64,000 nucleotides of DNA from contig JACPIA010000003.1 of NCBI GenBank assembly GCA_016188295.1, positions 30 to 64,029 of the forward strand. Reading direction: 5' to 3'. Made by a program: the position numbers and the translations under genes. Positions 1 through 64,000 of the stretch are shown piece after piece; positions within the stretch are counted from its first letter, which is position 1; every line of letters starts with the position of its first letter. The DNA is from Candidatus Vogelbacteria bacterium. Its GTDB lineage: Bacteria > Patescibacteriota > Minisyncoccia > Phycocordibacterales > XYD1-FULL-46-19. Under the pieces are notes generated by a model. The model saw nothing but the letters and a program-made list of their open reading frames with translations. It was not told the origin of the DNA and did no database searches.

Positions 1-87
1 GAACCGGCGGGTGACCGCAAGAAACGTTGATATTACACTGTCTTTTCCGTTCGAAGCCATCGCCAACCGTGAGCTTGTCTCGGCGGG

Positions 88-159
88 TGACCCTACCGGG
101 AATCGAACCCGGCTTCCAAGCTTGAAAAGCTTGTGTCCTAACCGATAGACGATAGGGCC
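88..159 (-). tRNA. tRNA-Glu (anticodon TTC)
   Basis: Reverse complement folds as a cloverleaf: acceptor GGCCCTA/TAGGGTC, anticodon loop tTTCaa, T-arm GGTTCGATTCC. Confidence 0.8.
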
Positions 160-247
160 GAAAGGTGTACCTAAAAACGCTTAAATTCTAACAATTTTTG
201 GCTTTTTTGGCAAAAAGTACAAAAAGTGATAGGATAAACCAAGTTTT

Positions 248-334
248 GGAGAAGTGGCTGAGTGGTCTAAGGCACCGCACTCGAAATGCGGCAAGGGAGC
301 AATTCCTTCGTGAGTTCAAATCTCACCTTCTCCG
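248..334 (+). tRNA. tRNA-Ser (anticodon CGA)
   Basis: Acceptor GGAGAAG/CTTCTCC, anticodon loop ctCGAaa, long variable arm, T-loop GTTCAAATC. Confidence 0.8.
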
Positions 335-379
335 CCTTCCTCTAGTTTCAGCGAAGTGAAGGAGGATTTACAATTTCAA

Positions 380-456
380 GGTCGATTAGCTCAGCTGGTT
401 AGAGCGCCACATTGACATTGTGGAGGTCACAGGTTCGAGTCCTGTATCGACCACCA
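380..456 (+). tRNA. tRNA-Val (anticodon GAC), CCA encoded
   Basis: Acceptor GGTCGAT/ATCGACC, D-loop AGCTGGTTAGAGC, anticodon loop ttGACat, T-loop GGTTCGAGTCC, followed by CCA. Confidence 0.8.
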
Positions 457-462
457 AACTTT

Positions 463-1173
463 TTACAGCCCCGCTAATGCAATCATTCCATATAAGACAA
501 CAATACCTAAAATGGTCATAATAGTAGTCCAGTGAGTAGGATGGGTATGATGACTCTCGGGCAGTAAATCGCTCGCTCCAATATAGAGGAAAAAACCCGC
601 AAATAAAGCGAGTACCAAACCGAGACTCGCGGCCGATAAAGTAAAAAACATAGTTGAGGCGATACCTAGTACTGGTGCTATGGCGTCAACCGACAGCCAA
701 CACAAAGCCGTACGCCGTATGCCACCGTTTTTAATGATCAAGCCAACGGTATTAACTCCGTCCGAAAAGCCGTGGGCCAACACCGCCAGCGCCACCACTG
801 CCCCCAACACCGCCGAGACTTGGAAAGCCAGGCCGATCGCTGTGCCATCTAAGAAACTATGGACCGAGATACTCCCTGCCCCTAATACGCCACGCTGGCT
901 ATGCTCAGTATCATCATGAGTGTGGAAATAAAAAAATCGATCTAAAATTAAATAGGTCACAAAACCCAGTGCCGTCACCGTCATAATCGTCGAGGCATTA
1001 TAAACCCCACCACCAAACTCAAGCGCCTCCGGGATTAAATCAAAAAAAGCAACGCCAATCACTGCGCCGGCGCTAAAACCTAAAATTAAATGGAGTCGAT
1101 CTTTAAATTTAAGCGCAAACAGACCGCCAAACATTGTGGCTAAAAAGGCGGCAATGGAAATTAAAATAAGCAT
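463..1173 (-). CDS. zupT: ZIP family zinc/metal transporter (ZupT-like)
   Basis: 236 aa polytopic membrane protein with the ZIP signature HSFLDGTAIGLAF and histidine-rich loops. Confidence 0.8.
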   Translation of the reverse strand: MLILISIAAFLATMFGGLFALKFKDRLHLILGFSAGAVIGVAFFDLIPEALEFGGGVYNASTIMTVTALGFVTYLILDRFFYFHTHDDTEHSQRGVLGAGSISVHSFLDGTAIGLAFQVSAVLGAVVALAVLAHGFSDGVNTVGLIIKNGGIRRTALCWLSVDAIAPVLGIASTMFFTLSAASLGLVLALFAGFFLYIGASDLLPESHHTHPTHWTTIMTILGIVVLYGMIALAGL

Positions 1174-1218
1174 CTATTAACTCTAACTTAAGATCCCAGA
1201 TTGTGCTAGTGTAAGCTC

Positions 1219-2403
1219 ATGCGTATTTTAGCTATTGAGACTAGTTGTGACGACACCGCCGTGAGCTTGGTGGAGGCTAGTGGTGATTTAAGCGCGCCCG
1301 CGTTTACAGTGCTAGCTCATGAGGTCTCCTCGCAGACGGCCACTCATGCCGCTTGGGGCGGAGTGGTACCTACTTTAGCTAAACGCGAGCATGGTAAAAA
1401 TTTAGTGCCGTTACTCGCTCAAGTGTTAAGTAAAGCAGAAAGTAGTGAAAAGCCGGTAGAAAATCCGCCGGCTGGCGGATTAGAACGAGAAGTAGAGCTT
1501 AAAGATAATTTAATTGAATTTTTACAACAAACTAATACCCCAAATATTGATGCGATTGCTGTTACTCAAGGTCCGGGGCTTGAGCCAGCGCTTTGGGTCG
1601 GTCTCAATGCTGCTCGCGCCTTGGCGCTCGCTTGGAAAAAGCCTTTGATACCGGCCAATCATTTGGAGGGACACATCATTTCACCGTTAACTAATCCACC
1701 AGTTGGTGGAGTCGCCTTCCCGGCTTTGGCTTTAATTGTGAGTGGTGGACATACCGAGCTTGATTTGGTTCATAGTTGGGGCCAATACGAACAAATTGGC
1801 GCTACGCGCGATGATGCCGTAGGTGAAGCCTTTGATAAAGTGGCACGCTTAATGGGTTTGCCTTACCCCGGCGGACCAGCGGTTAGCCACCTCGCCTCTC
1901 GAGGACTCTCCTCGGAACCTTATGAGGAGAGTCCTCATAAAAGATGGAATTTACCGCGACCAATGATCGACTCTCCTGACTTCGACTTTTCTTTTTCCGG
2001 TCTCAAAACCGCCGTACGTTACGCGATCGAAAAACATGGTGAATTAAGTGAGCAAGATAAAGAAACCTTAGCTTATGAGTTCCAACAAGCAGTGATTGAT
2101 GTTTTAACTACCAAAACCAAAAAAGCGTTACAACAATTTAATATTCAGACTTTAATTATTGGTGGTGGCGTCATAGCAAATCAAAAACTCAGACATCACT
2201 TTGCGCTCTTGGCCACTAAATTCCAAACAACCAATCCCGAATTCCAATTATTAATCCCCGACTTCCAATTAGCCACCGACAACGCCACCATGATCGCTAT
2301 GGCCGCCTATGTCCGTTACCTCAAAAACGAGTTTATAGCTCCCGACCAAATCACCACCGCTGACGACCTAATCGCCAAGGGTACGCTCCCGCTTAACCTT
2401 TAA
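1219..2403 (+). CDS. tsaD: tRNA N6-adenosine threonylcarbamoyltransferase TsaD (Kae1/Gcp family)
   Basis: N-terminal MRILAIETSCDDTAVSLV, GPG motif and ASKH-fold pattern. Carries a roughly 40-aa insertion relative to the usual ~340-aa TsaD. Confidence 0.85.
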   Translation: MRILAIETSCDDTAVSLVEASGDLSAPAFTVLAHEVSSQTATHAAWGGVVPTLAKREHGKNLVPLLAQVLSKAESSEKPVENPPAGGLEREVELKDNLIEFLQQTNTPNIDAIAVTQGPGLEPALWVGLNAARALALAWKKPLIPANHLEGHIISPLTNPPVGGVAFPALALIVSGGHTELDLVHSWGQYEQIGATRDDAVGEAFDKVARLMGLPYPGGPAVSHLASRGLSSEPYEESPHKRWNLPRPMIDSPDFDFSFSGLKTAVRYAIEKHGELSEQDKETLAYEFQQAVIDVLTTKTKKALQQFNIQTLIIGGGVIANQKLRHHFALLATKFQTTNPEFQLLIPDFQLATDNATMIAMAAYVRYLKNEFIAPDQITTADDLIAKGTLPLNL

Positions 2404-2436
2404 TTTAGGGTTATTTCTTGTTAAGATAACATAAAA

Positions 2437-4575
2437 ATGGCCAATGTTCCGGACAAACTAACTAAACCTTATGATCCCGCCCAGACTGAAGGGCGGATTT
2501 ATAAAGAGTGGGAGGACGGTAATCACTTTGCTCCTCAAGGCAAAGGCGAATCATTCACCATTATTATGCCGCCGCCAAATGCTAATGGTGACTTACACGC
2601 CGGACACGCCCTCTTTATTACGCTTGAGGACATCATGACTCGCTATGCCCGAATGCAAGGTAAGCGCGCGTTATGGGTCCCAGGGGCCGATCATGCCGGG
2701 TTTGAAACACAGATTGTTTACGAGAAAAAGTTAGAAAAAGAGGGACGATCAAGATTTAAAATGTCGCGTGAGGAGCTCTATCAAGAAATTTTAGCGTTTA
2801 CTTTAGAGAATAAAACCAATATGGAGGCCCAGGTACGTCGCCTCGGCGCCTCTTGTGACTGGAGTCGCGAAAAATTTACTTTAGATCCTGAGGTCGTGGC
2901 CGAAGTAGGACGCACCTTTAAAAAAATGTTTGACGACGATTTAATTTACCGCGGCGAGCGCATTGTTAATTGGTGCTCTAAACACGGCACCTCGCTCTCC
3001 GACGTTGAGACCGAGTTTGTGGAGCAAGTTGATCCCCTTTATTACCTCCAATACGGCCCATTTGTGATTGCGACTACTCGCCCCGAGACCAAATTTGGCG
3101 ATAAGTATGTGGTAACGCACCCCGATGATGAGCGCTACGCTAATTACACTCATGGCCAACAACTTGAGCTGGAGTGGATTAATGGCCCGATTACCGCCAC
3201 TGTTATTAAAGATGACGTTATTGATATGAATTTTGGCACCGGCGTGATGACCATCACCCCGTGGCATGATGCGACCGACTTTGAGATCGCTAAGCGACAC
3301 AATTTAAGTAAAGAGCAGATTATTGATGAACACGGTAAATTATTGCCAGTCGCTGGCGATTTAGCCGGCTTAAAAATCAAAGAGGCTAGAGCTAAAATTA
3401 TGGAAAAGTTACAAGCTAAAGGTTTGATAGTTAAAGTGGAAGATAAATATAACCACGCGGTTAAAACTTGTTACAAATGTGGCACCGCTATTGAGCCTCA
3501 AATCCGCGATCAGTGGTTTGTAAAAATGAAGCCGCTAGCTGACCAAGCGGTTAAAGCGGTTAATGACTGCCAGATTAAATTTATCCCCGACAATCAGCGC
3601 AAAATCTTTTTGTATTGGATGGAAAACACTATTGATTGGAACATCTCGCGCCAAATTGTGTGGGGCATACCAATACCGGCTAAAATTTGTGACGCTTGTC
3701 GCAGTGGTATGCCCGATTTAGAAAATAAAATAACTACTTGTCCTAGTTGTAGTGGCCCAATGCGAACCGATACCGATACTTTTGATACCTGGTTCTCTAG
3801 TGGGCAATGGCCGCAATTAGTCCTTGGTTATCCGGATCATGCTGACTTTAAAACTTTTTACCCCACCAGTGTCATGGAAACGGGCCACGACCTCATTTTT
3901 AAATGGGTACCACGAATGGTTATTTTTGGTCTGTACTTAACCGGGCAAGTCCCCTTCCACACTGTTTACTTGCATGGCTTGGTCAATGACGCTAAGGGTC
4001 AAAAAATGAGTAAATCTAAAGGTAATGTAGTTAGCCCTGAAGAGCTAATTAATGAGTTCGGCACCGATGCTCTGCGTATGGCTTTAGTGGTGGGCAATAC
4101 ACCAGGAACTGACTTGGCTCTCGCTCGTGATAAAGTTAAAGCTTACAAGCACTTTGCTAATAAATTGTGGAATGTGGCCCGTTTTATTATTACTGAATTA
4201 GAGCAAAATAAAGATTGGGTAAAAACTGACTTAACCGAGATCGATCACTTATTATTAAAACAATTTGAGGCAGTGATTAAGGAAGTGACTGGTGATTTAG
4301 AACATTATCGATTTCACTTAGCGGCTGAAAAATTGTATCATTATATATGGCACGAGTTAGCTGATGTGTTAATTGAAGAATCTAAAATCATCTTAAAAAC
4401 CGATGCCGCCAATTCTCGCCGGCAGTTATTGTTTAAAATTTTAGACGGCAGTTTACGCACCTTGCATCCGTTTATGCCCTTTATTACGGAAGAAGTTTGG
4501 TCGCTACTGACTCCTCATCACTCTAATCATCAATTGCTCATTATTACCCCATGGCCGCTGTCCTCCAATTTATAA
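2437..4575 (+). CDS. valS: valyl-tRNA synthetase (short form, 712 aa)
   Basis: Class I aaRS motifs PPPNANGDLHAGHA (HIGH) and KMSKSKGN (KMSKS). The PPPN pattern is typical of ValRS. It appears to lack the long C-terminal coiled-coil. Confidence 0.75.
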   Translation: MANVPDKLTKPYDPAQTEGRIYKEWEDGNHFAPQGKGESFTIIMPPPNANGDLHAGHALFITLEDIMTRYARMQGKRALWVPGADHAGFETQIVYEKKLEKEGRSRFKMSREELYQEILAFTLENKTNMEAQVRRLGASCDWSREKFTLDPEVVAEVGRTFKKMFDDDLIYRGERIVNWCSKHGTSLSDVETEFVEQVDPLYYLQYGPFVIATTRPETKFGDKYVVTHPDDERYANYTHGQQLELEWINGPITATVIKDDVIDMNFGTGVMTITPWHDATDFEIAKRHNLSKEQIIDEHGKLLPVAGDLAGLKIKEARAKIMEKLQAKGLIVKVEDKYNHAVKTCYKCGTAIEPQIRDQWFVKMKPLADQAVKAVNDCQIKFIPDNQRKIFLYWMENTIDWNISRQIVWGIPIPAKICDACRSGMPDLENKITTCPSCSGPMRTDTDTFDTWFSSGQWPQLVLGYPDHADFKTFYPTSVMETGHDLIFKWVPRMVIFGLYLTGQVPFHTVYLHGLVNDAKGQKMSKSKGNVVSPEELINEFGTDALRMALVVGNTPGTDLALARDKVKAYKHFANKLWNVARFIITELEQNKDWVKTDLTEIDHLLLKQFEAVIKEVTGDLEHYRFHLAAEKLYHYIWHELADVLIEESKIILKTDAANSRRQLLFKILDGSLRTLHPFMPFITEEVWSLLTPHHSNHQLLIITPWPLSSNL

Positions 4576-5324
4576 CCGAATCGCCTAATTTAGCGGCCAT
4601 CATTGGCGGTGTGGCCCCGGCTGTGGTTTGGTTGTGGTTTTGGCTTAAAGAGGACGGTACTCGCCCCGAGCCCAAGCGTTTAATCGTGCTTTCATTTTTA
4701 CTCGGAGCGATGGCTGTCTTTTTGGCTTTTATTTTAGAACGAATCGCTTTAATGGTTATCGCTCCAGGCTACTCCCCGGCCGACTCGCTCATAACCCTAC
4801 CCTTTAATCAACAAGTAACTGTCATTATTACTTGGTCCTTAATTGAAGAGATGATCAAATATGGTTTAGCCGCCGCCACCATCTTCCGTCTTGCCTCGTT
4901 TGATGAGCCGGTTGACGCTATGATTTATATGATTACCATTGCGTTAGGCTTTAGTGCGATGGAAAACAGCCTCTTTTTACTCAATGCAGGGACATTAGGT
5001 GGAGCCGCGGAACTTTTTTTAACTGGCAATTTACGTTTTTTAGGCGCAACTATTTTGCACGTGGTCTCTTCGGCAGTCATTGGCGGAATGGTCGCTCTCT
5101 CCTTTTACGCTCCCCATATCAAACAAATCGAATATTTTTTAGTCGGGTTATGCACGGCTACCGGATTGCACGCCTTGTTTAATTTCTTTATAATTAGTAC
5201 TGATAGTCGTGATATAATTAAAGTGTTGGCATTTTTATGGCTCTCGGCGATTTTGATTTTGCTTTTGTTTGAGCGAGTCAAACGAACTATTGTTGTTACT
5301 ACTCCACCTACTACTTATGTCTAA
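4551..5324 (+). CDS. PrsW-family-like intramembrane protease (putative)
   Basis: Polytopic membrane protein with an EExxK motif (SLIEEMIKYG), FSAMEN and HALFN motifs reminiscent of PrsW/CPBP-type proteases. Overlaps the valS stop. Confidence 0.45.
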   Translation: MAAVLQFITESPNLAAIIGGVAPAVVWLWFWLKEDGTRPEPKRLIVLSFLLGAMAVFLAFILERIALMVIAPGYSPADSLITLPFNQQVTVIITWSLIEEMIKYGLAAATIFRLASFDEPVDAMIYMITIALGFSAMENSLFLLNAGTLGGAAELFLTGNLRFLGATILHVVSSAVIGGMVALSFYAPHIKQIEYFLVGLCTATGLHALFNFFIISTDSRDIIKVLAFLWLSAILILLLFERVKRTIVVTTPPTTYV

Positions 5325-5778
5325 AGAAAAACGATCATTTTTTGAACGGATTACCGGCAGTGTCTCAGCGGATGAGACTATTGTTGATGCGCCGATAAAT
5401 GGTAAAGCTGGTCCCGCCTCAGCTAACTGGCTTGAGGATGAACCGGAGGAGGGCGAACTTTCGGTTGATGTTTATCAAACCGCCAACGAGATCGTGATCC
5501 AATCAATGGTCGCCGGCGTCAAACCCGAAGATTTGCAGGTGACCATCACTCGCGAATTGGTCACTATTAAAGGCCATCGCGAACGCCCCAGTGTCGTGGA
5601 CGATGAGAGCTATTTCCAAAAAGAATTGTATTGGGGCTCATTTACCCGCACTATTTTACTACCCGCTGAAGTGGAAGCCGAAGAATCTGAAGCGACTGAA
5701 CGTTTTGGTCTCCTTACTCTCCGTCTCCCTAAAATCGACAAAGCCAAAATCCAAAAAGTAAAAGTCAGGTCAGTTTAA
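5317..5778 (+). CDS. Hsp20/alpha-crystallin family small heat shock protein
   Basis: Alpha-crystallin domain (ELSVDVYQT...VTITRELVTIKGHRE...LPK). The start is trimmed to ATG 5317, which overlaps the stop of the upstream gene. The track ORF starts at 5269. Confidence 0.8.
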   Translation: MSKEKRSFFERITGSVSADETIVDAPINGKAGPASANWLEDEPEEGELSVDVYQTANEIVIQSMVAGVKPEDLQVTITRELVTIKGHRERPSVVDDESYFQKELYWGSFTRTILLPAEVEAEESEATERFGLLTLRLPKIDKAKIQKVKVRSV

Positions 5779-5813
5779 AGTGGCTTGCCACGTGAGAGCG
5801 TAGCGACTTTACG

Positions 5814-5889
5814 TGGTGCCGAGGACCGGTCTCGAACCGGTGACCCTTCCCTCTTCAGGGGAATGCTCTACCAACTGAGCTACCTCGGC
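5814..5889 (-). tRNA. tRNA-Phe (anticodon GAA), CCA encoded
   Basis: Reverse complement GCCGAGGTAGCTCAGTTGGTAGAGC...ctGAAga...GGTTCGAGACC...CACCA. Confidence 0.85.
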
Positions 5890-5913
5890 TTGTCTGCGCT
5901 TATGGCGCAAAAT

Positions 5914-6168
5914 TTATAATAACAGTAAGGAGCGGTAAGTTTCAACTAAAGGTTTTAGGTAGGGTTCGAGGTAGTAAAAAACACCTAAGGTTAGTCCAAT
6001 GACCACCACCCAACGTAAAATAAACCAAAAGAATTGCCGCCGCTGATAACCAAGCAACTTGCGCAAGATCCGATTATTATCGGTCGCTAATTCCTTAATT
6101 TCATCTAATTCCGAATTAGTCACAGTTTTATTATAACTCATCTTGACGGTCTTTGTCGCTAGGCGCAC
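5914..6168 (-). CDS. hypothetical small membrane protein
   Basis: 84-aa ORF with one C-terminal TM helix. On the same strand as its neighbours. No recognisable domain. Confidence 0.35.
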   Translation of the reverse strand: MRLATKTVKMSYNKTVTNSELDEIKELATDNNRILRKLLGYQRRQFFWFILRWVVVIGLTLGVFYYLEPYLKPLVETYRSLLLL

Positions 6169-6223
6169 ACTGGATATAGAATCAGTTCTTTAACTTCAAC
6201 TACAATCGATGGGGAGAATACCG

Positions 6224-6652
6224 ATGGTAACAACAGACCAACCTTTTATTGTCTGGGGATTTGTACCTTTAGCTGTTCCTCGTGGAGGATATCGCCGAAC
6301 TTTCACATTAGGACGTCGTGATTGGCAACAAAGTGATCTGAAACCAGACACCAATGGATTTTTCTTGAGTAATGATCCCACTACGGGCTTAACGGTTACA
6401 GAAATCCGTCATCATAGCCCACCGCTCTGCTTTTTGCCGGTCAGATTCGCTATCGAAGATGACAGCCATTTGTACATTGACGATGAAGGTGGTATTTGGT
6501 TGGGCAACAACCAACTACCAATATTTGGTTCAATGAGTAGATTATTAAAAGCTCAATTCACTCGCCACCTCGAGTCTAGTTTACAATGGAGGTTTAGTGA
6601 CTATTGGATCAATAAAATAAAAATAGCTGGCACTGTTATGATTGGGATTTGA
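6224..6652 (+). CDS. hypothetical protein
   Basis: ORF preceded by GGGGAG 8 nt upstream of ATG 6224 and followed directly by an intrinsic terminator. No recognisable domain. Confidence 0.45.
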   Translation: MVTTDQPFIVWGFVPLAVPRGGYRRTFTLGRRDWQQSDLKPDTNGFFLSNDPTTGLTVTEIRHHSPPLCFLPVRFAIEDDSHLYIDDEGGIWLGNNQLPIFGSMSRLLKAQFTRHLESSLQWRFSDYWINKIKIAGTVMIGI

Positions 6653-6654
6653 AG

Positions 6655-6690
6655 CGCCGAAATCAATCGGCGCTTTTATTATTTGTTTTA
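6655..6690 (+). terminator. rho-independent terminator
   Basis: Hairpin GCGCCGAaatcaaTCGGCGC followed by TTTTATTATTTGTTTT, immediately after the stop at 6652. Confidence 0.6.
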
Positions 6691-6691
6691 G

Positions 6692-6763
6692 TGCTCCCGA
6701 TAGGAGTCGAACCTATATTTACCTCTTAGGACGGGGTTGTTCTATCCATTGAACTACAGGAGC
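6692..6763 (-). tRNA. tRNA-Arg (anticodon CCT, probable)
   Basis: Reverse complement GCTCCTGTAGTTCAATGGATAGAAC...gtCCTaa...GGTTCGACTCC...TCGGGAGCA. The anticodon stem has one mismatch, so the anticodon call is moderate. Confidence 0.65.
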
Positions 6764-6984
6764 AGGGAGCTTAACTTAGCTTGATCAAAACCAACTAAAA
6801 TCTGATCATCAATAATAATCACTGGCACACCCATTTGGCCGCTCTTGGCAATCATCTCATTACGCCTCACGGCGTCAGCGGCTACATTAAACTCCTCATA
6901 GGTCACGCCGTTAGCTTTAAAAAACTCTTTAGCCATTTTACAGTAATGGCAAGTGGGAGTGGAGTAGATTGTTACTTTTTTCAT
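6754..6984 (-). CDS. glutaredoxin (NrdH/GrxC-like)
   Basis: 76 aa with a CHYC active site (TPTCHYCKMAKEFF) and a thioredoxin-fold pattern. Confidence 0.8.
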   Translation of the reverse strand: MKKVTIYSTPTCHYCKMAKEFFKANGVTYEEFNVAADAVRRNEMIAKSGQMGVPVIIIDDQILVGFDQAKLSSLLL

Positions 6985-6990
6985 GCTGTT

Positions 6991-7287
6991 TTATTTTACC
7001 ATATCAGTCAAATAATCCCCAAGCTCATCATTTTTGGCCGCTTTATTGGGTTTAATGTAACCACATCTAACGCAAACGTGCTCAATAATAAACTCCCCGC
7101 CTTCCAGTTTAACCACTTTAGGCTCCATTAAGCCACCACATTGTGCCGCCCGATCGCCGGGTGTTACGTCCACATGTTTACTCCACAAACACTTAGAGCA
7201 ATGATTAGTGTACCCATCCCCCGCCACCTCCGCGCCACACTTCTCACACCCAAAATCCTCTTTAACTTTTTTAAATCCTTGGGACAT
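6991..7287 (-). CDS. RNHCP domain-containing zinc-ribbon protein
   Basis: Cys-rich protein with CxxC pairs (GCEKCG...HCSKC...CVRCG) and a YTNHC motif. Confidence 0.55.
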   Translation of the reverse strand: MSQGFKKVKEDFGCEKCGAEVAGDGYTNHCSKCLWSKHVDVTPGDRAAQCGGLMEPKVVKLEGGEFIIEHVCVRCGYIKPNKAAKNDELGDYLTDMVK

Positions 7288-7288
7288 G
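7246..7288. repeat. 43-bp direct repeat, copy 1 (covers the start codon and codons 1-14 of the RNHCP gene)
   Basis: acacccaaaatcctctttaacttttttaaatccttgggacatg, identical to 7800-7842. Confidence 0.85.
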
Positions 7289-7292
7289 GTTA

Positions 7293-7535
7293 TTATTTGG
7301 TATAAAACTTATCCCTTAATTCATCTTCCGATACAAATTTACTAGTCTGATTAAAAATCGCTTTTAAAGTACCCCTATCAATATCTCTATGATTAGGGAC
7401 AGTCAGTATTTGAAAACCAAAATCAGTTTCCCTTCTCATCTTGATGTGACTACCTCTTTGTTTAGCAACAATAAAACCAAAGCCCTCAAGAATTTTGATG
7501 ACTTCTTTTTGAGAGAGCCTTTTTAATTTAGGCAT
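7293..7535 (-). CDS. hicA: type II toxin-antitoxin system HicA family toxin
   Basis: 80 aa with the KEVIKILEGFGF...RGSHIKM...TVPNH pattern typical of HicA/YcfA mRNA interferases. Confidence 0.8.
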   Translation of the reverse strand: MPKLKRLSQKEVIKILEGFGFIVAKQRGSHIKMRRETDFGFQILTVPNHRDIDRGTLKAIFNQTSKFVSEDELRDKFYTK

Positions 7536-7755
7536 ACGACAACTGCGGGAGTTCGAAATTCAATAAGACAGACGGCGAGTTGGTAAAACCTAAAGACTTG
7601 GCATTTTCGTCCTCAAAATGGAGTTCTACCGCCTCCTTTATATTTAGAGCCAGCTCATCAAGCGTTTTACCTTGAGTCACAATAGCCACATCAACCCCTT
7701 CGGCGACATAGTATTTTTCCCCTTTAGAGATATGAAATTGGATGATATTTTTCAT
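7528..7755 (-). CDS. hicB: HicB-family antitoxin (UPF0150 N-domain only)
   Basis: 75 aa with YYVAEGVDVAIVTQGKTLDEL...IKEAVELHFED. Overlaps hicA by 8 nt. Confidence 0.7.
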   Translation of the reverse strand: MKNIIQFHISKGEKYYVAEGVDVAIVTQGKTLDELALNIKEAVELHFEDENAKSLGFTNSPSVLLNFELPQLSYA

Positions 7756-7799
7756 AATTACAATATAACCACAAATGACGATTTACCGCAACTTAACTT

Positions 7800-7842
7800 A
7801 CACCCAAAATCCTCTTTAACTTTTTTAAATCCTTGGGACATG
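7800..7842. repeat. 43-bp direct repeat, copy 2 (orphan 5-prime fragment of the RNHCP gene abutting the tRNA-Gly 3-prime end)
   Basis: Perfect copy of 7246-7288. Ends 1 nt before tRNA-Gly. Confidence 0.85.
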
Positions 7843-7913
7843 TGCGGGATATGGGAATCGGACCCATGTCTCATCCTTGGGAAGGACGTGTTCTGCCATT
7901 GAACCAATCCCGC
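7843..7913 (-). tRNA. tRNA-Gly (anticodon CCC)
   Basis: Reverse complement GCGGGATTGGTTCAATGGCAGAAC...ttCCCaa...TGGGTCCGATTCCCATATCCCGCA. Confidence 0.8.
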
Positions 7914-7915
7914 AT

Positions 7916-8296
7916 TTAATTTTTCTTCTTAAACATCTCTTGGAACAGCCTCTGCCAGAGCGAAATTTCCGTTGTCGAAGCATTAGAAGAAGCACTCGTA
8001 TCTTCTACCACCGTTATCACCTGCTCGCCGGGCCAAACGATGGGGAAGTTGGCTCTAATTTCGGCCTCCTCGCCACGTGGGGTTTTAAGAAGCTCAACGA
8101 CGGCCACCAAGGCGGCCTTGCGCGCTTCTGACTCACTTAACTCTTGCTCGGTTTGTTGACGATGATTAGTTGTAATTACCTTTTTTTGATACAAACCATA
8201 AACTGATTTAGTCAAAACGATTACTATAATAACAAGTAGTACCACCAACACCGGAGTAAAAACCGAAGCTCGTTTATTACCTTGCCAGCGAGTCAT
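7916..8296 (-). CDS. hypothetical membrane-anchored protein
   Basis: 126 aa with an N-terminal TM helix and a charged C-terminus. No recognisable domain. Confidence 0.45.
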   Translation of the reverse strand: MTRWQGNKRASVFTPVLVVLLVIIVIVLTKSVYGLYQKKVITTNHRQQTEQELSESEARKAALVAVVELLKTPRGEEAEIRANFPIVWPGEQVITVVEDTSASSNASTTEISLWQRLFQEMFKKKN

Positions 8297-8435
8297 TGTG
8301 CCTGTATAGTACTATACATGAACTACTCCAGCAAACCAAAAAATAAAATTTCGCCTTTATGGGCCTTCGTCGGCTTTATCGTGATTGTGGGAATGATTCT
8401 CCTTTACCTTGCTCCCATTTTTACTTAATCCAATT

Positions 8436-10229
8436 TTAATTACTGTCGGCCCTCATCATTTGTAAAAAAACATTATCAGGGATCTCCACCGAACCGCGCG
8501 CTTGCATTTTTTTCTTCCCTCTCTTTTGTTTTTCGCGCAACTTCATTTTGCGAGTGATATCACCACCATACAAGTAACCGGTAACATCTTTACGGAGAGC
8601 GGATAAAGTTTCTGAAGAGATAATCCGTCCCAGCGCTTGAGCTTGGATTTTAACCGCGATTAATTGTCGTGGCAATAATCTAGCTAATTTTTCCACCGCC
8701 ACTTTAGCCTCATGCTCCACTTGGCGTCGCGCCACTACCCGCGAAAAAGCGGCCACGATTTCGCTATTAACTAACACATCGAGGCGCACTACCTCCGCCG
8801 GTTGCCATTCCCCAATCCGGTATGAGAGCGAAGCGAAGCCGGAGGAAATACTTTTTAATTTATCAAAAAAGTGGCGCATTAACTCACGAAGTGACATATT
8901 AATCGTCAATGCCGTTCGACCAGCCGACCAATTGTCGGTATTTATAATAATTGCTTCATGTTCATAAAGAAGTGGCATAATCGCCGCCAAATACTCCGGC
9001 GGTGTAATCAACGTTACTGTCACCCACAACTCACGGATCGAGTAATTTTTGGTCTCTTCAGGAAAGCGAGTTGGCGAGTAAATAAGAGCGGTCTCACCGG
9101 TAATATTATTAGTGACCTCATAACTGATGGTTGGTGTGGCCACAATCAGAGTTAAGCCAAACTCTCGTCGCAAGCGCTCGGTAATAATCTCCAAGTGGAG
9201 CATACCAAGGAAGCCAATTCTAAAACCCCGCCCTAAAGCGCCAGACGACTCCTCCTCAAAGGTAAAAGCTGAATCCGAGAGGTTGAGCCGCTCTAAAGCC
9301 TGTTTAAGAACCGGGAAGTCATCCTGACTCTCCGGATACACCGAAGCCCAGACCACCGGTCGAGGTTGCTCATAGCCCGGTACAGCCGGTAGAGCTTCTC
9401 TACCGGTTAAGGTATCACCCACATGGGCCAAACCTGGCTTTTTAAGTCCAGTGACAATGTAACCGATTTCACCCGCTTTTAGGGCCGTAGCTGGGGTACG
9501 TTCGGGAGCAAAAAAGCCAACTTCGCCTACTACACAACCCTCACCACTACCTACAAAATGGAGGATATTACCAGCTGTTAAGATGCCATCTAAGACTCTT
9601 ACGTACACGATCACACCTCGATGAGTAGAATATTCAAAATCAAACACTAAAGCTCGCGAGCCATTGGGTACACTGTCGACCGGTGGTGGTACTCGCTTCA
9701 CAATCTCAACCAATAATTCATCCACGCCCGCGCCGGTTTTACCGGACACCGCTAAAATAGTGTCCGGATTTACTTCCAATAATTTAGCAACCTCGGTTCG
9801 TACCTCCTCGACTCGGGCAATTGGTAAATCAATTTTATTAAGCACAGGAATAATAGTAAGGTCGAATGTTCGAGCTAACGACAACACTGATAAAGTTTGC
9901 GCCTGTACGCCCTGTGTCGCATCAATCAATAAAATGACTCCTTCTACTGCCTGCAAGGCTCGCGATACTTCGTACGAAAAATCAATATGTCCCGGCGTAT
10001 CAATTAAATTAAATTCATAAGTCTCCCCTTGATGCCGATAGCTCATTCGCACCGGCTGCATTTTAATAGTAATCCCCCGCTCGCGCTCCAAGTCCATCCG
10101 GTCTAAGACTTGATTCTTCATCTTACGCTGTTCAATCGTTCCGGTACGCTCAAGGAGCCGGTCAGCCAAAGTGGACTTACCGTGATCAATGTGAGCAATA
10201 ATACTAAAATTTCTAATCTTCTCCGCCAT
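8436..10229 (-). CDS. lepA: translation elongation factor 4 (LepA)
   Basis: N-terminal NFSIIAHIDHGKSTLADRLL with the G1-G4 GTPase motifs and the LepA C-terminal domain. Confidence 0.9.
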   Translation of the reverse strand: MAEKIRNFSIIAHIDHGKSTLADRLLERTGTIEQRKMKNQVLDRMDLERERGITIKMQPVRMSYRHQGETYEFNLIDTPGHIDFSYEVSRALQAVEGVILLIDATQGVQAQTLSVLSLARTFDLTIIPVLNKIDLPIARVEEVRTEVAKLLEVNPDTILAVSGKTGAGVDELLVEIVKRVPPPVDSVPNGSRALVFDFEYSTHRGVIVYVRVLDGILTAGNILHFVGSGEGCVVGEVGFFAPERTPATALKAGEIGYIVTGLKKPGLAHVGDTLTGREALPAVPGYEQPRPVVWASVYPESQDDFPVLKQALERLNLSDSAFTFEEESSGALGRGFRIGFLGMLHLEIITERLRREFGLTLIVATPTISYEVTNNITGETALIYSPTRFPEETKNYSIRELWVTVTLITPPEYLAAIMPLLYEHEAIIINTDNWSAGRTALTINMSLRELMRHFFDKLKSISSGFASLSYRIGEWQPAEVVRLDVLVNSEIVAAFSRVVARRQVEHEAKVAVEKLARLLPRQLIAVKIQAQALGRIISSETLSALRKDVTGYLYGGDITRKMKLREKQKRGKKKMQARGSVEIPDNVFLQMMRADSN

Positions 10230-10437
10230 CGCCCTATCCTATCATAACTCGCGAGGTATCATAAAAAACTTACAATTTTTAGCCTAGTATGCTAACCTAT
10301 AGGTACAAATGGCTTCGGCCCTCCCCGCAAGGGGTAAAAACAAAGATAAGCTCAGGCGAGTAATTGCTTGAGTTTTTCTTTTACTTCCTTAAAATCTTTG
10401 CTCATCAACAATAGATATTTTTCACTCTGTTTTGTTA

Positions 10438-11463
10438 TTAAATCTTCTTAATTGTTCGGAGTAAATCATCAAGTGGTTTAGTTTTACCGGAACCATCTAT
10501 ATGAAGTTTAAGAAACGTGCTATGTGACAACGGGATAATAAATGTGGCCCAACGTCCAGCCCCCACAAGTACTGGCAAACCATCTGCGGTGTATGGATAG
10601 TAAATATATGGAGTTGCTATTGGGGATAATGTTTCGCCAGTTTTTTCACTCTGGCGCACATTTGTCATCCATCGCTGATTACTCTCATCGTAATAATAAG
10701 TAACCGTACCAAATTTTGTGTCAGAAGTAGTAATACTGGTGCCTGATATATAGCTAATATCAATTGTATCCCCTACTGAATCTCCTGAGACTTGCTTAAG
10801 TTCTATACGGTCACCAGTATCACTAATCAAATTCCAGTTGGGTGATTTTGTAAAAGAAACACCCCAATTGTTTTTTATGATTGGAACTAATGAAGTACTA
10901 ACAGGGGTGTTCTGTATAGCAACGGAGGAATAAATTTGTTGGGCAATTTTAGGATCATAATTTTTTCCAGTTGCTACACCCAACTCACACGATTGTTGGA
11001 AATCATCCCTGTTAATGAAAATTAAACTAAAATCACTCGCCGCTTTTCTGTCTCTATCCTTTAGATTCCACAACTCAACTTTATATGTCTTTCCGGCTTG
11101 CTTAATTTCCCTCGTCTGAGATTCTATATCCCATGCTTCATATCCAACTTCTCTAATGGGACAACGTAGAGAACCTACATGCTCTCCATCCACAGCAAAA
11201 GTGGCTCCGTTTGATAATGGATTAGCAACCCATCCCGAAGGATACAAAAATTGATAATTATTAAATGAATACGTTTGCCAATTTGCTGTCGTTTGCCTAG
11301 CCAATAATTTTTGCAGTATTTGGGTTAAAACTTGGATTTGTTCCCTCAATAAATTAATCAATTGTTGATTGTAGGAAGTAGCTAAAGTTTGAGCTTGGAC
11401 TACTCCCACTGGCACTACGATTATGGCTAATAAAACCAGGCCAATGGCTATATATTTCTTCAT
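10438..11463 (-). CDS. hypothetical secreted protein
   Basis: 341 aa with a signal-peptide-like N-terminus (MKKYIAIGLVLLAIIVVPVGVVQA). No known domain recognised. Confidence 0.5.
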   Translation of the reverse strand: MKKYIAIGLVLLAIIVVPVGVVQAQTLATSYNQQLINLLREQIQVLTQILQKLLARQTTANWQTYSFNNYQFLYPSGWVANPLSNGATFAVDGEHVGSLRCPIREVGYEAWDIESQTREIKQAGKTYKVELWNLKDRDRKAASDFSLIFINRDDFQQSCELGVATGKNYDPKIAQQIYSSVAIQNTPVSTSLVPIIKNNWGVSFTKSPNWNLISDTGDRIELKQVSGDSVGDTIDISYISGTSITTSDTKFGTVTYYYDESNQRWMTNVRQSEKTGETLSPIATPYIYYPYTADGLPVLVGAGRWATFIIPLSHSTFLKLHIDGSGKTKPLDDLLRTIKKI

Positions 11464-11486
11464 ATAAAGCTACTATATAACATCGC

Positions 11487-13160
11487 TTATAATTCGCCAA
11501 CTTCAGGCACGATGGTTTCTTGGGAGCGGCGGCGAGTGAGAGAGCGTTTTAATTCGACTATTTCTTGATTACTGATCGAAAGTAGTAATATCGCAATGAC
11601 GATAATCCCAACGATTCCCGCTAATAATCCTTGAGTTAAAACTCCGAGTGTAGTGGACAGCGGTATGGACTCACCAATCAAGAGCAACACACTGTAAGCA
11701 GCTACGCCGCCAATTAAAGAGGCACCCAGTGACTCCGCGGTCGCGCGACGCAGACCAGTCGTGACCCAGCCAAAATCGCGACGAAACCACTGCCACAATA
11801 ATAATCCTTGTATAGTGACGCCAATGGTAAAAGCCAATGGGATCATAATGACCGCCGTACCGGGTACTTCCGGAATGCGCAATAATGACTCAACCATTAA
11901 CCGAAGTGAGGATGAGGTATTAAACGCCGTCACCAAGACCCAAGCTAAGGTGGAGGTAATAACCAACATTACGCCTGCGGCCACTAACGGTGTTTTAGTT
12001 TTACCGCCAGCATAATAACCCCGGACCAATAACAAGACTAAATTCTGAGCCGCTAACGACAAAACAAAAATAGCCACCGCGGCGGCGGTTAAACGAGTAG
12101 CCGTCCAGTCAAAAGCACCCGCACCTAAAATCACCCGCACAATATGCGCTCGTAAGACCATAAACAACACCATTACCGGTACCGACCAAAAGACAATGTG
12201 CCGGGCCGCCCGACCAATATGACTTAAAAATTCTGCCCGAGAGCCTTTAGTGTAAAGGGCCGTGAGGGTAGGGAAGGCGGCTACCGAATAGCTGACACCA
12301 ATTAAAGCCAGCGGCACTGATTGTAAATTTAAAGCAAAAGTAAAAACCGCAATCGAGCCAATTGGCAAGAGCGAAGTGATCATCACTAAACCAACTTGGA
12401 CCAATTGATGACAACCCAAAGTAAACGTGCGTGGTAAGGACACAACTAAGACCGGTTTAATCTCCTGCCAATTGACTAAACGCCATGTCGGCAAAAATCC
12501 CAGTTTAGTAATCGTCGGTAATTGGATAACTAAATGCAATAACGCCCCCAAGACTACTCCCCAAGCCAAACCACTAAGGCCCCGGTAGGGATATAGCCAT
12601 AAGATACCAAAAATAATACCTAAGTTGTAAAAAATCGGACTAAGCGAGTAAATAACAAAACGCCGATAAGCTTGAGTAATACTGGCAAATAAATTAGATA
12701 AGCCAAGTAAAAACGGTGATATTAAAATAATCCGCGACAACTCGACCACCGTTAATTGATCAACCACCGTAAACCCTGGTACCACTCTGATGATTAACCA
12801 AGGTATTATGATATAAAGTCCCACACTAACTAGCACCATCATTAAACTAAATAAAGTCACCACTCCAGACAAAAAACGCTTGGCCTCCGCTTCTTTACCG
12901 TCAGCCAAACGTGTCAGTACAAAAGGGATAAGCACCGTAACGGAAACCAGTGAGGCCACCGACACGTAAACCAGATCCGGAATCCGAAAAGAAGCATAAT
13001 AAATATCCAGTGTCCGTCCCACTCCAAAAGCACTGGCCAATAGACGGTCACGGACTAAACCTAGTAATTGTGAAGTTAAAGCTGAAATCGATAAAAACAA
13101 AGCCGCCTGATGCAGGCCGCTTAATTCGCGATCTAAAAGTTTGAGCAAACTTTTAACCAT
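11487..13160 (-). CDS. murJ: lipid II flippase MurJ (MviN)
   Basis: 14-TM MOP-superfamily pattern with the N-terminal LSISALTSQLLGLVRDRLLASAFG typical of MurJ. Confidence 0.8.
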   Translation of the reverse strand: MVKSLLKLLDRELSGLHQAALFLSISALTSQLLGLVRDRLLASAFGVGRTLDIYYASFRIPDLVYVSVASLVSVTVLIPFVLTRLADGKEAEAKRFLSGVVTLFSLMMVLVSVGLYIIIPWLIIRVVPGFTVVDQLTVVELSRIILISPFLLGLSNLFASITQAYRRFVIYSLSPIFYNLGIIFGILWLYPYRGLSGLAWGVVLGALLHLVIQLPTITKLGFLPTWRLVNWQEIKPVLVVSLPRTFTLGCHQLVQVGLVMITSLLPIGSIAVFTFALNLQSVPLALIGVSYSVAAFPTLTALYTKGSRAEFLSHIGRAARHIVFWSVPVMVLFMVLRAHIVRVILGAGAFDWTATRLTAAAVAIFVLSLAAQNLVLLLVRGYYAGGKTKTPLVAAGVMLVITSTLAWVLVTAFNTSSSLRLMVESLLRIPEVPGTAVIMIPLAFTIGVTIQGLLLWQWFRRDFGWVTTGLRRATAESLGASLIGGVAAYSVLLLIGESIPLSTTLGVLTQGLLAGIVGIIVIAILLLSISNQEIVELKRSLTRRRSQETIVPEVGEL

Positions 13161-13163
13161 ATA

Positions 13164-15515
13164 CTAATTGTCTTTGACTGGAGGGGTAGAGCGCTTCTCT
13201 GGCGTATCTTTGGTACCAGTGGCAAATGGTGCTCGGCCCGCGCGCAAATTAGCTAAAATGGATTTGACCTCGGCATTACCGGGATTAAGAGCAGCTACCG
13301 CCTCAAATTGATTAATAGCCGCTTGACGATTACCCAGAGCTGACTCGGCTAAACCCAAAAAATATTGAGCATTAGCATAATTAGATATGAGGTCAGTGGC
13401 TCTAGTAAGCGCTTGTCTAGCCTCAACGTAGTCGCCGGCTCGATAACGTAAAAAACCAAGTTGGAAAAAGATCCCGCCATCATTGGGTGAGAGGAGAACA
13501 GCGTTCTCGGCCCGAATAATCGCCTCTTTTAAGTTGCCTGATTCCACATCAAGTTGGGCTAACAAAAAGAGAGCGTCAGTATAATTAGCTTTTTTAGCTA
13601 CCGCTGTCAGCAAGTGCTCGCGTGCGGCCTTGCGATCATTAAGCGCCAACTCTAAACGAGCAAGCAATAAATCAATCGCCGGGCTAGTGGGATTACGTTT
13701 AGCGACCTCGGCATAAGTAGCGACGGCTTGCTCGTAAGCACCCGGAATTTTAAGCGGTACTAGTGACTCATAAACACGAGCTAAAGCAATCCAATTTAAA
13801 TAATTATTAGGATTGTGATCAATAGCCCTTTTAGTCGCGATTAAAGTGGTAGAGAGCAAACCCTCAAATTGGGCCCGCACCGTCTCCGGTGAAGTTTCAT
13901 TGTTGGATGATAATAATAAACTAATCTTAGCTAAACCGACATCAGCCAAAGCTCGCTCATAAATCTCACTATCACTCCAATTGGCCGCGGCTAAGAAGTA
14001 GGGTTCGACCTCGTCTACCGACTTGCCATTTTGGACCAAACTTAGACCTTGTTGAAACCAATAAATTGAAACCATTTTTTGAATTAATAAATAACCAGCA
14101 CCAATACTCAAAATTAAACTGAAAATTATTACCAAAATAGAGATAAAATTGATGCGCGGATTATGCGCTAAAAATAATTCATAAATCGGCAATCGCTTGA
14201 TCGCCACTAAAACACCGAAACTCATCCCCGACAAAGCCATAGTGATAATCAACAAAGCGGCACTCGGTACATAAAAAAGGCTAAAAATCCAACCATACAC
14301 TGTTACGAGTAGAATTACTAACGCCAAACTATGGCCACTTTTGTCGGTAGTAACGGTAAAAATATTCCTAATTATACCAAAACCAAAAAGTAGCAAAAAA
14401 GCCAAAACCCCCAATAGGCCGACTCCTCCGGCGGTAATTAAAAAAGTCGGCAAATAACCACTGGCGGCATCAAAATCGACTGCCCAAAATGGACTATTAT
14501 TGACTCCTGATGGCTTAAAGACCAGCCAACTGTTAGTAAACTGCCCCGGCCCAACACCAAGCAAGGGGTCTTTAATAATCGCCTGTTTAAACACCGCCCA
14601 AGTAGCACTCTCTGTCGGCCAGACCTCAATAGAATTGACCCCTAGTTTGATGGTCATTAAATTAAGACCGCGACCAACCACATTACTAGTCTGACCAATA
14701 GTTAAAAAGATGATAGCGACCACCAAGACAATAAATACCGGCCGAATAATCCGACGGTGCTCGCCGGAATTACTTCTCTCACGCATCACTATCAAGTAAA
14801 TAAATAAAATTAAACTTAATACGGCTAATACCAACCAGACACGGTAAAAATTAATAAAAGCGAGTGCAATTAAACTGGTAATCAAACTAACCCTGACTAA
14901 GTAAGAAATTACTTTGGAACCCTTTGGGGGCACTAATTCCCAAATACTCACCGCCATAGTAGCGATGAGGCCAAAAAAGACGGCGAGCTCATTCCACTTA
15001 CCGATTAAATTGACTGTTTTGGTACTAAAAATAGCGAGCCAATTAAATGGCCCAAAGATAATTAATAAAGCTTGGAATAAAAAGACTAAAATACTAGCTG
15101 CCAATAAACCCAAACAGACACGGATTACCCGTTCTTTGGATTGGAAAATAATCGCTGATAAGCCAAAAACTAAACTTAAAACCAACCAAAACCAGACCGT
15201 TCCATGTTCATAGCCACTGCCATAAAGCGAAAAACGGATTGCACCGGAAAAAAGCGCCGAGATTAACAGGCCAACTAACAGTGGCACCGGAGCTAACAAG
15301 CCGATCGTTTTAGGTAAAGTTAAATGGCTCTCTTGCAAAAGACTGATCAACCATAAGATTAAAACGGCAATGATACCGAACGACAGAATAAGGGTTTTAC
15401 CGACATCAATAGTCAGACCAAGGATAGGTAAAAATAAAAGTGGTGCTAAGATAATCAAAGCGGTTAAGACCCACAGAGCGATGATCTCAAAGGTTGGCCA
15501 TTGCTTTATAAACAT
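13164..15515 (-). CDS. O-antigen ligase-like (Wzy_C) polytopic membrane protein with C-terminal TPR repeats
   Basis: About 12 TM helices, then a roughly 250-aa C-terminus of TPR-like repeats. Confidence 0.55.
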   Translation of the reverse strand: MFIKQWPTFEIIALWVLTALIILAPLLFLPILGLTIDVGKTLILSFGIIAVLILWLISLLQESHLTLPKTIGLLAPVPLLVGLLISALFSGAIRFSLYGSGYEHGTVWFWLVLSLVFGLSAIIFQSKERVIRVCLGLLAASILVFLFQALLIIFGPFNWLAIFSTKTVNLIGKWNELAVFFGLIATMAVSIWELVPPKGSKVISYLVRVSLITSLIALAFINFYRVWLVLAVLSLILFIYLIVMRERSNSGEHRRIIRPVFIVLVVAIIFLTIGQTSNVVGRGLNLMTIKLGVNSIEVWPTESATWAVFKQAIIKDPLLGVGPGQFTNSWLVFKPSGVNNSPFWAVDFDAASGYLPTFLITAGGVGLLGVLAFLLLFGFGIIRNIFTVTTDKSGHSLALVILLVTVYGWIFSLFYVPSAALLIITMALSGMSFGVLVAIKRLPIYELFLAHNPRINFISILVIIFSLILSIGAGYLLIQKMVSIYWFQQGLSLVQNGKSVDEVEPYFLAAANWSDSEIYERALADVGLAKISLLLSSNNETSPETVRAQFEGLLSTTLIATKRAIDHNPNNYLNWIALARVYESLVPLKIPGAYEQAVATYAEVAKRNPTSPAIDLLLARLELALNDRKAAREHLLTAVAKKANYTDALFLLAQLDVESGNLKEAIIRAENAVLLSPNDGGIFFQLGFLRYRAGDYVEARQALTRATDLISNYANAQYFLGLAESALGNRQAAINQFEAVAALNPGNAEVKSILANLRAGRAPFATGTKDTPEKRSTPPVKDN

Positions 15516-15548
15516 AGAAGTTCTTTAATTATAAACGACAAACCCATT

Positions 15549-15773
15549 ATGACGCAACCACGAATTAAATTAAAGAAATTATTACCCATCAAAGAGGCGG
15601 CCGAGTGGTTAGGTGTCTCCCCCGCCACTTTGCGGATCTGGGACAAAAAGGGAATTTTAAAAGCCACCCGCCAGCCCGACAATCATTATCGTCGTTATAA
15701 TCTCCACACTCTCCAGCAAATCGCCGCCAGCCGTGATCTGGGCCCAAAACTAAGACGAAAATTAGTTGATTGA
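15549..15773 (+). CDS. MerR/excisionase-type HTH DNA-binding protein
   Basis: IKEAAEWLGVSPATLRIWDKKGILKATR helix-turn-helix. The start is trimmed to ATG 15549. The track ORF starts at 15501. Confidence 0.5.
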   Translation: MTQPRIKLKKLLPIKEAAEWLGVSPATLRIWDKKGILKATRQPDNHYRRYNLHTLQQIAASRDLGPKLRRKLVD

Positions 15774-15798
15774 TTTTTAGGGTGTTTTGTGCTATAGT
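15770..15798 (+). promoter_or_regulatory. candidate sigma70-type promoter for rnpB (TTGATT-17-TATAGT)
   Basis: -35 at 15770-15775 and -10 at 15793-15798, with 17-nt spacing. The RNA 5-prime end is predicted near 15805. Confidence 0.45.
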
Positions 15799-15802
15799 GA
15801 AA

Positions 15803-16253
15803 GAGCCTGGTCGGATAGTTGCCCCGCCAGTAGTGGGGAGGAAAGTCCGAACATCCTTGATCTTTGATTTAGAAGTACGTCGTGGGTAACGCCCACCCAG
15901 TTGTATGTGAATACAATTGAGGGACAGTGCCACAGAGACAATACTACCCGCCAATATCTTTTAAGGTTGTGGCGGGGAAAGGTGAAAAGTCTATGGAGGT
16001 TTACGCCACCATAGAGAATCCGTAGCGATACGGATACTTGGTAAACCCGACGTGATGCAAGGCCGTGATAATTTAGAGGTTGGAGATTTGAGGTGGGAAG
16101 TTGGATAATCTAATTTCTAACTTCCCACCTCCAACTTCTACTTTGTAGTGCCGCTTGACCCCGAGAGTAATCGAGGGGCTTAGATAAATAACTATCGTCC
16201 AGACTAAAACGTCTGGATACAGAATTCGGCTTATAGATCAGGCAAACAATATC
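15803..16253 (+). ncRNA. rnpB: RNase P RNA (bacterial type A-like)
   Basis: Conserved blocks GGAGGAAAGTCCG, GGGTAACGCCCACCC, CAGTGCCACAGAGACAA, GGTAAACCCGAC and ACAGAATTCGGCTTATAG. P1 pairs GCCTGGTC with GATCAGGC. Carries an extended perfect hairpin at 16078-16140. Confidence 0.85.
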
Positions 16254-16263
16254 AAAACCTCCC

Positions 16264-16294
16264 GCCAATTGGCGGGAGGTTTTGTGTTATGTCA
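16264..16294 (+). terminator. rho-independent terminator after rnpB
   Basis: AAAACCTCCCGCCaattGGCGGGAGGTTTT followed by GTGTT. Confidence 0.55.
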
Positions 16295-16480
16295 GTGCCA
16301 TCTGCTCCCTAAATTTCGGATAACTTTCAGCAACAAAATTATTGTCACGCGGGTCTTCTATCGCATTCATCATGAAAGAAAATCCCGGCTGCTTCCATTC
16401 TTCCAAAGGTATGAAGTCAGTTCTTGAAATTCTCCGGTGTCCGCCTTCAGTTGTGGCCTAAATTTTTCCATATTGTTCCT

Positions 16481-17488
16481 TTAAACTTTAATGTAGCGCG
16501 TGGCCCGGCCTCGTCCCACTCTTTTAATTTCGCCGAGCTCGACGAGACGATCCAGCGCTTGGCGGACTGTCCCCAGCGCCATATTGGTCGCTTTCACAAT
16601 TTCCCCTGGAGCTGCTTCTTTAACGCTTGAGAGGTATTTCCAAACCTCGTATTGCTTAGGCGAAAGGGTATCTTCAATTTTTTCTGCCTGCAGATACGAA
16701 AGAGCTTTGGTAGCTTGCTCCTGCACAACAAACAAAAAGAAATTTAACCATGGCGAGATTGTGTCGTGATCTGTTTTAAATGTCTCCTGTGATTTGCGGA
16801 GCGCTATATAATATTCGTCTTTGCGGCGTTCGATAACTTGCTCATGCGAGACATACTGCACAAAAGTGTAGCCTGAGCGAAGAAGCAAAAGATTTGTGAG
16901 GACGCGCGAAAGACGTCCATTCCCATCTTCAAATGGATGGATTTTCAAAAACTCGACAATGAAATCAGCGATGATAAGAAGCTGGTGGAAACGATTCTTT
17001 TCAAGTGCATCGGCAGTCCAGTCGACGAGCTCCTGCATTTCTTTGCCGGTGAGATACGCTGGCGTAGTTTCAAACATTATTTTTACCACTTTGCCGTCCG
17101 CCCCTACCACACCGACTGTATTTTCTTTCTTTTTGTATCCTCCGCGATATGTGTCATCTTTATTCGAATATTTAAGAAGCTGATTATGTAGAGAGGTAAT
17201 GACACTCTTCCGAAGCGGCAGAGCCTGAAAGCTGTCGAATACATTTTGAAGCGTTTCAAGATAGCCCTGCACTTCCTGTGAGTCACGATCCGCAAATTTA
17301 GAAACCGTCAGCCCGCGCATAACTTTCTCGACTTTCTCGTCAGTGATGTCCGCTCCTTCAATGCGGGTGGATGCACCAGCTGAAGTAATCAGCGTCGATC
17401 TCTTAAGGTTGGTAATCGCCTGAGGTGTCATTCTTAATCCCCCCTTAAATTCACCCCGAATCCCGTCAATTTCAGCCAAAAGAGCCAC
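16481..17488 (-). CDS. fic: Fic family protein (AMPylator/adenylyltransferase-like) with C-terminal winged HTH
   Basis: Fic motif HPFEDGNGRLSRVL and a C-terminal wHTH (GEIVKATNMALGTVRQALDRLVELGEIKRVGRG). Confidence 0.8.
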   Translation of the reverse strand: MALLAEIDGIRGEFKGGLRMTPQAITNLKRSTLITSAGASTRIEGADITDEKVEKVMRGLTVSKFADRDSQEVQGYLETLQNVFDSFQALPLRKSVITSLHNQLLKYSNKDDTYRGGYKKKENTVGVVGADGKVVKIMFETTPAYLTGKEMQELVDWTADALEKNRFHQLLIIADFIVEFLKIHPFEDGNGRLSRVLTNLLLLRSGYTFVQYVSHEQVIERRKDEYYIALRKSQETFKTDHDTISPWLNFFLFVVQEQATKALSYLQAEKIEDTLSPKQYEVWKYLSSVKEAAPGEIVKATNMALGTVRQALDRLVELGEIKRVGRGRATRYIKV

Positions 17489-17502
17489 GATAGAGGATCT
17501 GT

Positions 17503-19809
17503 CTATGATTGAGGTATTTCTGGTGTAATCTCGATCTCACAAGTGCCACCAGCACAAGCTAGTTCGCGCTTATTTTCTGTTTCGTCAGTCATCTCATAAG
17601 AAATGATTTTAGAGAAGTCGATGCCCACCCATTGTTTAGACAATTCTTCGTATTGAGCTTTGGTAATCTCCTCGTAGGGGGCTAATTGATAGACGTGATT
17701 ATCGCGCGGTAAAAAAGAGAGCCCACCAATAATATCCCAGTGTTCATACAACCAATTAGCCACTTGGAGCCACTCGTCGTCACCAACTGACACCGTTACC
17801 GACGGATTATGTTCGGTGTAATTAGTTTTAACCATTTGCCAATATTCTAATTGTTGTAGCGCCGATAAATCATTTTTAAACACCGAACCCCCCGGCGCCT
17901 TGACCGGGAAATCAATCACATAAGTAGTCGCCGTTTCTGCATTTTGCCCCACTTCCGGATGATAGGGTACCCCTTGGTCTTTAAGCATTTTAAAAAGGGC
18001 ATCAGTCGAGGCAATGCGTACTCGACGGATGTAGTACGGTGCATGACGTGGATGCATCCCCGAGGAGCAGTCCACTGTCTGAGACAAATTGCCTGAAGGT
18101 TTGACACAAGTAATACAAGTCGAGGTATTTATTTTAAAGCGTTTAGCGTAAATTTCATTAACTCTAATCGACTCATCTCGGAGCTTACGGAGCACCGCCG
18201 GATCGCGCACCACCTCGGCATCCCATTGACCAGTGATTGACAAGCCCAGTAGACGCTCCGCTTCACAATTATCCTTCCAGCCCTTGGACAGATATTTAAA
18301 ATTAGTGAGAGTTGATTGGTAGGTCCCCAAGATCGTCGCTAATTTTACTTTATGCAACAAAGTTTTAAGCGTATCCTCTGGACGAGCTACCACTTCCGAT
18401 AAATTACAAAACTGTTTTGACTGGAGGATGATCTCGCCACAGGGATTAGTCCCTAAATTATCAATAACCCCCTTTAGGGCCTTAAGTCGTCGCTTAGGCA
18501 AAGTGGTCGCTAGACTACCACGATTAAAAATACCACGCTCACCGGAGCCACTGGCTACTAAGGCGGCCCACTCATCAAGAAACTCGGCCGCGGTGGGCTT
18601 ATTGTTATACACCGCCGAGTTATTAGCCAAACTTCGTTGTGGATCCGTTAGGTAAAATTGTCCCTTTTTAGCATCGCGAATACCTTCATCATCCAAATCC
18701 GAAAGTGAGATCATGGCACTGCGACGAACACCACCAGCTACTACAATCTCACCGATTTTACAAATCAAATCATGAGCATCTAAATTAGTTAAGCGCTTGC
18801 CTTGGCGACGTAACACTCGCTCGCGGGCAAAACGAAGCAGATCGCGAAGTGGATCAGGTCCTGACGATTTACCACCCATCGTTTGTAGCCGCGCCCCGGC
18901 CGGACGCAAGAGCGAGAAGTCAAAATCAACATCTTTACCGTCATACCACGTTTTAAGACCATGAGTTAAAGCATCGCACCAACCCCCTTTACTGTCGGCA
19001 ATAACGTGGGTTTTTAATTTAACACCGGTTTGACGTTTGATTACCGGTAATTGTTGAATATTAGCACTCTCGACCGACCAACCAGCACCAGTACCACACA
19101 TTGAGATATACATAATCTCGGCAAAATCCTCAAGTTGGCTGGGAGCAAGATAAGAGCAGTTGTAAGCGCAAACACTAGTAGCACGAGCCGCCTTACCGGC
19201 AAATTGAAGTAAACGCATGGAGGGCATCACCTGCTGTTTTAAAATCCCCTGGCGGATGTCCTCATACTCGGTGATTGTCAATTTGTTGCCTAAATTTTCT
19301 TTCATAAAATCAACATAGCGATCCACTGTCTCAATCCAGGTCTCACGACGATTCTCCGCTTCAATCCAACGCGAATAAGTCCGGTAATAAATAAACTCGC
19401 CCAGAGCATTGCGGAAATATTTTTGACTATCCTCGGCTAATTGGCGTACTTTGGCCGGAATATCGCCCTTTTGGCGCCGGAGCTCGGCCCGGCGCTCGCG
19501 GTATAAGATATAAGCCTTGGCTGTTGCTGCAAATTGATGGTGGACTAATTCCTGTTCGACAATATCTTGAATCTCCTCAACAGTCGGTAGGTAATCGGTG
19601 GTGGCTCGAATTTTGGAGAGTAGTGTCTTCTCTACCGACCCACCAACTCTAACCGCGTCCTTGTTGACCCCCTCGCCGGCGACACGCATCGCCTTCCAAA
19701 TTGCTTGTTCGATCTTGATTAAATCAAAATCAACTAAAGTGCCATCACGCTTCTTAATTTTAGTGAGAGAAAACGTCTTTTTCGAAGCTTTTTTGGCACT
19801 TTTGGGCAT
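17503..19809 (-). CDS. nrdJ: ribonucleotide reductase, class II (adenosylcobalamin-dependent NrdJ-like) with N-terminal ATP-cone
   Basis: ATP-cone (KRDGTLVDFDLIKIEQAIWKAM), active-site NPCGEI motif and a C-terminal Cys pair (CAGGTCEI). Confidence 0.55.
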   Translation of the reverse strand: MPKSAKKASKKTFSLTKIKKRDGTLVDFDLIKIEQAIWKAMRVAGEGVNKDAVRVGGSVEKTLLSKIRATTDYLPTVEEIQDIVEQELVHHQFAATAKAYILYRERRAELRRQKGDIPAKVRQLAEDSQKYFRNALGEFIYYRTYSRWIEAENRRETWIETVDRYVDFMKENLGNKLTITEYEDIRQGILKQQVMPSMRLLQFAGKAARATSVCAYNCSYLAPSQLEDFAEIMYISMCGTGAGWSVESANIQQLPVIKRQTGVKLKTHVIADSKGGWCDALTHGLKTWYDGKDVDFDFSLLRPAGARLQTMGGKSSGPDPLRDLLRFARERVLRRQGKRLTNLDAHDLICKIGEIVVAGGVRRSAMISLSDLDDEGIRDAKKGQFYLTDPQRSLANNSAVYNNKPTAAEFLDEWAALVASGSGERGIFNRGSLATTLPKRRLKALKGVIDNLGTNPCGEIILQSKQFCNLSEVVARPEDTLKTLLHKVKLATILGTYQSTLTNFKYLSKGWKDNCEAERLLGLSITGQWDAEVVRDPAVLRKLRDESIRVNEIYAKRFKINTSTCITCVKPSGNLSQTVDCSSGMHPRHAPYYIRRVRIASTDALFKMLKDQGVPYHPEVGQNAETATTYVIDFPVKAPGGSVFKNDLSALQQLEYWQMVKTNYTEHNPSVTVSVGDDEWLQVANWLYEHWDIIGGLSFLPRDNHVYQLAPYEEITKAQYEELSKQWVGIDFSKIISYEMTDETENKRELACAGGTCEIEITPEIPQS

Positions 19810-19900
19810 ATTTTAGCAAAAATTAATGATTAATGTTCACTTATTTTACACCCAAATTGATTTTGAGTAGCTATGGGGATAATTTTGGCAAACTAGGGCT

Positions 19901-20569
19901 CTACTGTTTAACCGCCACAATGGTCACCTCTACCGACACTTCATTTTTAATCACTTTATCACCCAAATTTTTGAAGAAAGTCTCTGAACCATACTTAATC
20001 TCCCACAAGGAGCGATCAAAGGAGAATTTAGCTTTAGCCGTAATCGTATTACCAGCGAGCGTAATAATCGCCGGAAAGGTAATCGGCTTAGTAATACCCT
20101 TGATCGTCAAATCACCGGTCACTACTGCCTCGGCCGTAGCTGGATCGCCCGCCTCAAGTTTAGTAATCATCAAGGTCGCGGTTGGATATTTGGCCACGTC
20201 AAAAAAATCAGCATTTTTTAGGTGGTCTTCTAGTTGCGTTTTACCAGCATTATCTTTAATCGTGTCTAAATCAATCGTAAACTGCCCGCCGGTGAGCGTA
20301 TTCTCCACCACATTAAACTGACCTTGACTCACCTTAACTGTGCCGGCCTCGCTGATTCCTCCCACAAAGCTCCCGATCCATTTAAAGGTGCTAGAGGCGG
20401 TATTAATTAAATAAGCCTCACCTTGATCCTCTGGTAAAGTTGTAACCGTGTTCTCACCAGTGGATACACCATCAGTTGGCACCACCACCGGCGTTTTGCT
20501 AGCCCACCACAAACCACCAATCACGATAATAATCAAAACAATTGTCCCGATAATTAAATCTTTATTCAT
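19901..20569 (-). CDS. YceI-like family periplasmic protein
   Basis: N-terminal TM/signal, then a beta-barrel YceI-like pattern (KWIGSFVGG...GDLTIKGITKPITF). Confidence 0.5.
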   Translation of the reverse strand: MNKDLIIGTIVLIIIVIGGLWWASKTPVVVPTDGVSTGENTVTTLPEDQGEAYLINTASSTFKWIGSFVGGISEAGTVKVSQGQFNVVENTLTGGQFTIDLDTIKDNAGKTQLEDHLKNADFFDVAKYPTATLMITKLEAGDPATAEAVVTGDLTIKGITKPITFPAIITLAGNTITAKAKFSFDRSLWEIKYGSETFFKNLGDKVIKNEVSVEVTIVAVKQ

Positions 20570-20628
20570 ATGTCGCTAGTTTAGCATAGTGATGCTGAGG
20601 TGAAAATTAACATGAGGGGTCATTGTCT

Positions 20629-20826
20629 TTATAGGTTTTTTATTTTAATTCCTGCCTCCTCTAACACCTCTCGCTTGGCCGTATTTTCAAATGACTCCCC
20701 ATACTCCAAATGCCCACCGGGTACGGACCAACTACCGGACCTGTGTGAATTAGCTCGTTTAAGCATTAAAAATTTACCTTCTTTAAAAATAAAAACCCCG
20801 ACCCCAACTCTCGTCTGTTTTTCCAT
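20629..20826 (-). pseudogene. NUDIX hydrolase, truncated (N-terminal 65 aa only)
   Basis: Intact Nudix box GGHLEYGESFENTAKREVLEEAGI, but the ORF stops about 20 aa after it. Normal Nudix proteins are 130 aa or longer. Confidence 0.5.
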
Positions 20827-20874
20827 AACTCTATAATAACGGTTTTACCATTTTTTCCTAAAAGCGTAATCAAT

Positions 20875-20914
20875 GTGGTCTCTATTTTCTACGACCGTAG
20901 AAAATAGAGACCAC
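20875..20914. repeat. perfect palindrome (19-bp arms, 2-nt spacer)
   Basis: GTGGTCTCTATTTTCTACG ac CGTAGAAAATAGAGACCAC, between two gene fragments. Confidence 0.8.
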
Positions 20915-21114
20915 TTAAAATTCTCTCTCTTGCCCGAGTTCTAAATAGACAAACTCAATCCCCGCTTGTGGTAAAAAGATCTCGGGCAAGCGTTTGGTTA
21001 TGCCAATGGCTTTAACGAGTCCGCCGTCGTGGACGGGGAAAGCGACGCGCGGTTTAACTTCCAGCGCATACTCCACCACCAAGCAACAGTGCCCCAGTTT
21101 AGTTATTTTAACAT
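20915..21114 (-). pseudogene. MBL-fold metal-dependent hydrolase remnant (N-terminal beta-strand plus C-terminal segment, middle missing)
   Basis: Translates to MLKITKLGHCCLVVEYALEVKPRVAFPVHDGGLVKAIGITKRLPEIFLPQAGIEFVYLELGQEREF. The MKITxLGHSC start is typical of UPF0173/MBL hydrolases, which are normally about 220 aa. Confidence 0.4.
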
Positions 21115-21125
21115 AGATCTAATTA

Positions 21126-21713
21126 TCAAGGCGTTGCCTTGATAATTAGATACCGAAAGCAGGTGACCTCATGATCATTAACTAAGCCAACCGCCTGCAT
21201 CAAGGCATAGCAGATAGTGGGGCCGACAAATTTAAAGCCACGTTTTAGCAAATCTCTACTCATCGCCACGGACTCTTTAGTGGTAATGGGGATGTCGGTT
21301 AAGGATTTAATTTTATGATTAATCGGCTTACCGCCGACAAACTGCCAAATGTACCGGTCAAAAGAGCCAAACTCCTTTTGCACCTTTAAAAAGGCTTGGG
21401 CGTTTTTGATAGTAGCAACAATTTTTAGACGATTGCGGATAATGCCGGGGTCGACCAAGAGCCGTTTAACGTCCTTGGCGTCATAAGAGGCTATTTTCTT
21501 TACATTAAAATTAGCAAAAGCTTTACGATAGATCTGACGCTTATTGAGCACTGTTTGCCAGGTAAGTCCAGCTTGTGCACCTTCTAAAATCAAAAATTCA
21601 AACAGCGTTCGGTCGTCGTGGACCGGTACGCCCCACTCCTTATCGTGATAGGCGACCATTAGTGGGTTGCTTCCGCACCACTGACAGCGATATAGCCCAG
21701 ATTTTTTAGCCAT
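21126..21713 (-). CDS. tag: DNA-3-methyladenine glycosylase I (Tag)
   Basis: RCQWCGSNPLMVAYHDKEWGVPVHDD zinc-binding N-terminus and an HhH-GPD-like fold, 195 aa. Confidence 0.85.
   Translation of the reverse strand: MAKKSGLYRCQWCGSNPLMVAYHDKEWGVPVHDDRTLFEFLILEGAQAGLTWQTVLNKRQIYRKAFANFNVKKIASYDAKDVKRLLVDPGIIRNRLKIVATIKNAQAFLKVQKEFGSFDRYIWQFVGGKPINHKIKSLTDIPITTKESVAMSRDLLKRGFKFVGPTICYALMQAVGLVNDHEVTCFRYLIIKATP
21128..21152. repeat. REP-like palindrome variant (atcaaggcgttgccttgat), overlaps the tag stop
   Basis: Core caaggc-N3-gccttg is shared with the REP family at 21730, 34596 and 35011. Confidence 0.4.
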
Positions 21714-21729
21714 TATTTTTTTAAATACC

Positions 21730-21756
21730 CACTGTCAAGGCGAGGCCTTGACAGTG
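21730..21756. repeat. REP-like palindromic element (cactgtcaaggc gag gccttgacagtg)
   Basis: 12-bp arms with a 3-nt spacer. Same family as the elements flanking the RAYT gene at 34.6-35.1 kb. Confidence 0.7.
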
Positions 21757-21787
21757 CTTCTAGTCGACTTCACTAAAGTTTCAATTT

Positions 21788-21875
21788 TGGCGGAGGGTGA
21801 GGGATTTGAACCCTCGATGCCTTTCGGCATACACGCTTTCCAAGCGTGCGCACTAGACCGCTATGCGAACCCTCC
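21788..21875 (-). tRNA. tRNA-Ser (anticodon GGA), CCA encoded
   Basis: Reverse complement GGAGGGTTCGCATAGCGGTCTAGTGCG...ttGGAaa...long variable arm ATGCCGAAAGGCATC...GGTTCAAATCC...CCGCCA. Confidence 0.85.
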
Positions 21876-21918
21876 AGTCTATCGCATAGTGCCTTAATAT
21901 TTGGTTTTTTTCAAGTTA

Positions 21919-22806
21919 TTACAAACTCATCTCGCGGAGGAGACGGATGCGCTCAGCGACAGGTGGATGGGTGGCGAGGAGCCCGGTAAAACGCTTGGTC
22001 GCCCCGCCGAAAGGGTTAGCGATGTATAAGTGTGCCGTGGCACTATTAGCCGTTTTGAGTGGCACAACGCTGACACTGATTTTCTCTAAGGCACTCGCCA
22101 ATCCCTCGGGGTAACGTGTAAGGAGCGCACCAGTGGCATCGGCTAAGTACTCTCGCCGGCGTGAGATCGCTAAATGGAGCAGTGAAGCGACAAGCGGTGC
22201 CAAAAGCCCGGCGATAAATACCCCAAGCATCAGGAGGCCGCCGGCGCGACTATCGCGATTACTTCGACCATGCAAACCACTGCGTAAAATCATATCACTG
22301 GCAATAGAGACAAAACCCACCAACACCACTGCCGCGGTAGAGAGCAACATATCACGATTACCGATATGGGCAAGCTCATGAGCAATAACGCCCTCAAGTT
22401 CATTGCGCTCTAAACACGCTAATAAGCCAGTAGTTACGGCTACGGCCGAGTGCTTTCTGTCACGCCCAGTGGCAAAAGCATTGAGGGCCATATCCTCAAT
22501 CACATACAGTTTAGGCATCGGAAGTCCAGCGGCGATAGATAAATTCTCGGTTACAGTATAAAGATCAAAAAATCCACTTCGCATCGCCGGTTTGGCCCGC
22601 GCCATTTTTAAGACCAACTTGTCGGACCACCAATAGCCGGCTACATTCATGACGAGCGAGAAAATCACCGCCACGTAAAGCACATTAGGTGAATCAAAAT
22701 AAACACTCAAGAGCCAGCCCACACCGATCACTACCACCACGAAAACACCAAACAACGCCCAAGTCTTGGCGTTGTTACTCGCCTGATGAGTATAAAGCGT
22801 CGCCAT
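21919..22806 (-). CDS. htpX: zinc metalloprotease HtpX (M48 family)
   Basis: HELAHIGNRD zinc-binding motif and 4 TM helices. Confidence 0.85.
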   Translation of the reverse strand: MATLYTHQASNNAKTWALFGVFVVVVIGVGWLLSVYFDSPNVLYVAVIFSLVMNVAGYWWSDKLVLKMARAKPAMRSGFFDLYTVTENLSIAAGLPMPKLYVIEDMALNAFATGRDRKHSAVAVTTGLLACLERNELEGVIAHELAHIGNRDMLLSTAAVVLVGFVSIASDMILRSGLHGRSNRDSRAGGLLMLGVFIAGLLAPLVASLLHLAISRRREYLADATGALLTRYPEGLASALEKISVSVVPLKTANSATAHLYIANPFGGATKRFTGLLATHPPVAERIRLLREMSL

Positions 22807-22817
22807 AGATTACAAAA

Positions 22818-23372
22818 TTAAAACGAGACTGGTACCGGATTTTTAGCCACCGCCTCCTCGAGCTCAAAAAAGTCGCTGACTTTAAAACCAAATATCCCGG
22901 CAATAAGATTGGAGGGGAAAGAGCCCACCAGCACATTTAAGTCCCGGACATTGCCATTGTAAAAGCGACGCGCCGCTTGGATCTTATTCTCGGTATCAGC
23001 GAGCTCGCGCTGGAGCTCTAAAAAGTTTTGATTTGCTTTCAAATCTGGGTAGGCCTCGGCCACCGCAAACAGACTTTTAAGCGCGCCAGTTAGCATGTTC
23101 TCGGCCTCACCATGCTCGACCACACTGCCAGCCGAGAGCGCTTTGGCCCGAGCAGTGGTCACGCGATCAAAAGTCTCGCGCTCGTGGGTGGCATAACTCT
23201 TAACCGTCTCCACCAAGTTAGGGATCAGATCGTAACGGCGCTTAAGTTGCACGTCGATATCAGCCCAAGCTTCTTTAACCCGTATTGTTAAAGCCACAAA
23301 TCGATTATAAACAAAAACAATGATAATTAATAAAAAGACAATTATTCCTAATACAATATAGAGTGTAGACAT
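22818..23372 (-). CDS. lemA: LemA family protein
   Basis: N-terminal TM plus the LemA pattern (WADIDVQLKRRYDLIPNLVETVK...NFLELQRELADTENKI). Confidence 0.8.
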   Translation of the reverse strand: MSTLYIVLGIIVFLLIIIVFVYNRFVALTIRVKEAWADIDVQLKRRYDLIPNLVETVKSYATHERETFDRVTTARAKALSAGSVVEHGEAENMLTGALKSLFAVAEAYPDLKANQNFLELQRELADTENKIQAARRFYNGNVRDLNVLVGSFPSNLIAGIFGFKVSDFFELEEAVAKNPVPVSF

Positions 23373-23399
23373 AGTAAGATTAATTATACCACCTGCCCA

Positions 23400-25040
23400 C
23401 TAGTAATCCATCTCGGGTACCCCATGTTTATGTTCCTCTTTTTTAGGTTCATCCACAATCGCCACCTCAGTCGTGAGGAGAATAGCCGCCGCGCTGGCCG
23501 CTCGCTCAAGACCGGTGCGTGTTACTTTAACCGGATCAATAATCCCGGCAACATACATATCAGCCACAATCTCATCAGCATTGGCATCATAACCCTCATT
23601 GCCCTTACCGATTTTAACTTTATCCACAATTACCGCACCATCATCTTTACCAGCGTTAATCGCAATTTGACGCAAGGGGGCATCGAGAGCTTTCAATAAA
23701 ATCTGGACACCAACCTCAAACTCGGCGGTCACATCATTAGATGGTGGGACAATTTTTTTACTGGCCACTTTAGCACCCGCTCTTACTAACGCCGTACCAC
23801 CACCGGGCACAATCCCCTCCGCCACCGCCGCTTTAGTCGCTTTGACTGCATCCTCAATTTTTAATTTTTTATACTTCATCTCCGACTCGGTCGAAGCACC
23901 GACTTTAATTACCGCCACACCGCCAGAGAGCTTGCTCAAACGCTCCACTAACTTTTCTTTATCGTAACTTGATTCGGTATTTTCAATCTGTCCGCGTAAT
24001 TGGGCAATCCGCTTATCTATCTCTCCTTTCTTCCCTTTACCACCCACAATCGTAGTTGAGTCTTTAGTGGCAATTATTTTACGGGCCCGGCCGAGCATTC
24101 CCACCTCCACATTCTCCAACTTTAATCCTAAACTTTCGGTCACCACTTGACCGCCAGTTAAAATAGCAATGTCCTCCAGCATCTCCTTACGCCGATCACC
24201 AAAACCCGGTGCTTTAATCGCTAGAGCACTAAAAGCACCGCGCAGTTTATTAACAATCAAAGTGGCCAAAGCCTCACCATCCACATCCTCGGCAATAATC
24301 ACCAATTCTTTTTTACCGGCCCCCGCCATCTTTTCCAACAACGGCAAAATCTCTTTGATGGATGAAATCTTTTTGTCGGTAATTAAAATGTGCGCATCAC
24401 CATACTCGGCCTCCATCCGCTCATTGTCGGTAATTAAGTAGGGCGAGGCATAACCTTTATCAAATTGCATCCCCTCCACAAACTCCGACTCGACGGCAAA
24501 AGTTTGCGACTCCTCCACTGTCACCACACCATCCTTACCCACCTGATCAATGGCCGCGGCAATAATCTCGCCAAACTCGGCTGACTCGGCGGAGATCGTC
24601 GCCACTTGGGTAATCTCTTGTTTATTTTTAATCGGCTTAGCCATCGCTTGTAGCGCTTTAACCACCTCGGCCGCCGCGGCCTCAATGCCCAGTTTTACCC
24701 CCATGGCATTTACGCCCAAAGTGGTCTTTTTAAAACCCTCCTCAATTAACGCTTGAGTTAAAACCACCGCGGTGGTGGTACCGTCACCGGCCACCTCATC
24801 TGTTTTACTAGCCACCTCTTTAATAATCTCGGCGCCCATGTTTTCGAGGCGATTAGTTAAGGTAATTTCTTTAGCAATGGAGACGCCGTCATTGGTGATC
24901 ATCGGCGTACCAAAGCTTTTGTCGAGGACCACATTGCGCCCCTTCGGACCGATAGTCACTCGCACGACACTAGCTACCGCGTCAATACCACGTTTTAAAC
25001 CCAATCGGGCCGCCTCATTAAAAATAATTTGTTTTGCCAT
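23400..25040 (-). CDS. groL: chaperonin GroEL (Cpn60)
   Basis: [23 protein letters not shown]...[17 protein letters not shown] and a Gly/Met-like C-terminus. Confidence 0.95.
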
Positions 25041-25058
25041 AATTTTACTCGGTAATAA

Positions 25059-25361
25059 TTACTCGATAATCGCTAAAATATTCGACTCGCTGATGATCAA
25101 ATACTCCTGATCGCCCACCTTGACCTCGTCAGGACCATACTTAGAGAATAAAACTGTCTGGCCTTTTTTGACTTTAATTGGGACGAGCCGGCCATCATCA
25201 GCCACCTTGCCCTCGCCGACAGCGATCACCAAACCCTGTTCCGGTCGCTCTTTACTTGCCGTCTCGGGGATATACAAACCACTTTTGGTTTTAGAATCCT
25301 CTTTTGAGGGCGCCACCAGCACTTTATCGCCTAATGGCTTAATTTTGATAGTATTTTTCAT
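25059..25361 (-). CDS. groS: co-chaperonin GroES (Cpn10)
   Basis: IKPLGDKVLV...SGLYIPETA...GEGK pattern, 100 aa, directly upstream of groL. Confidence 0.9.
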   Translation of the reverse strand: MKNTIKIKPLGDKVLVAPSKEDSKTKSGLYIPETASKERPEQGLVIAVGEGKVADDGRLVPIKVKKGQTVLFSKYGPDEVKVGDQEYLIISESNILAIIE

Positions 25362-25370
25362 AGCACTACT

Positions 25371-25398
25371 ATTATAGACAGAAAAAACTGTTTGTCAA
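25371..25398 (-). promoter_or_regulatory. candidate sigma70-type promoter for groES-groEL (TTGACA-16-TATAAT on the minus strand)
   Basis: Minus-strand reading tttGACAaacagttttttctgtcTATAATag. The -10 lies at 25371-25376 and the -35 at 25393-25398. No CIRCE inverted repeat found. Confidence 0.55.
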
Positions 25399-25435
25399 AA
25401 AATAAAATCCCCTGGATCAACAAGGATCCAGGAGA
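25396..25435 (-). terminator. rho-independent terminator for the upstream minus-strand gene
   Basis: Hairpin TCCCCTGGATCaacaaGGATCCAGGAGA followed on the minus strand by a T-run (plus strand AAAAAATAAAAT). Confidence 0.5.
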
Positions 25436-25461
25436 TGAAGGATTGAGAACTCTTAAACGAT

Positions 25462-26163
25462 TTACCGCTTGGACGCTCCAACCAGTCGCTTCTGATTTGC
25501 GACATGATTAGGGAGGACAACACGATGACAACAACAACCTTCGGTATTCAAGGTAACATCAATAGAAAAAGGACTAAGGCCATCAAAACCTAATATTGAC
25601 TGGCCGTCATCACGCAAAGATACACAGGCAGCGGAGAACTGATTGCCAGTTCTAAAAAAGAAGACCGTGTAATAATCCCTACTAAGCCAATCGCGATGAT
25701 CCAGACAAAACTGAATAATCTTATCCTCCGGAAGGACAAAATCATCTAATGTACCACCAGACAGACTCTCGATTATTTGTCTATAAGTGACATTTGGACG
25801 CATTTCCCGTACTGCGACTGCTATTGGCGGACTAGTGTCACGACAGGCACCAGTATTGAGTTCTGAGAAGACTGAATCGATGAAAGCAAACACGTCACGT
25901 GCTTCGGCTAGTGTTCGACTGCCATCTGTTTCGGCGATAATCAAGTTCTCACCACCGGGCAATCGTCGTAGGTATCTATCTTGATAGGCCTGACCGACAG
26001 CCAAAAATGCGACCCTGACCACTTCTCTACCCTTACCTGTCGTCAACCACTCTACAATGGCCGGACTGACACCAAGATCAGTCATGGTGTTGCGGAAGAG
26101 GACGACCAATTCTTGACACACTGCCGCCAGTTTGGTTAGCGCTTTCCAGTCTTCCATTTCCAA
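25462..26163 (-). CDS. hypothetical protein (paralog 1 of a tandem pair)
   Basis: 233 aa. Shares blocks with 26451-27131 (ETDGSRTLAEARDVFAFID vs PTDGTETLAKAKDLFVWID, YYTVFFFRTGNQFSAACVSLRDDG vs YATLFLFKQGEEFFIAYVDLDDDG, RVVLP). Confidence 0.55.
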   Translation of the reverse strand: MEMEDWKALTKLAAVCQELVVLFRNTMTDLGVSPAIVEWLTTGKGREVVRVAFLAVGQAYQDRYLRRLPGGENLIIAETDGSRTLAEARDVFAFIDSVFSELNTGACRDTSPPIAVAVREMRPNVTYRQIIESLSGGTLDDFVLPEDKIIQFCLDHRDWLSRDYYTVFFFRTGNQFSAACVSLRDDGQSILGFDGLSPFSIDVTLNTEGCCCHRVVLPNHVANQKRLVGASKR

Positions 26164-26450
26164 GGTCCTTTCTATGAGCTACAGCCACTCATCCCGCCAC
26201 TAGGCGCGACCCTAAGCCATAGCGTTTATCTACTACCAGTATACACTTAAAGCAAATTAAGTCAATGGTTTGTGGTAATGTGCACACACATTACCAAGTT
26301 GCCTCAACGCTGGCTTTGTAAATATGACGGGGTTTAGGATCATTGATTGAAAAGGCGTAATAGTAGTATACAAAAAAGTCTCTCAAATCCATAAGTATAA
26401 GGATGAGAGAGACTAAGGGTTGAGGAAGAACAAATTGAGAGTAAGAGAGA

Positions 26451-27131
26451 TTAAGCAGCCAGTTGTGGGAGGACAACGCGAGGCCGGTAGACCGCGTACC
26501 AGACACTGTCGTTCGAAAAACGGTAAACGTCCACCCGCAGCCCGCCGTCGTCGTCCAGGTCCACGTAGGCGATGAAGAATTCTTCTCCCTGTTTAAAGAG
26601 GAAGAGGGTAGCATATTCACTGGTACGTAACCACCCCCCATATTTCTGTACAAACTGCTTGATTTGGTGCTGGGTCAAACAGAGCTGATCCAAGTTACCA
26701 CCAACACTGTTAAAGAATTGGTTAAACCGACCGTTCTTGACTAACTCATGCACTTGGACCTTCGTGGCAGGAGTGGCCGTCGCTGGTAGACCCAAACCCC
26801 AACTGGTAAAGCAATCATCGATCCAAACAAACAGATCTTTGGCTTTGGCCAAGGTTTCGGTACCGTCAGTCGGGTCGAGAGTAATTTCCTCTTTGCCCGA
26901 AATGAGCTTGAGAAAACCATTGGCCTCGCGGTATTTGACCACAAACACTTCCGTTACCTCGGCCAGAACCTTGCGACCTTCGTCAGTGTTAGTCCAGTAG
27001 AGAATGTTTTCATCCATCCCAAGCTTTGCGAGCGTTTTGCCAATGACCACCAGCGACTCGCTCAACACCGCGCCAAACAAACCAAACAATTTTTCCATGA
27101 CCAGTCTCCTGGTTGTGCTTCTGTCCCTCAC
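26451..27131 (-). CDS. hypothetical protein (paralog 2 of a tandem pair)
   Basis: 226 aa, paralogous to 25462-26163. The probable true start is the internal MEKLFG. The P2 palindrome lies about 100 bp upstream. Confidence 0.55.
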   Translation of the reverse strand: MRDRSTTRRLVMEKLFGLFGAVLSESLVVIGKTLAKLGMDENILYWTNTDEGRKVLAEVTEVFVVKYREANGFLKLISGKEEITLDPTDGTETLAKAKDLFVWIDDCFTSWGLGLPATATPATKVQVHELVKNGRFNQFFNSVGGNLDQLCLTQHQIKQFVQKYGGWLRTSEYATLFLFKQGEEFFIAYVDLDDDGGLRVDVYRFSNDSVWYAVYRPRVVLPQLAA

Positions 27132-27227
27132 CCTGTCACATAACAGAGCCCCAGACAGTTGCTTTTTACCCTTATTTTCAAGGGTCTACTCTACCCTTTA
27201 CTATACACCTATTACCAATTTTAGTCA

Positions 27228-27269
27228 ATTATTCCAAAAAATACGCTATAGCGTGTAATTTGGAATAAT
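27228..27269. repeat. P2 palindromic element, copy 1 (ATTATTCCAAAAAATACGCTATAGCGTGTAATTTGGAATAAT)
   Basis: Outer arms ATTATTCCAAA/TTTGGAATAAT and inner palindrome ACGCTATAGCGT. The same family occurs at 58754 and 59398. Confidence 0.75.
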
Positions 27270-27299
27270 CTAACTTATTCTACTTATAAAGAGTAAAAA

Positions 27300-27857
27300 T
27301 TAAATGTAATCAAATTCTTGGAACACTTGTTTATAGAGCTCAATGGTAGCGCGCGCTTCGCGCTTGTTTAATTGATGATTAGGCTCGTGGGCAATTTGAT
27401 TCCGTACTTTATGCGCTTCCCAGGCTTGGTTAAGGGTAAGGAAGTCACTTGCCTCAATCGCCTTTAAGCGCTCGCCTAAATTCTCGCCCGGGTAATTCAT
27501 CCTCGCCACGAGTGCATCTAAAATAGTATCGGCTTCAATAATCGCCAGCTTCCAATCCGAGGGATTGTCCGAGTCAATAAATTTCATTACTCGCTCAAAC
27601 TGCTCGGTATAATCTTTAGAGGCCACCACTGGTTGAGTAATATTTTCAATAATCTTTTTCTTATTCAACTCAATTAATCGTAGCGAAATGTAAACAATAA
27701 GCGCGAGCCAGATCAGACCAATAGTTATTCCGATTACTTTAATTACCGGCAACCACACCAATACCGGCATCCCTAAATTACGCCAACCACCATTAAACAG
27801 TAATTGGTAAATTAAGTTAAAAAAATATTCAAAGTTAATGTAAACAGTCGATTGCAT
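27300..27857 (-). CDS. hypothetical membrane-anchored protein
   Basis: 185 aa with an N-terminal TM segment. No recognisable domain. Probably co-transcribed with gatCA. Confidence 0.45.
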   Translation of the reverse strand: MQSTVYINFEYFFNLIYQLLFNGGWRNLGMPVLVWLPVIKVIGITIGLIWLALIVYISLRLIELNKKKIIENITQPVVASKDYTEQFERVMKFIDSDNPSDWKLAIIEADTILDALVARMNYPGENLGERLKAIEASDFLTLNQAWEAHKVRNQIAHEPNHQLNKREARATIELYKQVFQEFDYI

Positions 27858-29278
27858 TATGATGTTTTAGCTTCAAATTCACCCGCAATCTCAAATAAAG
27901 TATTCTCACCCATTGGCGCACCAGTTAATTGGATACCGAGGGGTAAGCCCGCTTTAGTTTTGCCCGCCGGTATCGAGATGGCGGGTACGCCAGCTAAATT
28001 AATCGGCACCGTAAAAATATCTTCCAGATACATGGTCAAGGGATCACTCGCCTTCTCGCCGATTTTAAAGGCCGGCCCTGGGGTAGTGGGCGTTAAAATG
28101 GCATCCACCTCTTTAAACACTTTAGCGTAATCGGCTTTAATCATCTCACGCACTGCCCCGGCTTTAGCATAATAAGCATCGTAATAACCAGCCGAGAGTA
28201 CATAAGTACCAAGCATTATTCGCCGACGCACCTCTGGGCCAAAACCCTCGGCCCGCGACACCTCATACTCCTCCAGTAAATTTTTCCCTTCCGCATGATG
28301 ACCATAACGCACACCATCAAAGCGGGCTAAATTAGTGGAGGCCTCGGCCGGCATAATAATGTAATAACAAGCCAGTGCATATTTAATGGACGGCAACTCA
28401 ACATCCACCACTTCATAACCTAAGTTTTTAAATATCTTTTCCGCTTCGGCAAAAGTCGCCGCCATTTCTGGATCTAAACCCTCACTCACAAACGAGCGTG
28501 GTACGCCAATTTTTTTACGAGTCGAGACTGGCCGCAACTCATCAGCGCGAGTGGTGGAATCAAGCAGATCTACTCCTTTAATTACCTCAAACAATAATTT
28601 AGCATCAGCCACTGTTTTAGTAATGGGACCAATTTGATCAAGCGATGAGGCCATAGCTACAAGTCCTGAACGAGAGACTAGACCATAAGTGGGCTTAAGT
28701 CCGACTACTCCACAAAAAGCCGCCGGCTGACGAATCGAACCACCAGTGTCCGAGCCCAAAGCGCCCAAAGCCAAGTCAGCTGCTACTACAGCCACTGATC
28801 CACCCGAGGAACCACCGGCCACTCGAGTTAAATCCTTAGGATTTTTAACCGCCCCAAAAGCGGAGTTTTCCGTCGAGCCACCCATCGCAAATTCGTCCAT
28901 ATTAGTCCGGCCGAGTAAAATAGCCCCCGCCTCTTTTAATTTACTAATCACCGCCGCATCATAACTAGCGGTGTAATTAGCTAGAATTTTAGAAGCACAT
29001 GAAGCAATTTTGCCTTTAATTAAGATATTATTTTTAATCGCAAGCGGTACGCCGGCTAAAGGGGACAACTTTTCACCCTTGGCTCGACGCTCATCAATTA
29101 ATTTAGCTTGAACTAAAGCATCGGTAAATACTTCTAAATAAGCATTTAAATTATCACCCTTCGCTTTGGCTAAATAGTGCTCGGTTAAAGCCACGGCCGT
29201 TAACTCACCACTTGCTAATTTTTTAGCTACCCCGCTAATGGTCAAATTAGTGGTATCCATATTAACTGGTACTGTCAC
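27857..29278 (-). CDS. gatA: Glu-tRNA(Gln)/Asp-tRNA(Asn) amidotransferase subunit A
   Basis: Amidase signature GGSSGGS with Ser-cisSer-Lys triad context, 473 aa. Confidence 0.9.
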   Translation of the reverse strand: MTVPVNMDTTNLTISGVAKKLASGELTAVALTEHYLAKAKGDNLNAYLEVFTDALVQAKLIDERRAKGEKLSPLAGVPLAIKNNILIKGKIASCASKILANYTASYDAAVISKLKEAGAILLGRTNMDEFAMGGSTENSAFGAVKNPKDLTRVAGGSSGGSVAVVAADLALGALGSDTGGSIRQPAAFCGVVGLKPTYGLVSRSGLVAMASSLDQIGPITKTVADAKLLFEVIKGVDLLDSTTRADELRPVSTRKKIGVPRSFVSEGLDPEMAATFAEAEKIFKNLGYEVVDVELPSIKYALACYYIIMPAEASTNLARFDGVRYGHHAEGKNLLEEYEVSRAEGFGPEVRRRIMLGTYVLSAGYYDAYYAKAGAVREMIKADYAKVFKEVDAILTPTTPGPAFKIGEKASDPLTMYLEDIFTVPINLAGVPAISIPAGKTKAGLPLGIQLTGAPMGENTLFEIAGEFEAKTS

Positions 29279-29555
29279 CTAAAATAGCTTTGACCTCCAC
29301 AAAGCCATCATGAGATTTAGGCGCCGCGGCAAGTAGTTCATTAGTGTACTCACCAGCATCATGAGGATTAGTATCCACTCGCATCACATTAGCGGCGGGC
29401 AATTCCGTCGAGAGTGCCGGCACGTCAACTTGAGCAAGTTCCCCAACATAATTTAAAATCGAGTTTAAATCCTGCACCAAACTCGCCTCCTCCTCAGACT
29501 TAAGGGAGAGCCGGGCTAATCGGGCTAATTTTTGGACTTCCTCATTACTGATCAT
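29262..29555 (-). CDS. gatC: amidotransferase subunit C
   Basis: 97 aa with MISNEEVQKLARLARLSL, directly upstream of gatA. Confidence 0.8.
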   Translation of the reverse strand: MISNEEVQKLARLARLSLKSEEEASLVQDLNSILNYVGELAQVDVPALSTELPAANVMRVDTNPHDAGEYTNELLAAAPKSHDGFVEVKAILGDSTS

Positions 29556-29567
29556 AGGGTTATCGTA

Positions 29568-31553
29568 TCATTCTCCGAGTAGTTTGAGAAATGCCTTTTC
29601 ATCTAAAATAGATACCCCCAATTGCTCTGCTTTGTCATATTTAGAACCGGGATCGGTGCCAGCCACCACGTAACTAGTATTTTTGGAAACACTAGCCACT
29701 ACCTCACCACCCAAGCTTTTGATTTTTTGCTTGGTCTCATCGCGACTCATGGTGCTTAAAGTGCCAGTCAAGACAAAACTCTGGCCAGTCAATTTACCAG
29801 CTTGTTTTTTTTCTACTCTTTCGATCTTTACTTGCTCGAGTAAATCAGCCACCATTTTTTGATTAGCTTTATCGGCAAAAAATTCGACCACCTTCCCGGC
29901 CACTATCTCACCTACGCCATTTATTTGAGCGAGCTCCTCATGACCAGCCCGCATTAATTTATCCAAACAACCAAAATGTTGAGCTAAATCTTCAGCCGTC
30001 TCCTCGCCTACTTGAGGAATAGAAAGCGCCGTAACAAAACGCGCTAAAGTGATCTGACGACGCGAATTAATTGATCTAATTAACTTTTTGACTGACACCT
30101 CAGCAAAACGGGGTAAGGCCAAAAGATTATTGTCTGTCAATTTAAAAATATCAGCATAGGAGGAAATTAAATTATTTTCCAACAAGATATCAATTTGTTT
30201 GGGCCCTAGCCCCGGGATATCAAAAGCGTGTTTGCTAACAAAATAATGAAAGCGGCGCGATACTTGAGCAAAAGTATTGTTATTTACCGCTCGATGGGCA
30301 GCCTCACCGGATAAGCGTTTGATTGCTCCAATCCCCGGTAAGTGATCAGGAAAAATATACGGCTTAGTATTATGGGGACGCAATTCCGTCAGCACCTTAA
30401 CCACATCAGGAATAATGTCGCCTGATTTTTGAATAATCACCGTATCACCCACTCGGACATCGAGCCGCTTAATCTCATCCTCATTATGAAGGGTCGCTCG
30501 GGTAACAGTAGTACTGGCCACTAGTACTGGTCTAAGTTCGGCGACCGGTGTGATCGTCCCTTGTCGACCCACTTGCAAAGAGATCGCCTCCACCACAGTT
30601 GTAACCTGTTCGGCTGGAAATTTAAACGCAATAGCAAAGCGCGGCGACTTACCGGTATAGCCCATTTGTTGTTGCAGTCTGATATCATTAACTTTTACCA
30701 CCACCCCGTCGAGCCAATAATTCTCTTTATTTTTTTGGTTTTGCCATTTTTGCCAATACTTAATGACTGCTTCAATATCTGGCGCCAAAATAAAATGTTT
30801 GTTAACTTTAAAACCCAAATCTTGGAGTAACTTTAATTCTGCCAACTGATTATCCGGCAAACCAAAATCAGCCTGAGCCACATCATAAATAAACGAGTCT
30901 AATTGGCGGGCAGCTACAATTTTAGCATCAAGTTGGCGGATAGTGCCGGCGGCAATATTGCGCGGATTAGCATATAGTGGCAAATTATTTTTAGCTTGCT
31001 CGTCATTAATTCGCTTAAACTCTTTTTGGCCCATCCAAATCTCACCTTCCACAATGATATTGACCTTTTGTTCCAATTTTAAGGGAATCGAGGCGATGGT
31101 CCGGATATTTTGAGTCACATCTTCGCCCACCATACCATCGCCACGAGTAGCCGCCGTTTTAAGTAAACCCTCTACATAAGTTAAAACGATCTTAAAGCCA
31201 TCAATTTTAAGTTCGCAGACATACTCGAGCCGTTCGCGACCAGCCCACTTTTTGACCCGCTTATCAAACGCCCTAATATCCGCCTCATCAAAAGCATCGG
31301 CAAAAGACCACTGGGGTACTTGGTGGCGGATTTTAGCAAAAGCGGCCAAGGGGGCCCCCGAGACCCGCTGGGTTGGCGAGTCGGGAGTAATTAAATCGGG
31401 ATACTGCTCTTCTAATTGTCTAAGCTCCTCTTCTAAAGAGTCATAAGCTTGATCCGAGATCTCGGGTTGGTCTAATACATGGTAAAGCCGACGATGATAA
31501 TTAATGAGCTCTCGGAGCTTGATTACTCGTACAATCGCCTCTTGTTTATTCAT
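29568..31553 (-). CDS. ligA: NAD-dependent DNA ligase LigA
   Basis: Adenylation motif KxDG (ELKIDG), OB, Zn-finger, HhH and a C-terminal BRCT, 661 aa. Confidence 0.9.
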   Translation of the reverse strand: MNKQEAIVRVIKLRELINYHRRLYHVLDQPEISDQAYDSLEEELRQLEEQYPDLITPDSPTQRVSGAPLAAFAKIRHQVPQWSFADAFDEADIRAFDKRVKKWAGRERLEYVCELKIDGFKIVLTYVEGLLKTAATRGDGMVGEDVTQNIRTIASIPLKLEQKVNIIVEGEIWMGQKEFKRINDEQAKNNLPLYANPRNIAAGTIRQLDAKIVAARQLDSFIYDVAQADFGLPDNQLAELKLLQDLGFKVNKHFILAPDIEAVIKYWQKWQNQKNKENYWLDGVVVKVNDIRLQQQMGYTGKSPRFAIAFKFPAEQVTTVVEAISLQVGRQGTITPVAELRPVLVASTTVTRATLHNEDEIKRLDVRVGDTVIIQKSGDIIPDVVKVLTELRPHNTKPYIFPDHLPGIGAIKRLSGEAAHRAVNNNTFAQVSRRFHYFVSKHAFDIPGLGPKQIDILLENNLISSYADIFKLTDNNLLALPRFAEVSVKKLIRSINSRRQITLARFVTALSIPQVGEETAEDLAQHFGCLDKLMRAGHEELAQINGVGEIVAGKVVEFFADKANQKMVADLLEQVKIERVEKKQAGKLTGQSFVLTGTLSTMSRDETKQKIKSLGGEVVASVSKNTSYVVAGTDPGSKYDKAEQLGVSILDEKAFLKLLGE

Positions 31554-31558
31554 AATTC

Positions 31559-32116
31559 CTACTGTACCACACGAGTCTCAATAAAACGCTGGACTAACCG
31601 TGGCGAGGGTGAGTTACAATCAGCACTATAACCGAACGCTCGGATGGTAGCGACAACCCTGGGATCATCAGATAAAATGTCCCCATCTGGACTAGTTGCT
31701 GGTACGCCATGAAAAACTGTGACTTCGGCGCAACGAGGAGGAATATTATTTTCTCCTAACAAATCCACCTGATAAGAAAAAGACCCTCGACGTTCAATAT
31801 TATTGAATAGCTCCTCTACAATCACTGCACCATTATGACAAGTTAAAGCGGTAATACCGCCATTAAATAGACTGGCGCCCAACTCATTGACCCAAAACAA
31901 GGCGCAGTCCCGTCCGGCATCGGCGGCATAGTAAGCGATTTTAGCATCACGAGCCGTAGCGGCGATCACTAATTGTTTAAGTAAAATATTAGCTAACAGT
32001 AAGCCTACTGTGATCACAATACTAGAAACCAATACGGCATACAAGAGTACGAAACCATAATTTAATTTTAAATTAATCTTCATAATTTTAGAGTACTTCT
32101 TGAATTGGTCGAGCAT
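31559..32116 (-). CDS. pilus-associated protein (PilX-like / minor pilin-like)
   Basis: N-terminal hydrophobic segment in operon position with minor pilins. Weak class III signal. Confidence 0.35.
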   Translation of the reverse strand: MLDQFKKYSKIMKINLKLNYGFVLLYAVLVSSIVITVGLLLANILLKQLVIAATARDAKIAYYAADAGRDCALFWVNELGASLFNGGITALTCHNGAVIVEELFNNIERRGSFSYQVDLLGENNIPPRCAEVTVFHGVPATSPDGDILSDDPRVVATIRAFGYSADCNSPSPRLVQRFIETRVVQ

Positions 32117-32684
32117 AAATCACATCTTTTAACACCAATGTCCGCGGAGCCGCTTTATTCATCCATTTTACCGTTACTATCACCTCGGCTTGATTATATT
32201 GAGTTGTTTGATTGTCGGGAATAGGATTACCGTCAATACTACCAGTAATAGTATTGCTACCTGGTATGATCCCGATCTGCCTTACAAAATGAGCCTCATT
32301 TTCAACCCCACCAATAAATTCAAATGGTTTACATAACTCACCATTAGCTGGAGTATTGCAACTTTCTACCGTCTCTGGATTTTCTACATCAATATAACAA
32401 CCATGATCAGCAACACAATTAGTTAATCCAGCCAGCCATGGATAGTTATTCGGATAATCCATATCACCAATCCCAAACTGATTAGCATCACGACGATTCA
32501 TTACTAACTCGAGGCCCTCTTGAGCTAGATAAAATGCAGTAATCTCGTTCTTAGCATAATTACCATCAGTAATACCCCGTACCATTAATGATAGCGGACC
32601 AATTACCGCAATCACTAAAATAGTAACCGCCACAAAAGTCTCTAGTAAAGTGAAGCCACGATTGTTTGGGAGTGAGAATTTCAT
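32088..32684 (-). CDS. prepilin-type N-terminal cleavage/methylation domain protein (minor pilin)
   Basis: N-terminal NNRGFTLLETFVAVTILVIAV. Confidence 0.6.
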   Translation of the reverse strand: MKFSLPNNRGFTLLETFVAVTILVIAVIGPLSLMVRGITDGNYAKNEITAFYLAQEGLELVMNRRDANQFGIGDMDYPNNYPWLAGLTNCVADHGCYIDVENPETVESCNTPANGELCKPFEFIGGVENEAHFVRQIGIIPGSNTITGSIDGNPIPDNQTTQYNQAEVIVTVKWMNKAAPRTLVLKDVIYARPIQEVL

Positions 32685-32690
32685 AAACTC

Positions 32691-33239
32691 TTAAAAATTG
32701 CGTTGAGTCACGGCAGTTTGTAAATTTAATTTTGTCTCCGAGCGACCTATTTTGGCTTTGCCTTGAATTGAAATTACCACATAAGACCGACTAGTAGCTG
32801 TTATCACCCGAAACTTAGCCTGTTCAATACTAATTTCCGGTGAGAGTAAATCAGCGCGAGTCAATGAGGGATCTGATTCATCAGTTAAGAAAATAGATTT
32901 TTCCCCGTTACCACGGTCAGCCAATTCATAAATAATTTCTCTCGCTACACCACCGGGTGGTAAATACTTAAACTCAATTTTTGATTCATTGTCGTTGGCG
33001 TAATAATCCACTCCTTCAGCCAGGCGATACGTCATACCATCAAGGGTAAAATTAAGATTGTCGACAATCAAACGGATAGCTTGGGCTTTTTTATTAGCCT
33101 CATTGACAGTAATGAATACCGTGGAAGCAATAAAAGCAACGATGATAAAAATAGAGACCGAGACCATAATCTCGATTAAGGTGAAACCTTTCGATGGGCT
33201 CAGGACAGGCCCCTTAGTTTTAGATTTTATTGTTGACAT
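32691..33239 (-). CDS. prepilin-type minor pilin
   Basis: N-terminal [21 protein letters not shown]. Confidence 0.6.
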   Translation of the reverse strand: MSTIKSKTKGPVLSPSKGFTLIEIMVSVSIFIIVAFIASTVFITVNEANKKAQAIRLIVDNLNFTLDGMTYRLAEGVDYYANDNESKIEFKYLPPGGVAREIIYELADRGNGEKSIFLTDESDPSLTRADLLSPEISIEQAKFRVITATSRSYVVISIQGKAKIGRSETKLNLQTAVTQRNF

Positions 33240-33814
33240 TGAAATCCGGGGATAACAGCGATTTGACCATTAATGGAAATCCTAATTTGCTTACAACGAT
33301 CTCCTCCACGTTTGCTTTTAATTTTGATCGTTAATGAGTCACCGGTGATATTAGAATTATTATGTAAAATCCTAGCCTCGGGATTGGGTCGGCGATAAGT
33401 AATATCAAAAACTCCAGTCAAATCATCACCACTTTGATCATAAAAATTAGTGATATCAGCTCCTTGTAGAGTATACTCCTCTACTATTTTATCTCCTTCA
33501 TCAAAAGTACCATCCTCCTTATTACTACCAATAAAACTGATAAATTTATTTGTATTATCACTATTAAAGTGAACCCCGTAAGACCTAGCGGCGGCAGGCC
33601 CGCTTGAACCCACTCTAGTACCAGTACCAAGCACTTGGGCGGTACGGATATTAACCGCCATCTCTTGAGCCATCAGTTCCAGCGCCGACTGGTCCTTAAA
33701 TTGCGGATAGTTGGCAACGATAATGCCAGTGATAATTAAAAAAATGACAATCACTACCAACATCTCCACCAAGGAGAAGCCACGATTTTGTTTAAATTTA
33801 AAAAGGGATAACAT
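33227..33814 (-). CDS. prepilin-type minor pilin
   Basis: N-terminal QNRGFSLVEMLVVIVIFLIITGII. Confidence 0.6.
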   Translation of the reverse strand: MLSLFKFKQNRGFSLVEMLVVIVIFLIITGIIVANYPQFKDQSALELMAQEMAVNIRTAQVLGTGTRVGSSGPAAARSYGVHFNSDNTNKFISFIGSNKEDGTFDEGDKIVEEYTLQGADITNFYDQSGDDLTGVFDITYRRPNPEARILHNNSNITGDSLTIKIKSKRGGDRCKQIRISINGQIAVIPGFQCQQ

Positions 33815-34553
33815 GCCAGGAAAAGAACAGAACCATCAACAAACCAAGAATCATAAATGGCGCAAAGGGCAACTCACTCTTTATTGTAATCAATTTACTC
33901 CCCCACCACAATCGCTTGAGTCGAGAAGCTACCATCAAACCGATACCCACTAAAGCCCCACTCCAAAAAGCAAGCGCCAAAGCGGATAATGTCGCCACCG
34001 GACCCAAGAGCCAACCAAGCGCCAAGCCGAGCTTGGCATCACCAAAACCCATCCAGCGTCCGCCCGAGACAGCCCACAGGAACGCGAAAAAAGCAAAACT
34101 CCCTAGGCCGGCCAATAAGTAAGCCCCGCCATTTGCCACTGCCCAAATTAAACTGAGGGCAATTAGGATGTACATTGGACCAGTGGGAATAATTTGATGC
34201 CGCCAGTCGTAGGCGCCGATGATAACTACCAGAGCCATTATCAACCAGTAAAAAGCGATTAAATTAAAATTAGGGAAAAAGCGCCAGACGGTCAAGACAA
34301 ACAACAGCCCGGTCAATACTTCAACAATTGGATATTGAAGTGAGATATGACTCTGACACTCGCGACAACGACCTTTTAAACTTAGGTAACTTAAAATGGG
34401 TACTAAATCTAAAGCGGTTAATTGCCGGCCACAAGCAAGACAGCCCGAGCGACCGGCAAGAGATTTGCCGGTGTTGTAGCGGATAATTAAGACATTTAAA
34501 AAACTGCCAATAATCGTGCCAAAAATAAAAATTAGTAGATACCACAGCCACAT
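33798..34553 (-). CDS. pilD: prepilin peptidase (A24 family, PilD)
   Basis: Tetracysteine CLACG...CRECQ motif and a polytopic membrane domain with catalytic Asp context. Confidence 0.8.
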   Translation of the reverse strand: MWLWYLLIFIFGTIIGSFLNVLIIRYNTGKSLAGRSGCLACGRQLTALDLVPILSYLSLKGRCRECQSHISLQYPIVEVLTGLLFVLTVWRFFPNFNLIAFYWLIMALVVIIGAYDWRHQIIPTGPMYILIALSLIWAVANGGAYLLAGLGSFAFFAFLWAVSGGRWMGFGDAKLGLALGWLLGPVATLSALALAFWSGALVGIGLMVASRLKRLWWGSKLITIKSELPFAPFMILGLLMVLFFSWHVIPF

Positions 34554-34595
34554 ATATCACTTAATTTTACCACGTTAGTCATTATTACCACCTTA

Positions 34596-34620
34596 AATGT
34601 CAAGGCCTCGCCTTGACATT
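34596..34620. repeat. REP palindrome (aatgtcaaggc ctc gccttgacatt), overlaps the RAYT stop
   Basis: Inverted-orientation copy of the 21730 element. Confidence 0.75.
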
Positions 34621-34992
34621 GTCGATGGAACCAGTTTGTTGATATTTTTTATTAAAATACATGGAATATCCAGTCATCAACTTTTGCACAAAAATACTAA
34701 TACCCTGTTCCGATTTTTCTTTTACTAGCAAATGAAAATGATTAGGCATTAAACAATAAGCACCGATATCAACTAGGGTACTACCTCGGTCTAAATTAAA
34801 AACTTTTTTTAAATCAGTCTGCTCTTGTCGCCAATGATCACTTAAATGGATAACTTTTTTGGCATTGGTAGTGTAAAGTAAGAGGATAAATCGTAGATGA
34901 TCATTATCGTCCAAGAAAATCTCACGACGATTAGTACCACGAGTGTATAAGTGATAATACTCATCGGGACTGAATTCCAATTTACGAGCCAT
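34600..34992 (-). CDS. REP-associated tyrosine transposase (RAYT; IS200/IS605-like HuH Y1 transposase)
   Basis: HuH motif CLMPNHFHLLV and catalytic Tyr region TGYSMYFNKKY, 130 aa. Flanked on both sides by REP palindromes. Confidence 0.75.
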   Translation of the reverse strand: MARKLEFSPDEYYHLYTRGTNRREIFLDDNDHLRFILLLYTTNAKKVIHLSDHWRQEQTDLKKVFNLDRGSTLVDIGAYCLMPNHFHLLVKEKSEQGISIFVQKLMTGYSMYFNKKYQQTGSIDNVKARP

Positions 34993-35010
34993 AACTTTAA
35001 TTTATTATAC

Positions 35011-35036
35011 CATGTCAAGGCCTCGCCTTGACAATG
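35011..35036. repeat. REP palindrome (catgtcaaggcctcgccttgacaatg)
   Basis: Same family. Confidence 0.7.
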
Positions 35037-35073
35037 AGGGGAAACAAAAAACCTCCTTGGTTGGAGGAGGGTT

Positions 35074-35128
35074 AATGTCAAGGCCTCGCCTTGCCGAAGG
35101 CTACGCCTTGCCGAAGGCTACCTAATTA
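35074..35128. repeat. degenerate REP plus 17-bp tandem duplication (cgccttgccgaaggcta x2)
   Basis: aatgtcaaggcctcgccttgccgaaggctacgccttgccgaaggctacc. Confidence 0.6.
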
Positions 35129-35574
35129 CAAACTCCAGCGCCTGCAGCTTCAGTATTTTTAGATGCACCTGTACTATCAACACACCAATAAGTGTTAGTA
35201 GTTGCAACTAAAGGAGATGATACTGCCCAAGCTGTTGCAGAAGTATTTGCATCAGTCGTACAAGTTAGATCAATATTCCCATTTGCACTTTTAACAGCCG
35301 TGATCAGACCAGCCAAGCCACCTTCGGCAGCTGTAGCACCAAACATACCACCAGCACAGGAATCTGCACTATCACCATAGTCAGAGTTAGTATCAAAGTA
35401 AATCTCTGCTTGGGCACGCATACTAGCCAATTGGGCCTTAATCGCCGCATCTTTAGCTTTGTTACGAGCGGTGTTGAGTGAGGTCAAGACCACACCGGAC
35501 AAGATACCAATGATGGCAATAACCACCAACAATTCGATTAACGTAAAACCTTTCGATGAACCTTTTTTAGACAT
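35122..35574 (-). CDS. pilA: type IV pilin (major pilin, PilA-like)
   Basis: N-terminal [23 protein letters not shown] class III signal and a C-terminal Cys pair. Confidence 0.8.
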
Positions 35575-35704
35575 AAATTTAAATTAATTATAATCTCGTT
35601 TTCGACGTTAGTTCTATTATACAGCACACCCGTAAAATGAGTACATCACGGGTCAAGCCCCTGTGGATATCCCGTAAAGCGCAGACGCCACGGGACTAGG
35701 TACC

Positions 35705-36913
35705 CTAGAACCCTGAAGCGATGTTATAGATAGGCACCAAGACGGAAGTAAGGAGAACACCCACTCCAATACCCAAAAAGACGATCAAAGCCGGCTCAAT
35801 CAAGCCCACCAAAGTGTCTACGGCATCATTAACCTCCCGACGATAAAAGCGCGAGAGCGTCTCCAAGACAAATCCCAATTTACCGGTCTCCTCACCCACC
35901 TTCATCATTTGAATCATAATGGGCGGAATATCCGAGTATTTGCTCATAATCTCGGATACCGCCGAGCCGGTTTTAATGGCGGCCGAGGCCGACAGCAAAA
36001 TATCGCGGAAGATGACATTGTTGACCACCTCGGCGGTAATCTCCAAGGCCCGGACCATCGAGATACCGCTCGTCAACATCGTATTTAAGTTATCGGCAAT
36101 CCGCGAGAGATAGAGCTTTTGGTACAAATTACCCACGTACGGAATCGCCAATTTAGCCGAGTCTAAAGAACGACGACCTTTCTCTGTCTGGATATAACGC
36201 AAAACAACAATCGCCACCGTAATTACCAAAATCAACAAAATTACGCCGTAGGCCACAAAAAAGTCGCTTAAACCGATCACTATCCGAGTATAGATCGGCA
36301 ATTCCTGCCCCGTCTCGATTAAAATCTGGGACAATTGCGGGATCACAAACATCAACATAATAATGAGTACCACGACAAAAGAAAAAATGATAAAAATCGG
36401 GTAGATCAAGGCATTTTTAGCGCGGCTGACCAACGCATAAGAGCGCTCTAAATAATCGGCCAAATAAGTAAAAGTCTCGGATAGTTTGCCGGTCTCTTCG
36501 CCGGACTTAACCATACTGACGTAAAAGTTAGAAAAAAGGTCCGGATGATGAGCAAAAGCAGTGGAGATCGGCTGACCCGCTTGGACATCATCTAAAATGG
36601 CGGTGAGTTTGGCGCGTAAAATAGGACTAGATGCCTCACCAGCCAGTAATTTAAAAGTAGCGGTGACCGATACCTTGGCTTCAAATAAAGTCGCGATCTG
36701 CCGCGACAAAATCACAATATCGCGCGACTTAACAGTATTAAATAAATGAAAGCGACTTAAAAATGATTTACTCTTAACCACCTCCGGCACAATTGAGAGT
36801 AAAATAAGACCCCGACGTTGGAGCGAGGCAATAGCTACATCAATCGAGGGTGCTTCGATTGAGCCACTTTGCTCAATACCCTCTTTGCCGGTAGCTTTGT
36901 AAATAAACAACAT
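35705..36913 (-). CDS. pilC: type IV pilus assembly platform protein PilC (GspF family)
   Basis: Two GspF repeats and 3 TM segments, 402 aa. Confidence 0.85.
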   Translation of the reverse strand: MLFIYKATGKEGIEQSGSIEAPSIDVAIASLQRRGLILLSIVPEVVKSKSFLSRFHLFNTVKSRDIVILSRQIATLFEAKVSVTATFKLLAGEASSPILRAKLTAILDDVQAGQPISTAFAHHPDLFSNFYVSMVKSGEETGKLSETFTYLADYLERSYALVSRAKNALIYPIFIIFSFVVVLIIMLMFVIPQLSQILIETGQELPIYTRIVIGLSDFFVAYGVILLILVITVAIVVLRYIQTEKGRRSLDSAKLAIPYVGNLYQKLYLSRIADNLNTMLTSGISMVRALEITAEVVNNVIFRDILLSASAAIKTGSAVSEIMSKYSDIPPIMIQMMKVGEETGKLGFVLETLSRFYRREVNDAVDTLVGLIEPALIVFLGIGVGVLLTSVLVPIYNIASGF

Positions 36914-36916
36914 AAA

Positions 36917-37981
36917 TTACAATAGCCGTTCTAAACTTTTAGGATTGAGAGAAAAGCGGTAAGCGTTATCGGCCGTAATCTCGCCACGGCGGGCCAAGTC
37001 AGCTAACGAGTGATTAAGATCGACCATTCCCTGCTCGGCACCAGTCTCAATGACCACATCAATCTCCGGCGTCCGACCCTCCCGGATTAAGTTAGCGATG
37101 GCATTATTATTGATTAACAATTCATAAGCTGGAATTAAACCACCCGATACTCGAGGGAGCAAGCGTTGGGAAAAGATGCCTAATAAGCTGTCAGCCAGTT
37201 GGACTCGAATTTGGCGTTGCTCATTGCCGGGAAAAGAATCAATAATCCGATCAATGGTTTGCGAGGCGCTGTTAGTGTGGAGAGTAGAAAGAATTAAGTG
37301 ACCGGTCTCGGCGGCCGTGACGGCAGTACTAATGGTTTCCGGCTCGCGCATCTCGCCGATCATGGCCACATTAACGTCTTGACGAAACATCGCCTTTAAA
37401 GCGGTATGGAAATCGGCGGTATCAAAACGAACTTCGCGCTGATCAATAATTGATTTGTCGCTGGTGAACAAATATTCAACCGGATCCTCGACGGTAATGA
37501 TGTGCTCACTTCGCTCGTGATTGATGTGATCCACCATTGAAGCCAAGGTGGTTGATTTACCATGACCAACTGGACCCACTACTAAAAAGAAACCTTGTTC
37601 CCGTTTACAAAAATCAAGCAAGGACGGCGGTAAATTTAGCTCGGCTAAAGTCCGGATCGTCCGCGGAATCAGGCGAAAAGCCAAGCCGACTGTCCCTTTT
37701 TGATAAAACGCATTACCGCGAAAACGGACCGCCCCGTCGGGGCTGTAAGAAAAGTCGATGTCATGATTATCTAAAAAGAGTTTTTTATTTTTTTCATTTA
37801 ACACCGTCATGGCAAAACCCATGGTGTCCTCGGGAGTAAGGATTGGCTTTTTAACCACCGGAATCAAGTCGCCCGAAACCCGGATGGTGGGATGGCGTCC
37901 GGCCGTTAAGTGAAGATCGGAGGCCCCTTCGCGCGCCACCACCAAAATCAATTCATCCAACTCTTTTTTGTAATCAGTCAT
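36917..37981 (-). CDS. pilT: twitching motility retraction ATPase PilT
   Basis: Walker A GPVGHGKST, Asp/His boxes and the PilT-type N-terminus. Confidence 0.85.
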   Translation of the reverse strand: MTDYKKELDELILVVAREGASDLHLTAGRHPTIRVSGDLIPVVKKPILTPEDTMGFAMTVLNEKNKKLFLDNHDIDFSYSPDGAVRFRGNAFYQKGTVGLAFRLIPRTIRTLAELNLPPSLLDFCKREQGFFLVVGPVGHGKSTTLASMVDHINHERSEHIITVEDPVEYLFTSDKSIIDQREVRFDTADFHTALKAMFRQDVNVAMIGEMREPETISTAVTAAETGHLILSTLHTNSASQTIDRIIDSFPGNEQRQIRVQLADSLLGIFSQRLLPRVSGGLIPAYELLINNNAIANLIREGRTPEIDVVIETGAEQGMVDLNHSLADLARRGEITADNAYRFSLNPKSLERLL

Positions 37982-37993
37982 AAGTTAAAAATA

Positions 37994-38392
37994 TTAAAAA
38001 CTAATTCCTTTTTGTTTGGCAATATCTATTGTTTTAGCAACCACCTCTGATGGTGTCGCAGTAGCCTTGATGATGTAACCATCAGCACCGACCGCCAAAC
38101 CTTTGTCGACATCATCTTTTTGGCCCAAGTTGGAAAGGATAATAATGGCGGTGTTAGCTAGATCAGCCCGCGCTTTTAATTTTTTAACTAATTCCAAACC
38201 ATCCATCCCCGGCATGACAATATCGACCAAACAGACCATTGGCACAAAACCGCTCTCAATGCGAGTTAAAGCCTCCTCGGCACCACTGACGGTCTCCACC
38301 GTAAAATCATGCTCGCTAAATTTAATCGAGTACATGTCGAGCAAAAACTTGTCATCGTCAACGACTAGCACTTTAAGACCATTTCCAGACAT
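37994..38392 (-). CDS. response regulator receiver domain protein (CheY-like, PilH/PilG-like position)
   Basis: 132-aa receiver domain (KVLVVDDD...phospho-acceptor D in CLVDIVMPGMDG...K in YIIK), embedded between pilT and pilB. Confidence 0.75.
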   Translation of the reverse strand: MSGNGLKVLVVDDDKFLLDMYSIKFSEHDFTVETVSGAEEALTRIESGFVPMVCLVDIVMPGMDGLELVKKLKARADLANTAIIILSNLGQKDDVDKGLAVGADGYIIKATATPSEVVAKTIDIAKQKGISF

Positions 38393-38405
38393 AGAGTTAT
38401 TTTAA

Positions 38406-39983
38406 TTATAGCTTATTAACCTCCTCAAAGGCAATCTGCCCCGCAAACGCCTTTTGCATCGCATCCTCCCGGATCGACAGAAAACCCTTGGAGCGCAGTA
38501 ATTTGTAAATATCGGTTTGACCGCCGTTTTTTAGAACAATCTTTTCTAAATCCTTATCCATTTCAAAAAACTCGGCCGCCGCCGTCCGACCGCGGGTACC
38601 GGAGGGACAAGAAGAACTGGACACCGATTTGTACACTTCAGCCGGAATAGCTAATTTAGAGCGATGCTCGGGCGACAAATCCGCCAACTCTTTATCGAGC
38701 ATCATTTTAAGTGAGTCAGCGAGTGGCTCTTTTTGTTTGGAGTCGCAGAGTATTGGCACTAAGCGCTGACTGATCACTAAATTGAGAGTTGGCGGGATCA
38801 AATACGGCTCGACTCCCATATCAATTAAACGCGGAATCGCGCCTGCGGCGGTATTAGTGTGCAGAGTGGACAACACCAAGTGACCAGTTAAAGCCGCCTG
38901 AATGGCAAGTTTAGCCGTCTCCCGATCACGGATCTCGCCAACCATAATAATGTCCGGATCTTGGCGCAAGATCGAACGGAGACCATTAGCAAAAGTGTAA
39001 TTAATTTCCGGCTGGACTTGAGATTGATTAACCCCAGTAATATCGTACTCAATTGGGTCCTCTAGACTGACAGTGTTGAATTTTTCTTTATCAATCTCAT
39101 TTAACATTGAGTAAAGGGTAGTGGTTTTACCCGAGCCAGTCGGGCCAGTGAGTAAGATCATCCCATACGGCCGCTTGAGCGCATTGCGAATCGAGTTAAC
39201 TACCCGCTCGTTTAGGCCTAAAGTCTCTAGTGTCACAAATTTATGATCAGGATCAAGAATACGGATCACCACCTTCTCGCCAAAAAAGGTTGGCAAGGTG
39301 GAAACCCGGAAGTCGATCTGCTTGCCTTCGACTTTAGCCGAAAAACGACCATCTTGCGGTTTACGTTTTTCATCTAACTTCATATTCGTCAAAATTTTGA
39401 CTCGAGAAACCACGGCATTATGAACGGTTACGGGCAACAATAAACTGGTATACAAGACGCCATCGACGCGGAAACGGACGCGCACCTTACCCGCCATCGG
39501 CTCAATATGAATGTCTGAGGCATTACCGCTAATCGCGTGCTGGAGAATAACACCGACAATTTTGGTTACCGGCGCTTCCTCCACTAAGCTGGCATCCTCG
39601 GCCTTACGTTTAGCGGCCGGCGAGCCAATCACCGTCTCGCTACCCGTACCACTGTCGCCGGAAGTAGTTTTATATTCTTCAAGGGCCTCATCGACCGCGC
39701 CGGAAATACTCTTATAACCCTCAAAGACTTTAGTAAACTGCTCGGTCGTGATTTTAAAAATCTTAAACGGCATATCACTCTTGGAAGCGATAAATTGGAG
39801 CGCATCGCGCGCCTCCATATTGTCGGGATCAACCATTCCCACCTCCAAAACACCATCTTTAACCGCCATCGGCACTAATTGATAGTACGAAGCGGCATCC
39901 TCTGGGACATAGCGCAAGACCGCCGCGGCGATATGTTTGTCGCCCAGCTCTTTAGTTGGGACTGTTAAATCATCAGTACTCAT
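38406..39983 (-). CDS. pilB: type IV pilus assembly ATPase PilB (GspE family)
   Basis: N-terminal GspII_E-like domain, Walker A GPTGSGKTTT and a tetracysteine motif, 525 aa. Confidence 0.85.
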   Translation of the reverse strand: MSTDDLTVPTKELGDKHIAAAVLRYVPEDAASYYQLVPMAVKDGVLEVGMVDPDNMEARDALQFIASKSDMPFKIFKITTEQFTKVFEGYKSISGAVDEALEEYKTTSGDSGTGSETVIGSPAAKRKAEDASLVEEAPVTKIVGVILQHAISGNASDIHIEPMAGKVRVRFRVDGVLYTSLLLPVTVHNAVVSRVKILTNMKLDEKRKPQDGRFSAKVEGKQIDFRVSTLPTFFGEKVVIRILDPDHKFVTLETLGLNERVVNSIRNALKRPYGMILLTGPTGSGKTTTLYSMLNEIDKEKFNTVSLEDPIEYDITGVNQSQVQPEINYTFANGLRSILRQDPDIIMVGEIRDRETAKLAIQAALTGHLVLSTLHTNTAAGAIPRLIDMGVEPYLIPPTLNLVISQRLVPILCDSKQKEPLADSLKMMLDKELADLSPEHRSKLAIPAEVYKSVSSSSCPSGTRGRTAAAEFFEMDKDLEKIVLKNGGQTDIYKLLRSKGFLSIREDAMQKAFAGQIAFEEVNKL

Positions 39984-39995
39984 AAAGACAACTAC

Positions 39996-40364
39996 TTAGG
40001 GCCTAATACCAGAGCTGATGACCTGACCCGGTAAAGGAGCAAAGGGATTAGTTCGACCAGCTGGCACGGCCGGTAATGGTTGATGGAAATCAGAGAAACC
40101 ATTAGCAAACACCGGGTCATCAAAAATATTGATCCCTAAATTGGCTGATTGCAGGGCCGCTAACAGCTCCACAAATTGTTTATCAGTCTCCAAGTCGGCA
40201 TCTGACTCACTGTTATCGGTAACGACCAATGTTCCATCAGCAGTGGCTGTGCTGGTAGTCAAGCCAATACCAGCCTGTTCCTCGTCACCTAAATACCAAT
40301 AGCCAAGCACTAAAGCACTAGCAAACAGAAGGATAATAATCGTGTTAATTAAAGTCTTAGACAT
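39996..40364 (-). CDS. hypothetical membrane-anchored protein (PilP-like position)
   Basis: N-terminal TM and a Pro-rich C-terminus. Operon context only. Confidence 0.35.
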   Translation of the reverse strand: MSKTLINTIIILLFASALVLGYWYLGDEEQAGIGLTTSTATADGTLVVTDNSESDADLETDKQFVELLAALQSANLGINIFDDPVFANGFSDFHQPLPAVPAGRTNPFAPLPGQVISSGIRP

Positions 40365-40365
40365 A

Positions 40366-40950
40366 CTAATTTTTTAACCAATAGGTTTTAAAGTTGATAG
40401 TGTATTGATAAGTGTCTTTATCATCAACTGAAGTAAAACTGAGAGCAGTTAAATCAATCACGCGTAGACTTTTAGCTAAATCACTGATAAATCTTTGAAA
40501 TTGAGTGTAGTTACCAGAGACGGTGGCCGAGAAACTCTCTGTCCCTAAACTACCGATCACAATGGTACTAGTTGAGACGGCAGTGTTAGTAGTGCGCGTG
40601 ATTACCGGCGTCTCCACTTTAATATTTTTGACACTTAAACCGTTTTGTTTGGCAATCGTCGCCACATCTACCACTACCTCAATGGGATCCAGACTATCCG
40701 GCAAAAAACTATCAAGTTTGGCTAAATCTTGAGGTGTTAGTGCGCCAAAGCGTTCGTTCAGCTTTTCTTCCAAAGCGGTTAAAGCATCGGCTCGCTCAAG
40801 GGCTTGGTTTAAAGAGTCACGCTCGGCTCGTTGAGCCAAGATCCCCGGCCGACTAGCATCGGCCGTATTATAAATCAACGGACTGATCCCGCCCCAAAAC
40901 AGAGCAATGATTAAGAACAGGATAATAATAGGGGCAATGATTCTGGTCAT
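40366..40950 (-). CDS. PilO-like pilus assembly protein
   Basis: N-terminal TM plus coiled-coil. Called from operon position and size. Confidence 0.45.
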   Translation of the reverse strand: MTRIIAPIIILFLIIALFWGGISPLIYNTADASRPGILAQRAERDSLNQALERADALTALEEKLNERFGALTPQDLAKLDSFLPDSLDPIEVVVDVATIAKQNGLSVKNIKVETPVITRTTNTAVSTSTIVIGSLGTESFSATVSGNYTQFQRFISDLAKSLRVIDLTALSFTSVDDKDTYQYTINFKTYWLKN

Positions 40951-41618
40951 ATTGATATCGTGGAGCTGGCCGTAGAACTGGCGATAATCGCCGGTATTGT
41001 GACCGCATGATTAGTTAAGAAAGCGCGATAAGATAATAATCGCGGATCAAGGGAAAGAGCTAATTTAAAATTGACATTATTCTGATTATCTAAAACGAAA
41101 TCAGAAAAGGTAAAGGAGCGTACCCGTTTGTCGGTGCGGAAGTTGGCCGCCTGGATGGCAATATCCTCATAACGCGCCGCTACCCCCTCTAAAGCCAGAC
41201 CTTCATCAGTCTGAGTTAATTTTTTATAACGAATAGTTGAAAGGGTGGATTGATTAAAAAAATCTAATAACGGCAACATCGTAATGTGGTTATCCACAAG
41301 CGTGCGCGCCGTTTTAAATTTAACATCTAATCGTTGATACTCTTGCAACGTACTTTTATTAAGCTCCTCTTCTTTGCGATCTAAAGTCGCTTTTAAACCA
41401 CAACCCACCGGTACGCCCTCGGCCGTAACTTGGCAAGCACGATTAATCTGCCCATCCAAATACCAGTGATAAGCGTAAAGTATGGCTGTAAACAAGGCGA
41501 CAATGATTAAAATAATTACCGCCAAGGAAGATAAAAAACCAAAACGCTCTGGCGCTTGGATGGGCGCTTGCCGCAATGGTTGTTTAGGAATGAATGATGT
41601 TTGAATAGATGGCTCCAT
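40947..41618 (-). CDS. PilN-like pilus assembly protein
   Basis: N-terminal TM and operon position after pilM. Confidence 0.45.
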   Translation of the reverse strand: MEPSIQTSFIPKQPLRQAPIQAPERFGFLSSLAVIILIIVALFTAILYAYHWYLDGQINRACQVTAEGVPVGCGLKATLDRKEEELNKSTLQEYQRLDVKFKTARTLVDNHITMLPLLDFFNQSTLSTIRYKKLTQTDEGLALEGVAARYEDIAIQAANFRTDKRVRSFTFSDFVLDNQNNVNFKLALSLDPRLLSYRAFLTNHAVTIPAIIASSTASSTISI

Positions 41619-41667
41619 AAAAACGAACTACTATCACTTACATTGTAACGCGAAATTAAACCGCGTG

Positions 41668-42798
41668 CTAGTGATTATTAAGCACCCGCAAGGCCACACC
41701 GAGGGCAATCGCGAATGACGGCCCCGCTTCGGCCAACACATCAGTTAAAAATGGTGGTGCTTCCACACGATCAAACGGCTCACCTAAAACAATTGGCGTC
41801 TCGACTAAGCCTTTAGCCACCTCAGGCAAACCGGCCAACAATGAGCCACCACCGATCAAAATAATTTTATTGACTGCTCGACTGTATTTACGCTGATAAT
41901 CTAAAATCACTTGATTCACTTCGGAAAAAATAAATTCGATCATCGGATTGACCGTTGGCGCAATATGCTCCTCACCCACCTGCTCCATTAAACCAACTTT
42001 GCGTTTAATCTCCTCGGCTTTAGCAAACGAGACTCCGAGCGAGCGTGACACCGCGGTAGTAATATCTTGGGCGCCTTTATTAATCGTGTGCGAAACTCGG
42101 ACAATGCCGTAGTCAACAATCGTCATTTTAGCGGTACCGGCCCCAAGATCTAAAATGGCCGTCGCCGACAGTTCGGTCCCTAAACTGGAGCGGATAGCGC
42201 CAAACGTCTCAATCTCAAAAAAGCGCGTATCTAATTTAGCGGCTTGAGCAATCGCTTGGTATTGTTTTAAAGTGTCATTATGAATAGCGGCCACCAACAC
42301 TTCCACCATTTTGGTTTTAAGGGTATTCTCACGCTCGCGGGTTGGGATCGTAATTTCCTCATCGATTTTTTTAGGAATCACCCACCAATCAAGCGCCACT
42401 TCACTAATCGGTACCGGCACATATTTGCGAGCCTCAAGCGATACTACTTGAGGCAATTCTTTGTTACTGACCTCGGGCACCTCCATCGTCACCAACAAAC
42501 TAGAGCGAAGTGGAATCGCAATCGCTCCGGTGCGAGAAGTCACATTAGCCTCACGGAATAAGTCATCCAGCAAAGTGACAATCTGCTCGGTGTTGAGATT
42601 GATCGCCTGCCCCACTGCCAAGTCACCATAAGGACCGGTAGCAATCTCACCATAAGTCTCCAAAATTAAACGGCCCTGTTCGGTTTTGATTTGCACCACT
42701 TTGACGGAGGAAAAACCAATGTCCACACCAATAACACTCCCTGGTGTTTGCCACAGTTTTGGTTTTTTAATCCAACCTAATACCCGCGACCAATCCAT
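41668..42798 (-). CDS. pilM: type IV pilus assembly protein PilM (actin-like ATPase)
   Basis: FtsA/actin-like fold pattern (GVDIGFSSVKVVQI...DLGAGTAKMTIV). Confidence 0.75.
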   Translation of the reverse strand: MDWSRVLGWIKKPKLWQTPGSVIGVDIGFSSVKVVQIKTEQGRLILETYGEIATGPYGDLAVGQAINLNTEQIVTLLDDLFREANVTSRTGAIAIPLRSSLLVTMEVPEVSNKELPQVVSLEARKYVPVPISEVALDWWVIPKKIDEEITIPTRERENTLKTKMVEVLVAAIHNDTLKQYQAIAQAAKLDTRFFEIETFGAIRSSLGTELSATAILDLGAGTAKMTIVDYGIVRVSHTINKGAQDITTAVSRSLGVSFAKAEEIKRKVGLMEQVGEEHIAPTVNPMIEFIFSEVNQVILDYQRKYSRAVNKIILIGGGSLLAGLPEVAKGLVETPIVLGEPFDRVEAPPFLTDVLAEAGPSFAIALGVALRVLNNH

Positions 42799-42819
42799 AG
42801 ATAAGTTACAATAAAGTTA

Positions 42820-43476
42820 ATGGGTTTATTATATCACATTAAGGAATGGATTAATGACTTACTTTTTCCCGACTACTGCTTGGGTTGTGATCGTGCTGAT
42901 GAAATACTGTGCGCTGATTGTGCTGGACACTTACCGGTGGCGGGGCCCGCCGAGGATGACACCTGGGCCTTATTTGATTATCATCAGCCGCTGACTAAAA
43001 AATTATTGTGGCGTTTAAAATATAATGGCAAACAGCGGATTGGGTGGCGTTTAGGTCAACTGGCCGCCGAAAAATGGTACGAAGATTTGGCCGAGATAGT
43101 ATTGATGACTGGTGAACAAAAATTGATTATTGTGCCAATACCACTCGGCACTAGACGTTTACGCCAACGGGGCTTTAATCAAGCCTTAAGCATTGCCGCC
43201 GGTCTTCACGAACACACTCGTGATTTAACGGAATTGTTGCCGGATAGTCTAAAAAGAATTAAAGAAACAGGAAGTCAAGTCAAAACCACTAGTCGCACTG
43301 AAAGATTAAAAAATTTAAAAGACGCGTTTGGTGAGGTGAACCCGACGATCAAAAATAAAGTGGTGTTGTTGATCGACGACACCACCACCACTGGAGCGAC
43401 CATGCAAAGCGCCGCCCTTGCGTTGTCGCGGGGCGGCGCTTCTCGAGTAATCAAATTAGCAATCGCTCGCGGCTAA
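42820..43476 (+). CDS. comFC: ComF family protein (phosphoribosyltransferase domain, competence ComFC-like)
   Basis: N-terminal zinc-finger CLGC...CADCAG and a C-terminal PRTase motif VVLLIDDTTTTGATM. Confidence 0.75.
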   Translation: MGLLYHIKEWINDLLFPDYCLGCDRADEILCADCAGHLPVAGPAEDDTWALFDYHQPLTKKLLWRLKYNGKQRIGWRLGQLAAEKWYEDLAEIVLMTGEQKLIIVPIPLGTRRLRQRGFNQALSIAAGLHEHTRDLTELLPDSLKRIKETGSQVKTTSRTERLKNLKDAFGEVNPTIKNKVVLLIDDTTTTGATMQSAALALSRGGASRVIKLAIARG

Positions 43477-43486
43477 TTAAATTTAA

Positions 43487-43741
43487 TTAGGATAAATGCT
43501 TGGAAACAAGTTTAGTCATCTCAAACATGGAAACAGTCCCTTTTCCCCCAAAAACTGCTTTGAGTTTAGCGTCAGCATTGATATTGCGCTTATTACTAGG
43601 GTCTTGAAGATTATTGCCTTTGATGTACACCCATAACTTTTTGACCACCTCGGAGCGGGGCATTGGGCCCTTGCCTATCACTTCAGCTAACTCATCACTA
43701 ATCTGCATTGGCTTCATAAAAGCCGAATTACCTTTTGGCAT
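43487..43741 (-). CDS. SWIB/MDM2 domain protein
   Basis: ISDELAEVIGKGPMPRSEVVKKLWVYIKGNNLQDP pattern. Confidence 0.7.
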   Translation of the reverse strand: MPKGNSAFMKPMQISDELAEVIGKGPMPRSEVVKKLWVYIKGNNLQDPSNKRNINADAKLKAVFGGKGTVSMFEMTKLVSKHLS

Positions 43742-43821
43742 GTTTATTTAAATTAACGATTATTAAGACTACTTTTTCTCCTGCCAGCCATTATACCCTA
43801 TGTAGCCCTAGAGAGCAATCT

Positions 43822-43925
43822 GCGGTGTATTCTTAAAATAGCTCGAACGGAATTCTGTTCTCGCCCGCCTGCGGCGGGCTCGGGTCGGGAGGGCAAAAAA
43901 TCCGTGCGGCTTTGCCGCAAAAATT
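43822..43925. repeat. GC-rich inverted repeat A-prime (inverted copy of 44839-44942, about 99% identity)
   Basis: gcggtgtattcttaaaatagctcgaacggaattctgttctcgcccgcctgcggcgggctcgggtcgggagggcaaaaaatccgtgcggctttgccgcaaaaatt. Confidence 0.85.
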
Positions 43926-43964
43926 AACAATTTCAAGTTTTTCTTTGGCGGCAATTTAAAAATT

Positions 43965-44729
43965 TTAGAGACAGGGAACTGAAGAAAAATCCTGGTGACC
44001 TCGATTAAGTTGGCATCGTTGAGTAACTGTCGCATTTCCTAGTGTCCAAACATTATTGTTGTAATACGCAGATGCAACTTTTTTCTGTGCACTAACAGAA
44101 TCGTCTCGCATTCCTTCGTATATTGCAGTTACAGCGTATTGACCATTGTTGTTTTGGACACTGACGGTAACTGATCCACAAGTGTCAGGCGTACAACCGC
44201 CCCAATTCCGCAATACAAGAGTCCGAGCTTGTTCCTGAGTAAAAGTGGGTGTAGCAGATGTGATTGTAAAGTAATTATCAGAAACATCTTCAAGTTCTTG
44301 ACCAACAGTGACCGCTAATTTGTATCGTCCTGCTGGAATATCTACTGGAATGGTAACTGTTTTTACGCCATTATTTGGAGCATCAGTCCAACTGCTAACT
44401 AAATCTCCGTTGTTCAAATGTTTTCCGTCAGCTGTGTCCAAATGAATCCAAATACCAGCGGTAGAGGCAACATTTTTGGTTTGCCATTTGATTGTTATTT
44501 GATTTCCAGTCGTGTATGTTTCCCCGCCGTTCGGGGAAAGTAGAGTAATCGAACCATTGGCAAATTGCAGACTACCATCTTTCCCTCCCGCGCCACCAGT
44601 TGTCTTAATGCCTGGCGTAGGCGACAGCTGTTGATTGGACTTCAACATAAAATATCCGGCTATCCCCAAAACAACAACGACTAACACAATGAGCGCTATG
44701 ATTATATTTGCAAAACCTTTTTGATTCAT
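43965..44729 (-). CDS. hypothetical exported/membrane-anchored protein
   Basis: 254 aa with an N-terminal TM (IIIALIVLVVVVLGIAGYF) and a Gly/Thr/Asn-rich extracellular region. Bracketed by inverted repeats A-prime and A. Confidence 0.55.
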   Translation of the reverse strand: MNQKGFANIIIALIVLVVVVLGIAGYFMLKSNQQLSPTPGIKTTGGAGGKDGSLQFANGSITLLSPNGGETYTTGNQITIKWQTKNVASTAGIWIHLDTADGKHLNNGDLVSSWTDAPNNGVKTVTIPVDIPAGRYKLAVTVGQELEDVSDNYFTITSATPTFTQEQARTLVLRNWGGCTPDTCGSVTVSVQNNNGQYAVTAIYEGMRDDSVSAQKKVASAYYNNNVWTLGNATVTQRCQLNRGHQDFSSVPCL

Positions 44730-44838
44730 ATTTATAAATTTATTAGTTAATAATTTTTATGACTTTATGAAAAAATTTCTTTTGCCCTTCCAAAATATGG
44801 TCCGAGCCGATTTGTTTTCAGGTTCTTTGGCAGCTTGG

Positions 44839-44942
44839 AATTTTTGCGGCAAAGCCGCACGGATTTTTTTCCCTCCCGACCCGAGCCCGCCGCAGGCGGG
44901 CGAGAACAGAATTCCGTTCGAGCTATTTTAAGAATACACCGC
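44839..44942. repeat. GC-rich inverted repeat A (central copy)
   Basis: Reverse complement of 43822-43925. Contains sub-hairpins tgcggcaaagccgca and gcccgccgcaggcgggc. Confidence 0.85.
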
Positions 44943-45043
44943 AATTCAGGATTTCGCAAGTGGAAAGATGATGCCGAGCGGCGCGAAACGCGCCGCTCGG
45001 CTAGAATTTGAAAGGGCTTTTCGGGCGAAAAGGAAAAGGATTT
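44939..45043. repeat. GC-rich inverted repeat B (central copy, contiguous with A)
   Basis: Reverse complement of 46462-46566. Contains the perfect hairpin gccgagcggcgcg aaa cgcgccgctcggc. Confidence 0.85.
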
Positions 45044-45093
45044 ATCAATGAAGGGCAAAAGAAAATTTTTATCAATTTTAATCAAACAAAAAC

Positions 45094-46617
45094 ATGAAAT
45101 ACATAATCTATGCGAGAAAATCTACCGAGAGCGAGGAACGACAAATCATGTCTATTGAATCCCAGCTTTCTGAATTAAAAGAATTTGCCGCCAAAGAAAA
45201 ACTTGAAATTGTTGCTTCGCTTTGCGAAGCCCAAACTGCCAAAGAACCTGGGCGAATTAAATTCGCTGAAATGTTGTCATTTCTGGAGAGTGGAAAAGCA
45301 GACGGAATTCTCTCTTGGAATCCAGATCGTCTCGCCCGAAATTCCATAGACGGAGGACAGATTATCTATATGCTGGACACAGGAAAAATTAAGGACTTAA
45401 AATTTCCGACTCATTGGTTTGAAAATACACCGCAAGGAAAATTTATGCTGAACATTGCATTTGGGCAAAGCAAATACTATGTAGATAATCTAAGTGAAAA
45501 TATCAAACGCGGACATAGAGCAAAATTAAGAAAAAGCATTTGGCCCGGCTTTGCCCCGCTTGGCTACACCAACAATCATAAAACGCGAGATATTGATGTT
45601 GACCACGAAAAAGCTCCGTTCATACGAAAGGGTTTTGAATTGTATGCGACTGGAAAATATACGCTAAAACAGATTGCAAAAATTCTCAAAGATTTAGGAT
45701 TGCGAAGCTACAAAGGAAATGTCCTTTCAGTTTCCTGTGTCCAGCGATTTTTGCAGAATCGATTTTACTACGGACTGTTTGAATTCAAGGGCGAGACGCA
45801 TCAAGGAACGCACGAGCCAGTTATCACGAAGAAACTTTTTGATAAATGTCAGGAAGTTATGAAGGATCGCGGACATATTAAAACGAGAAAAGCAGAGAAA
45901 ACTTTTCCATTTCGCGGATTACTCGCTTGCGGAGAATGTAGTTGCGCTATTACTGCCGAGACACAAAAAGGTCATAACTATTATCGTTGCACGAAAAAGA
46001 AAATCGCTTGTTCGCAAAAATATGTCCGCGAAGAATTACTAACGGAACAAGTAAAAAGTTTTCTTCAAAAAGTTTCTTTATCGAGCCAAGACACCGAAAA
46101 AGTTTTGCGTGAGCTGGACAAAGACGAGCAGAAAGCAAAAGCGAGTAGTTTCGTAATCGTTCAAAATCTGAAGAGTGAGTTATCCGACATCGGCACAAAA
46201 TTGAATAAATTACTTTCTGCGTATCTCGACGAGATAATTACTTCGGAAGAGTATGCCACGCAAAAACAAAAAATGCTCTCACTCAAAATAGAGTGTGCGG
46301 AAGAAATCAGGGAAATTGAAGATGGAATTGTGTCTTGGCTCGAACCGGCTCGTGCGTGGATTAAATCCTTAAATCAAGCAGAGAAACTGCTTTCCTCTGG
46401 GGATAAGTCGGAAATGACAACATTTCTAAAACAAAACGGCTCGAACCATATTTTGATCGATAAATCCTTTTCCTTTTCGCCCGAAAAGCCCTTTCAAATT
46501 CTAGCCGAGCGGCGCGTTTCGCGCCGCTCGGCATCATCTTTCCACTTGCGAAATCCTGAATTGCGGAAGGGGAGGGATTCGAACCCTCGAGAGACTTTTA
46601 CATCCCTACCTCGTTAG
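45094..46617 (+). CDS. large serine recombinase (resolvase/invertase N-domain plus recombinase domain plus zinc ribbon plus coiled-coil)
   Basis: N-terminal IIYARKSTESEERQIMSIESQ catalytic-Ser region, recombinase domain and zinc ribbon CGECSC...YYRCTKKKIAC, 507 aa. The last ~50 codons read through repeat B-prime into the tRNA-Ser flank. The true C-terminus is probably near 46460. Confidence 0.8.
   Translation: MKYIIYARKSTESEERQIMSIESQLSELKEFAAKEKLEIVASLCEAQTAKEPGRIKFAEMLSFLESGKADGILSWNPDRLARNSIDGGQIIYMLDTGKIKDLKFPTHWFENTPQGKFMLNIAFGQSKYYVDNLSENIKRGHRAKLRKSIWPGFAPLGYTNNHKTRDIDVDHEKAPFIRKGFELYATGKYTLKQIAKILKDLGLRSYKGNVLSVSCVQRFLQNRFYYGLFEFKGETHQGTHEPVITKKLFDKCQEVMKDRGHIKTRKAEKTFPFRGLLACGECSCAITAETQKGHNYYRCTKKKIACSQKYVREELLTEQVKSFLQKVSLSSQDTEKVLRELDKDEQKAKASSFVIVQNLKSELSDIGTKLNKLLSAYLDEIITSEEYATQKQKMLSLKIECAEEIREIEDGIVSWLEPARAWIKSLNQAEKLLSSGDKSEMTTFLKQNGSNHILIDKSFSFSPEKPFQILAERRVSRRSASSFHLRNPELRKGRDSNPRETFTSLPR
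46462..46566. repeat. GC-rich inverted repeat B-prime, abutting and overlapping by about 3 nt the 3-prime end of tRNA-Ser(GCT)
   Basis: aaatccttttccttttcgcccgaaaagccctttcaaattctagccgagcggcgcgtttcgcgccgctcggcatcatctttccacttgcgaaatcctgaattgcgg. Confidence 0.85.
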
Positions 46618-46652
46618 CAGTGAGGCGCTTTCGACCACTCAGCCACCCCTCC
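46564..46652 (-). tRNA. tRNA-Ser (anticodon GCT)
   Basis: Reverse complement GGAGGGGTGGCTGAGTGGTCGAAAGCG...ctGCTaa...long variable arm...GGTTCGAATCCCTCCCCTTCCG. Confidence 0.8.
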
Positions 46653-46663
46653 ATTGATTGTCA

Positions 46664-46915
46664 CTACTTTATACTCTCTATCAACAAAAACTTCAACCTT
46701 TCTTTTCCTTTGCCAGTCTTGAGAAACAATTCCTCTCTACGTGCATCTTTTTCTGATACAAAAGCTTGATAATAAACCAATTTCCACGGGCCATTATTAC
46801 TGGTAAATTTACTATTACCTAACGAGTGTTCTTTAACTCGTCGCTTTAAATCAGCAGTAAAACCTTTGTATAATTTATTATTTCTCAAGCTTCTTAAAAC
46901 GTAGACATAATACAT
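46664..46915 (-). CDS. GIY-YIG nuclease superfamily protein (UPF0213-like)
   Basis: MYYVYVLRSLRNNKLYKGFTADLKRRVKEH is a GIY-YIG motif. The start is trimmed to the internal Met. The track ORF is 46664-46993. Confidence 0.7.
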   Translation of the reverse strand: MYYVYVLRSLRNNKLYKGFTADLKRRVKEHSLGNSKFTSNNGPWKLVYYQAFVSEKDARREELFLKTGKGKERLKFLLIESIK

Positions 46916-47044
46916 AAATTGTCCACTCTCAGCCCTAGGCTGATCGGCCTTGGGCCGAAGCCACCCCTCCGTATTACTGCAACACACCGGCAATTTAACA
47001 CATCTAGAGCAGTAAGGCTAGCTTAAAATTTAACACAAAATTAA

Positions 47045-47072
47045 CCCGGCGATGTGTACCCGCATCGCCGGG
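47045..47072 (-). terminator. candidate intrinsic terminator (minus strand)
   Basis: CCCGGCGATGtgtacccgCATCGCCGGG followed on the minus strand by TTAATTTTGTGTT. Confidence 0.4.
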
Positions 47073-47074
47073 TC

Positions 47075-47332
47075 TTAGATTGAGAATTCTTGGTTGTTTT
47101 CAAAACGGTTAGCAAAATCAGTTGCGCCACCATTTCGAATAAAATGCATCACAGCCTCGTTATCGCTTGGCGGATGCTGGAGAGCAATACCTGCAAACCA
47201 GCGATTCTCCGGCCCGAGCGCTTCCCGCTTCTGTACCTCTAAGAATTGTCTCAACCCTTCTGGTGTCCTACGATCAATTGGAGTTGACATGACTCCCCTC
47301 CTTTGTGACCGTTCCTGTCTCCAACATACCAT
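47075..47332 (-). CDS. hypothetical small protein (GC-rich)
   Basis: 85-aa ORF with GC content above the local background. The true start is possibly MSTPIDRR. No known domain. Confidence 0.3.
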   Translation of the reverse strand: MVCWRQERSQRRGVMSTPIDRRTPEGLRQFLEVQKREALGPENRWFAGIALQHPPSDNEAVMHFIRNGGATDFANRFENNQEFSI

Positions 47333-47424
47333 TTCTTAATTATTTGCAAACCAACTAATCCACACCTCCATTTTAAATCAATAATCATTTATTTTATCTC
47401 TTATTGCCCCTTCTTCATCCCTTT

Positions 47425-47469
47425 CAATTGTACCATCTTCCAGTGATCACGTTTACTTGGTACAATTGA
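47425..47469. repeat. P3 palindromic direct repeat, left copy (caATTGTACCAtcttccagtgatcacgtttactTGGTACAATtga)
   Basis: 10-bp perfect inverted arms AATTGTACCA/TGGTACAATT around a 22-nt core containing GTGATCAC. A second copy lies at 48070-48113. Confidence 0.8.
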
Positions 47470-47475
47470 TCTAAA

Positions 47476-48051
47476 ATGAAACATAAAACCAATAACATTA
47501 AAAGGGTTTATAGCCCCATGAAGCAAAAAATAATACTTTTACTTCACGCCGGCATTGCCTTATCCTTAACTCGTACCGCTAAAAAACAAATCTATCTTTT
47601 AAAAACCACACATCGAAAATGGCAAAAAATCGAAAAAAGAAAGCTTTATCGCTTAATTCGTGAATTTCACCATGAGCGACTAGTTGATTGGCGAGAGTAT
47701 AATGATGGTAGTATTAGCATCACCTTATCTCAAGCTGGCAAAAAACTAGCGCAAAAATTTGATTTTGATAATATGACTCTTCCGCAATCAGGACGATGGG
47801 ATAGGAAATGGCGAGTAGTGATGTACGATATTCCTCAACCAAAACAGGCTACTCGTGATGCTTTAAGGTCAAAATTAAAAGAATTAGGTTTTAAAGAATT
47901 CCAAAAATCCGTTTTCATTTACCCCTACTCTTGTTGCGATGAAATCAATTTTATTATTGAATTTTTTGATATTAGACCATATGTCACCTTTGGTGAGTTA
48001 GTTAATCCAACCAATGAAGCTTCATTAAAAATGAGTTTTGGTGTTAAATAA
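47476..48051 (+). CDS. wHTH plus Cas2-like (Cas2/VapD-fold) domain protein, paralog A (PaaX-like architecture)
   Basis: C-terminal RWRVVMYDIPQPKQATRDALRSKLKELGFKEFQKSVFIYPY matches the Cas2 core pattern (hhhYDh..kr..kv.k.L...G.r.Q.SVF). The N-terminal roughly 100 aa is a basic helix-rich domain. About 45% identical to 58811-59374. Confidence 0.55.
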   Translation: MKHKTNNIKRVYSPMKQKIILLLHAGIALSLTRTAKKQIYLLKTTHRKWQKIEKRKLYRLIREFHHERLVDWREYNDGSISITLSQAGKKLAQKFDFDNMTLPQSGRWDRKWRVVMYDIPQPKQATRDALRSKLKELGFKEFQKSVFIYPYSCCDEINFIIEFFDIRPYVTFGELVNPTNEASLKMSFGVK

Positions 48052-48069
48052 ATTTTTAAAAATAAATCT

Positions 48070-48113
48070 AATTGTACCATCTTCCAGTGATCACGTCTAC
48101 TTGGTACAAGTTG
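48070..48113. repeat. P3 palindromic direct repeat, right copy
   Basis: 41/44 identical to 47425-47469. Confidence 0.8.
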
Positions 48114-48188
48114 TGATTTTATAGGATTCAATTTATCTAGCGACCTAACTAATTTGGTGTTTATTTAAATTAGTACTATAATTTTAAG

Positions 48189-48545
48189 ATGAACAGGTTT
48201 GGGTTGATTGGATTAATAGTGGTAATTATTGTGGTCGGCTTAATTGCTTGGCAATATGAAATCCCGTCCAGCCAAACACCGACTATCAGTGATCTTAATC
48301 AAAACAAAGTGGAGCCTGGCACTATTAGAGTGGAGGGTTATGTGGTTAAAAAATCTATTAAGAGTGGTAACATTATCATTTCCCAAACTAATGAATCCCT
48401 CACTGATTACACCCAATTAACTGATGATGATTTGATTATTTACCTCGATCATCCCGATCGCTATAATCTGGGCCAAAAATATACTTTCGAGTTAATGTTG
48501 GAAAGTTACGACAGCCAAGGCCACCCAATCTATAGTTTGAAATAG
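48189..48545 (+). CDS. hypothetical membrane-anchored protein
   Basis: 118 aa with an N-terminal TM. Precedes the GspE-like gene. Confidence 0.45.
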   Translation: MNRFGLIGLIVVIIVVGLIAWQYEIPSSQTPTISDLNQNKVEPGTIRVEGYVVKKSIKSGNIIISQTNESLTDYTQLTDDDLIIYLDHPDRYNLGQKYTFELMLESYDSQGHPIYSLK

Positions 48546-48553
48546 ACTGCCCT

Positions 48554-49768
48554 ATGGCCGCCGAGGCAATTACACAAGAATTAGCGCGAGGCGGATCTGT
48601 CTCTATTATTAATTTAGTTAATTGTTTGATCAGCCAAGCGGCGGAAGTGGGTGCCTCTGATTTACATCTCGACCCATCAGAGTCAGGACTGGAAGCGCGT
48701 CTGCGTATTGATGGCGTGCTGGAGGATTTATGTCACATCCCTAAAGAAATTAAGTCTGAAGTAGTCTCCCGGATTAAAGTGGTCGCCGGTCTCCGGACTG
48801 ATGAGCACCAGATGCCACAGGATGGCCGCTTCCGCCACCTTTTCCCTAACCAACACTTTGTCGACATCCGCGTCTCGATTGCCCCAACGTACCATGGTGA
48901 GAATGTGGTTTTGCGCCTACTCTCCGACAAGGCTGAGGATTTTAGTTTAGGGATGTTGGGGTTTAGTGAGAGTGATCAAGTAAAAATTGGCCAGGCAATT
49001 AAAAAATCAAGTGGGATGATTTTAGTCACCGGGCCCACTGGTTCTGGCAAAACCACTACTCTATACACTTTAATTAAAATGCTTAATTCTAAAAGCGTTT
49101 CGATTATTACCGTCGAGGATCCAATTGAGTATGCCATTTGTGGCATTAAACAAATTCAAGTTAACCCACGCGCCGGCCTCACTTTTGTCACCGGCCTCCG
49201 GACCATTTTACGCCAGGATCCTAATATTATTATGGTCGGCGAAATTCGCGATGTCGAGACCGCCAGCATGGCCGTCAACACCGCTTTAACCGGCCACTTA
49301 TTACTTTCGACCTTACACACCAACGATGCCGCCACTACCCTACCGCGCTTGTTGGATATGAAGATTGAATCTTTTTTAGTCGCCTCCACTGTTAGTGTCG
49401 CCATCGGCCAACGCTTAGTCCGCCGGATTTGTAGTAAATGTAAAGAGAAGATAATAGTCACCCCAGCTCTAGCTCAAAGTTTGGCCGCTATTTGTTTAGC
49501 TCAACCGATATTAAGTGGCGAGATTTTTTACCGAGGTAAGGGTTGTGAGTATTGCCACCACAGTGGTTACACTGGTCGACTAGTAATTAACGAGGTCTTA
49601 GTCGCTACTCCTAATTTACGCGAAGCGATTTTAAACAAAGCCTCGGCTAGCCGATTAAAACAAATTGCAATCACCGAAGGAATGACCACTATGATCGATG
49701 ACGGTTTTATTAAAGCACGCTCCGGCCAAACTACCATTGAGGAAGTCTTACGGGTGATTCATGAATAG
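48554..49768 (+). CDS. GspE/PilB-family secretion ATPase (short form, ComGA-like)
   Basis: Walker A GPTGSGKTTT, Asp/His boxes and a tetracysteine CSKC...CEYCHHSG, 404 aa. Lacks the long N-terminal domain. Confidence 0.8.
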   Translation: MAAEAITQELARGGSVSIINLVNCLISQAAEVGASDLHLDPSESGLEARLRIDGVLEDLCHIPKEIKSEVVSRIKVVAGLRTDEHQMPQDGRFRHLFPNQHFVDIRVSIAPTYHGENVVLRLLSDKAEDFSLGMLGFSESDQVKIGQAIKKSSGMILVTGPTGSGKTTTLYTLIKMLNSKSVSIITVEDPIEYAICGIKQIQVNPRAGLTFVTGLRTILRQDPNIIMVGEIRDVETASMAVNTALTGHLLLSTLHTNDAATTLPRLLDMKIESFLVASTVSVAIGQRLVRRICSKCKEKIIVTPALAQSLAAICLAQPILSGEIFYRGKGCEYCHHSGYTGRLVINEVLVATPNLREAILNKASASRLKQIAITEGMTTMIDDGFIKARSGQTTIEEVLRVIHE

Positions 49769-50837
49769 ATTATTTCAACATCACACCAAGTGGTCGATTA
49801 AAGAACAATCGTTTTTTGCCAAACGATTATCGTTTTTAATGAGCGCCGGTTTGCCACTTTTAGATAGCCTCCAACTTTTGCATCGACAAACCAATGTCCG
49901 TTCGCGCTCAAATAAAGTGCTGGATACTTTAATTGATGATATTGCCAGTGGTTATTATTTGTCTAAAAGTTTAGCCCGCTTCCCCACTATTTTTGGCCAG
50001 TTTGCGGTTAATATTGTCAAAATCGGCGAGGAGAGTGGTATCTTAAGCCAAAACCTCAATTACCTCGCCGCCGAATTAAAAAAGAAGCAAATTCTCCGCC
50101 GTAAAATAATCAGCGCTTTAATTTACCCAATAATTATTACTTTGGCCACTTTAGGCATCACCGCTTTTTTGATGATTTACCTTTTTCCTAAAATTATGCC
50201 GATTTTTACCAGCCTCCGTGTCGACTTACCATTAAGCACTAAAATAGTGATTGCGATTAGTAGTTTTTTGCATCACTGGGGACTAGCTTCTTTAATCGGT
50301 TTAAGCTCTAGTTTGATTATTTTAGCAACCACCATTAAAAAGAATCGACCAATCAGACGCTGGTATGAAAAATTATTATTAAAATTACCGGTACTGGGGA
50401 CCATGATTAAAAATTACAATTTAGCCAATGCCAGTCGGACCTTGAGCTTATTACTCCAAAGCAATATGACTTTAAATGGCGCCTTAGCGATCACCGCCGA
50501 AACTAGTGAAAATCTAATCTTTAAAAACACTTGGCAAACTTGGGCAGAGATCGCTAATCGGGGCGAGTGCCTGGATTTTGCTTTAAATAAAGAAGGAACC
50601 AAGGTCTTGCCCGACATTTTTAAACAATTAGTCTCGGTTGGTGAGGTCAGTGGCAACTTAGCCGACACTTTAATGTATTTATCCGAGCTTTACGAGCAAG
50701 AGCTGGATGATATTACCAAAGATTTATCAACGATGATTGAGCCGGCCTTAATGATTTTTATGGGCTTATTAATCGGCTTTATCGCCATTTCGATTATTAC
50801 TCCAATTTATAGTTTGACCCAAAATTTACATGGCTAA
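49761..50837 (+). CDS. GspF/PilC-family platform protein (ComGB-like)
   Basis: Duplicated GspF domain and 3 TM segments, 358 aa. Confidence 0.75.
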   Translation: MNRLFQHHTKWSIKEQSFFAKRLSFLMSAGLPLLDSLQLLHRQTNVRSRSNKVLDTLIDDIASGYYLSKSLARFPTIFGQFAVNIVKIGEESGILSQNLNYLAAELKKKQILRRKIISALIYPIIITLATLGITAFLMIYLFPKIMPIFTSLRVDLPLSTKIVIAISSFLHHWGLASLIGLSSSLIILATTIKKNRPIRRWYEKLLLKLPVLGTMIKNYNLANASRTLSLLLQSNMTLNGALAITAETSENLIFKNTWQTWAEIANRGECLDFALNKEGTKVLPDIFKQLVSVGEVSGNLADTLMYLSELYEQELDDITKDLSTMIEPALMIFMGLLIGFIAISIITPIYSLTQNLHG

Positions 50838-51309
50838 AACTGGACCTGCCCTGAGCTTGTCGAAGGGTTTTACTTTGATTGAAATTGTTTTGGCACTTGG
50901 TTTAATTGTCTTCGTCGCCGGTTTTGCTTTAACTATTGACTATCAGCGTTACCAAAAGCAGTCACTAAAGACCGAACAACAAACCATAATCACCCTATTA
51001 CAAACCGCTCGTTCCCAAGCTATTAATAATATTGGCCAATCTTCTCATGGCTTAGTAATTTATCCACCAGATGAACCGCAAAATTATGTTTTATTTACGG
51101 GGACAGATTACAGTACTAGTGACCCAACCAAAAATCAAATTATTGAGTCTGGTTATAACTGGGACTTAGCCTCTACCTCTTTAAGCCAGGTGATATTTAA
51201 TCAATTAAGTGGTGATGTAAATACGGCCGGAGAAATTATTTTAATCGATCCTGTTAGTAATAACACTAGCACTATTTCTGTAAATCATGAAGGAGCCATC
51301 AATTGGTAA
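50830..51309 (+). CDS. prepilin-type pseudopilin/pilin
   Basis: N-terminal [21 protein letters not shown]. Confidence 0.6.
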   Translation: MAKTGPALSLSKGFTLIEIVLALGLIVFVAGFALTIDYQRYQKQSLKTEQQTIITLLQTARSQAINNIGQSSHGLVIYPPDEPQNYVLFTGTDYSTSDPTKNQIIESGYNWDLASTSLSQVIFNQLSGDVNTAGEIILIDPVSNNTSTISVNHEGAINW

Positions 51310-52714
51310 TAATTGCGGTTTTAGTACTTTAGAGATAACGCTCGCCTTCGCGATTATGAGTCTCGCGCTTAGTGGTGTCGTTTTTGCTTTGTTTGGGACT
51401 AACTACTGGACCATTGCCGCCCAAAGGCACACCACTGCCATCACCGAAGCTGAAGCTAAGTTAGAAGCTTGGCACCACTTAACGCAAACTGATTTCCTCT
51501 CGGCCAGCTCGAGTGAAATTAGTGATCTCTCCCCCTGTATCAAAGAGGTCGCAGTAAAAATAAGCTGGCAAGTCACTCCTTATCCTACCAGCACTGTAAC
51601 TTTATTTAGTCTATTGACTAATCCTAGCGAGGCTAAAGCCTTGGGTGGTGATTGTTTATTCAACGAGCCTAGGGCTGATTGGTCTAATCCCATCTTAGCC
51701 TCGAGTACTACTTTTAGCTCTCGCCCCTTAGCGATTGACATTTTAAACGAAACTACTTATTTAGCCACTGATCAAAGTCCTTATTTTAAAATCATTACCG
51801 CAAGTGGTGAGCAAACTTTCGCAAATTACTTTCAGGTGGGCGATTTAATTAATGATTTGGATGTAGTTTATAATCCAGACACTCAAAAAACTTATGCTTA
51901 TGCCGCCATAGCCTCATCGACTAATCAATTCCAAATTATAGAGGTGACTGACCCACAAAATCCGGTTTTAATAGCCAGTCGATCGTTATATGGTGTCGAC
52001 CCCACCGGCACCGCCCCTGAAGGTTGGCGTTTAACTTATTATGACCACTTTATTTACTTAACTACCCGTTTTACCGCTGGTCCAGAATTCCACATCTTTG
52101 ACGTTACTGATAACACTAATCCATTTGAGATTAGTGTTGGTAGAAATTTAAACACCTCTGTTTATGATTTAGCAGTTAGAGATCAGACAATCAATGCGAC
52201 AACTTATCGCTTAGCTTATATGGCTACCACTCAAGACAGCCAGGAATTACAAATCTTAGATGTCACTGACCCCACTACAATCCAAACTTTACCTAGTCTA
52301 AATTTACCAGACAGCTCAGCTTGCGTGTCCAATGAGCCTGATACTAAGACGATTTTCATTGCTGGTTATACTGCCTATGTCGGTCGAGAGAATTTAACCA
52401 ATTGTGCCACTTTACCTGATTTATACTTAATTGATATTAGCAACCCCATCGCCACCACTAGTATTAAAGCAAGCGCCAATCTCGGTACTAGTGTCATTGG
52501 CCTTAAAGTCAGCGGACAAAATATTTTTGTTGCCACAACCAATATAACTAATCCGCCAGCCAGTAAACTCCTAGATCTTAATGGAAATTATCTTTATTTA
52601 GCCAAAGATAAAGCTAGATTGGTTGAGATTTGGCAACAAAACCAAACTGTTTTAACTAAAATCGGTACTTACACTGCCAGCCTCGAACCCTTACAACTAA
52701 TTACCTCTCCATGA
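51287..52714 (+). CDS. prepilin-like N-terminus plus large LVIVD-repeat (beta-propeller-like) domain protein
   Basis: N-terminal GFSTLEITLAFAIMSLAL and repeated motifs of type QIIEVTDPQNPVLIA / LQILDVTDPTTIQTL / LYLIDISNPIATT (LVIVD-like), 475 aa. Confidence 0.5.
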   Translation: MKEPSIGNNCGFSTLEITLAFAIMSLALSGVVFALFGTNYWTIAAQRHTTAITEAEAKLEAWHHLTQTDFLSASSSEISDLSPCIKEVAVKISWQVTPYPTSTVTLFSLLTNPSEAKALGGDCLFNEPRADWSNPILASSTTFSSRPLAIDILNETTYLATDQSPYFKIITASGEQTFANYFQVGDLINDLDVVYNPDTQKTYAYAAIASSTNQFQIIEVTDPQNPVLIASRSLYGVDPTGTAPEGWRLTYYDHFIYLTTRFTAGPEFHIFDVTDNTNPFEISVGRNLNTSVYDLAVRDQTINATTYRLAYMATTQDSQELQILDVTDPTTIQTLPSLNLPDSSACVSNEPDTKTIFIAGYTAYVGRENLTNCATLPDLYLIDISNPIATTSIKASANLGTSVIGLKVSGQNIFVATTNITNPPASKLLDLNGNYLYLAKDKARLVEIWQQNQTVLTKIGTYTASLEPLQLITSP

Positions 52715-53139
52715 CTAAACAAGGTTTTACTTTAATCGAAGTGATTATTTATATTGCCTTATTTGGCTTATTAATTGGTGGCGCTTTAGTCGCCACTTAC
52801 GAGATAATTTCGAGCGATAATCATCAACAATTAGCCATTATCACCGCTCAAGACAGTGCTTTCATTAAGGCTAAAATCACTTGGGTCTTAAGTGGTGCCA
52901 CTAATATTTATAGTACTGGTAATAGTTTAGTTATAGATAACCCGAGCCTGGGCCTAATCACCCTGGAGGAGGTAGACCATAACTTAACGATCAAACGTGG
53001 ATCAAACCCAGCCTTACCATTAAATAGTAGCTTATTGAAAATTACTGATGTTAATTTTATCGTCACCACCAGTAGTGTAACCACTAATTTAATAACCAAC
53101 CAAAAACCTTTTATTTTTATAAACTATTTACATTATTAG
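52711..53139 (+). CDS. prepilin-type pseudopilin
   Basis: N-terminal TKQGFTLIEVIIYIALFGLLIGG. Confidence 0.55.
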   Translation: MTKQGFTLIEVIIYIALFGLLIGGALVATYEIISSDNHQQLAIITAQDSAFIKAKITWVLSGATNIYSTGNSLVIDNPSLGLITLEEVDHNLTIKRGSNPALPLNSSLLKITDVNFIVTTSSVTTNLITNQKPFIFINYLHY

Positions 53140-53156
53140 TCTGTATAGTAGAAATA

Positions 53157-54290
53157 CTAGCGAATTAAGTGATCGAAGATCTGGGATATTTGAGGAGCGA
53201 GGTGGTCCCAGTTGTAATTGTTTTTAATTAGAGCGCGGGCCATGTTGATCACCTCCCAGACTTGTTGTTGGTTATCGGGGTCTGTAATGTAGCTAACTTT
53301 TTCAGCTAGTTTATTAGCATCATCAACAGGCACTAAAAAACCAGTTTGATTGTCTTTAAGAAAGTCTAGTATCCCCCCCACTGGCGTAGCAATCACTGGC
53401 ACCCCAGCAGCCATCGCCTCTAGAAAAGAAACGCCTAAACCTTCAGAACGTGACGGGCGAACAAAGACACTGGCTTGGTTTAACTCACTAAATAATTGAT
53501 GATTAGGCACATTGCCTAAAAATATCACCTTATCTTCTACTTTTAATTTTTTAGTTAATTGTTTTAAATTAACCTCCTCGGGACCACCACCAGCAATACG
53601 TAATTTAAAATTACTGGGTAATTTAGCTAAAGCTTGGATAATAATATCTACCGCATTTTTGTGAACCAAGCGCGAGGCAGTGAAAATAATTTTTTCGGTC
53701 CTAGTATCTAACCGCTCTTGATCGCAATAAAAAGTTTTTAAATCAATACCATTAGGCACTACTGTAACTGGACAAGTAGCACCCATACGCTTCGCCCAAT
53801 CAGCCAAATAGTGCGAAATACATTGAACATGATCAGCTTTCGTAAATATTTTTTTAAACCACCACCAAGCACCGAGCATTTTCATTTTAGTCTCTAAAGC
53901 CTTGAGATCATCGCCTTCTTGTAAAGAGAGCAGGTAAGGAGTGTTGAGGTTAGCTTTTTTAAACGAAGTGGCAGCCAGACCACCGTAACTAGCCATCATC
54001 GACCATACCAAAGCTGGCTTATTTTTTTTAGCTAACCACTTAGCGTAAGTAGCACCTGTTAATACCAAAACAAATTTATCTAGTTTAGTCCCCCAACCCA
54101 AGCGGTGAATAGTAACATTACCTATACTTTCTTTAGCTGGTAATAATCGCTTAAATCGTGCGGTGATAATCTCAAATTGATACTCCGGTAGACGTTTGAT
54201 AATTTCTGTTAAAGCCACTTCCGCACCGCCAATTAGTGGCCAATAAGCAGTAGTAAAAACAAAAACACGCTGAGACATATTATTTACCAT
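53157..54290 (-). CDS. glycosyltransferase family 1 (GT4-like)
   Basis: GT-B fold with the E-x7-E context (RPSRSEGLGVSFLEAMAAGVPVIAT), 377 aa. Confidence 0.75.
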   Translation of the reverse strand: MVNNMSQRVFVFTTAYWPLIGGAEVALTEIIKRLPEYQFEIITARFKRLLPAKESIGNVTIHRLGWGTKLDKFVLVLTGATYAKWLAKKNKPALVWSMMASYGGLAATSFKKANLNTPYLLSLQEGDDLKALETKMKMLGAWWWFKKIFTKADHVQCISHYLADWAKRMGATCPVTVVPNGIDLKTFYCDQERLDTRTEKIIFTASRLVHKNAVDIIIQALAKLPSNFKLRIAGGGPEEVNLKQLTKKLKVEDKVIFLGNVPNHQLFSELNQASVFVRPSRSEGLGVSFLEAMAAGVPVIATPVGGILDFLKDNQTGFLVPVDDANKLAEKVSYITDPDNQQQVWEVINMARALIKNNYNWDHLAPQISQIFDHLIR

Positions 54291-55944
54291 CTACTTTTAA
54301 CATCGAGCGGAGCTGGTCCTCGGGTATCTCTTTGGTTGTTTGAGTCATTGGTTGACTTGATGTAGGAGCCGATGTCGGTGCTGGCTTAGTCTCAGTCAAC
54401 ACATCATTAAGCGCCGCTCGAAGAGCATCTTTATGTTTACCAGTATCTTTGGATTTTGGCGCAACAGCAACTAAGGTATTTAATGAAACCTTAGCTTCTG
54501 GTACAGCTCGTTCTAATTGAGGTTTAGGGGTAATTGGTGCGGGCGCCGGTGTGGCTACTTGAACCACCGGTGCTGGAGGTGGTGTTGGTGGCTTGGGTTT
54601 AGGTATAGATGTTGCCCGAGGCTTTGGTACGGGTTCTAACTTAGGTTCACTATTACCCTTCTCATCATGAAATTGCCCGATCACCTCTTCTACTTTGATT
54701 CGAGGCTGAGAGTAAGTCTGGCGCGACCACTCCACAATCTCGGCTTTAAAGTTATTCTCGGCCGGCACAATTGGCGGCAAAGTCACGGCCGAGAATGGCC
54801 GAGATCCGACTCCATCGATCATTAAAGTCAAATAAATTTGAGCAAAACCTAAATTGACCAGATCCTCGGCGGTAAATACCGGGGCAAAGATCTTTTCTAA
54901 CAATTCCGCATCTAGTGGCCCAACCCGAAAGGCAATCGTAGTACCAACGTTGCCAAATACCGCACTGCGCACCGTTTCGGGCATTTGCTCAACATATTGA
55001 TGAGCGATCGTTAACGACAATTTATATTTGCGGGCTTCGGATAAAATATCAGCAAAAGTGTCATTAACAAAAGACTGGAACTCATCGACATATAAATAAA
55101 ATGGTGGCAACCGGCGAATCTCATTGTCGCTAACATTGGCTCGCGACATCGCCCCTAAATAAAGTTTAGTGATTAAGAGACTACCCAACAAACTGGCATT
55201 TTGCTCACCAATTAAACCTTTAGATAAGTTGATGATCAAAATCTTTTTTTGATCCATTAATTGGCGAATATCAAAATTAGATTTAGGCTGACCAATAATA
55301 TTGCGAACCAGCGGATTGGAAGTAAATTGACCGATTTTGTTTTGAATCGCCGGCACCGCCTCGGCGGCAAATCGCTCGGTATAACCGGCATACTCTTTAA
55401 CCCAATAACTTTTAACTGACGGGTCGGTAATATTAGCAATCACTTTATTGCGATAATCCTTCTCGGCAAGCATTTTATTAATACCGAGCATGGTTGATCC
55501 CGGATACTCCAATAGAGCTAAAATGGTATTCTGTAAAATATACTGCATTCGATCGGAGAAACTCTCTTCACCAAACAGTTTTTTGAAAGCACTCATGAGG
55601 CCAGACAACACCAAGTGACGTTGATCTTTGCCCACATCCTCCATTACATTAAAAGCAATCGGATAATCAAGGTCGAACGGTGCAAAATAAACGACATCTT
55701 TTATCCTTTCTTGTGGCACATAATCCAGCAGCAAATCAGCGGTCTTGCCGTGAGGATCAATAAAGGCCATCCCCTCACCATTTTTAATGTCTTGAATCGC
55801 CAAATTCTCGAGCAAGGTCGATTTACCCATACCGGTTTTACCGATAATGTAGACATGTTTAGACCGATCCTCGGCTTTAATACCAAAAGTCGTCTTTTTG
55901 CCCCGGAAATCCGTTTGAGCAAAATAATTAATAAGAGAGGTCAT
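54280..55944 (-). CDS. TraD/VirD4-like (type IV coupling protein family, FtsK/HerA-superfamily) P-loop ATPase with Pro-rich C-terminal tail
   Basis: Walker A YIIGKTGMGKST, Walker B YLYVDEFQ and an IAHQ motif. C-terminal low-complexity PKPKPPTPPPAPVVQVATPAPAP. Confidence 0.5.
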   Translation of the reverse strand: MTSLINYFAQTDFRGKKTTFGIKAEDRSKHVYIIGKTGMGKSTLLENLAIQDIKNGEGMAFIDPHGKTADLLLDYVPQERIKDVVYFAPFDLDYPIAFNVMEDVGKDQRHLVLSGLMSAFKKLFGEESFSDRMQYILQNTILALLEYPGSTMLGINKMLAEKDYRNKVIANITDPSVKSYWVKEYAGYTERFAAEAVPAIQNKIGQFTSNPLVRNIIGQPKSNFDIRQLMDQKKILIINLSKGLIGEQNASLLGSLLITKLYLGAMSRANVSDNEIRRLPPFYLYVDEFQSFVNDTFADILSEARKYKLSLTIAHQYVEQMPETVRSAVFGNVGTTIAFRVGPLDAELLEKIFAPVFTAEDLVNLGFAQIYLTLMIDGVGSRPFSAVTLPPIVPAENNFKAEIVEWSRQTYSQPRIKVEEVIGQFHDEKGNSEPKLEPVPKPRATSIPKPKPPTPPPAPVVQVATPAPAPITPKPQLERAVPEAKVSLNTLVAVAPKSKDTGKHKDALRAALNDVLTETKPAPTSAPTSSQPMTQTTKEIPEDQLRSMLKVDGK

Positions 55945-55965
55945 TTGTTTATAGTATAGCCAGTT

Positions 55966-57141
55966 TTAAGGTGCGGTGCTAGTGGCGATATTAAGTTGAT
56001 AAGCACTATTAGTGTATTTATTAGACGGGTCCCACATCATCCAGGAATTAATACCGAGATCGTAGAGAGCTTGTTTTTGCGCTTCAATCATTTTAGCAGT
56101 ATAATCGGCACCAAGACTAAAATCTTGCAACCATGGCCGGATTTTAGCCACCGTCGAGCTGGCCGCCACCGTCTTATCGATCGCCCCTTGAGCGGCGATT
56201 TTAATCATCGCATAAGGGTGCTCCGCCGGATTAGCAAAACCATTAAAGGTCGGCGGATAATGCGAGGGATAAATCATTGGAGCTAAATAATCAAAGTGAG
56301 GTAAGGCCCGTTCCCAGACCTGGCCGATCCCTAAATCATCGTTATTGGTAGTGGTCATGCCAAATAAATCGGCCGAAATAGGGATAGTCAATAATGATAA
56401 TTGCTCGTCCAAATATTTAAAGAAAGATTCTAACGCCTCGGGTTTAGTTTGCTCATTAGAATTATAAAAACGGTAAGCAATGTCCTGCATATTACCGTCA
56501 GAAGGAAAACGGATATAATCAAAATTAAGCTCGTCAAAACCAACTTGTTCAGCCATCTTACCTACCATTACCGTGTAATCCCAAACCTCATGTGAGCCTT
56601 GATCGAGCCAACTAACGCCCTTGTGATCCCTCCACATTTCACCATCACTAGCTCGGATCACCGCTAAGTCTGGCCGCGTTTTAGACAAATGGCTATCTTG
56701 AAATACTGAAATCCGGGCAATCACGTAAATATTTTTTTCATGAAGGCGTTTGATTAAACCCTCTATATCGAGAATACGCTGACTCATACTCCCATATTTA
56801 GACATTGCGGTATTGGTCGCCGTAAAAGAGATGATGCCGGTATAATCTTTAACATCAATCACCACAGCATTAATCTCCGTTTGATCAATCAAATTGATCA
56901 ACGGTTCACGAATACTAGCGGTACCCGCTACCCAACTGGTCATATATACCGCTCGTAATGGATCAGGGGTTGGTAAATGTCGTGGTTTGGATGGAGTAAC
57001 GGCCACTGTCAGATTGTCGCTATCACCAGAAACATAAGAAGTGCTCGGCCAAATCAAACTGGAGATTAAAATTAAACCAATCAAAGCTGCCACTATCAGC
57101 AACGCTCGGCCAAATTTAGATTTAATTGCTTTCTGGGTCAT
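55966..57141 (-). CDS. putative glycoside-hydrolase-like TIM-barrel protein (DUF4015-like), membrane-anchored
   Basis: N-terminal TM. FDELNFDYIRFPSDG and AVVIDVKDYTG motifs resemble the GHL families. Low certainty. Confidence 0.35.
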   Translation of the reverse strand: MTQKAIKSKFGRALLIVAALIGLILISSLIWPSTSYVSGDSDNLTVAVTPSKPRHLPTPDPLRAVYMTSWVAGTASIREPLINLIDQTEINAVVIDVKDYTGIISFTATNTAMSKYGSMSQRILDIEGLIKRLHEKNIYVIARISVFQDSHLSKTRPDLAVIRASDGEMWRDHKGVSWLDQGSHEVWDYTVMVGKMAEQVGFDELNFDYIRFPSDGNMQDIAYRFYNSNEQTKPEALESFFKYLDEQLSLLTIPISADLFGMTTTNNDDLGIGQVWERALPHFDYLAPMIYPSHYPPTFNGFANPAEHPYAMIKIAAQGAIDKTVAASSTVAKIRPWLQDFSLGADYTAKMIEAQKQALYDLGINSWMMWDPSNKYTNSAYQLNIATSTAP

Positions 57142-57349
57142 GCCAGTCTTTGCGAGCCTCTTGATACTTAATCGCGTGGACTAACTGGCGATTAGCCACT
57201 ATCCCAAACAAAACAATCAATAAACCGGCGGCAAGTAAAATAAAATTATCAATAGTCAGAGGCAAACCCAAAAAGGGCACCAAAGCGACAACGACCCCTA
57301 AAATAGTAATAGCGCGATTGCGCCACAAAGCGCGAGTATTATCTTCCAT
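57122..57349 (-). CDS. hypothetical small membrane protein
   Basis: 75 aa with 2 TM segments. Overlaps the neighbour by 20 nt. Confidence 0.35.
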   Translation of the reverse strand: MEDNTRALWRNRAITILGVVVALVPFLGLPLTIDNFILLAAGLLIVLFGIVANRQLVHAIKYQEARKDWHDPESN

Positions 57350-57356
57350 ACGGCGA

Positions 57357-58730
57357 CTAGTATATCACAGCTTGGGCCACTTGGCCTATATCCCCAGCTC
57401 CTAAAATGACCACTAAATCGCCAGGACTAGTTGCCGCTTTAATAAAAGTGATAGCATCGGTTAATTGGGGAGTATAGTGGACTACCTTTTTTTGTTTAAC
57501 GATTAATTCAACTAGATCTCGACTGCTGATGTGAGGATCGAGCGCCTCACGGGCGGCGTAAATGTCCGTGATCGCAATAATATCAGCATCGGTAAAACTG
57601 TTAGCAAACTCTTTGAGAAGTAATTTGGTTCGACTATAGAGATGGGGCTGAAAGACGGCGATGAGCTGTCCGGGAGTAATACTTTTTTGGCGGGCGCGCA
57701 AAAATTCCCGCGCGCCCGCCAACGTGGCCCGGATCTCGGTGGGATGATGAGCGTAATCATCGTAAACCAAAGCCCCATTCTCCGTTGCACCTTTATACTC
57801 AAAACGCCGCCAAGTGCCAGCAAAATCCGCTAGAGCATTTAAGGCGACCACTTGGCTGATCCCTAAAATTTTAGCCGTCGCTATAACCGCCTTGGCATTA
57901 AGCACATTATGGACACCAGGCACTTTAAGTTTTGGTCTAATCCGACTAGCGGTCCAATCAATTATTGTACATTTAGCTTTTTTTAGCACTGGTCTTAATA
58001 CTTTATCCTTAGTATTACAAATGACATAACCATCCTCCGGCACTTTAGCCACTAACTCACCAAACGCTTTTTGAATATCTTTTAAATCTTTATAGTAATC
58101 TAGATGATCAGTCTCAATGTTGGTAATAATCACCATATTGGGGTGTAGATTTAAAAACGAGCGCTGATACTCGCAAGCCTCCACGATCAATAAATCACTG
58201 TGGCCGGCAATAAAATTAGAACCAACATTATTGTGATTTTTAATCAGACTACCAACAATCACTGTAGGATCTTTTTCAGCTTCGACGCAGACTTGAGCCA
58301 GCATCGCGGTGGTAGTGGTCTTACCGTGCGTGCCGGCGACAGCCACGGTATATTTGTCGCGGGAAATTATACCAATCATCTCCGGGTAAGTGACACAAGG
58401 TATGCCATATTTTTTAGCAATCATTAATTCCGGATTGTTAGCTGGTATCGCTATAGTATAGACCACCAAATCTAGGTCATTAGTAATATGACTGGCGGTA
58501 TGACCCTCATAAATCATTGCTCCCGCCCGCGCCAATTCCTCCGTCACTAGCGACTTACTGCGATCCGAGCCACTAACTTGTTTACCTCCGCCCAACATCA
58601 TCCGAGCAATGGCCGAGACGCCAATTCCCCCAATGCCAATAAAGTGCACCTTTCTTGCCTTGAGCAAAGTCGAAGGATTACTTCCATATATAGACTCCAT
58701 ACGTCCCCAATTAAAGCATTTTACTGACAC
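57357..58730 (-). CDS. murC: UDP-N-acetylmuramate--L-alanine ligase
   Basis: N-terminal VHFIGIGGIGVSAIARMM, Mur ligase central GTHGKTTTT and a C-terminal domain. Confidence 0.85.
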   Translation of the reverse strand: MSVKCFNWGRMESIYGSNPSTLLKARKVHFIGIGGIGVSAIARMMLGGGKQVSGSDRSKSLVTEELARAGAMIYEGHTASHITNDLDLVVYTIAIPANNPELMIAKKYGIPCVTYPEMIGIISRDKYTVAVAGTHGKTTTTAMLAQVCVEAEKDPTVIVGSLIKNHNNVGSNFIAGHSDLLIVEACEYQRSFLNLHPNMVIITNIETDHLDYYKDLKDIQKAFGELVAKVPEDGYVICNTKDKVLRPVLKKAKCTIIDWTASRIRPKLKVPGVHNVLNAKAVIATAKILGISQVVALNALADFAGTWRRFEYKGATENGALVYDDYAHHPTEIRATLAGAREFLRARQKSITPGQLIAVFQPHLYSRTKLLLKEFANSFTDADIIAITDIYAAREALDPHISSRDLVELIVKQKKVVHYTPQLTDAITFIKAATSPGDLVVILGAGDIGQVAQAVIY

Positions 58731-58753
58731 AAAAACAAAATGACAGCCAACTA

Positions 58754-58797
58754 ATTATTCCTCCCAAAAATACGCTATCGCGTATTTTTTGGTATAA
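58754..58797. repeat. P2 palindromic element, copy 2 (overlaps the -35/-10 region of the downstream gene)
   Basis: ATTATTCCTCCCAAAAATACGCtatcGCGTATTTTTGGTATAAT with 12-bp arms CCAAAAATACGC/GCGTATTTTTGG. TATAAT at 58792-58797 sits 13 nt before ATG 58811. Confidence 0.8.
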
Positions 58798-58810
58798 TCA
58801 TATTTATATT

Positions 58811-59374
58811 ATGAGAAGTAAACCCAAGAACATCCATAGCCCTCTAAAACAGAAGGTGCTTACTCTCTTGCTGGCTGGTACCGCCTTGGGACTAACCCGA
58901 TCCTACAAAACCCAAAAGAGAATCTTAAAATCCATACCTAGAACCTTGAGGGATATTGACCGGGGCTATCTGTACCGTATTCTTGATGAATTTAATAACA
59001 ACCGATTAATTGACTGGAAAGAAAAAGCTGATGGTTCTATTTGTTTGATCATTACCGAAAAAGGCAAAGAAACCGCTCTTCAATTTAACCCTGATTTTCT
59101 TAAAATCAAACGACCGCCCATTTGGGATAAGCGTTGGCGAGTAGTTATTTATGACATCCCCGATAAGAAAAAGAGCGCCCGTGACGCCCTACGATACAAA
59201 TTAAAAGAGCTCGGTTTTAAAGAGTGGCAGAAATCTGTTTTTATCCATCCCTACCCTTGTCTCAATGAAATTAACTTTACTGTCGAATTTTTTGATGTCC
59301 GGCCTTATGTCCGTTATGCCGAACTAATCAATCCAACCAATGAAGCGGAGCTTAAACTACATTTCAAAATCTAG
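58811..59374 (+). CDS. wHTH plus Cas2-like domain protein, paralog B
   Basis: C-terminal RWRVVIYDIPDKKKSARDALRYKLKELGFKEWQKSVFIHPYPCLNE is the Cas2-like core. Paralog of 47476-48051. Bracketed by inverted P2 elements. Confidence 0.55.
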   Translation: MRSKPKNIHSPLKQKVLTLLLAGTALGLTRSYKTQKRILKSIPRTLRDIDRGYLYRILDEFNNNRLIDWKEKADGSICLIITEKGKETALQFNPDFLKIKRPPIWDKRWRVVIYDIPDKKKSARDALRYKLKELGFKEWQKSVFIHPYPCLNEINFTVEFFDVRPYVRYAELINPTNEAELKLHFKI

Positions 59375-59397
59375 TAAAGATAACTCTAATTTTTACT

Positions 59398-59440
59398 ATT
59401 ATTCCATTTTATACGCGATAGCGTATTTTTGGGAGGAATC
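59398..59440. repeat. P2 palindromic element, copy 3 (inverted relative to copy 2)
   Basis: Its reverse complement GATTCCTCCCAAAAATACGCTATCGCGTATAAAATGGAATAAT shares a 28-bp identical core with copy 2. Confidence 0.8.
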
Positions 59441-59443
59441 AAC

Positions 59444-59908
59444 CTATTTTAACTTATCACTCCAATAGATAGTGATTATGTAGCGTGGCTTGGCATTGTT
59501 AAATATCACATTATGAATAACTGGTGTCCCCGACTTAGAATCATTACTAATGGCCTGATCATCACCGAGATAAAAACCAATGTGTTTATGATTTTCGCCC
59601 TTTTCGTCTATCTGGCTTTCCCAGATTAAAACCGAACCTGGTTTTAACTCTTTGGTCTTTTGCCAATCAGCTTGTTCTAAAGCCCTCGTTGTTCCATCTA
59701 CCGTGACATGAATACCATCGATTAAATCAAAAATCTTAAGGAAGGAAGAAACAAAAAAGGCACATGATAAATCTCCGCTTTTAGTAATCTCTGTTTTAAC
59801 ACCATCAACTTCCGCAAAACCGCTTTGGAACATTTTAGTCCCAACGGCATTTTTTATCATAACTAAGTAAGTCTCAAATAAAAGTGGTTTAATAACAGGC
59901 GCGTCCAT
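59444..59908 (-). CDS. putative papain-like fold cysteine peptidase/amidase (NlpC/P60-superfamily-like)
   Basis: Candidate Cys (GDLSCAFFVSS) and His (HKHIGFYLGD) in the order typical of permuted papain-like enzymes. Low certainty. Confidence 0.3.
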   Translation of the reverse strand: MDAPVIKPLLFETYLVMIKNAVGTKMFQSGFAEVDGVKTEITKSGDLSCAFFVSSFLKIFDLIDGIHVTVDGTTRALEQADWQKTKELKPGSVLIWESQIDEKGENHKHIGFYLGDDQAISNDSKSGTPVIHNVIFNNAKPRYIITIYWSDKLK

Positions 59909-59909
59909 A

Positions 59910-61292
59910 TTATATTTTCTTTACTAAATTATTAAATTGGCCACCTCTATCAAATTCATTACGAAAGATACCAAAGGAAGCGGCACCAGGTGAGAGTAAA
60001 ACCAGATCACCTCTCGTCGCTAAATCCTCGGCCTGTCGAAGAGCCTCCTTCATACTCTCCACTACGGTAACTGGGAATTTTAATTTTTTAGGCAAAACGG
60101 CTAAAATTTTATCGGTGGCAGTGCCTTTAAATAAGACTAGACCTTTTAAATATTTAGGCACAATTTGAGCGTATCGTTTAAAATCGAGCCCTTTGTCGGT
60201 ACCACCACCAATTAAGATTATCTTTCCAAGGTGAGTCCTTGGAGACTGTTTAAAGGACTCCCCTTTAGAGAGGGTGTGTACCGCTGCCATAACGGCGTCG
60301 GGGGTAGTGGCAGTGGTATCATTGTAATACTTTACCCCCTTAACCTCTTTAATCAGCTCTAGCCGCCCCGGTAAACCTTTAAAATCAACTAACACTTTTT
60401 TAATCACTTGATCTTTAACTCCCAACTCCCGCGCGGCGACTACCGCCAACATCGCATTGTATTCATTGTGGACACCTGGTATTTTTAATTGCCAACCGGT
60501 CGGTAATTTGGCTTTAGGAATAATGAGTTTACTTTTGATTTTTACTTTTGATTTTTGTTTTTTGACTTGGTTGCCCAGAATTAGTGTATCTCCCCTTTTT
60601 TGATATTTAAAATTATTAACTTTATCGGCCCAATACCGCTTCATATCACCAGCATAATAATTTAGATGATCCACCATAAAGGTGGTAAAAATGGCTAAAT
60701 GAGGAGAGAGTTTGTTGTCACCAAAACTTTGTAATTGCCAGGAGTCGAGCTCCAAAACCACAATATCACCAGCTTTTATTTTTTTTAATAAAGGCAAAGT
60801 AGCCACCCCCCTGACATTGCCACCCAAAAAAACCTTTCGGTTTTTTTGCCCTGAACCTCGTCGAAGGGCTGATTGCAATATCTTATATAGTAAATGCGTC
60901 ACCGTACTTTTACCACGTGTACCAGTAATGCCGACAATCTTTACGCTCGCTGGTACTAATTTAACAAATAATGAAGCGTCTTGTTCGATTTCAATATTAT
61001 TCTTTTTAGCCTCGGCTAAATAGGGCGAATCAAGTGGTGCATTAGGAGCTCTAATAATTAAGTTTTTATTTTGGAAGTCTTCCAGCCGATGCTCCCCTAA
61101 CACGTATTTTATATTTTTGTATTTACTTAATTGCTTAAGGGCCGGGGCTAATTGCTTGCGAGTTTTAAGATCAGTCACTAAAATATCAACGCCGCAATCA
61201 GCTAAAAATTTAATCACGCCAATACCCCGCCCAAGAAGCCCGAGGCCCATGACAGTTACCTTTTTACCTTTAAAATAATCCCGATAATCCAT
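59910..61292 (-). CDS. murD: UDP-N-acetylmuramoylalanine--D-glutamate ligase
   Basis: N-terminal KKVTVMGLGLLGRGIGVIKFL Rossmann domain, Mur ligase GTRGKST and a C-terminal domain. Confidence 0.85.
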   Translation of the reverse strand: MDYRDYFKGKKVTVMGLGLLGRGIGVIKFLADCGVDILVTDLKTRKQLAPALKQLSKYKNIKYVLGEHRLEDFQNKNLIIRAPNAPLDSPYLAEAKKNNIEIEQDASLFVKLVPASVKIVGITGTRGKSTVTHLLYKILQSALRRGSGQKNRKVFLGGNVRGVATLPLLKKIKAGDIVVLELDSWQLQSFGDNKLSPHLAIFTTFMVDHLNYYAGDMKRYWADKVNNFKYQKRGDTLILGNQVKKQKSKVKIKSKLIIPKAKLPTGWQLKIPGVHNEYNAMLAVVAARELGVKDQVIKKVLVDFKGLPGRLELIKEVKGVKYYNDTTATTPDAVMAAVHTLSKGESFKQSPRTHLGKIILIGGGTDKGLDFKRYAQIVPKYLKGLVLFKGTATDKILAVLPKKLKFPVTVVESMKEALRQAEDLATRGDLVLLSPGAASFGIFRNEFDRGGQFNNLVKKI

Positions 61293-61353
61293 ATCGAGCC
61301 TATTCTATCATACTATTGTTTTAGGACTATTTTTTTGTTATAGTCGCTTAAAT

Positions 61354-61430
61354 GCGCGTGTAGCTCAGGTGGTTAGAGCGCGTCACTGATAATGACGAGG
61401 TCGTAGGTTCGAGTCCTACCATGCGCACCA
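61354..61430 (+). tRNA. tRNA-Ile (anticodon GAT), CCA encoded
   Basis: GCGCGTGTAGCTCAGGTGGTTAGAGCG...ctGATaa...GGTTCGAGTCC...CATGCGCACCA. Candidate promoter TTGTTT-17-TATAGT lies upstream. Confidence 0.85.
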
Positions 61431-61639
61431 AAACTAACTTTGTCGGAAATGACTGCTCCGCGCGGCGAGTACGCCGCGCTCCGCAGGGCAAAATCCGCTC
61501 CTCTTTCCTAATCCTGAAAATGTCTCTACTGGTGCTGTAATTCTACACTTTGCGCGAACCTTTTTCGAACGGAAACTGAACGAAACTCACCGCGGGTTTC
61601 TCAAAGTTGTTCATTCGTAAACGAAAGGAGGTGAGAACT

Positions 61640-61795
61640 ATGGACGCGAAGCACCCCTCGCTTCTCGACCAGCTTTTCGAGTCGGTTCCCGAGACGCCCG
61701 CGGCGGAGCTTGGGTCGTACGACCCGATCACCCAGACGTGGTCGCATCGGAACGCGCGGCTCATGAGCCCGGTCAAGCACAATCAGGAGCACTAG
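61640..61795 (+). CDS. small ORF (51 aa) with strong Shine-Dalgarno; candidate peptide
   Basis: AAAGGAGGTGAgaactATG. Acidic, Ser/Thr-rich peptide MDAKHPSLLDQLFESVPETPAAELGSYDPITQTWSHRNARLMSPVKHNQEH, GC-rich. A hairpin-plus-T-run terminator lies at 61805-61850. Confidence 0.35.
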   Translation: MDAKHPSLLDQLFESVPETPAAELGSYDPITQTWSHRNARLMSPVKHNQEH

Positions 61796-61841
61796 CTCCA
61801 CAATAGCTCATCAAGAGAACTATCTTGATGGGCTATTTCTT

Positions 61842-63683
61842 TTACGCACCTAATGCAAATCGAATTGCCTTAGCTATTAACCGTACGCGAAGGTTAGTAT
61901 TAGTGAATCCTCCTATATGACCGGATCTAAACCACTCAACATCAAAGCTTTTCTTATTCTTTTTGAGCACATCAATAAAGCGTTTCATTTGACGAGGTGG
62001 ACAACGAATATCATTCTCTCCATGTAAAATAAGCAAGGGCGATTGTATATGATTCACGTAAGTTATGGGCGAACTGCGCAGATAGCGAGAGCGCGCGGTC
62101 TCCGGCGTTCCTCTAAATCTTTCCTCGTCCTGCGCCCGAAAATACGCTGGCTCATTTTCGTATTGTGTAAGACAGTCTGCGATCCCCGCGCCCGCAACAC
62201 TCGAACTCCACAATGCCGGATAGGTTCCCGTCGCAAGTAGTGTAACATACCCTCCCCACGACCATCCGTACAACGTGATGCGTTTTGGATCGGCATAGCG
62301 GTTTTGGATAAGCCAGTTTCGCGCGGAAACAATATCTTCAACTTCCCAATGTCCCGGATTACCGTATATTTTTCGTTCAAATTTCTTGCCAAACCCGATC
62401 GAGCCGCGATAATTCACCGCGCAATACCCGAAGCCGCTTTCAATCCAGGCATGCATTTCCGGCGAAAATTCATCACCAACAACCCCATGCGGACCTCCGT
62501 GTACATCTATAACGAACGGCGGCTGTTTTATGCCTTTAGGTTGCATAATCCACATCTGCACATCTTCCCCATCGGAGGAGCGAGTCCAAAGACTTTTCAC
62601 GATATATTGAGATTTGATATTTCCCGACCATTCTGGTATTTCGCTCCATTTGTTGTATTGCGACGCATAGAGACGAATCAAACGAGGAGAATTATTGAAA
62701 TCGCTCCATTTAAAAATGAGTGAATTATCTGATAGGCGTACAACTGAACCAAAGTGGAAATTAAAACTGCCATTTTTAGGACCGATCCGCCGCAGGCTTT
62801 TATTCTCTAAATTGTAGATATACAACTTTTGTTGTGCCTGATAAACATCACAAAGAATCATTTCTTTACGATTTTCATTCCAATCAAGTACCCATACATC
62901 GCCGCGGAAGGAACCGTGTTGTATAAACGAAACGCGGTTATGCGCAAAGTCGTACAGCATAGGCCGGAGCCACTCGCCGCGTCTTGCAAGAGCGAGTATT
63001 TTACGTTGATCTGCTATTCGTGAGAACGCGAGGGGAGTGACGGAGCTAAAAGAACACGAACATATTTTCCTCTCACCGCCGTTGGTCGGTATAACGAGGA
63101 TTGTGTTTTGTTTCGTTTTCACATCAGTTTCAGCCACGCACACATACGTGCCATCGGAAGAGCAAATTGATTCGGAAAGAGAAGTGGCAGAGGTATGCAC
63201 GTTATAAGTTTGACGTGTGCCGTTATTGCTTTCTTTCGTAACAAAAATAGTATTTTTATTTTCTAGAGCGGCGGTAAACACGAGTGTTTTTTCGTCATCG
63301 CTTGCGTTCATGGAGTATGAAAAATACGGCTTGAGACGCGGCGTCATATCAATTTGTTTACCACCCTCAAAAGGAATTTGTAAAAAATGACCGTGCTCAG
63401 CGCCCTTTTTGTCGTCAAGAATATAGATATATTGCCCATCCGAAGAAATTGAGCCAAAAAGAGCCCCTCCTTTTCGCCTGGTAATTTGCCGGTGAAAACC
63501 ACTCGCAAAATCAACCGCATGAAGCTGATAATCTCCGGAACGGTTGGAAACCACAATCGCTCTATGCGGCGCATTTTGCGCAGTAAATAAATACTGCACA
63601 CTCGGCGTTTTGAATAACGATTGCAGTCGCGAAATGGATATAAAACTATATCGACCAATTTGTTTTATCATACGAGGATACAT
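61842..63683 (-). CDS. S9 family serine peptidase (prolyl oligopeptidase / acylaminoacyl-peptidase-like) with N-terminal beta-propeller
   Basis: Nucleophile elbow GWSWGG and a C-terminal HGENDIRCP (Asp/His region), 613 aa. Confidence 0.75.
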   Translation of the reverse strand: MYPRMIKQIGRYSFISISRLQSLFKTPSVQYLFTAQNAPHRAIVVSNRSGDYQLHAVDFASGFHRQITRRKGGALFGSISSDGQYIYILDDKKGAEHGHFLQIPFEGGKQIDMTPRLKPYFSYSMNASDDEKTLVFTAALENKNTIFVTKESNNGTRQTYNVHTSATSLSESICSSDGTYVCVAETDVKTKQNTILVIPTNGGERKICSCSFSSVTPLAFSRIADQRKILALARRGEWLRPMLYDFAHNRVSFIQHGSFRGDVWVLDWNENRKEMILCDVYQAQQKLYIYNLENKSLRRIGPKNGSFNFHFGSVVRLSDNSLIFKWSDFNNSPRLIRLYASQYNKWSEIPEWSGNIKSQYIVKSLWTRSSDGEDVQMWIMQPKGIKQPPFVIDVHGGPHGVVGDEFSPEMHAWIESGFGYCAVNYRGSIGFGKKFERKIYGNPGHWEVEDIVSARNWLIQNRYADPKRITLYGWSWGGYVTLLATGTYPALWSSSVAGAGIADCLTQYENEPAYFRAQDEERFRGTPETARSRYLRSSPITYVNHIQSPLLILHGENDIRCPPRQMKRFIDVLKKNKKSFDVEWFRSGHIGGFTNTNLRVRLIAKAIRFALGA

Positions 63684-63733
63684 ATATTTTACTATAAGTC
63701 GATACTATAAATAAAAGAAAGGGGCGGTCGGTT

Positions 63734-64000
63734 TTACGCCGAGCCGCCCATTCGAGAAACGAGCGCATCTGCAAGAGCACGACAGATGGCGCCATTATAG
63801 AACTGGTCAAGCCACCACCACGCACCGCATGTGTTCACTTCAAGGAAAAACAGATTTCCATCCGTGTCTTCCATGAAGTCAGCCGCGCAGTAATCAAGCT
63901 GAAGCATGCGCATAAGTGAATGGAGCTTGTGTGTTGTTTCTGCATCAACATTGCAAGCCTCAAACGATTCGCCTGCGCCACTCTCTTTGCGCACGTCCTC
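63734..64000 (-). CDS. ATP-grasp family protein, C-terminal part only (gene continues beyond the window end)
   Basis: C-terminal LFFLEVNTCGAWWWLD resembles the ATP-grasp C-domain (Mg/ATP-binding E-x-N). Truncated by the window. Confidence 0.4.
   Translation of the reverse strand, partial: EDVRKESGAGESFEACNVDAETTHKLHSLMRMLQLDYCAADFMEDTDGNLFFLEVNTCGAWWWLDQFYNGAICRALADALVSRMGGSA

Follow-up and report, generated by a model that had tools for sequence, protein, structure and literature searches.

How does a bare two-gene unit enter a chromosome? Toxin–antitoxin modules move between genomes, and the entry of such a unit without a transposase or integrase is poorly documented. The question is raised by a locus within a window of 64,000 nucleotides (the whole stretch of DNA that was analysed), in which an overlapping hicB–hicA pair lies between a tRNA-Gly(CCC) gene and an RNHCP-domain gene and is enclosed by two copies of a 43-nt sequence. 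It offers a clean case, having a perfect repeat, a minimal insert, empty and alternatively filled sites in relatives, and a further event, independent of the first, at the same gene start.

Layout of the locus

The features of the locus are as follows:

6691-6763, reverse strand: tRNA-Arg(CCT), conserved downstream neighbour
6754-6984, reverse strand: glutaredoxin gene, conserved downstream neighbour
6991-7287, reverse strand: RNHCP-domain zinc-ribbon gene, intact, 98 aa (Pfam PF12647, E 1.3e-25, residues 10-88)
7246-7288, reverse strand: direct repeat copy 1, comprising 1 nt (C), the ATG and codons 2-14 of the intact RNHCP gene
7289-7292, reverse strand: 4-nt spacer from the hicA stop codon to copy 1, right end of the insert (read from the sequence)
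7293-7535, reverse strand: hicA toxin gene, 80 aa, with RGSH motif (Pfam PF07927, E 2.7e-17)
7528-7755, reverse strand: hicB-like antitoxin gene, 75 aa, single domain (profile and fold matches)
7756-7799, reverse strand: promoter-like region, 44 nt, with -35-like and extended -10-like elements, left end of the insert
7758-7841, reverse strand: orphan ORF, MSQGFKKVKEDFGC then KLSCGKSSFVVIL, then stop, part of the ORF 7758-7907
7800-7842, reverse strand: direct repeat copy 2, an orphan RNHCP 5' fragment comprising C, ATG and codons 2-14
7842-7913, reverse strand: tRNA-Gly(CCC), intact (ARAGORN), its 3' end abutting the orphan fragment

The sequence ACACCCAAAATCCTCTTTAACTTTTTTAAATCCTTGGGACATG is present twice, at 7246-7288 and 7800-7842, with 43/43 identity, and the perfect repeat described in the first-pass annotation is thereby confirmed. 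These were its only two matches in the window with up to three mismatches allowed. Extension to 7243/7797 gave 46 nt with one mismatch. None of 100 dinucleotide shuffles contained a match, and a chance origin was rejected on this basis. The annotation had named membership in a dispersed repeat family as an observation that would speak against its reading. This was also rejected, as the 43-mer is unique in the window and was found at no other position there or in the 125 fetched loci. The assignment of copy 1 to the RNHCP gene start and of copy 2 to an orphan fragment at the end of tRNA-Gly(CCC) held in both the sequence and the ARAGORN prediction. The C at 7842 in copy 2 is the last base of the tRNA according to ARAGORN, and the orphan ATG therefore lies 1 nt past the discriminator base. 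This single base is the only tRNA sequence in the repeat; the rest is RNHCP coding sequence.

The DNA between the copies is, as had been described, the overlapping hicB–hicA pair. It measures 511 nt, including the 4-nt spacer and 44 nt upstream of hicB, and contains the promoter-like stretch, hicB and hicA only. Its composition is foreign, with a G+C content of 0.358 versus a window mean of 0.436, placing it in the lowest 1.6% of 511-nt windows. The neighbours are the tRNA gene, RNHCP, glutaredoxin, a DivIC-like gene and LepA, with no mobility gene among them. The insert carries no integrase and is well under the 20-kb criterion for long-target-duplication inserts. Its ends bear no terminal inverted repeats, and no palindromic attC-like element was found at the insert, where the hicA stop codon is only 4 nt from the repeat. 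An integron gene cassette was rejected for the lack of an attC. NCBIfam and PADLOC returned no match for the three proteins (RNHCP, HicB and HicA).

HicA matched PF07927 with 63 bits (cutoff 27) over profile positions 2-56 of 58, and 249 homologues were found at E ≤ 1e-10. Its gene overlaps hicB by 8 nt. For HicB, the Pfam match was weak (PF15919, HicB_lk_antitox, E 0.065), and a 50-sequence profile retrieved TTHA1756 at E 5e-5. The AlphaFold model of HicB, built with database homologues, had a pLDDT of 76 and a beta-beta-beta-alpha-beta topology. Its best PDB match was the HicB-type TTHA1013 (TM 0.73-0.76, rmsd 2.2 Å), followed by TTHA1756 and the SWOL_0700 antitoxin. The 852 homologues have the same 75-aa form and are named HicB family by NCBI and JGI. 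The single domain fills the 75 aa, and a C-terminal DNA-binding domain (RHH or HTH) is absent; the protein is a short-HicB variant. Wherever a fetched locus covers the region, the 75-aa HicB homologue stands directly upstream of hicA. The HicA domain, the modelled HicB fold and the gene pairing together indicate a HicAB type II toxin–antitoxin pair. The earlier identification thus stood for HicA by its domain and RGSH motif, whereas that of HicB is weak by sequence and is backed by the TTHA1756 profile match and the TTHA1013 fold. The viral contigs searched contained neither a HicA relative nor a copy of the 42-mer, and hence gave no sign of a phage vehicle.

Upstream of hicB, a -35-like TTGCGG occurs at 7786-7791 and an extended -10-like TGTGGTTATAT(T) at 7762-7773, 6-7 nt before the hicB ATG, in a leaderless-type layout. 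The alignments showed that this pattern and its spacing are kept upstream of hicB in nine cassette relatives. A generic sigma-70 scan called no promoter in this region, and its function as a promoter is therefore putative. The orphan ORF runs from the orphan ATG through the promoter-like region and stops 2 nt before the hicB ATG; it may have a role in translational coupling. In L081, the closest relative, the sequence that follows tRNA-Gly is similar to the 30 nt preceding hicB here. A native origin of the promoter region was rejected, since this similarity is best accounted for by the extended -10/leaderless architecture common to all cassette relatives; the resemblance to L081 was accordingly not taken as evidence of a native promoter.

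The tRNA-Gly/RNHCP junction in relatives

The order tRNA-Gly(CCC)–RNHCP–glutaredoxin–tRNA-Arg(CCT) recurs in relatives, its glutaredoxin/tRNA-Arg(CCT) part being shared by L001, L002, L008, L010, L081 and L082. The first-pass annotation had proposed that the cassette was inserted beside tRNA-Gly with duplication of the RNHCP start, and had advised a search of relatives for an empty site. Such sites, with tRNA-Gly followed by RNHCP and a single RNHCP start, were present in three loci, whose RNHCP proteins are only 57-76% identical to that of the window. The gap is 5 nt after the CCA in L082 (RNHCP 76% aa identity), 7 nt in L010 and 27 nt in L001. The 3' half of tRNA-Gly is identical to that of L081 and L082. 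L081 (~85% aa identity) lacks hicBA and carries another gene at this position. These sites and the low G+C content of the insert agree with the proposed insertion, and no relative carries hicBA at the same place without the repeat.

The junction also holds unrelated cargo in L081, L004, L006 (a ParE-type toxin–antitoxin pair) and L008. In L008, a GrpB gene lies between two copies of an RNHCP-start duplication of 35 nt and 80% identity, which also starts at ATG-1; this insertion is an event independent of that in the window. In L002, part of the tRNA-Gly 3' end is repeated in direct orientation 11 nt before RNHCP and is accompanied by an inverted tRNA fragment; together they form an att-type scar of the classical kind at this hot spot. 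The tRNA-Gly gene is inverted in L003 and L005. The junction is an insertion hot spot with RNHCP as its conserved right-hand neighbour.

The suggestion of a tRNA-linked integration was borne out in part. The insert does adjoin tRNA-Gly, but the duplicated sequence is the RNHCP 5' end rather than the tRNA, which argues against classical tRNA-att integration, and we rejected this candidate. An island of a tRNA-targeting integrase was likewise dismissed, because the element has no integrase and its repeats are not a tRNA 3' segment. Exact-sequence look-ups of RNHCP and HicA matched no contig. An exact search of the JGI metagenomes with the tRNA-Gly 3' half gave 0 matches, so that no conspecific or congeneric empty allele was recovered there.

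The cassette family at other loci

Relatives of the hicBA cassette occupy many different genomic contexts. Flanking direct repeats of 33-112 nt, with locus-specific sequences, were found in about 5 of 27 independent contexts, compared with 13 of 1565 control positions (0.8%). The family is thus flanked by long locus-specific repeats far more often than expected by chance. A transposon, IS or MITE was rejected, as terminal inverted repeats are missing and the flanking repeats differ in length between loci (33-112 nt).

In L083, a 77%-identical hicBA copy lies inside a duplication of the ruvB 3' end (63 nt, 84% identical) whose limit is the stop codon. The two copies differ at 11 bases, and about 8 of these differences are either synonymous or replace one stop codon by another. 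Such a pattern would be expected if two diverged orthologous gene ends had been joined, although this bias is modest (about p = 0.03 by our own binomial estimate). The repeats of L107, L094 and the L104 group are intergenic, lie around hairpins or terminators and are not bounded by gene ends. In L097, L098, L102, L103 and L104, they surround a shared terminator hairpin with a variable extension of 34-97 nt, and this group was therefore counted as one context. Rfam returned no RNA family for the repeat-bearing loci, including the 112-nt repeat of L094.

Mode of insertion

We favour an integrase-free insertion by host recombination with a long target duplication, likely a single crossover through the conserved RNHCP 5' end, stabilised by addiction. 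We put the probability of this reading at about 50%. The best explanation of hicB–hicA itself is a horizontally acquired minimal addiction cassette, beginning with its own promoter, ending with the hicA stop codon and encoding no recombinase.

We infer the following course. Ancestrally, the RNHCP start codon would have followed tRNA-Gly almost directly (reconstructed as tRNA-Gly...GCA-C-ATG... with one 43-mer). A donor DNA with hicB–hicA immediately upstream of an RNHCP 5' end would have recombined with the resident gene through a short, highly conserved stretch. Most probably, a circularised fragment was integrated by a single (Campbell-type) crossover; alternatively, an equivalent event may have combined one homologous with one illegitimate junction. 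The crossover would duplicate the homology segment, which would explain why the repeat starts at the gene start, where the homology of donor and recipient begins, while an illegitimate junction would explain its arbitrary end in codon 14/15. The product would be the orphan 5' fragment at the tRNA, then the cassette, then the intact RNHCP gene. Recombination between the two 43-nt copies would precisely remove the cassette and restore the ancestral site, yielding a predicted 554-bp circle with the junction hicA stop-TAAC-43-mer-AAGTTAAGTTGCGG.... Cells losing hicB while HicA persists should suffer, and the repeat-flanked structure would persist for this reason.

The boundary of the repeat falls at ATG-1, directly at the tRNA end in the window and at ATG-1 also in L008, and such a position exactly at a gene start points to homology-limited recombination rather than to a transposase-type staggered cut. 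The window, L081, L082 and L006 share one sequence at RNHCP nt 13-37, although their proteins are 63-85% identical, and this stretch could serve as a usable recombination anchor between species. In E. coli, a single crossover of a circle with a truncated homology segment duplicates the homologous segment, whereas truly one-sided illegitimate events lead to deletions and not to duplications (PMC3240628). For this reason, entry of a linear fragment by one-sided homology-facilitated illegitimate recombination was rejected. Against the crossover, the donor arrangement, hicBA directly upstream of RNHCP, was not found in the fetched loci outside the window.

Several further observations count against the crossover. 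With 43 bp, the homology approaches the minimum length for RecA-dependent recombination, which PMC2884548 cites as about 30 bp for E. coli, and a circle of 554 bp is very small. In L008 and L083, the repeats are 80-84% identical; they would serve homologous recombination poorly and may be old in-situ duplications. The repeats of L107, L094 and the L104 group fit a staggered-break target duplication equally well. In an insertion of this type, as described by Nobusato, Furuta and Kobayashi, the cassette would be joined to breaks or nicks 43 nt apart and fill-in would duplicate the target. No donor homology to RNHCP would be required and a single event would suffice. Variable, locus-specific repeats of 33-112 nt do recur around the cassette relatives, also at the purely intergenic targets of L107, L094 and L104. 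Restriction-modification (RM) systems that entered genomes in the absence of mobility genes bear the same signature, their repeats measuring 45-423 bp (PMC2853133). The coincidence of the boundary with the tRNA end and ATG-1 would then be left to chance, at about 3% by our own estimate, because a boundary anywhere in the ~70-nt tRNA would be equally tolerated; moreover, the independent L008 event shares the ATG-1 boundary, and an enzyme making such variable long staggered cuts is not known. We regard the staggered-break insertion as possible but, on balance, unlikely.

The remaining explanations we consider improbable. The 43-nt repeats could be attL and attR of a non-autonomous, CIME-like element moved in trans by an integrase encoded elsewhere, either a tRNA-targeting one or the large serine recombinase encoded in the window at 45094-46617. 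The junction adjoins a tRNA gene, the att-type tRNA-Gly scar of L002 lies at the same hot spot, and the inverted tRNA-Gly of L003 and L005 would fit as well. The repeat, however, holds no tRNA sequence beyond one base and no inverted sub-sites, no further 43-mer copy exists in the window or the fetched loci, and the repeats flanking the cassette relatives are unrelated in sequence and length, which leaves no conserved att core. Serine integrases, moreover, as far as is known, leave only a 2-bp crossover identity, not 43-bp repeats. Equally improbable is an origin within the genome, in which hicBA already stood upstream of RNHCP, was duplicated in tandem together with the first 43 nt of that gene, and then lost its first copy, leaving the orphan fragment at the tRNA. 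Illegitimate tandem duplications and deletions arise frequently in bacteria, and 100% repeat identity is expected of a recent in-genome event. Two events would be needed, however, and the deletion in the second would have to stop precisely where the tRNA ends at its 3' side; neither the arrival of hicBA at the site nor the diverged, synonymous-biased repeats of L083 and the recurrence at unrelated loci would be explained (illegitimate tandem duplications and deletions are discussed in PMC2884548). An assembly artefact, in which strain variants with and without the cassette were merged and the shared segment appears twice, is very improbable. The source is a MAG contig, and close cassette relatives are mostly on very short contigs, as is typical of strain-variable regions. 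A linearised de Bruijn bubble, by our own reasoning, makes no non-tandem duplication 511 nt apart; both ORFs and the tRNA are intact, and analogous repeat-flanked structures occur in independent assemblies of other projects (L008, L083, L094, L104, L107 and L109).

Comparison with known systems

Insertion with long target duplication has been described for RM gene complexes (Nobusato et al. 2000, Gene 259:99; Furuta, Abe & Kobayashi 2010, PMC2853133), and Furuta et al. hypothesised that such complexes pass through a cycle in which they are inserted, amplified or excised by way of the repeats, and spread by reinfection (PMC2853133). The hicBA locus resembles these cases (PMC2853133) in being a small selfish addiction unit with no integrase or transposase and with long (>30 bp), variable direct repeats. 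In both, the repeated sequence has one counterpart at the empty sites of related genomes, here those of relatives with 57-76% aa identity in RNHCP. The RM-complex repeats are genome-unique and sometimes overlap gene ends; here, uniqueness holds within the 64-kb window. The cargo, by contrast, is a type II toxin–antitoxin pair with an RNase toxin, and thus lacks the DNA breakage that has been proposed as the driving force of RM insertion. The host also differs, being an uncultured member of the Patescibacteria, as does the repeat, whose limits coincide exactly with a gene start and a tRNA end. A 2013 review of RM and toxin–antitoxin systems ascribed movement with long target duplication to RM systems only (PMC3874152). 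By analogy, the locus would add a toxin–antitoxin example to integrase-free insertions of this kind, so far described mainly for RM genes.

The E. coli lacZ assay (PMC3240628) likewise produced a homologous segment duplicated on both sides of the insert, with one repeat boundary at the end of homology and the other at an illegitimate junction. Its duplications measured 109-950 bp on plasmid-derived circles, whereas the present case has a 43-bp homology and a circle of ~554 bp, and is known from sequence alone. At T6SS effector–immunity, Rhs and CDI loci, orphan fragments are attributed to homology-facilitated illegitimate recombination, and successive events build arrays (PMC5361080). There, too, a conserved segment of a flanking gene serves as the anchor for incoming modules, and orphan resident fragments remain (PMC5361080). 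Those fragments are 3' toxin-domain or immunity parts of polymorphic loci, in contrast to the duplicated 5' end of a housekeeping-type gene seen here, where nothing was displaced. A ParE/ParD-like module of Microcystis aeruginosa PCC 7806 shares the overlapping gene pair, the identical direct repeats (152 bp) and the absence of a mobility gene (PMC7935541). Its repeats are intergenic, with inverted sub-repeats, and 120-147 bp from the genes, unlike the gene start repeated here. An empty-site or target-duplication reading is not known to have been proposed for it, whereas empty sites were found for the present locus.

Integrative elements that target tRNA genes, and CIMEs, share with the hicBA locus the position beside a tRNA 3' end, the direct repeats and the potential for excision. 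The locus differs from these elements in having no integrase, a repeat that is not tRNA, a size of 0.5 kb and a repeat sequence that is not conserved among the cassette copies. The hicAB genes of Haemophilus influenzae reportedly came to notice as an insertion within the hif pilus gene cluster that varied between strains, and are said to form a similarly small HicA/HicB insertion without mobility genes. The present pair is unlike it in having the antitoxin gene first and a HicB without a DNA-binding domain.

Implications

If the pattern holds, it would link toxin–antitoxin mobility to the unexplained long-target-duplication route of RM systems and would suggest addiction as the preserver of such unstable structures. 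The locus also indicates that accessory genes can enter extremely compact genomes, in which 1 nt separates a tRNA from a start codon, without destroying the neighbouring gene. A broader and more doubtful proposal is that the 75-aa HicB/80-aa HicA family as a whole is a recombinase-free mobile element of ~0.5 kb, running from promoter to stop codon, which inserts with long variable target duplications, or by single crossovers at short conserved ends of genes, and cycles to an excised circle through those repeats, its loss being punished by the toxin. Were this true, a mobile hicBA unit would be spreading among Patescibacteria and other uncultured bacteria, the "virus-like life cycle" of RM systems would extend to classical toxin–antitoxin modules, and long target duplications would, as a rule, be seen only where the cargo is addictive.

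The window encodes a ComFC-like protein, and type IV pilus ATPase-like genes were read in it by eye from the translation. Taken at face value, these genes could provide a possible route of DNA uptake.

Gene content and layout of the cassette

The 98-aa protein was identified as an RNHCP-domain zinc-ribbon protein (PF12647, E 1.3e-25) and the 80-aa protein as a HicA toxin (PF07927, E 2.7e-17). The 75-aa protein gave a marginal Pfam match only (HicB_lk_antitox, E 0.065). It is the constant partner upstream of HicA in all related loci whose hicA-upstream region could be inspected, and its family of 852 members is named HicB by NCBI and JGI. The family profile matched the Thermus protein TTHA1756 (E 5e-5), and the AlphaFold model (pLDDT 76) superposed best on TTHA1013 (TM 0.73–0.76) and also on TTHA1756. 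Based on the constant pairing, the family names, the profile match and the fold match, we accept the ORF pair as hicB-hicA of the short form, with an antitoxin devoid of a DNA-binding domain. Identical proteins are named by NCBI as coming from a Candidatus Vogelbacteria (Patescibacteria) MAG.

The first-pass annotation had described an overlapping hicB-hicA pair between perfect 43-bp direct repeats, one copy comprising the start and codons 1–14 of the RNHCP gene and the other being an orphan. This description was confirmed by the ORF and ARAGORN coordinates. The 43-nt sequence ACACCCAAAATCCTCTTTAACTTTTTTAAATCCTTGGGACATG occurs at 7246–7288 and 7800–7842, with no third match in the window at up to three mismatches, and 0 of 100 dinucleotide-preserving shuffles gave a match. 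The repeat extends to 46 nt if one mismatch is tolerated.

Features between tRNA-Gly and the RNHCP gene (window positions)
7913–7842, minus: tRNA-Gly(CCC), by ARAGORN
7842–7800, minus: repeat copy 2, orphan, the same 43 nt as copy 1
between repeat copy 2 and the 75-aa ORF, minus: non-coding stretch, 44 nt
7755–7528, minus: 75-aa ORF (hicB)
7535–7293, minus: 80-aa ORF (hicA), overlapping the 75-aa ORF by 8 nt
between the 80-aa ORF and repeat copy 1, minus: spacer, 4 nt
7288–7246, minus: repeat copy 1
from 7287, minus: 98-aa ORF (RNHCP), its remainder beyond repeat copy 1

Since the 98-aa ORF starts at 7287, copy 1 consists of one base and the first 14 RNHCP codons. The first base of the orphan copy is the last base of tRNA-Gly according to ARAGORN. 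The insert is compositionally foreign: its G+C content is 0.358, as compared with 0.436 ± 0.038 for 511-nt windows, which places it in the lowest 1.6%.

The tRNA-Gly/RNHCP junction in relatives

Searching the RNHCP protein against one genome per species yielded no close relative (best identity 59–64%). The order tRNA-Gly(CCC), RNHCP, glutaredoxin, tRNA-Arg(CCT) and, in some cases, tRNA-Phe was conserved in the nearest Patescibacteria. A protein database search added two closer RNHCP relatives, L082 (76% identical) and L081 (85%). Empty sites, in which tRNA-Gly is directly followed by RNHCP, had been proposed as a check and were found in three loci: L082, where the RNHCP ATG lies five bases past the encoded CCA of tRNA-Gly, and L010 and L001, where 7 and 27 nt, respectively, separate the two genes. 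L081, whose LepA and IleRS are 84–87% identical to those of the window, carries an unrelated 234-aa gene between tRNA and RNHCP, and the repeat is absent from its junction. Other cargo comprised a 158-aa membrane-like ORF (L004), about 1.9 kb including a ParE-type TA pair whose end lies 2 nt before RNHCP (L006), and a peptide deformylase gene with a GrpB gene (L008). The tRNA-Gly was wholly inverted in L003 and L005. These empty sites, varied cargo and inverted tRNAs, together with partial tRNA copies, show that the cassette is an insertion and that its junction is a hot spot at which events of several kinds have occurred.

The partial copies were seen in L002 (CAYSSL010000001.1), where two fragments of the tRNA-Gly 3' end lie between tRNA-Gly and RNHCP (4828–4848 and 4968–4990). 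One is an inverted tRNA piece, and the other is a direct partial copy of the 3' end (GATTCCCTACCCGCAC) located 11 nt before the start codon of RNHCP. They resemble a scar left by classical tRNA-att integration at this hot spot.

In a scan of 83 RNHCP loci for additional copies of each locus's RNHCP start, the window and L008 (JAPLZN010000152.1) were the only positives. The L008 repeat (766–800 / 1357–1391) is a 35-nt, 80% identical duplication of the RNHCP start. The ATG of the deformylase gene comes immediately after the tRNA-Gly CCA, the orphan ATGTCTCAAACTTTTATCAAAAACGAAGCCGATT directly follows the deformylase gene, and the GrpB-family gene (838–1356) lies between the orphan and RNHCP. Similarity begins at ATG-1, as in the window. 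L008 is a second, independent RNHCP-start duplication.

Flanking repeats across the cassette family

Relatives of the cassette (HicA 74–81%, HicB 85–89% identical) sit in wholly different neighbourhoods, and their DNA similarity to the window is confined to the segment from the promoter-like -35/extended -10 through the hicA stop codon. We compared the 600-nt left and right flanks of all cassette relatives that could be fetched.

Significant flanking direct repeats in the cassette family
window: 43 nt
L083, 474–536 / 1145–1207: 63 nt, 84% identical
L094, 2599–2710 / 3351–3462: 112 nt, 100% identical
L097/L098/L102/L103/L104 group, one locus in related genomes: 34–97 nt (L104, 530–626 / 1273–1368: 97 nt)
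L107, 2676–2712 / 3235–3271: 37 nt
L109, 144–181 / 1125–1162: 38 nt

In some 22 further independent contexts, these flanks showed no significant direct repeat, and 13 of 1565 control positions (0.8%) reached the same threshold. Long locus-specific repeats are thus enriched around the hicBA cassette family-wide, on the evidence of about 27 contexts, of which many lie on short contigs; this enrichment was not reported in the literature within reach of our search. Both sequence and length of the repeats vary between loci, their material being the start or the end of a gene or intergenic hairpins. In L083 (Logan SRR22387818), a 77%-identical cassette lies downstream of ruvB; the repeat is the ruvB 3' end up to the stop codon, and its differences are mostly synonymous. 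The repeats of L094, L104, L107 and L109 are intergenic and unrelated to one another. Despite the identical repeat copies in L094, its flanking gene shares just about 73% identity with the counterpart in related genomes, which suggests homogenised repeats or a recent re-insertion.

L104 contains two different hicB-hicA modules in tandem (33–523 and 681–1143), both with the terminator hairpin AAACGGGGCCTCCCCCGTTTTTTG behind them, and may represent a small cassette array. Compared with L098, it has an extra hairpin-rich insertion of about 125 nt between the hicA stop and the right-hand repeat. L085 is another cassette copy adjoining a tRNA gene; a 36-nt unit GTGGTATTTTGGGTGGGTAGTGCGCTCAACCAAAAA is present there three times (648–820; 64–81% identical), between the hicA stop and tRNA-Glu(CTC).

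Origin of the duplication

The window locus resembles the described insertions with long target duplication: the repeat exceeds 30 bp, mobility genes are absent and the insert is below 20 kb. The repeat is also single-copy at empty sites, although these come from other species. This mode was described for RM systems (PMC2853133), and a later review ascribes it to RM systems only (PMC3874152). In Microcystis, 152-bp repeats were reported on both sides of one TA pair (PMC7935541). The cassette is therefore a further case of a known kind, not a new kind of element.

Several readings were rejected or judged unlikely. The 511-nt insert has no room for a recombinase and lacks the terminal inverted repeats of a transposon. 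An integron cassette is excluded by the lack of an attC-like element, only 4 nt lying beyond the hicA stop codon. The repeat is not tRNA sequence, as just one base is shared with tRNA-Gly. A dedicated site-specific system is unlikely because the cassette copies have no conserved repeat core, and the variable repeat length argues against a transposase. Window searches, shuffles and locus searches exclude both a chance repeat and the dispersed repeat family considered in the first-pass annotation. An assembly artefact is unlikely, since analogous structures exist in independent assemblies.

Two integrase-free routes remain. In homology-limited recombination, donor DNA would carry hicBA just upstream of an RNHCP start, and a single crossover with the resident RNHCP gene would duplicate the homology segment. 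The repeat boundaries (ATG-1 in the window and L008, the stop codon in L083) fit this route because the repeat starts where donor/recipient homology would begin; the mostly synonymous differences of the diverged L083 repeat fit as well. RNHCP nt 13–37 (TTTAAAAAAGTTAAAGAGGATTTTG, 25 nt, codons 5–13; 7251–7275, and 7805–7829 in the orphan copy) are identical in four genomes (window, L006, L081 and L082) whose proteins are 63–85% identical, and this segment offers an anchor across species. The first 14 codons have no synonymous differences, as compared with about 19% base differences between the window and L081 in the next 26 codons. This conservation could reflect a translation-initiation constraint or another role. 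Experiments in E. coli showed that single crossovers of circular molecules produce duplications of this type and that genuine one-sided illegitimate integration gives deletions (PMC3240628). Alternatively, the repeat could stem from a primary insertion with long staggered duplication of the target, a mode inferred for RM systems (PMC2853133). A single event would suffice and would accommodate L107, L094 and L104, where the repeats are intergenic, but the exact match of the repeat with the tRNA end and the gene start would be luck, and we consider this origin less likely for the window. We favour homology-limited recombination at this locus, with a probability of about 0.5.

Under either route, precise deletion of the cassette could occur through recombination of the 43-nt copies. 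We propose that post-segregational harm mediated by HicA would counter-select such loss, and this addiction selection would explain why long flanking repeats surround RM and TA modules more than ordinary genes.

Gene packing and other features of the window

The 27-codon orphan ORF spans the putative cassette promoter, from the orphan ATG to a stop 2 nt short of the hicB ATG, and RNHCP starts 5 nt beyond the end of hicA. The minus strand showed no terminator-like site from tRNA-Gly to tRNA-Arg. Given these abutting ORFs and the lack of a terminator-like site, the whole stretch may be co-transcribed, besides any transcription from the cassette's own leaderless-type promoter. The glutaredoxin ORF (6754–6984) overlaps tRNA-Arg(CCT) (6691–6763) by 10 nt (6754–6763), and the ancestral RNHCP ATG would have lain 1 nt past the tRNA-Gly discriminator base. 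This spacing of tRNA and protein genes is extremely tight and implies mRNA ends made by tRNA processing.

A large serine recombinase gene (45094–46617, plus; Resolvase, Recombinase and Zn_ribbon_recom) runs into the antisense of tRNA-Ser(GCT) (46563–46652, minus). It is bracketed by 29-nt perfect-palindrome hairpins (44973–45001 and 46504–46532, 90% identical) and followed by a GIY-YIG gene (46664–46993); the recombinase region may be an integrated element. A 191-aa PaaX_M/Cas2-like gene (47476–48051) lies between the copies of a 40-nt direct repeat (47426–47465 / 48070–48109, 98% identical), internally palindromic (TTGTACCA...TGGTACAA), which may represent a pair of operator sites or a further repeat-flanked insertion. 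A ComFC-like gene (double zinc ribbon and phosphoribosyltransferase) and type IV pilus/secretion ATPase-like genes, the putative ATPase being assigned from its translation, occupy 42820–43476 and 48554–50837 and are consistent with a DNA-uptake capacity. The 25-nt palindromic unit ATGTCAAGGCCTCGCCTTGACATTG occurs six times within 21123–35099, three of these in 34597–35099, and the units are probably terminator-type hairpins.

Follow-up and report, generated by a model that had tools for sequence, protein, structure and literature searches.

The stretch of DNA analyzed here (64 kb, hereafter the window) carries two intact open reading frames on the minus strand, which we call gene A (25462-26157; 231 aa from the ATG at 26157, which is probably its start) and gene B (26451-27098; 215 aa, HYV76_00555). 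Their products are paralogs, as the original prediction had held, with 33% identity across 184 aa (E=7e-31), and the sequence blocks it quoted (TDGxxTLAxAxDxFxxID, YxTxFxFxxGxxFxxAxVxLxDDG and RVVLP) are common to both. The reading frame of 26451-27131 given there for gene B is real, but its start is most likely the ATG at 27098 and not the GTG at 27131, because an AGGAG sequence is found 8 nt upstream of the former, the NCBI annotation (HYV76_00555) begins at the same codon, and the start of the relative in locus L044 aligns with it. The pair had been placed downstream of groESL; all of these genes are on the minus strand, and the pair is in fact transcriptionally upstream of groES-groEL. An elevated GC content was found for gene B alone: its value of 0.503, against a window mean of 0.436, falls in the top 1.3% of 650-nt windows, and the excess is concentrated in the last ~125 nt of the gene (0.608, top 0.35%), whereas gene A, at 0.470, is close to groEL (0.481). 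As had been stated earlier, no recognized family could be assigned, since neither protein had a match at E<=1 in Pfam, NCBIfam, PADLOC or PHROGs; the defence-system models of PADLOC-DB returned 0 families at this threshold for both proteins.

The two genes had been described as co-regulated, but they form separate transcription units, each with its own predicted promoter and terminator. Upstream of gene B, a sigma-70-type promoter is predicted at 27200-27228 (minus strand; -35 TTGACT at 27228-27223, 17-nt spacer, -10 TATAGT at 27205-27200), which agrees with the consensus at 10 of 12 positions and both hexamers of which are conserved in L044. Between this promoter and the start codon lies a structured 5' leader (27099-27199, minus strand; MFE -36 kcal/mol, z=-4.9), in which 5 pairs are preserved with respect to L044 despite changes on both sides. 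Its last hairpin, ACCAG-GAGA-CUGGU, is predicted to sequester the Shine-Dalgarno sequence of gene B, and translation of the gene may be controlled in this manner; no Rfam match was obtained for either the leader or the spacer between the two genes. For gene A, a sigma-70-like promoter is predicted at 26238-26265 (minus strand; TTGACT, 16-nt spacer, TATACT), and a hairpin (ATCTCCTGGATC/GATCCAGGGGAT) followed by a T-run at 25407-25436 (minus strand) serves as its terminator. Immediately upstream of the -35 box of gene A, at 26273-26296, the inverted repeat reported for the spacer was recovered as a perfect 10-bp repeat (TGGTAATGTG/CACATTACCA, N4 loop) that occurs nowhere else in the window and may represent either an operator or a deletion junction.

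The 42-bp composite palindrome P2 (27228-27269; outer arms ATTATTCCAAA/TTTGGAATAAT, core ATACGCTATAGCGTGT) is also real, and related copies at 58757-58798 and 59398-59439 bracket a 187-aa gene (58811-59374); the 16-nt core has three matches in the window, compared to 0.22 expected. P2 had been assigned to the promoter region of the pair. It indeed abuts the predicted promoter of gene B, the -35 box of which overlaps its last base, but it is not shared by an operon, because a hairpin and T-run of its own follow gene B, and gene A is equipped with a separate promoter and terminator. The bracketed gene, previously described as Cas2-like, encodes a PaaX-family transcription regulator (PF20803) with a PaaX_M (Cas2-like) domain (E=3e-20) and not a CRISPR or defence component. 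The proposed link between the palindrome and this winged-HTH/Cas2-like gene was borne out in other genomes, as the orthologous regulators in L041-L043 are also bracketed by P2-like palindromes.

Judging from these sequences, P2 is probably the operator of the PaaX-like regulator, acting on gene B only, and gene B is probably repressed by this regulator. It has to be considered, although we regard it as unlikely, that P2 is a bidirectional terminator or REP-like element, or else the TIR of a small mobile PaaX-like cassette, in which case the copy at gene B would be a solo remnant with no regulatory role. In related genomes, the P2-gene-P2 unit does occupy differing sites (murC is its neighbour here, in L041 it lies between ligA and gatC, and in L042 and L043 it follows infB), one copy in the window is 31 nt past the stop codon of the gene that precedes it, convergent genes surround the copy at 59398, and the core, with A and T runs on either side, is able to fold into a hairpin. 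Our terminator scan, however, did not call P2, and the upstream copy always supplies the extended -10 box (TGGTATAAT) of the regulator. Moreover, the palindrome pair of a paralogous regulator at 47476 is arranged in the same way but is a different one, which, together with a P2 core that covaries between genomes, is typical of protein-operator co-evolution. In L044, the gene B relative is also preceded, in the corresponding place, by a P2-like element conserved together with the -35 and -10 boxes. This locus is the closest syntenic relative; none of the 40 loci with more distantly related family members had the element. P2 was accordingly rejected as a companion of the gene A/B family, and because of this absence we read it as a lineage-specific regulatory add-on which is not part of the module.

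Genes A and B belong to a large family that is specific to the candidate phyla radiation (CPR), with 2553 cluster representatives at E<=1e-3 and 900 at <=1e-30, in which Pfam scans (10 longer family members included) revealed no domain. Gene B scores 254 bits with the family HMM, a typical value, and gene A 146 bits, and the homology to proteins with a demonstrated C-terminal variable region (VR) is full-length; VRs are carried by the family member P0008 and by the VP1/VP2 genes of L008-L036. At 13 homologous loci, the C-terminal ~40 codons of the family protein are the variable region of a diversity-generating retroelement (DGR): when 15 pairs of VR and template repeat (TR) from these loci were compared, the TR had an adenine at 223 of the 230 mismatched positions, mostly within AAC codons. 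Twelve loci, namely L004 and 11 from the set of 33 genome loci, encode a DGR reverse transcriptase (RT) ~1.3 kb 3' of the family gene and the accessory gene avd on the other strand; L008 has a TR and avd and is situated at a contig end. The RTs of these CPR loci are 31% identical to Brt of the Bordetella phage (E=7e-44). The positions that are AAC in the TRs are exactly those at which the entropy of the family rises above 3 bits, with low values between them. The gene order VP1-TR-avd-RT-VP2 was seen in two loci, L022 and L027, where a single TR is matched by both VP1 and VP2, which are identical to each other outside the VR and differ inside it. DGR-less loci are nevertheless common: about 20 of the 33 family loci (~60%) have no adjacent RT, and in L028 and L034 two family genes lie in tandem without an intervening RT. 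A conserved gene neighbourhood or operon partner for the family was rejected, the context being different at every locus; a link to chaperone or protease genes (groESL here and in L044, HtrA-ClpB in L001, Tig-ClpP in L004) also failed in the 33 genome loci, appearing in L011 only. A search of IMG/VR for relatives, which would have pointed to a phage origin, found none.

The footprint of such a variable region is present in gene B, a VP1-like homolog of DGR variable proteins with an intact scaffold. Its VR equivalent spans 26460-26576 (minus strand; residues 175-213; 61% GC), and the residues found at the AAC positions of homologous TRs are Y178, D180, D182, R188, D190, Y192, N196, S198, Y201 and Y204. 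NNC codons, with TAC, GAC and AAC among them, occupy 8 of these 10 template-AAC positions, the scaffold residues between them are intact, and the region ends in CCACAACTG, resembling the CCGCAACTG end of active VRs. Gene A, the VP2-like paralog, fits the footprint (NNC/NNT codons and scaffold) only in part, its scaffold having decayed: W200 and other residues have been lost, ~8 codons are inserted, the PQL-stop ending is gone, and the protein has a 17-aa tail. At the DNA level, the two VRs are dissimilar. The hairpins that follow the two genes (26377-26414 and 25407-25436), candidates for a target-recognition or terminator element, resemble those 3' of all 15 active VRs, and that of gene A has ATCCAGGGGATTTT in common with the post-VR hairpins of DGR-bearing loci. 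After gene B, the hairpin, a T-run and TGTATACT together make up an element at 26365-26414 (minus strand) that fits the hairpin/T-run/TGTATAAT (TGTATAMT) arrangement conserved after VP1 in DGR-bearing loci (15 VR-downstream regions compared); this element is probably the terminator of gene B combined with a relic of the TR-side promoter.

The DGR machinery is missing from the 64-kb window. No RT open reading frame was found in it, an adenine-tolerant degenerate search for a TR with the last 150 nt of both genes yielded self-matches only, and a tblastn search with CPR avd gave only a chance match at 56.4 kb, which was rejected, as it falls within an unrelated 391-aa gene. What the spacer does contain is a relic of a DGR reverse-transcriptase gene, 20 codons in length (YYYAFSINDPKPRHIYKASV(E); 26303-26365, minus strand), which matches positions 79-98 in the CPR RT profile and residues ~62-82 of Brt. 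It was detected by tblastn (60% identity, E=0.002) and by an HMM of 12 RTs (E=1.1e-4), for which it was the sole match among the 2384 six-frame segments of the 64 kb. The relic is only 20 codons long, and E-values of 1e-4 and 2e-3 are significant, not overwhelming. The 287-bp spacer between genes B and A in which it is located makes up 0.45% of the window and is the same place that the RT holds in L022 and L027; the relic also fits the most conserved RT motif, xFxIxDPKPRxIxKA. The shortness of the relic, the RT-less tandem pairs in L028 and L034 and the similar lack of an adjacent DGR at ~60% of family loci would all suit a simple tandem duplication of a stand-alone family member, with no DGR ever present between the copies and the RT-like codons matching by chance. 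We consider such an origin very improbable, as the only RT-profile match in the window falls exactly at the RT position of L022 and L027 and on the best conserved motif of the enzyme, and as TTTTTTGTATACT after the gene B hairpin fits the VP1-side element of DGR loci.

The gene pair is probably what remains of a CPR-type DGR cassette from which the mutagenic machinery was deleted, leaving gene B frozen. The ancestral layout would have been VP1 - TR - avd (on the opposite strand) - RT - VP2, with gene B as VP1 and gene A as VP2. At active loci, the last ~40 codons of the C-terminal family domain (~155 aa) are rewritten by mutagenic retrohoming from an AAC-rich TR, generating ~10-11 hypervariable positions which alternate with conserved hydrophobic ones. 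Two deletions would then have taken out the TR, avd and nearly the whole RT gene, with the TGTATAMT box, the hairpins after the VRs and 20 codons of the RT left behind. With its machinery deleted, gene B would thus be a frozen variant that retains an intact scaffold, DGR-type NNC codons and a GC-rich VR, and the VR of gene A would have drifted. Both genes would now be monocistronic, each under its own promoter and terminator, and in this lineage the gene B promoter is abutted by P2, the palindrome that is also found on both sides of the PaaX-like regulator gene. We infer this deletion history of the locus from distant loci (40-50% identity); no closely related locus that has this gatCA...groESL synteny and an intact DGR was found.

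A different possibility is that only the local machinery was lost, and that the two genes are still active targets, diversified in trans by a DGR located beyond the 64-kb window. Remote DGR targets are known (Wu et al. 2018, PMC5758913), an adjacent RT is lacking at about 20 of 33 family loci, and gene B has kept an intact VR, an end like that of active VRs and the downstream hairpin. Such an arrangement nevertheless appears distinctly unlikely to us: no TR-like sequence was found in the 64 kb even by the adenine-tolerant search, the VRs of genes A and B are dissimilar in DNA, unlike VP1 and VP2 of L022 and L027, which both fit one TR, and scaffold residues have been lost from the VR of gene A. 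A scan of JGI metagenome contigs for a VR/TR end of the gene B type was also negative, the source genome probably lying outside this collection. The original suggestion of an accessory module, plausibly of a conflict or defence type, was right in spirit, because the family is hypermutated by DGRs, and such hypermutation is a hallmark of adaptive ligand binding in interactions with hosts, phages or other cells; no PADLOC defence model, however, matched either protein. Nor does the pair appear to be an unknown system, being the probable remnant of an element of a known kind, a CPR-clade DGR that has lost its TR, avd and RT.

The AF2 model of gene B (pLDDT 89) has the element order beta-alpha-alpha-beta-beta-beta, with which a very divergent CLec variant would still be compatible, and in it the variable residues alternate along the two beta-strands of a hairpin. 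When two confident models were compared by Foldseek to PDB and BFVD, no match was obtained at E<=0.001, and no CLec protein was present among the top 50 PDB matches. A sequence-profile search of PDB gave chance matches only (E~0.6), and hhalign against Mtd returned a probability of 0.09%. A hydrophobic N-terminus was found in only 9 of 126 family members. The family protein is likely to be ligand-binding and mostly cytoplasmic, and the model suggests that its binding face would be the exposed side of the VR beta-hairpin together with the following loop. More tentatively, and with less than even confidence, we suggest that the ~155-aa domain may be an unrecognized, non-C-type-lectin scaffold for DGR hypervariation, a small and mostly cytoplasmic binder in use across thousands of CPR lineages, presenting ~10 variable residues from one side of a beta-hairpin and from the loop next to it. 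Gene B would then be a natural case of a DGR-evolved binder, fixed once the DGR was lost and brought under new control by a dedicated PaaX-like repressor and by a structured leader.

Taken together, these results make two "hypothetical proteins" interpretable and offer an explanation for an apparently orphan gene pair in a CPR bacterium. They also provide an annotation recipe for about 2500 Pfam-less protein clusters, as CPR DGR variable proteins. The locus itself would be a record of the end of a DGR life cycle, in which the machinery was deleted, one target was frozen intact, the other is decaying, and a host regulator has taken control. Roux et al. 2021 (PMC8144416) raised the question of whether CPR DGR targets are truly non-membrane proteins, which becomes testable with this family, few members of which have a hydrophobic N-terminus. 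A confident model with no PDB neighbour suggests a scaffold worth solving, which could matter for both CPR biology and DGR-based protein engineering.

The DGRs of CPR/Patescibacteria have been described as "DGR clade 2" (Roux et al. 2021, PMC8144416) and as a "CPR set" with architecture B3 and the unknown VR classes UVR1-6 (Wu et al. 2018, PMC5758913). The loci described here are similar to these in that the gene A/B homologs are targets with a C-terminal VR, accompanied by avd, a TR containing AAC codons and an RT that shares 31% identity with Brt, and in that the family, like the CPR DGR targets of both surveys, has no recognizable domain or transmembrane segment; one of the DGR-bearing loci, L023, belongs to the groundwater CPR dataset on which these surveys drew. 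The locus in the window differs in its lack of a TR, avd and RT (apart from the 20-codon relic) and in having one target with a decayed VR. With the C-type-lectin variable proteins (Mtd of the Bordetella phage, Treponema TvpA, Thermus TaqVP and archaeal AvpA) the family shares a C-terminal VR, variable positions encoded by AAC in the TR and interleaved with a conserved scaffold, and a presumed ligand-binding role; it differs from them in that no similarity was detectable (by Foldseek and PDB profile, and for Mtd by hhalign), and its variable residues alternate on two beta-strands of a hairpin. The 187-aa regulator resembles PaaX repressors in its PaaX_M domain and in a palindrome before the gene that overlaps the gene's own promoter, the usual autoregulatory layout. 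Unlike E. coli PaaX, it is much shorter and has no tie to phenylacetate genes, and unlike in PaaX systems, its putative operator palindrome is duplicated, with one copy on each side of the gene.

The two paralogous genes adjacent to groESL are the frozen remnant of a diversity-generating retroelement (DGR) of the candidate-phyla-radiation (CPR) type, consisting of two variable protein (VP) genes, a 20-codon relic of the reverse transcriptase (RT) gene and conserved 3' hairpins. The original prediction had described the pair as a module of unknown function; the finding itself is real, but it represents a DGR remnant rather than a new kind of system. All genes around the pair are located on the minus strand, in the transcription order ligA, gatC and gatA, a DUF4145-like gene of 185 aa (27300-27857), the 42-bp palindrome P2 (27228-27269), the VP1-like gene B (26451-27098), a 287-bp spacer, the VP2-like gene A (25462-26157), groES (25059-25361), groEL (23400-25040), lemA and htpX. 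In this order the pair lies upstream of groESL and not, as initially proposed, downstream of it. The start of gene B is most likely the ATG at 27098, since AGGAG is found 8 nt ahead of it, the NCBI product HYV76_00555 (Candidatus Vogelbacteria, 215 aa) represents the same call, and the gene of a relative begins at the same position of the alignment. The paralogy of the two genes was confirmed (33% identity, E=7e-31), and the sequence blocks quoted in its favor are common to both. As for the suggested co-regulation of the pair, gene B and gene A each have a predicted sigma-70-like promoter (minus strand, 27228-27200 and 26265-26238, respectively) and a hairpin with a T-run behind them, so that the pair is not an operon. 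A promoter of perfect consensus also precedes groES.

Neither protein matched any entry in scans of Pfam, NCBIfam, PADLOC and PHROGs, in agreement with the earlier statement that no known family could be recognized. A word-indexed search yielded 12 relatives, in every case from CPR bacteria, and when 1.84 billion cluster representatives were searched with a profile, 2553 matched at E<=1e-3, 900 of them at E<=1e-30; IMG/VR contained no relatives. The conserved unit of the family is a C-terminal domain of ~155 aa, preceded by a helical, variable N-terminus and present in two or three copies in some proteins; a Pfam scan of the longer members found no domain. A hydrophobic N-terminal segment was observed in only 9 of 126 members, and the gene neighborhood changes between loci. 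Gene B scored 254 bits against the family HMM, which is typical of members, and gene A 146 bits.

The identity of the family emerged from loci in other genomes. At one of these (L004), a bAvd gene and an RVT_1 gene lie behind the family gene, the last 117 nt of which recur 447 nt downstream with 90% identity, the mismatches falling on adenines of the downstream copy. When 33 genome loci were fetched and scanned with profiles, 11 of them, in addition to L004, proved to have an RT ~1.3 kb behind the family gene; these 11 RTs are 57-62% identical to that of L004, and the one compared with Brt, the RT of the Bordetella phage DGR, displayed 31% identity (L022, E=7e-44). RT-bearing loci carry the accessory gene avd on the opposite strand, and their template repeat (TR), when translated, gives the C-terminal motif of the family; at a further locus (L008), the contig end carries TR and avd. 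Across 15 pairs of variable region (VR) and TR, 223 of 230 mismatches are located at TR adenines. The TRs read FVA-N-V-N-V-N-SDGL-N-V-N-V-N-RFE-N-D-N-VW-N-AE-N/Y-xHRVVVPQ, and in the 126-protein alignment entropy exceeds 3 bits at exactly the N positions of the TRs, the intervening residues staying below 1 bit. Direct evidence for recent diversification in nature is provided by two different MAGs labeled 'uncultured Gammaproteobacteria' with CPR-like content (L022:5911-8990 and L027:999-4078), which harbor one and the same DGR, its TR identical in both, in the order VP1-TR-avd-RT-VP2; outside the VR their VP1 and VP2 do not differ, whereas all four VRs do. The family of genes A and B is a DGR target family.

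In gene B, the ten template-AAC positions encode Y, D, D, R, D, Y, N, S, Y and Y, eight of them by NNC codons, and the scaffold is intact. The elevated GC content originally attributed to both genes holds for gene B (0.503 vs a mean of 0.436 in the window), gene A being ordinary; the excess resides in the terminal ~125 nt, which at 0.608 rank in the top 0.35% of windows, and this peak is accounted for by the NNC-type VR. The VR of gene A is decayed: W200 is missing along with other scaffold residues, about 8 codons have been gained, and it continues for 17 residues beyond the lost PQL-stop ending.

The window contains no RT gene and no avd, and a search allowing any VR base opposite a TR adenine found no TR in it. 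A profile of 12 CPR RTs run against the six-frame translation gave a single match, in the spacer between genes B and A: 20 codons on the minus strand (26303-26365, YYYAFSINDPKPRHIYKASV; profile positions 79-98, E=1.1e-4; 60% identity, E=0.002 by tblastn), corresponding to the conserved motif xFxIxDPKPRxIxKA and, in the alignment, to Brt residues ~62-82. All 15 active VRs (L004-L036) have, 40-110 nt downstream, a long hairpin that ends in ...GGGAT, together with a T-run; this hairpin may correspond to the cruciform that serves target recognition in the Bordetella phage DGR. In active loci VP1 is additionally followed by a TGTATAAT box, from which the TR RNA may be transcribed. Behind gene B lie a hairpin (26377-26414) and then TTTTTTGTATACT, and the 3' hairpin of gene A has ATCCAGGGGATTTT in common with those of active VRs. 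The window thus holds the same cassette as the VP1-TR-avd-RT-VP2 loci, with its core deleted. The simplest history we infer involves two deletions: one would have begun immediately behind the TGTATAMT box and ended at RT codon ~78, removing TR, avd and the 5' part of the RT gene, and the other would have removed the remainder of that gene. The inverted repeat previously reported in the spacer is real and occurs only once in the window (26273-26296); its perfect 10-bp arms (TGGTAATGTG/CACATTACCA) lie between the RT relic and the -35 box of gene A, and an operator or a deletion junction are its candidate roles.

An AlphaFold2 model (126 sequences) had a mean pLDDT of 89, with 93-98 in the domain, and displays the order beta-beta, long loop, beta, three helices and four strands. 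The VR forms a hairpin (173-181/187-193) and a segment (196-204), and variable residues alternate with conserved hydrophobic ones along the strands, a pattern suggesting that one hairpin face is the variable surface. Two models searched against PDB and BFVD had no neighbor (best E 0.05-0.1, TM<=0.2); the top 50 structure matches included no C-type lectin variable protein. A sequence-profile search of PDB and an hhalign comparison with Mtd, the Bordetella phage variable protein, were also negative. The remote homology check proposed at the outset therefore gave no fold or profile match, and the modeled domain may be either a C-type lectin variant that has diverged very far or a new, possibly non-lectin, scaffold.

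P2 is real, and so are the related copies at 58757-58798 and 59398-59439 (3 core matches in the window vs 0.22 expected); the latter two do bracket the wHTH/Cas2-like gene, which encodes a 187-aa regulator with the Cas2-like PaaX_M domain (E=3e-20). In three other contigs regulator orthologs are each flanked by P2-like 42-bp palindromes. The unit is located next to murC in the window (58757-59439), between ligA and gatC in L041 (2942-3605), and after infB in L042 (2950-3628) and L043 (2948-3635); a third copy in L043 (4302-4341) lies upstream of another gene. In every case the upstream copy ends in TGGTATAAT, the extended -10 box of the regulator gene, and the core has covaried in L042. P2 is most likely, judging by sequence, the operator of the PaaX-like regulator, and gene B most likely came under the control of this regulator in this lineage; a terminal inverted repeat or a terminator is a possible alternative. 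The flanked unit could be either a module that is self-contained and autoregulatory or a small mobile cassette in which the 42-bp palindromes are the terminal inverted repeats. The expected presence of P2 near orthologs was borne out in part: it is absent from 40 loci of more distant family members but present in the closest syntenic relative (L044/L045), whose single decayed family gene, directly upstream of groES, has a gene B-like N-terminus and a P2-like element (core TGCCATGGCA), with -35 box, -10 box and leader as in gene B. The operator-like palindrome on the gene B promoter is lineage-specific.

Several further features were observed. In the unit of P2, regulator gene and P2, the central palindrome has changed in concert on the two sides of the gene (ATACGCxATxGCGTAT vs ACACGCCATGGCGTGT, the latter being the L042 core). 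The 186-aa gene between the P2-like palindrome and groES (L044:165-725, also L045) is about 70% identical to gene B over its first ~75 residues; in the remainder the family domain has diverged heavily, has a deletion of ~35 residues and contains no recognizable VR, and the gene appears to have gone a step further in decay or repurposing. At 47426-48109, a paralogous PaaX_M regulator gene (47476-48051) has its own, different palindrome pair in the same geometry as P2: 40-bp composites (TTGTACCA...GTGATCAC...TGGTACAA) at 47426-47465 and 48070-48109, 98% identical, the latter preceding genes for a small membrane protein and a PilB-like ATPase. A second palindrome family (25 nt, ATGTCAAGGCCTCGCCTTGACAT and variants) is scattered between genes at 21123-21147, 21732-21756, 33362-33386, 34597-34621, 35012-35036 and 35075-35099. 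Long near-perfect inverted repeats (43821-43925/44839-44943, 105 nt, 99%; 44939-45052/46453-46566, 114 nt, 98%) surround a 507-aa serine recombinase gene (45094-46617), which suggests that 43821-46566 is an invertible or mobile segment.

The gene B leader (27095-27199, minus strand) has a stable predicted fold (-36 kcal/mol, z=-4.9) and no Rfam match. Compared with L044:66-168, 5 base pairs are retained despite changes on both sides, and the internal loops TGGGG and TGAGGGA are conserved; the terminal hairpin, ACCAG-GAGA-CUGGU, is predicted to sequester the Shine-Dalgarno sequence. Situated beside heat-shock genes, this leader may be a thermometer- or riboswitch-like element.

The remaining interest of the pair lies in an uncharacterized, possibly non-lectin scaffold, in a family that is apparently cytoplasmic, and in a DGR whose loss and domestication are documented. 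Surveys describe a CPR-restricted DGR clade (Roux et al. 2021, PMC8144416), the VRs of which were assigned to the unknown classes UVR1-6 (Wu et al. 2018, PMC5758913); it is this CPR-restricted clade (PMC8144416) that the DGRs of the present family match.

Follow-up and report, generated by a model that had tools for sequence, protein, structure and literature searches.

The locus raises the question of why a small gene should be enclosed by two inverted copies of a palindrome, termed P2, that occurs once more at 27.2 kb in the 64-kb window (by which we mean the whole stretch of DNA analyzed). The gene, gene B, encodes a winged-helix protein with a Cas2-like domain. A sequence-only reading of the window had proposed that the palindrome is the cognate site of this protein and that its upstream copy is an autoregulatory operator, while noting that the same architecture is found in miniature mobile cassettes. 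We think it likely, though by no means certain, that P2 is the private operator of an autorepressor encoded at 58811-59374. The architecture of the locus, its conservation across a protein family, the co-variation of element and protein, and the protein fold all point this way.

Table 1. Elements, genes, and promoter-like site considered in this study, in order along the window
Feature	Position	Strand	Description
P3 solo element	20871-20918	-	GTGGTCTCTATTTTCTACG-GT-CGTAGAAAATAGAGACCAC; 37.4 bits (covariance model)
Two paralogous genes	25462-27098	-	26451-27098 (215 aa) and 25462-26163 (233 aa); no assigned function
Promoter-like site	27200-27228	-	-35 TTGACT, 27228-27223; 17-nt spacer; -10 TATAGT, 27205-27200
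P2 copy 1	27228-27269		solo; ATTATTCCAAAAAATACGCTATAGCGTGTAATTTGGAATAAT; dyad center 27248/27249
Candidate RAYT gene (Y1_Tnp)	34600-34992		flanked by a different palindrome
P1 upstream element	47426-47465		AATTGTACCATCTTCCAGTGATCACGTTTACTTGGTACAA; 39.7 bits (covariance model)
Gene A	47476-48051	+	191-aa mini-PaaX paralog; 53% identical to gene B
P1 downstream element	48070-48109		direct orientation; 33.5 bits; 18 nt past the stop codon
P2 copy 2	58754-58798		predicted upstream operator of gene B; ATTATTCCTCCCAAAAATACGCTATCGCGTATTTTTTGGTATAAT; dyad center 58777/58778
Gene B	58811-59374	+	187-aa mini-PaaX; winged helix ~10-91, Cas2-like PaaX_M 105-187
P2 copy 3	59398-59440		downstream copy of gene B, inverted; dyad center 59418/59419

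All three P2 copies lie where the earlier reading had placed them, the third one inverted. A 20-nt core pattern allowing up to 3 mismatches gave three matches, at copies 2 and 3, versus 0.01 expected from shuffled sequences; this pattern missed copy 1. Under a covariance model derived from related loci, copy 1 scored 37.2 bits, copy 2 scored 32.1 bits, and copy 3 scored 24.9 bits, with both copies 1 and 3 outside the training set, and copy 1 has the best dyad symmetry of the three. Taken as an inverted repeat, copies 2 and 3 extend over 42 nt with 88% complementarity. Several details of the earlier description needed correction. Copy 2 and copy 3, the latter read in reverse complement, share an identical core of 29 nt (58757-58785) rather than 28. 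In copy 2 the arms pair perfectly over 10 bp (AAAAATACGC/GCGTATTTTT); with 5 A on the left against 6 T on the right, the reported 12 bp requires a one-base bulge. TATAAT (58793-58798) is separated from the ATG at 58811 by 12 nt, not 13. Copy 3, said to follow the stop codon immediately and to end in a T-run, begins 23 nt past the TAG stop codon and carries its T-run (59423-59427) internally.

Four of the six elements that the covariance model detects in the window adjoin genes A and B. Gene A is bracketed by its own 40-nt repeat, P1, whose copies are identical at 39/40 positions (98%), and the right arm of the upstream copy, TGGTACAAT, is an extended -10 located 9 nt ahead of the gene A ATG. 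P3, with a CGGTCG core, has arms that match perfectly over 19 bp; the window holds no cognate gene for it, nor does it match the elements of a third paralog from the same MAG (P0032), the arms of which are hardly palindromic. Each of the three paralogs of this MAG (A, B, and P0032) has a different element pair. The bracketed paralog A, the solo element at 20871-20918, and the extended -10 inside copy 2 had been overlooked in the earlier reading.

The gene B protein matches Pfam PF20803 (PaaX_M) at E = 3e-20, and the PaaX_M scores of the two paralogs in the window are 72.5 and 74.1 bits, whichever the order, against a cutoff of 24. TIGR02277 gives 26.7-28.4 bits for the two (gene B, 26.7) against a cutoff of 264.55, and only over profile positions 64-150. 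PaaX_C is absent from the gene B protein in the Pfam search; the protein ends at residue 187. In the AlphaFold model (pLDDT 77 overall), the winged-helix half consists of helices 11-28, 32-41, and 51-63, a beta hairpin at 67-81, and a helix at 83-91 (pLDDT 61-76), and the C-terminal, Cas2-like domain (pLDDT 85-93) has a beta-alpha-beta-beta-alpha-beta topology. The top Foldseek match of this model is E. coli W PaaX, 8a39 (139 alignment columns, E = 6e-5), followed by Cas2 structures, and a PHROG "DNA binding protein" profile covers residues 30-89. As judged from these profile matches and the predicted structure, the gene B protein is a PaaX-type regulator reduced to the winged-helix and Cas2-like dimerization domains. 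Without the effector-binding domain of PaaX, it has no part for which a signal input could be proposed. Of the residues invariant in the family, 19 fall in the Cas2-like half, from residue 105 on, and the winged-helix half has 8, a distribution that fits expectation if DNA specificity diversifies. Cas2 profiles match at E = 1e-5 to 1e-4, but the gene B scores fall below the curated cutoffs (PF09827, 21.5 versus 23.8; TIGR01573, 24.0 versus 24.5); the corresponding gene A scores are 23.5 and 25.0, and the matches in both proteins are limited to the first ~35 residues. Some public records label family proteins "CRISPR-associated endonuclease Cas2," which is probably a misannotation. The immediate neighbors of gene B are murC and an NlpC/P60-like gene, not cas1.

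The bracketing arrangement is a trait of the family. At 58 of the 81 loci compared, all in Patescibacteria genomes, the upstream flank of the gene resembles its downstream flank more closely than the 99th percentile of comparisons between loci. The elements share a plan of ~42-46 bp, with a central CGATCG-like core and CCA and TGG arms ~23-26 bp apart; CCA occupies positions -14 to -12 and TGG +12 to +14 from the dyad center, and the arms reach ±20. The best palindrome is centered on the CGA/TCG-like core in 60 flanks upstream and 55 downstream. Across the family this core hardly varies and the arms do, with compensatory changes that preserve the dyad: 76.6% of cells are paired versus 35-42% when the partner is slid, a figure that in part reflects selection because the sites were chosen for dyad symmetry. 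Of the elements found throughout 477 kb of related loci, 93 are no more than 160 nt from a gene end and 17 are in the other ~450 kb, versus 1.2 expected from shuffles.

The two copies of a locus differ in their relation to the promoter. A perfect TATAAT at +15 to +20 is present in 15/60 upstream versus 1/55 downstream copies, and at least 5/6 matches in 25/60 versus 10/55. The extended -10 TGGTATAAT is confined to the upstream copy, typically 6-7 nt ahead of the ATG, and the distance from element center to ATG peaks at 26-27 nt. The downstream copy, which the family retains almost without exception, lies between convergent genes in 33/76 loci and is thus not generally a promoter operator.

Element sequence tracks the protein across the family, a co-variation that the sequence-only reading had put forward as a check. 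Mean element identity is 0.44 where the N-terminal domains are 45-55% identical and 0.80 where they are more than 80% identical; between the two copies of one locus it is 0.75. Among relatives with proteins 60-80% identical, upstream-upstream and downstream-downstream identity is mostly ~0.45-0.65, and within-locus identity is mostly 0.66-0.98. Together with recurrence of the arrangement at ~80 loci and a geometry resembling that of the PaaX operator, this co-variation argues for the proposals that the palindrome is the cognate site of the winged-helix/Cas2-like protein and that copy 2 is an autoregulatory operator over the gene B promoter. Within a locus, half-sites on the same side are more alike than mirror-image half-sites (0.75 versus 0.68; p = 0.005); this asymmetry, common to both copies of a locus, is not required by a symmetric dimer.

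We propose that the winged helices of a dimer would sit one on each outer arm (..TTCC(A) / (T)GGAA..); the arms in P2 lie 12-20 bp either side of the dyad center and ~23-26 bp apart, as in the E. coli PaaX geometry, and that the inner palindrome ACGC-TATC-GCGT would serve as a second conserved determinant. The right arm of copy 2, TGGTATAAT (58790-58798), is an extended -10 within the element itself, so bound protein would exclude RNA polymerase and the gene would be self-repressed; its mRNA is predicted to be nearly leaderless. The purpose of the downstream copy is not accounted for by simple autorepression. We take copy 3 to be a second cognate site acting as an auxiliary operator, which might loop cooperatively with the upstream site, whose dyad center is ~641 bp away, or form a roadblock; its inner hairpin and T5 may also help terminate the gene B transcript. 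With nearly every family member in Patescibacteria bracketed by probable private sites, repressor targets may be predictable from sequence.

Copy 1 is also a probable target of the predicted gene B repressor. It sits 30 nt downstream of the gene at 27300-27857(-) and upstream of the two-gene operon, whose promoter-like site matches the consensus at 10/12 positions. The -35 box overlaps the last base of the element, which would put the element center near -55 from the predicted start. The two operon proteins, 33% identical to each other, have no Pfam match; the 215-aa gene has an AGGAG ribosome-binding site, and a hairpin with a T-run lies by the operon at ~25405-25440. Within this two-gene block there is a 100% match to Ca. 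Vogelbacteria HYV76_00555, and the block is missing from the corresponding site in a relative (L002). The link drawn earlier between the protein and the 27.2-kb copy gains from the promoter-like -35/-10 that this copy abuts, but three distant operon homologs in other genomes have no such element upstream.

An alternative that we consider unlikely is that element, gene, and element move as a block. The unit would then end in its flanking repeats, which could be terminal repeats or could have arisen through recombination, site-specific or homologous, at a solo element. The ends would be acted upon by the protein itself or by an enzyme of the host, and solo elements would represent either targets or scars left by excision. 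Relatives of gene B, 65-84% identical, do occur in three contexts: between murC and murD (the window, L081, and L086), between gatC and ligA (L001, L002, L082, L103, and L109), and downstream of infB (L083). The gatC-ligA gap of the window is only 12 nt and holds no element, and the same junction in the close relative L002 holds a 721-nt unit. Similarity in a six-locus alignment begins and ends at the outer ends of the elements, and in the window the gene-distal halves of copies 2 and 3 make up a 29-bp inverted repeat without a mismatch. Both copies of a locus diverge together, and direct orientation predominates (34 direct versus 11 inverted in one count, 46 versus 10 in another), as expected after single-crossover integration. 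Solo P2-type elements are found in metagenomes, and a Y1 transposase fragment adjoins the unit in L082.

Against movement, identical proteins (24 and 11 contigs) always lie between gatC and ligA in the six places listed for each, and the murC-site lineage stays put even where MurC identity between genomes is as low as 58-59%. The three contexts are explained equally well by differential loss among paralog lineages. Paralogs of one genome are ~50-60% identical and have different ends, and so are not recent copies; no solo element is present at the empty gatC/ligA site, which speaks against units having integrated at sites already there. Pfam finds no transposase or recombinase domain, no target-site duplication is seen at the junctions, gene-distal arms are not more alike than gene-proximal ones (0.68 versus 0.69), and none of 2.9 million viral contigs holds a relative. 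We regard the mobile cassette with terminal inverted repeats, as first suggested, as weakly supported: in its favor are the three contexts and the empty gatC/ligA site, but across the family the repeats are mostly direct, with inverted pairs at only 10-11 of 45-58 loci. We found no sign of recent mobility of the elements, though the orthologous gatC/ligA site is empty in this genome.

It is distinctly unlikely that the palindromes are purely structural and have no specific protein partner, being instead REP-like repeats, or intrinsic terminators working in both directions, around a small monocistronic gene that they happen to insulate. P2 and P3 form stable hairpins (z = -4.8 to -9.7; for copy 3, z = -3.2 and MFE = -14.6 kcal/mol), but the P1 downstream copy folds no better than shuffled sequence (z = -0.96). 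The sense strand of copy 3 has a weak terminator-like hairpin, a 6-bp inner stem with 3 GC pairs followed by T5, yet it was not called in a terminator scan. In many members of the family, the 5' flank is rich in A and the 3' flank in T. The window also holds a true REP-like family bracketing genes, but its sequence is different and reaches only 13.8 bits under the element model. Moreover, each paralog has its own element sequence tracking the protein, the upstream copy holds the -10 box in fixed register, and no Rfam 15 family overlaps the elements at gathering score, the window yielding only tRNAs and RNase P. The low copy number of the elements (6 in 64 kb) and their concentration near genes likewise set them apart from a generic REP-like element; many additional copies, which the sequence-only reading had named as refuting, do not occur in these 64 kb or in the 477 kb of related loci. 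We infer that double-stranded DNA, not a hairpin, is what is read, because P1 folds poorly, positions ±5-6 of the elements are often asymmetric, and in the gene B clade the downstream copies carry T-tracts where A-tracts stand in the upstream ones.

Finally, it is very improbable that the protein is an active Cas2-like nuclease whose winged helix targets the elements and whose invariant Asp cuts DNA or RNA at or near the core for self-limitation, recombination, or conflict. In its favor, Asp115 and YDIP...QKSVF, invariant in the family, line up with catalytic residues' surroundings in Cas2 SSO8090, Cas2 profiles match, and the core, unlike the arms, hardly varies. Against it, the counterpart domain of PaaX is described as a dimerization motif (PMC9493321), the Cas2 scores are as given above, no CRISPR array was found in the window, the elements are intact and conserved across long evolutionary distances, and RNA targeting cannot explain the upstream element, which lies outside the gene B transcript. 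Asp115 in the Cas2-like YDIP motif may nevertheless leave room for a catalytic role. It is quite improbable that the operator-gene-operator units are self-contained portable cassettes in which the protein recognizes both ends and cuts or recombines the CGATCG-like core via the Cas2-type Asp; such units would perhaps be a kind of genetic element not previously described, with solo elements as landing sites or excision scars. In a milder version, the family could consist of mutually orthogonal repressor-operator pairs, which, if true, would form a notable layer of transcription control in reduced Paceibacteria genomes, with regulons readable from sequence.

The predicted autorepressor and its private operators can be compared with several known systems. 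Like a MITE or IS, gene B is bracketed by a perfect inverted repeat; this assignment was rejected because there is no transposase and no target-site duplication, the repeats of the family are mostly direct, and no identical copies occur elsewhere among the places listed. REP/RAYT systems likewise have a gene flanked by its own palindromes, solo copies elsewhere, and paralogs with different palindromes, but here the flanked gene is PaaX-like rather than a Y1 transposase, dispersed copies are few, copy number is low, and some elements are poor hairpins; this assignment was also rejected. Cas2 and the VapD toxin share with the family a ferredoxin-like fold and a YD(I/V) motif with a conserved Asp, whereas in the family this domain is fused to a DNA-binding winged helix; unlike CRISPR repeats, the two copies lie ~640 bp apart and enclose the gene itself. 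In the lambda immunity region, cI is flanked by OL and OR, which interact through long-range looping, and the gene is negatively autoregulated from the promoter-proximal site. Gene B resembles this arrangement as a predicted repressor gene bracketed by its own predicted operators, with proposed autoregulation from the nearer one, but has one site per side instead of triple operators, an unrelated protein fold, no phage context or relative in a viral contig, and looping only as a proposal.

PaaX (E. coli, Pseudomonas; PDB 8a39, 3l09) resembles the family in carrying a winged helix at its N terminus and, next to it, a central domain of the Cas2 type. In E. coli, it recognizes TGATTC(N27)GAATCA and represses its own promoter via steric hindrance (PMC9493321). 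The family proteins differ in being 180-200 aa long and lacking the C-terminal effector (phenylacetyl-CoA) domain. No paa genes are seen nearby, the neighbors being murC, murD, gatC, ligA, infB, and others, and a small genome carries several paralogs whose elements differ in their arms. Nothing in the published PaaX site corresponds to the extra conserved central palindrome with its CGATCG-like core, and a second predicted operator lies beyond the stop codon. The likeness to PaaX extends to the operator itself, two inverted half-sites ~27 bp apart with occlusion of the gene's own promoter, as predicted here from sequence.

The three copies of the palindromic element P2 are present where the sequence-only reading had placed them. 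Our best explanation, which we hold to be probable, is that they form the private operator set of an autorepressor, the product of gene B, which lies between copies 2 and 3. A 20-nt core pattern allowing up to 3 mismatches gave three matches in the window, at copies 2 and 3 (shuffled sequences predict 0.01), and missed copy 1. Several details required adjustment: copy 2 and copy 3, read as its reverse complement, agree without a mismatch over 29 nt rather than 28, the arms of copy 2 are perfect over 10 bp and reach the described 12 bp only if a one-base bulge is allowed, and the TATAAT ahead of gene B is found 12 nt, not 13, before the ATG. Copy 3 had been described as immediately following the stop codon and ending in a T-run, but it starts 23 nt past the stop and its T-run is internal to the element. 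The inner stem of copy 3 and its T5 could terminate the gene B transcript, though the terminator scan made no call there; the fold of the downstream P1 copy, beside the paralogous gene A, is not significant. A covariance model trained on 114 elements, with copies 1 and 3 held out, detected six elements across the window. These are the P1 and P2 pairs, the solo P2 copy and a further solo element of a third type, P3.

Positions in the window of the elements, genes and repeats discussed in the text
Feature	Position	Strand	Details
P2 copy 1	27228-27269		solo
P2 copy 2	58754-58798		upstream of gene B
TATAAT of copy 2	58793-58798		
Gene B	58811-59374	+	mini-PaaX
P2 copy 3	59398-59440		inverted; downstream of gene B
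P1 pair	47426-47465, 48070-48109		40 nt; direct orientation
Gene A	47476-48051	+	paralog of gene B
P3	20871-20918		perfect 19-bp arms, CGGTCG core; covariance model
Nudix fragment	20629-20826	-	65 aa
ORF fragment	20915-21082	-	55 aa
Paralogous gene pair	26451-27098, 25462-26163		function not assigned
Leader motif of this pair	~27110-27150	-	
gatC-ligA junction	29556-29567		bare 12 nt
ATGTCAAGGCCTCGCCTTGACAT palindromes	34597-35099; also 21123-21147, 21732-21756		REP-like; sequence unlike mini-PaaX elements
Y1_Tnp gene	34600-34992	-	IS200-like; 130 aa
tag-like gene	21126-21713	-	
HicA/HicB-like pair	7293-7535, 7528-7755	-	
Direct repeats	7243-7288, 7797-7842		46 nt; 98% identical
ORF at direct repeat	6991-7287		
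tRNA	7843-7913		adjoins repeat
Serine recombinase gene	45094-46617	+	
Inverted repeats	44939-45052, 46453-46566		114 nt; 98% complementary
Second inverted pair	43821-43925, 44839-44943		105 nt
tRNA	46564-46652		
GIY-YIG-like ORF	46664-46993		

The 187-aa product of gene B, which we name mini-PaaX, matches the Pfam family PaaX_M ("PaaX central Cas2-like domain"; E = 3e-20), and Cas2 profiles match it weakly, under their curated cut-offs. Its AlphaFold model, with a pLDDT of 77 for the whole chain and 85-93 for the C-terminal half, has a winged helix at the N terminus and a ferredoxin-like domain at the C terminus. Among solved structures, E. coli W PaaX (8a39, E = 6e-5) matches best, and Cas2 and VapD proteins rank next. 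The gene A product is 53% identical. Across the family, the Cas2-like half has 19 invariant residues and the winged-helix half has 8; the Cas2-type Asp115 is invariant. Public records name several members "CRISPR-associated endonuclease Cas2", a label that is probably a misannotation, judged by domain composition and genomic context. Our literature searches found no description of the mini-PaaX family or its operator bracket.

The bracket extends well beyond the window, in a family that is widespread. A scan of species-representative genomes confirmed 380 relatives, one MAG having up to 6 paralog loci, and 80 loci with relatives were fetched from such genomes, all from Patescibacteria and mainly from Vogelbacteria and Paceibacterota. 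In 58 of 81 loci, the 130-nt flanks on the two sides of the gene share a match that exceeds the 99th percentile of pairs drawn from different loci. The best dyad centre of a flank coincides with a CGA|TCG-like core 60 times upstream and 55 times downstream, counts that take in loci whose two copies are too divergent for the pairwise test. Gene A is bracketed by a distinct element, its two copies matching at 39 of 40 positions, and genes A, B and P0032 (a third paralog, on another contig of the same MAG, which a 100% match to Ca. Vogelbacteria HYV76_00555 identifies) have three different element pairs. An operator of its own seems to accompany each mini-PaaX member.

The elements measure about 42-46 bp, with a central core of the CGATCG, GCTATCGC, GCGGTCG, TGATCA or CATG type, CCA at -14 to -12 and TGG at +12 to +14 from the dyad centre, and variable arms extending to about +/-20. 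Arm changes between loci are compensatory, with 76.6% of cells complementary versus 35-42% after sliding of the partner column, a value due in part to selection, as dyad symmetry was the criterion by which sites were chosen. The upstream copy carries TGGTATAAT at +12 to +20. Of 60 upstream copies, 15 have a perfect TATAAT, versus 1 of 55 downstream copies; a match at 5 or more of the 6 positions is seen in 25 and 10, respectively. The distance from dyad centre to ATG peaks at 26-27 nt, and because only 6-7 nt separate the -10 box from the ATG, the mRNA is predicted to be leaderless. No Rfam family overlaps the elements, and a known RNA family was set aside. In the gene B clade (window copy 3 and loci L081, L082, L086 and L103 from other genomes), the A-tract on the left side is consistently turned into a T-tract in the downstream copy (CCATTTTATACGC, against CCAAAAATACGC upstream), which keeps the A/T-tract character and breaks hairpin pairing.

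Element and protein diverge together. Element identity, core excluded, grows with N-terminal protein identity, from a mean of 0.44 at 45-55% to one of 0.80 where the latter exceeds 80%; between the two copies within a locus the mean is 0.75. Among relatives with proteins 60-80% identical, upstream-upstream and downstream-downstream identity is down to mostly ~0.45-0.65, whereas within-locus copies are mostly still 0.66-0.98 identical. Near-identical relatives have upstream copies that agree more closely with each other (0.98-1.00) than with downstream copies (0.86-0.89), which argues for slow co-divergence of the two copies, not rapid homogenisation. The check on co-variation of element and wHTH domain suggested earlier gave partial correlations of 0.27 for the N-terminal and 0.18 for the C-terminal part, values confounded by shared ancestry and suggestive only.

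In 33 of 76 loci the gene beyond the downstream copy is convergent, so this copy cannot in general serve as a promoter operator. We likewise rejected, as a general rule, that it drives a neighbour on the same strand; the orientation of the repeats is modestly linked to neighbour strand (Fisher p = 0.04). Looping, roadblock or insulation would each be a conceivable role. In loci L046 (3610-4029), L043 (3603-4024) and L044 (3661-4022), the mini-PaaX gene is followed by a tandem series of three to four more cognate elements, ~90-270 nt apart. Most have a TGG(T/A)ATAAT arm, and the intervals contain no ORF that reaches 60 aa; these elements may be decoy sites, or promoters from which small RNAs or peptides are expressed.

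We considered whether the element-gene-element unit instead moves as a block, as a mobile cassette, and judge this unlikely. Relatives of gene B (65-84% identical) do occupy three contexts, namely murC-murD (window, L081, L086), gatC-ligA (L001, L002, L082, L103, L109) and downstream of infB (L083); the gatC-ligA junction of the window holds no unit, and at six loci similarity starts and stops at the outer ends of the elements. However, where identical proteins recur (24 and 11 contigs read, with 6 places listed for each), they share a single context, and no recent transposition was seen. Moreover, the murC-site lineage is kept across genomes with MurC only 58-59% identical, within-genome paralogs are old, no transposase or target-site duplication accompanies the units, and viral contigs contain no relative. 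Terminal inverted repeats had also been proposed as the architecture of the cassette, but the perfect 29-bp inverted outer halves of the window are not a family rule: half-site identity is 0.68 for distal, 0.69 for proximal and 0.75 for same-side comparisons, the copies of a locus sharing asymmetric features. We conclude that the units are long-resident, with occasional loss or relocation, and are not active elements. A complete 721-nt element-gene-element unit lies in the gatC-ligA junction of L002 (2903-3623) and at least 4 other lineages, and in L082 a 79-aa Y1_Tnp fragment (4895-5134) is found beside the unit. At the murC site, the gene B orthologs of L081 and L086 are 79-84% identical to the window protein and the adjacent MurC, MurD and DUF4015 only 52-59%, reflecting either unusually strong constraint on the regulator or exchange between lineages.

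A generic REP-like repeat, for which many copies unrelated to these genes would be expected, was rejected on the low copy number and closeness to mini-PaaX genes. Across 477 kb of related loci, nearly all covariance-model hits are beside gene ends, and an independent simple scan placed 93 elements near genes and 17 elsewhere (shuffles predict 1.2). A separate REP-like family, ATGTCAAGGCCTCGCCTTGACAT, flanks a Y1_Tnp gene and brackets a tag-like gene, and around the Y1_Tnp gene it has the arrangement of REP/RAYT systems. The window has no CRISPR-like array, and the extra downstream copies of L043, L046 and L044 are irregularly spaced; a defence system and a phage origin likewise found no support (PADLOC gave weak Cas2 profile matches only; viral contigs had no relative, and the sole PHROG match was a weak DNA-binding-protein profile).

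On the minus strand, the last base of P2 copy 1 coincides with the first of a promoter-like TTGACT-17-TATAGT. Two paralogous genes that are 33% identical lie downstream of this site, and a regulatory link to this candidate two-gene operon is plausible. In the close relative L002, the homolog of orf27300 and groES directly abut, so that the operator-plus-operon block reflects insertion or differential loss. As a weak test, we inspected three loci from other genomes with operon homologs 45-51% identical; these have ordinary promoters and no element upstream. A metagenome scan with the 20-nt P2 core pattern gave 18 loci, of which 4 adjoin a mini-PaaX gene; several others are clear solo elements with full architecture, such as L101 between dus and a dnaX-like gene, and a few matches inside genes are probably chance. 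P3 has no cognate mini-PaaX gene within the window and was rejected as the site of P0032, which has a different pair; P3 lies between a Nudix fragment and an ORF fragment. The long 5' leaders of the unassigned genes, in the window and in a 51%-identical homolog (L115, upstream of 227), share the motif GGGG(C/T)TC...GGG(T/A)TGAGGGAC, which may be a cis-regulatory RNA.

Two other regions of the window bear repeats. The HicA/HicB-like pair lies inside 46-nt direct repeats that duplicate the 5' end of an adjacent ORF, and the region (7243-7842) looks like a toxin-antitoxin insertion. Just upstream of gene A, a serine recombinase gene framed by the 114-nt inverted repeats, with a second inverted pair, a tRNA and a GIY-YIG-like ORF nearby, may belong to an integrated or invertible element (43821-46652).

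Regulation is little characterised in Patescibacteria (CPR), which are hard to grow. Because each mini-PaaX appears to have its own operator, a candidate binding site can be proposed from the gene flanks, and regulons would then be predictable by genome searches for further element copies. The pairs look like a natural set of mutually orthogonal repressors and operators, whose compact promoter would give a leaderless mRNA, and the conserved second operator just past the stop is a design feature that calls for an explanation. Compared with PaaX, the gene B product is without the C-terminal effector domain and scores 27 bits against TIGR02277 (cut-off 264). E. coli PaaX binds TGATTC(N27)GAATCA and, through steric hindrance, keeps its own promoter repressed (PMC9493321), and the geometry of the mini-PaaX element agrees with that published site.
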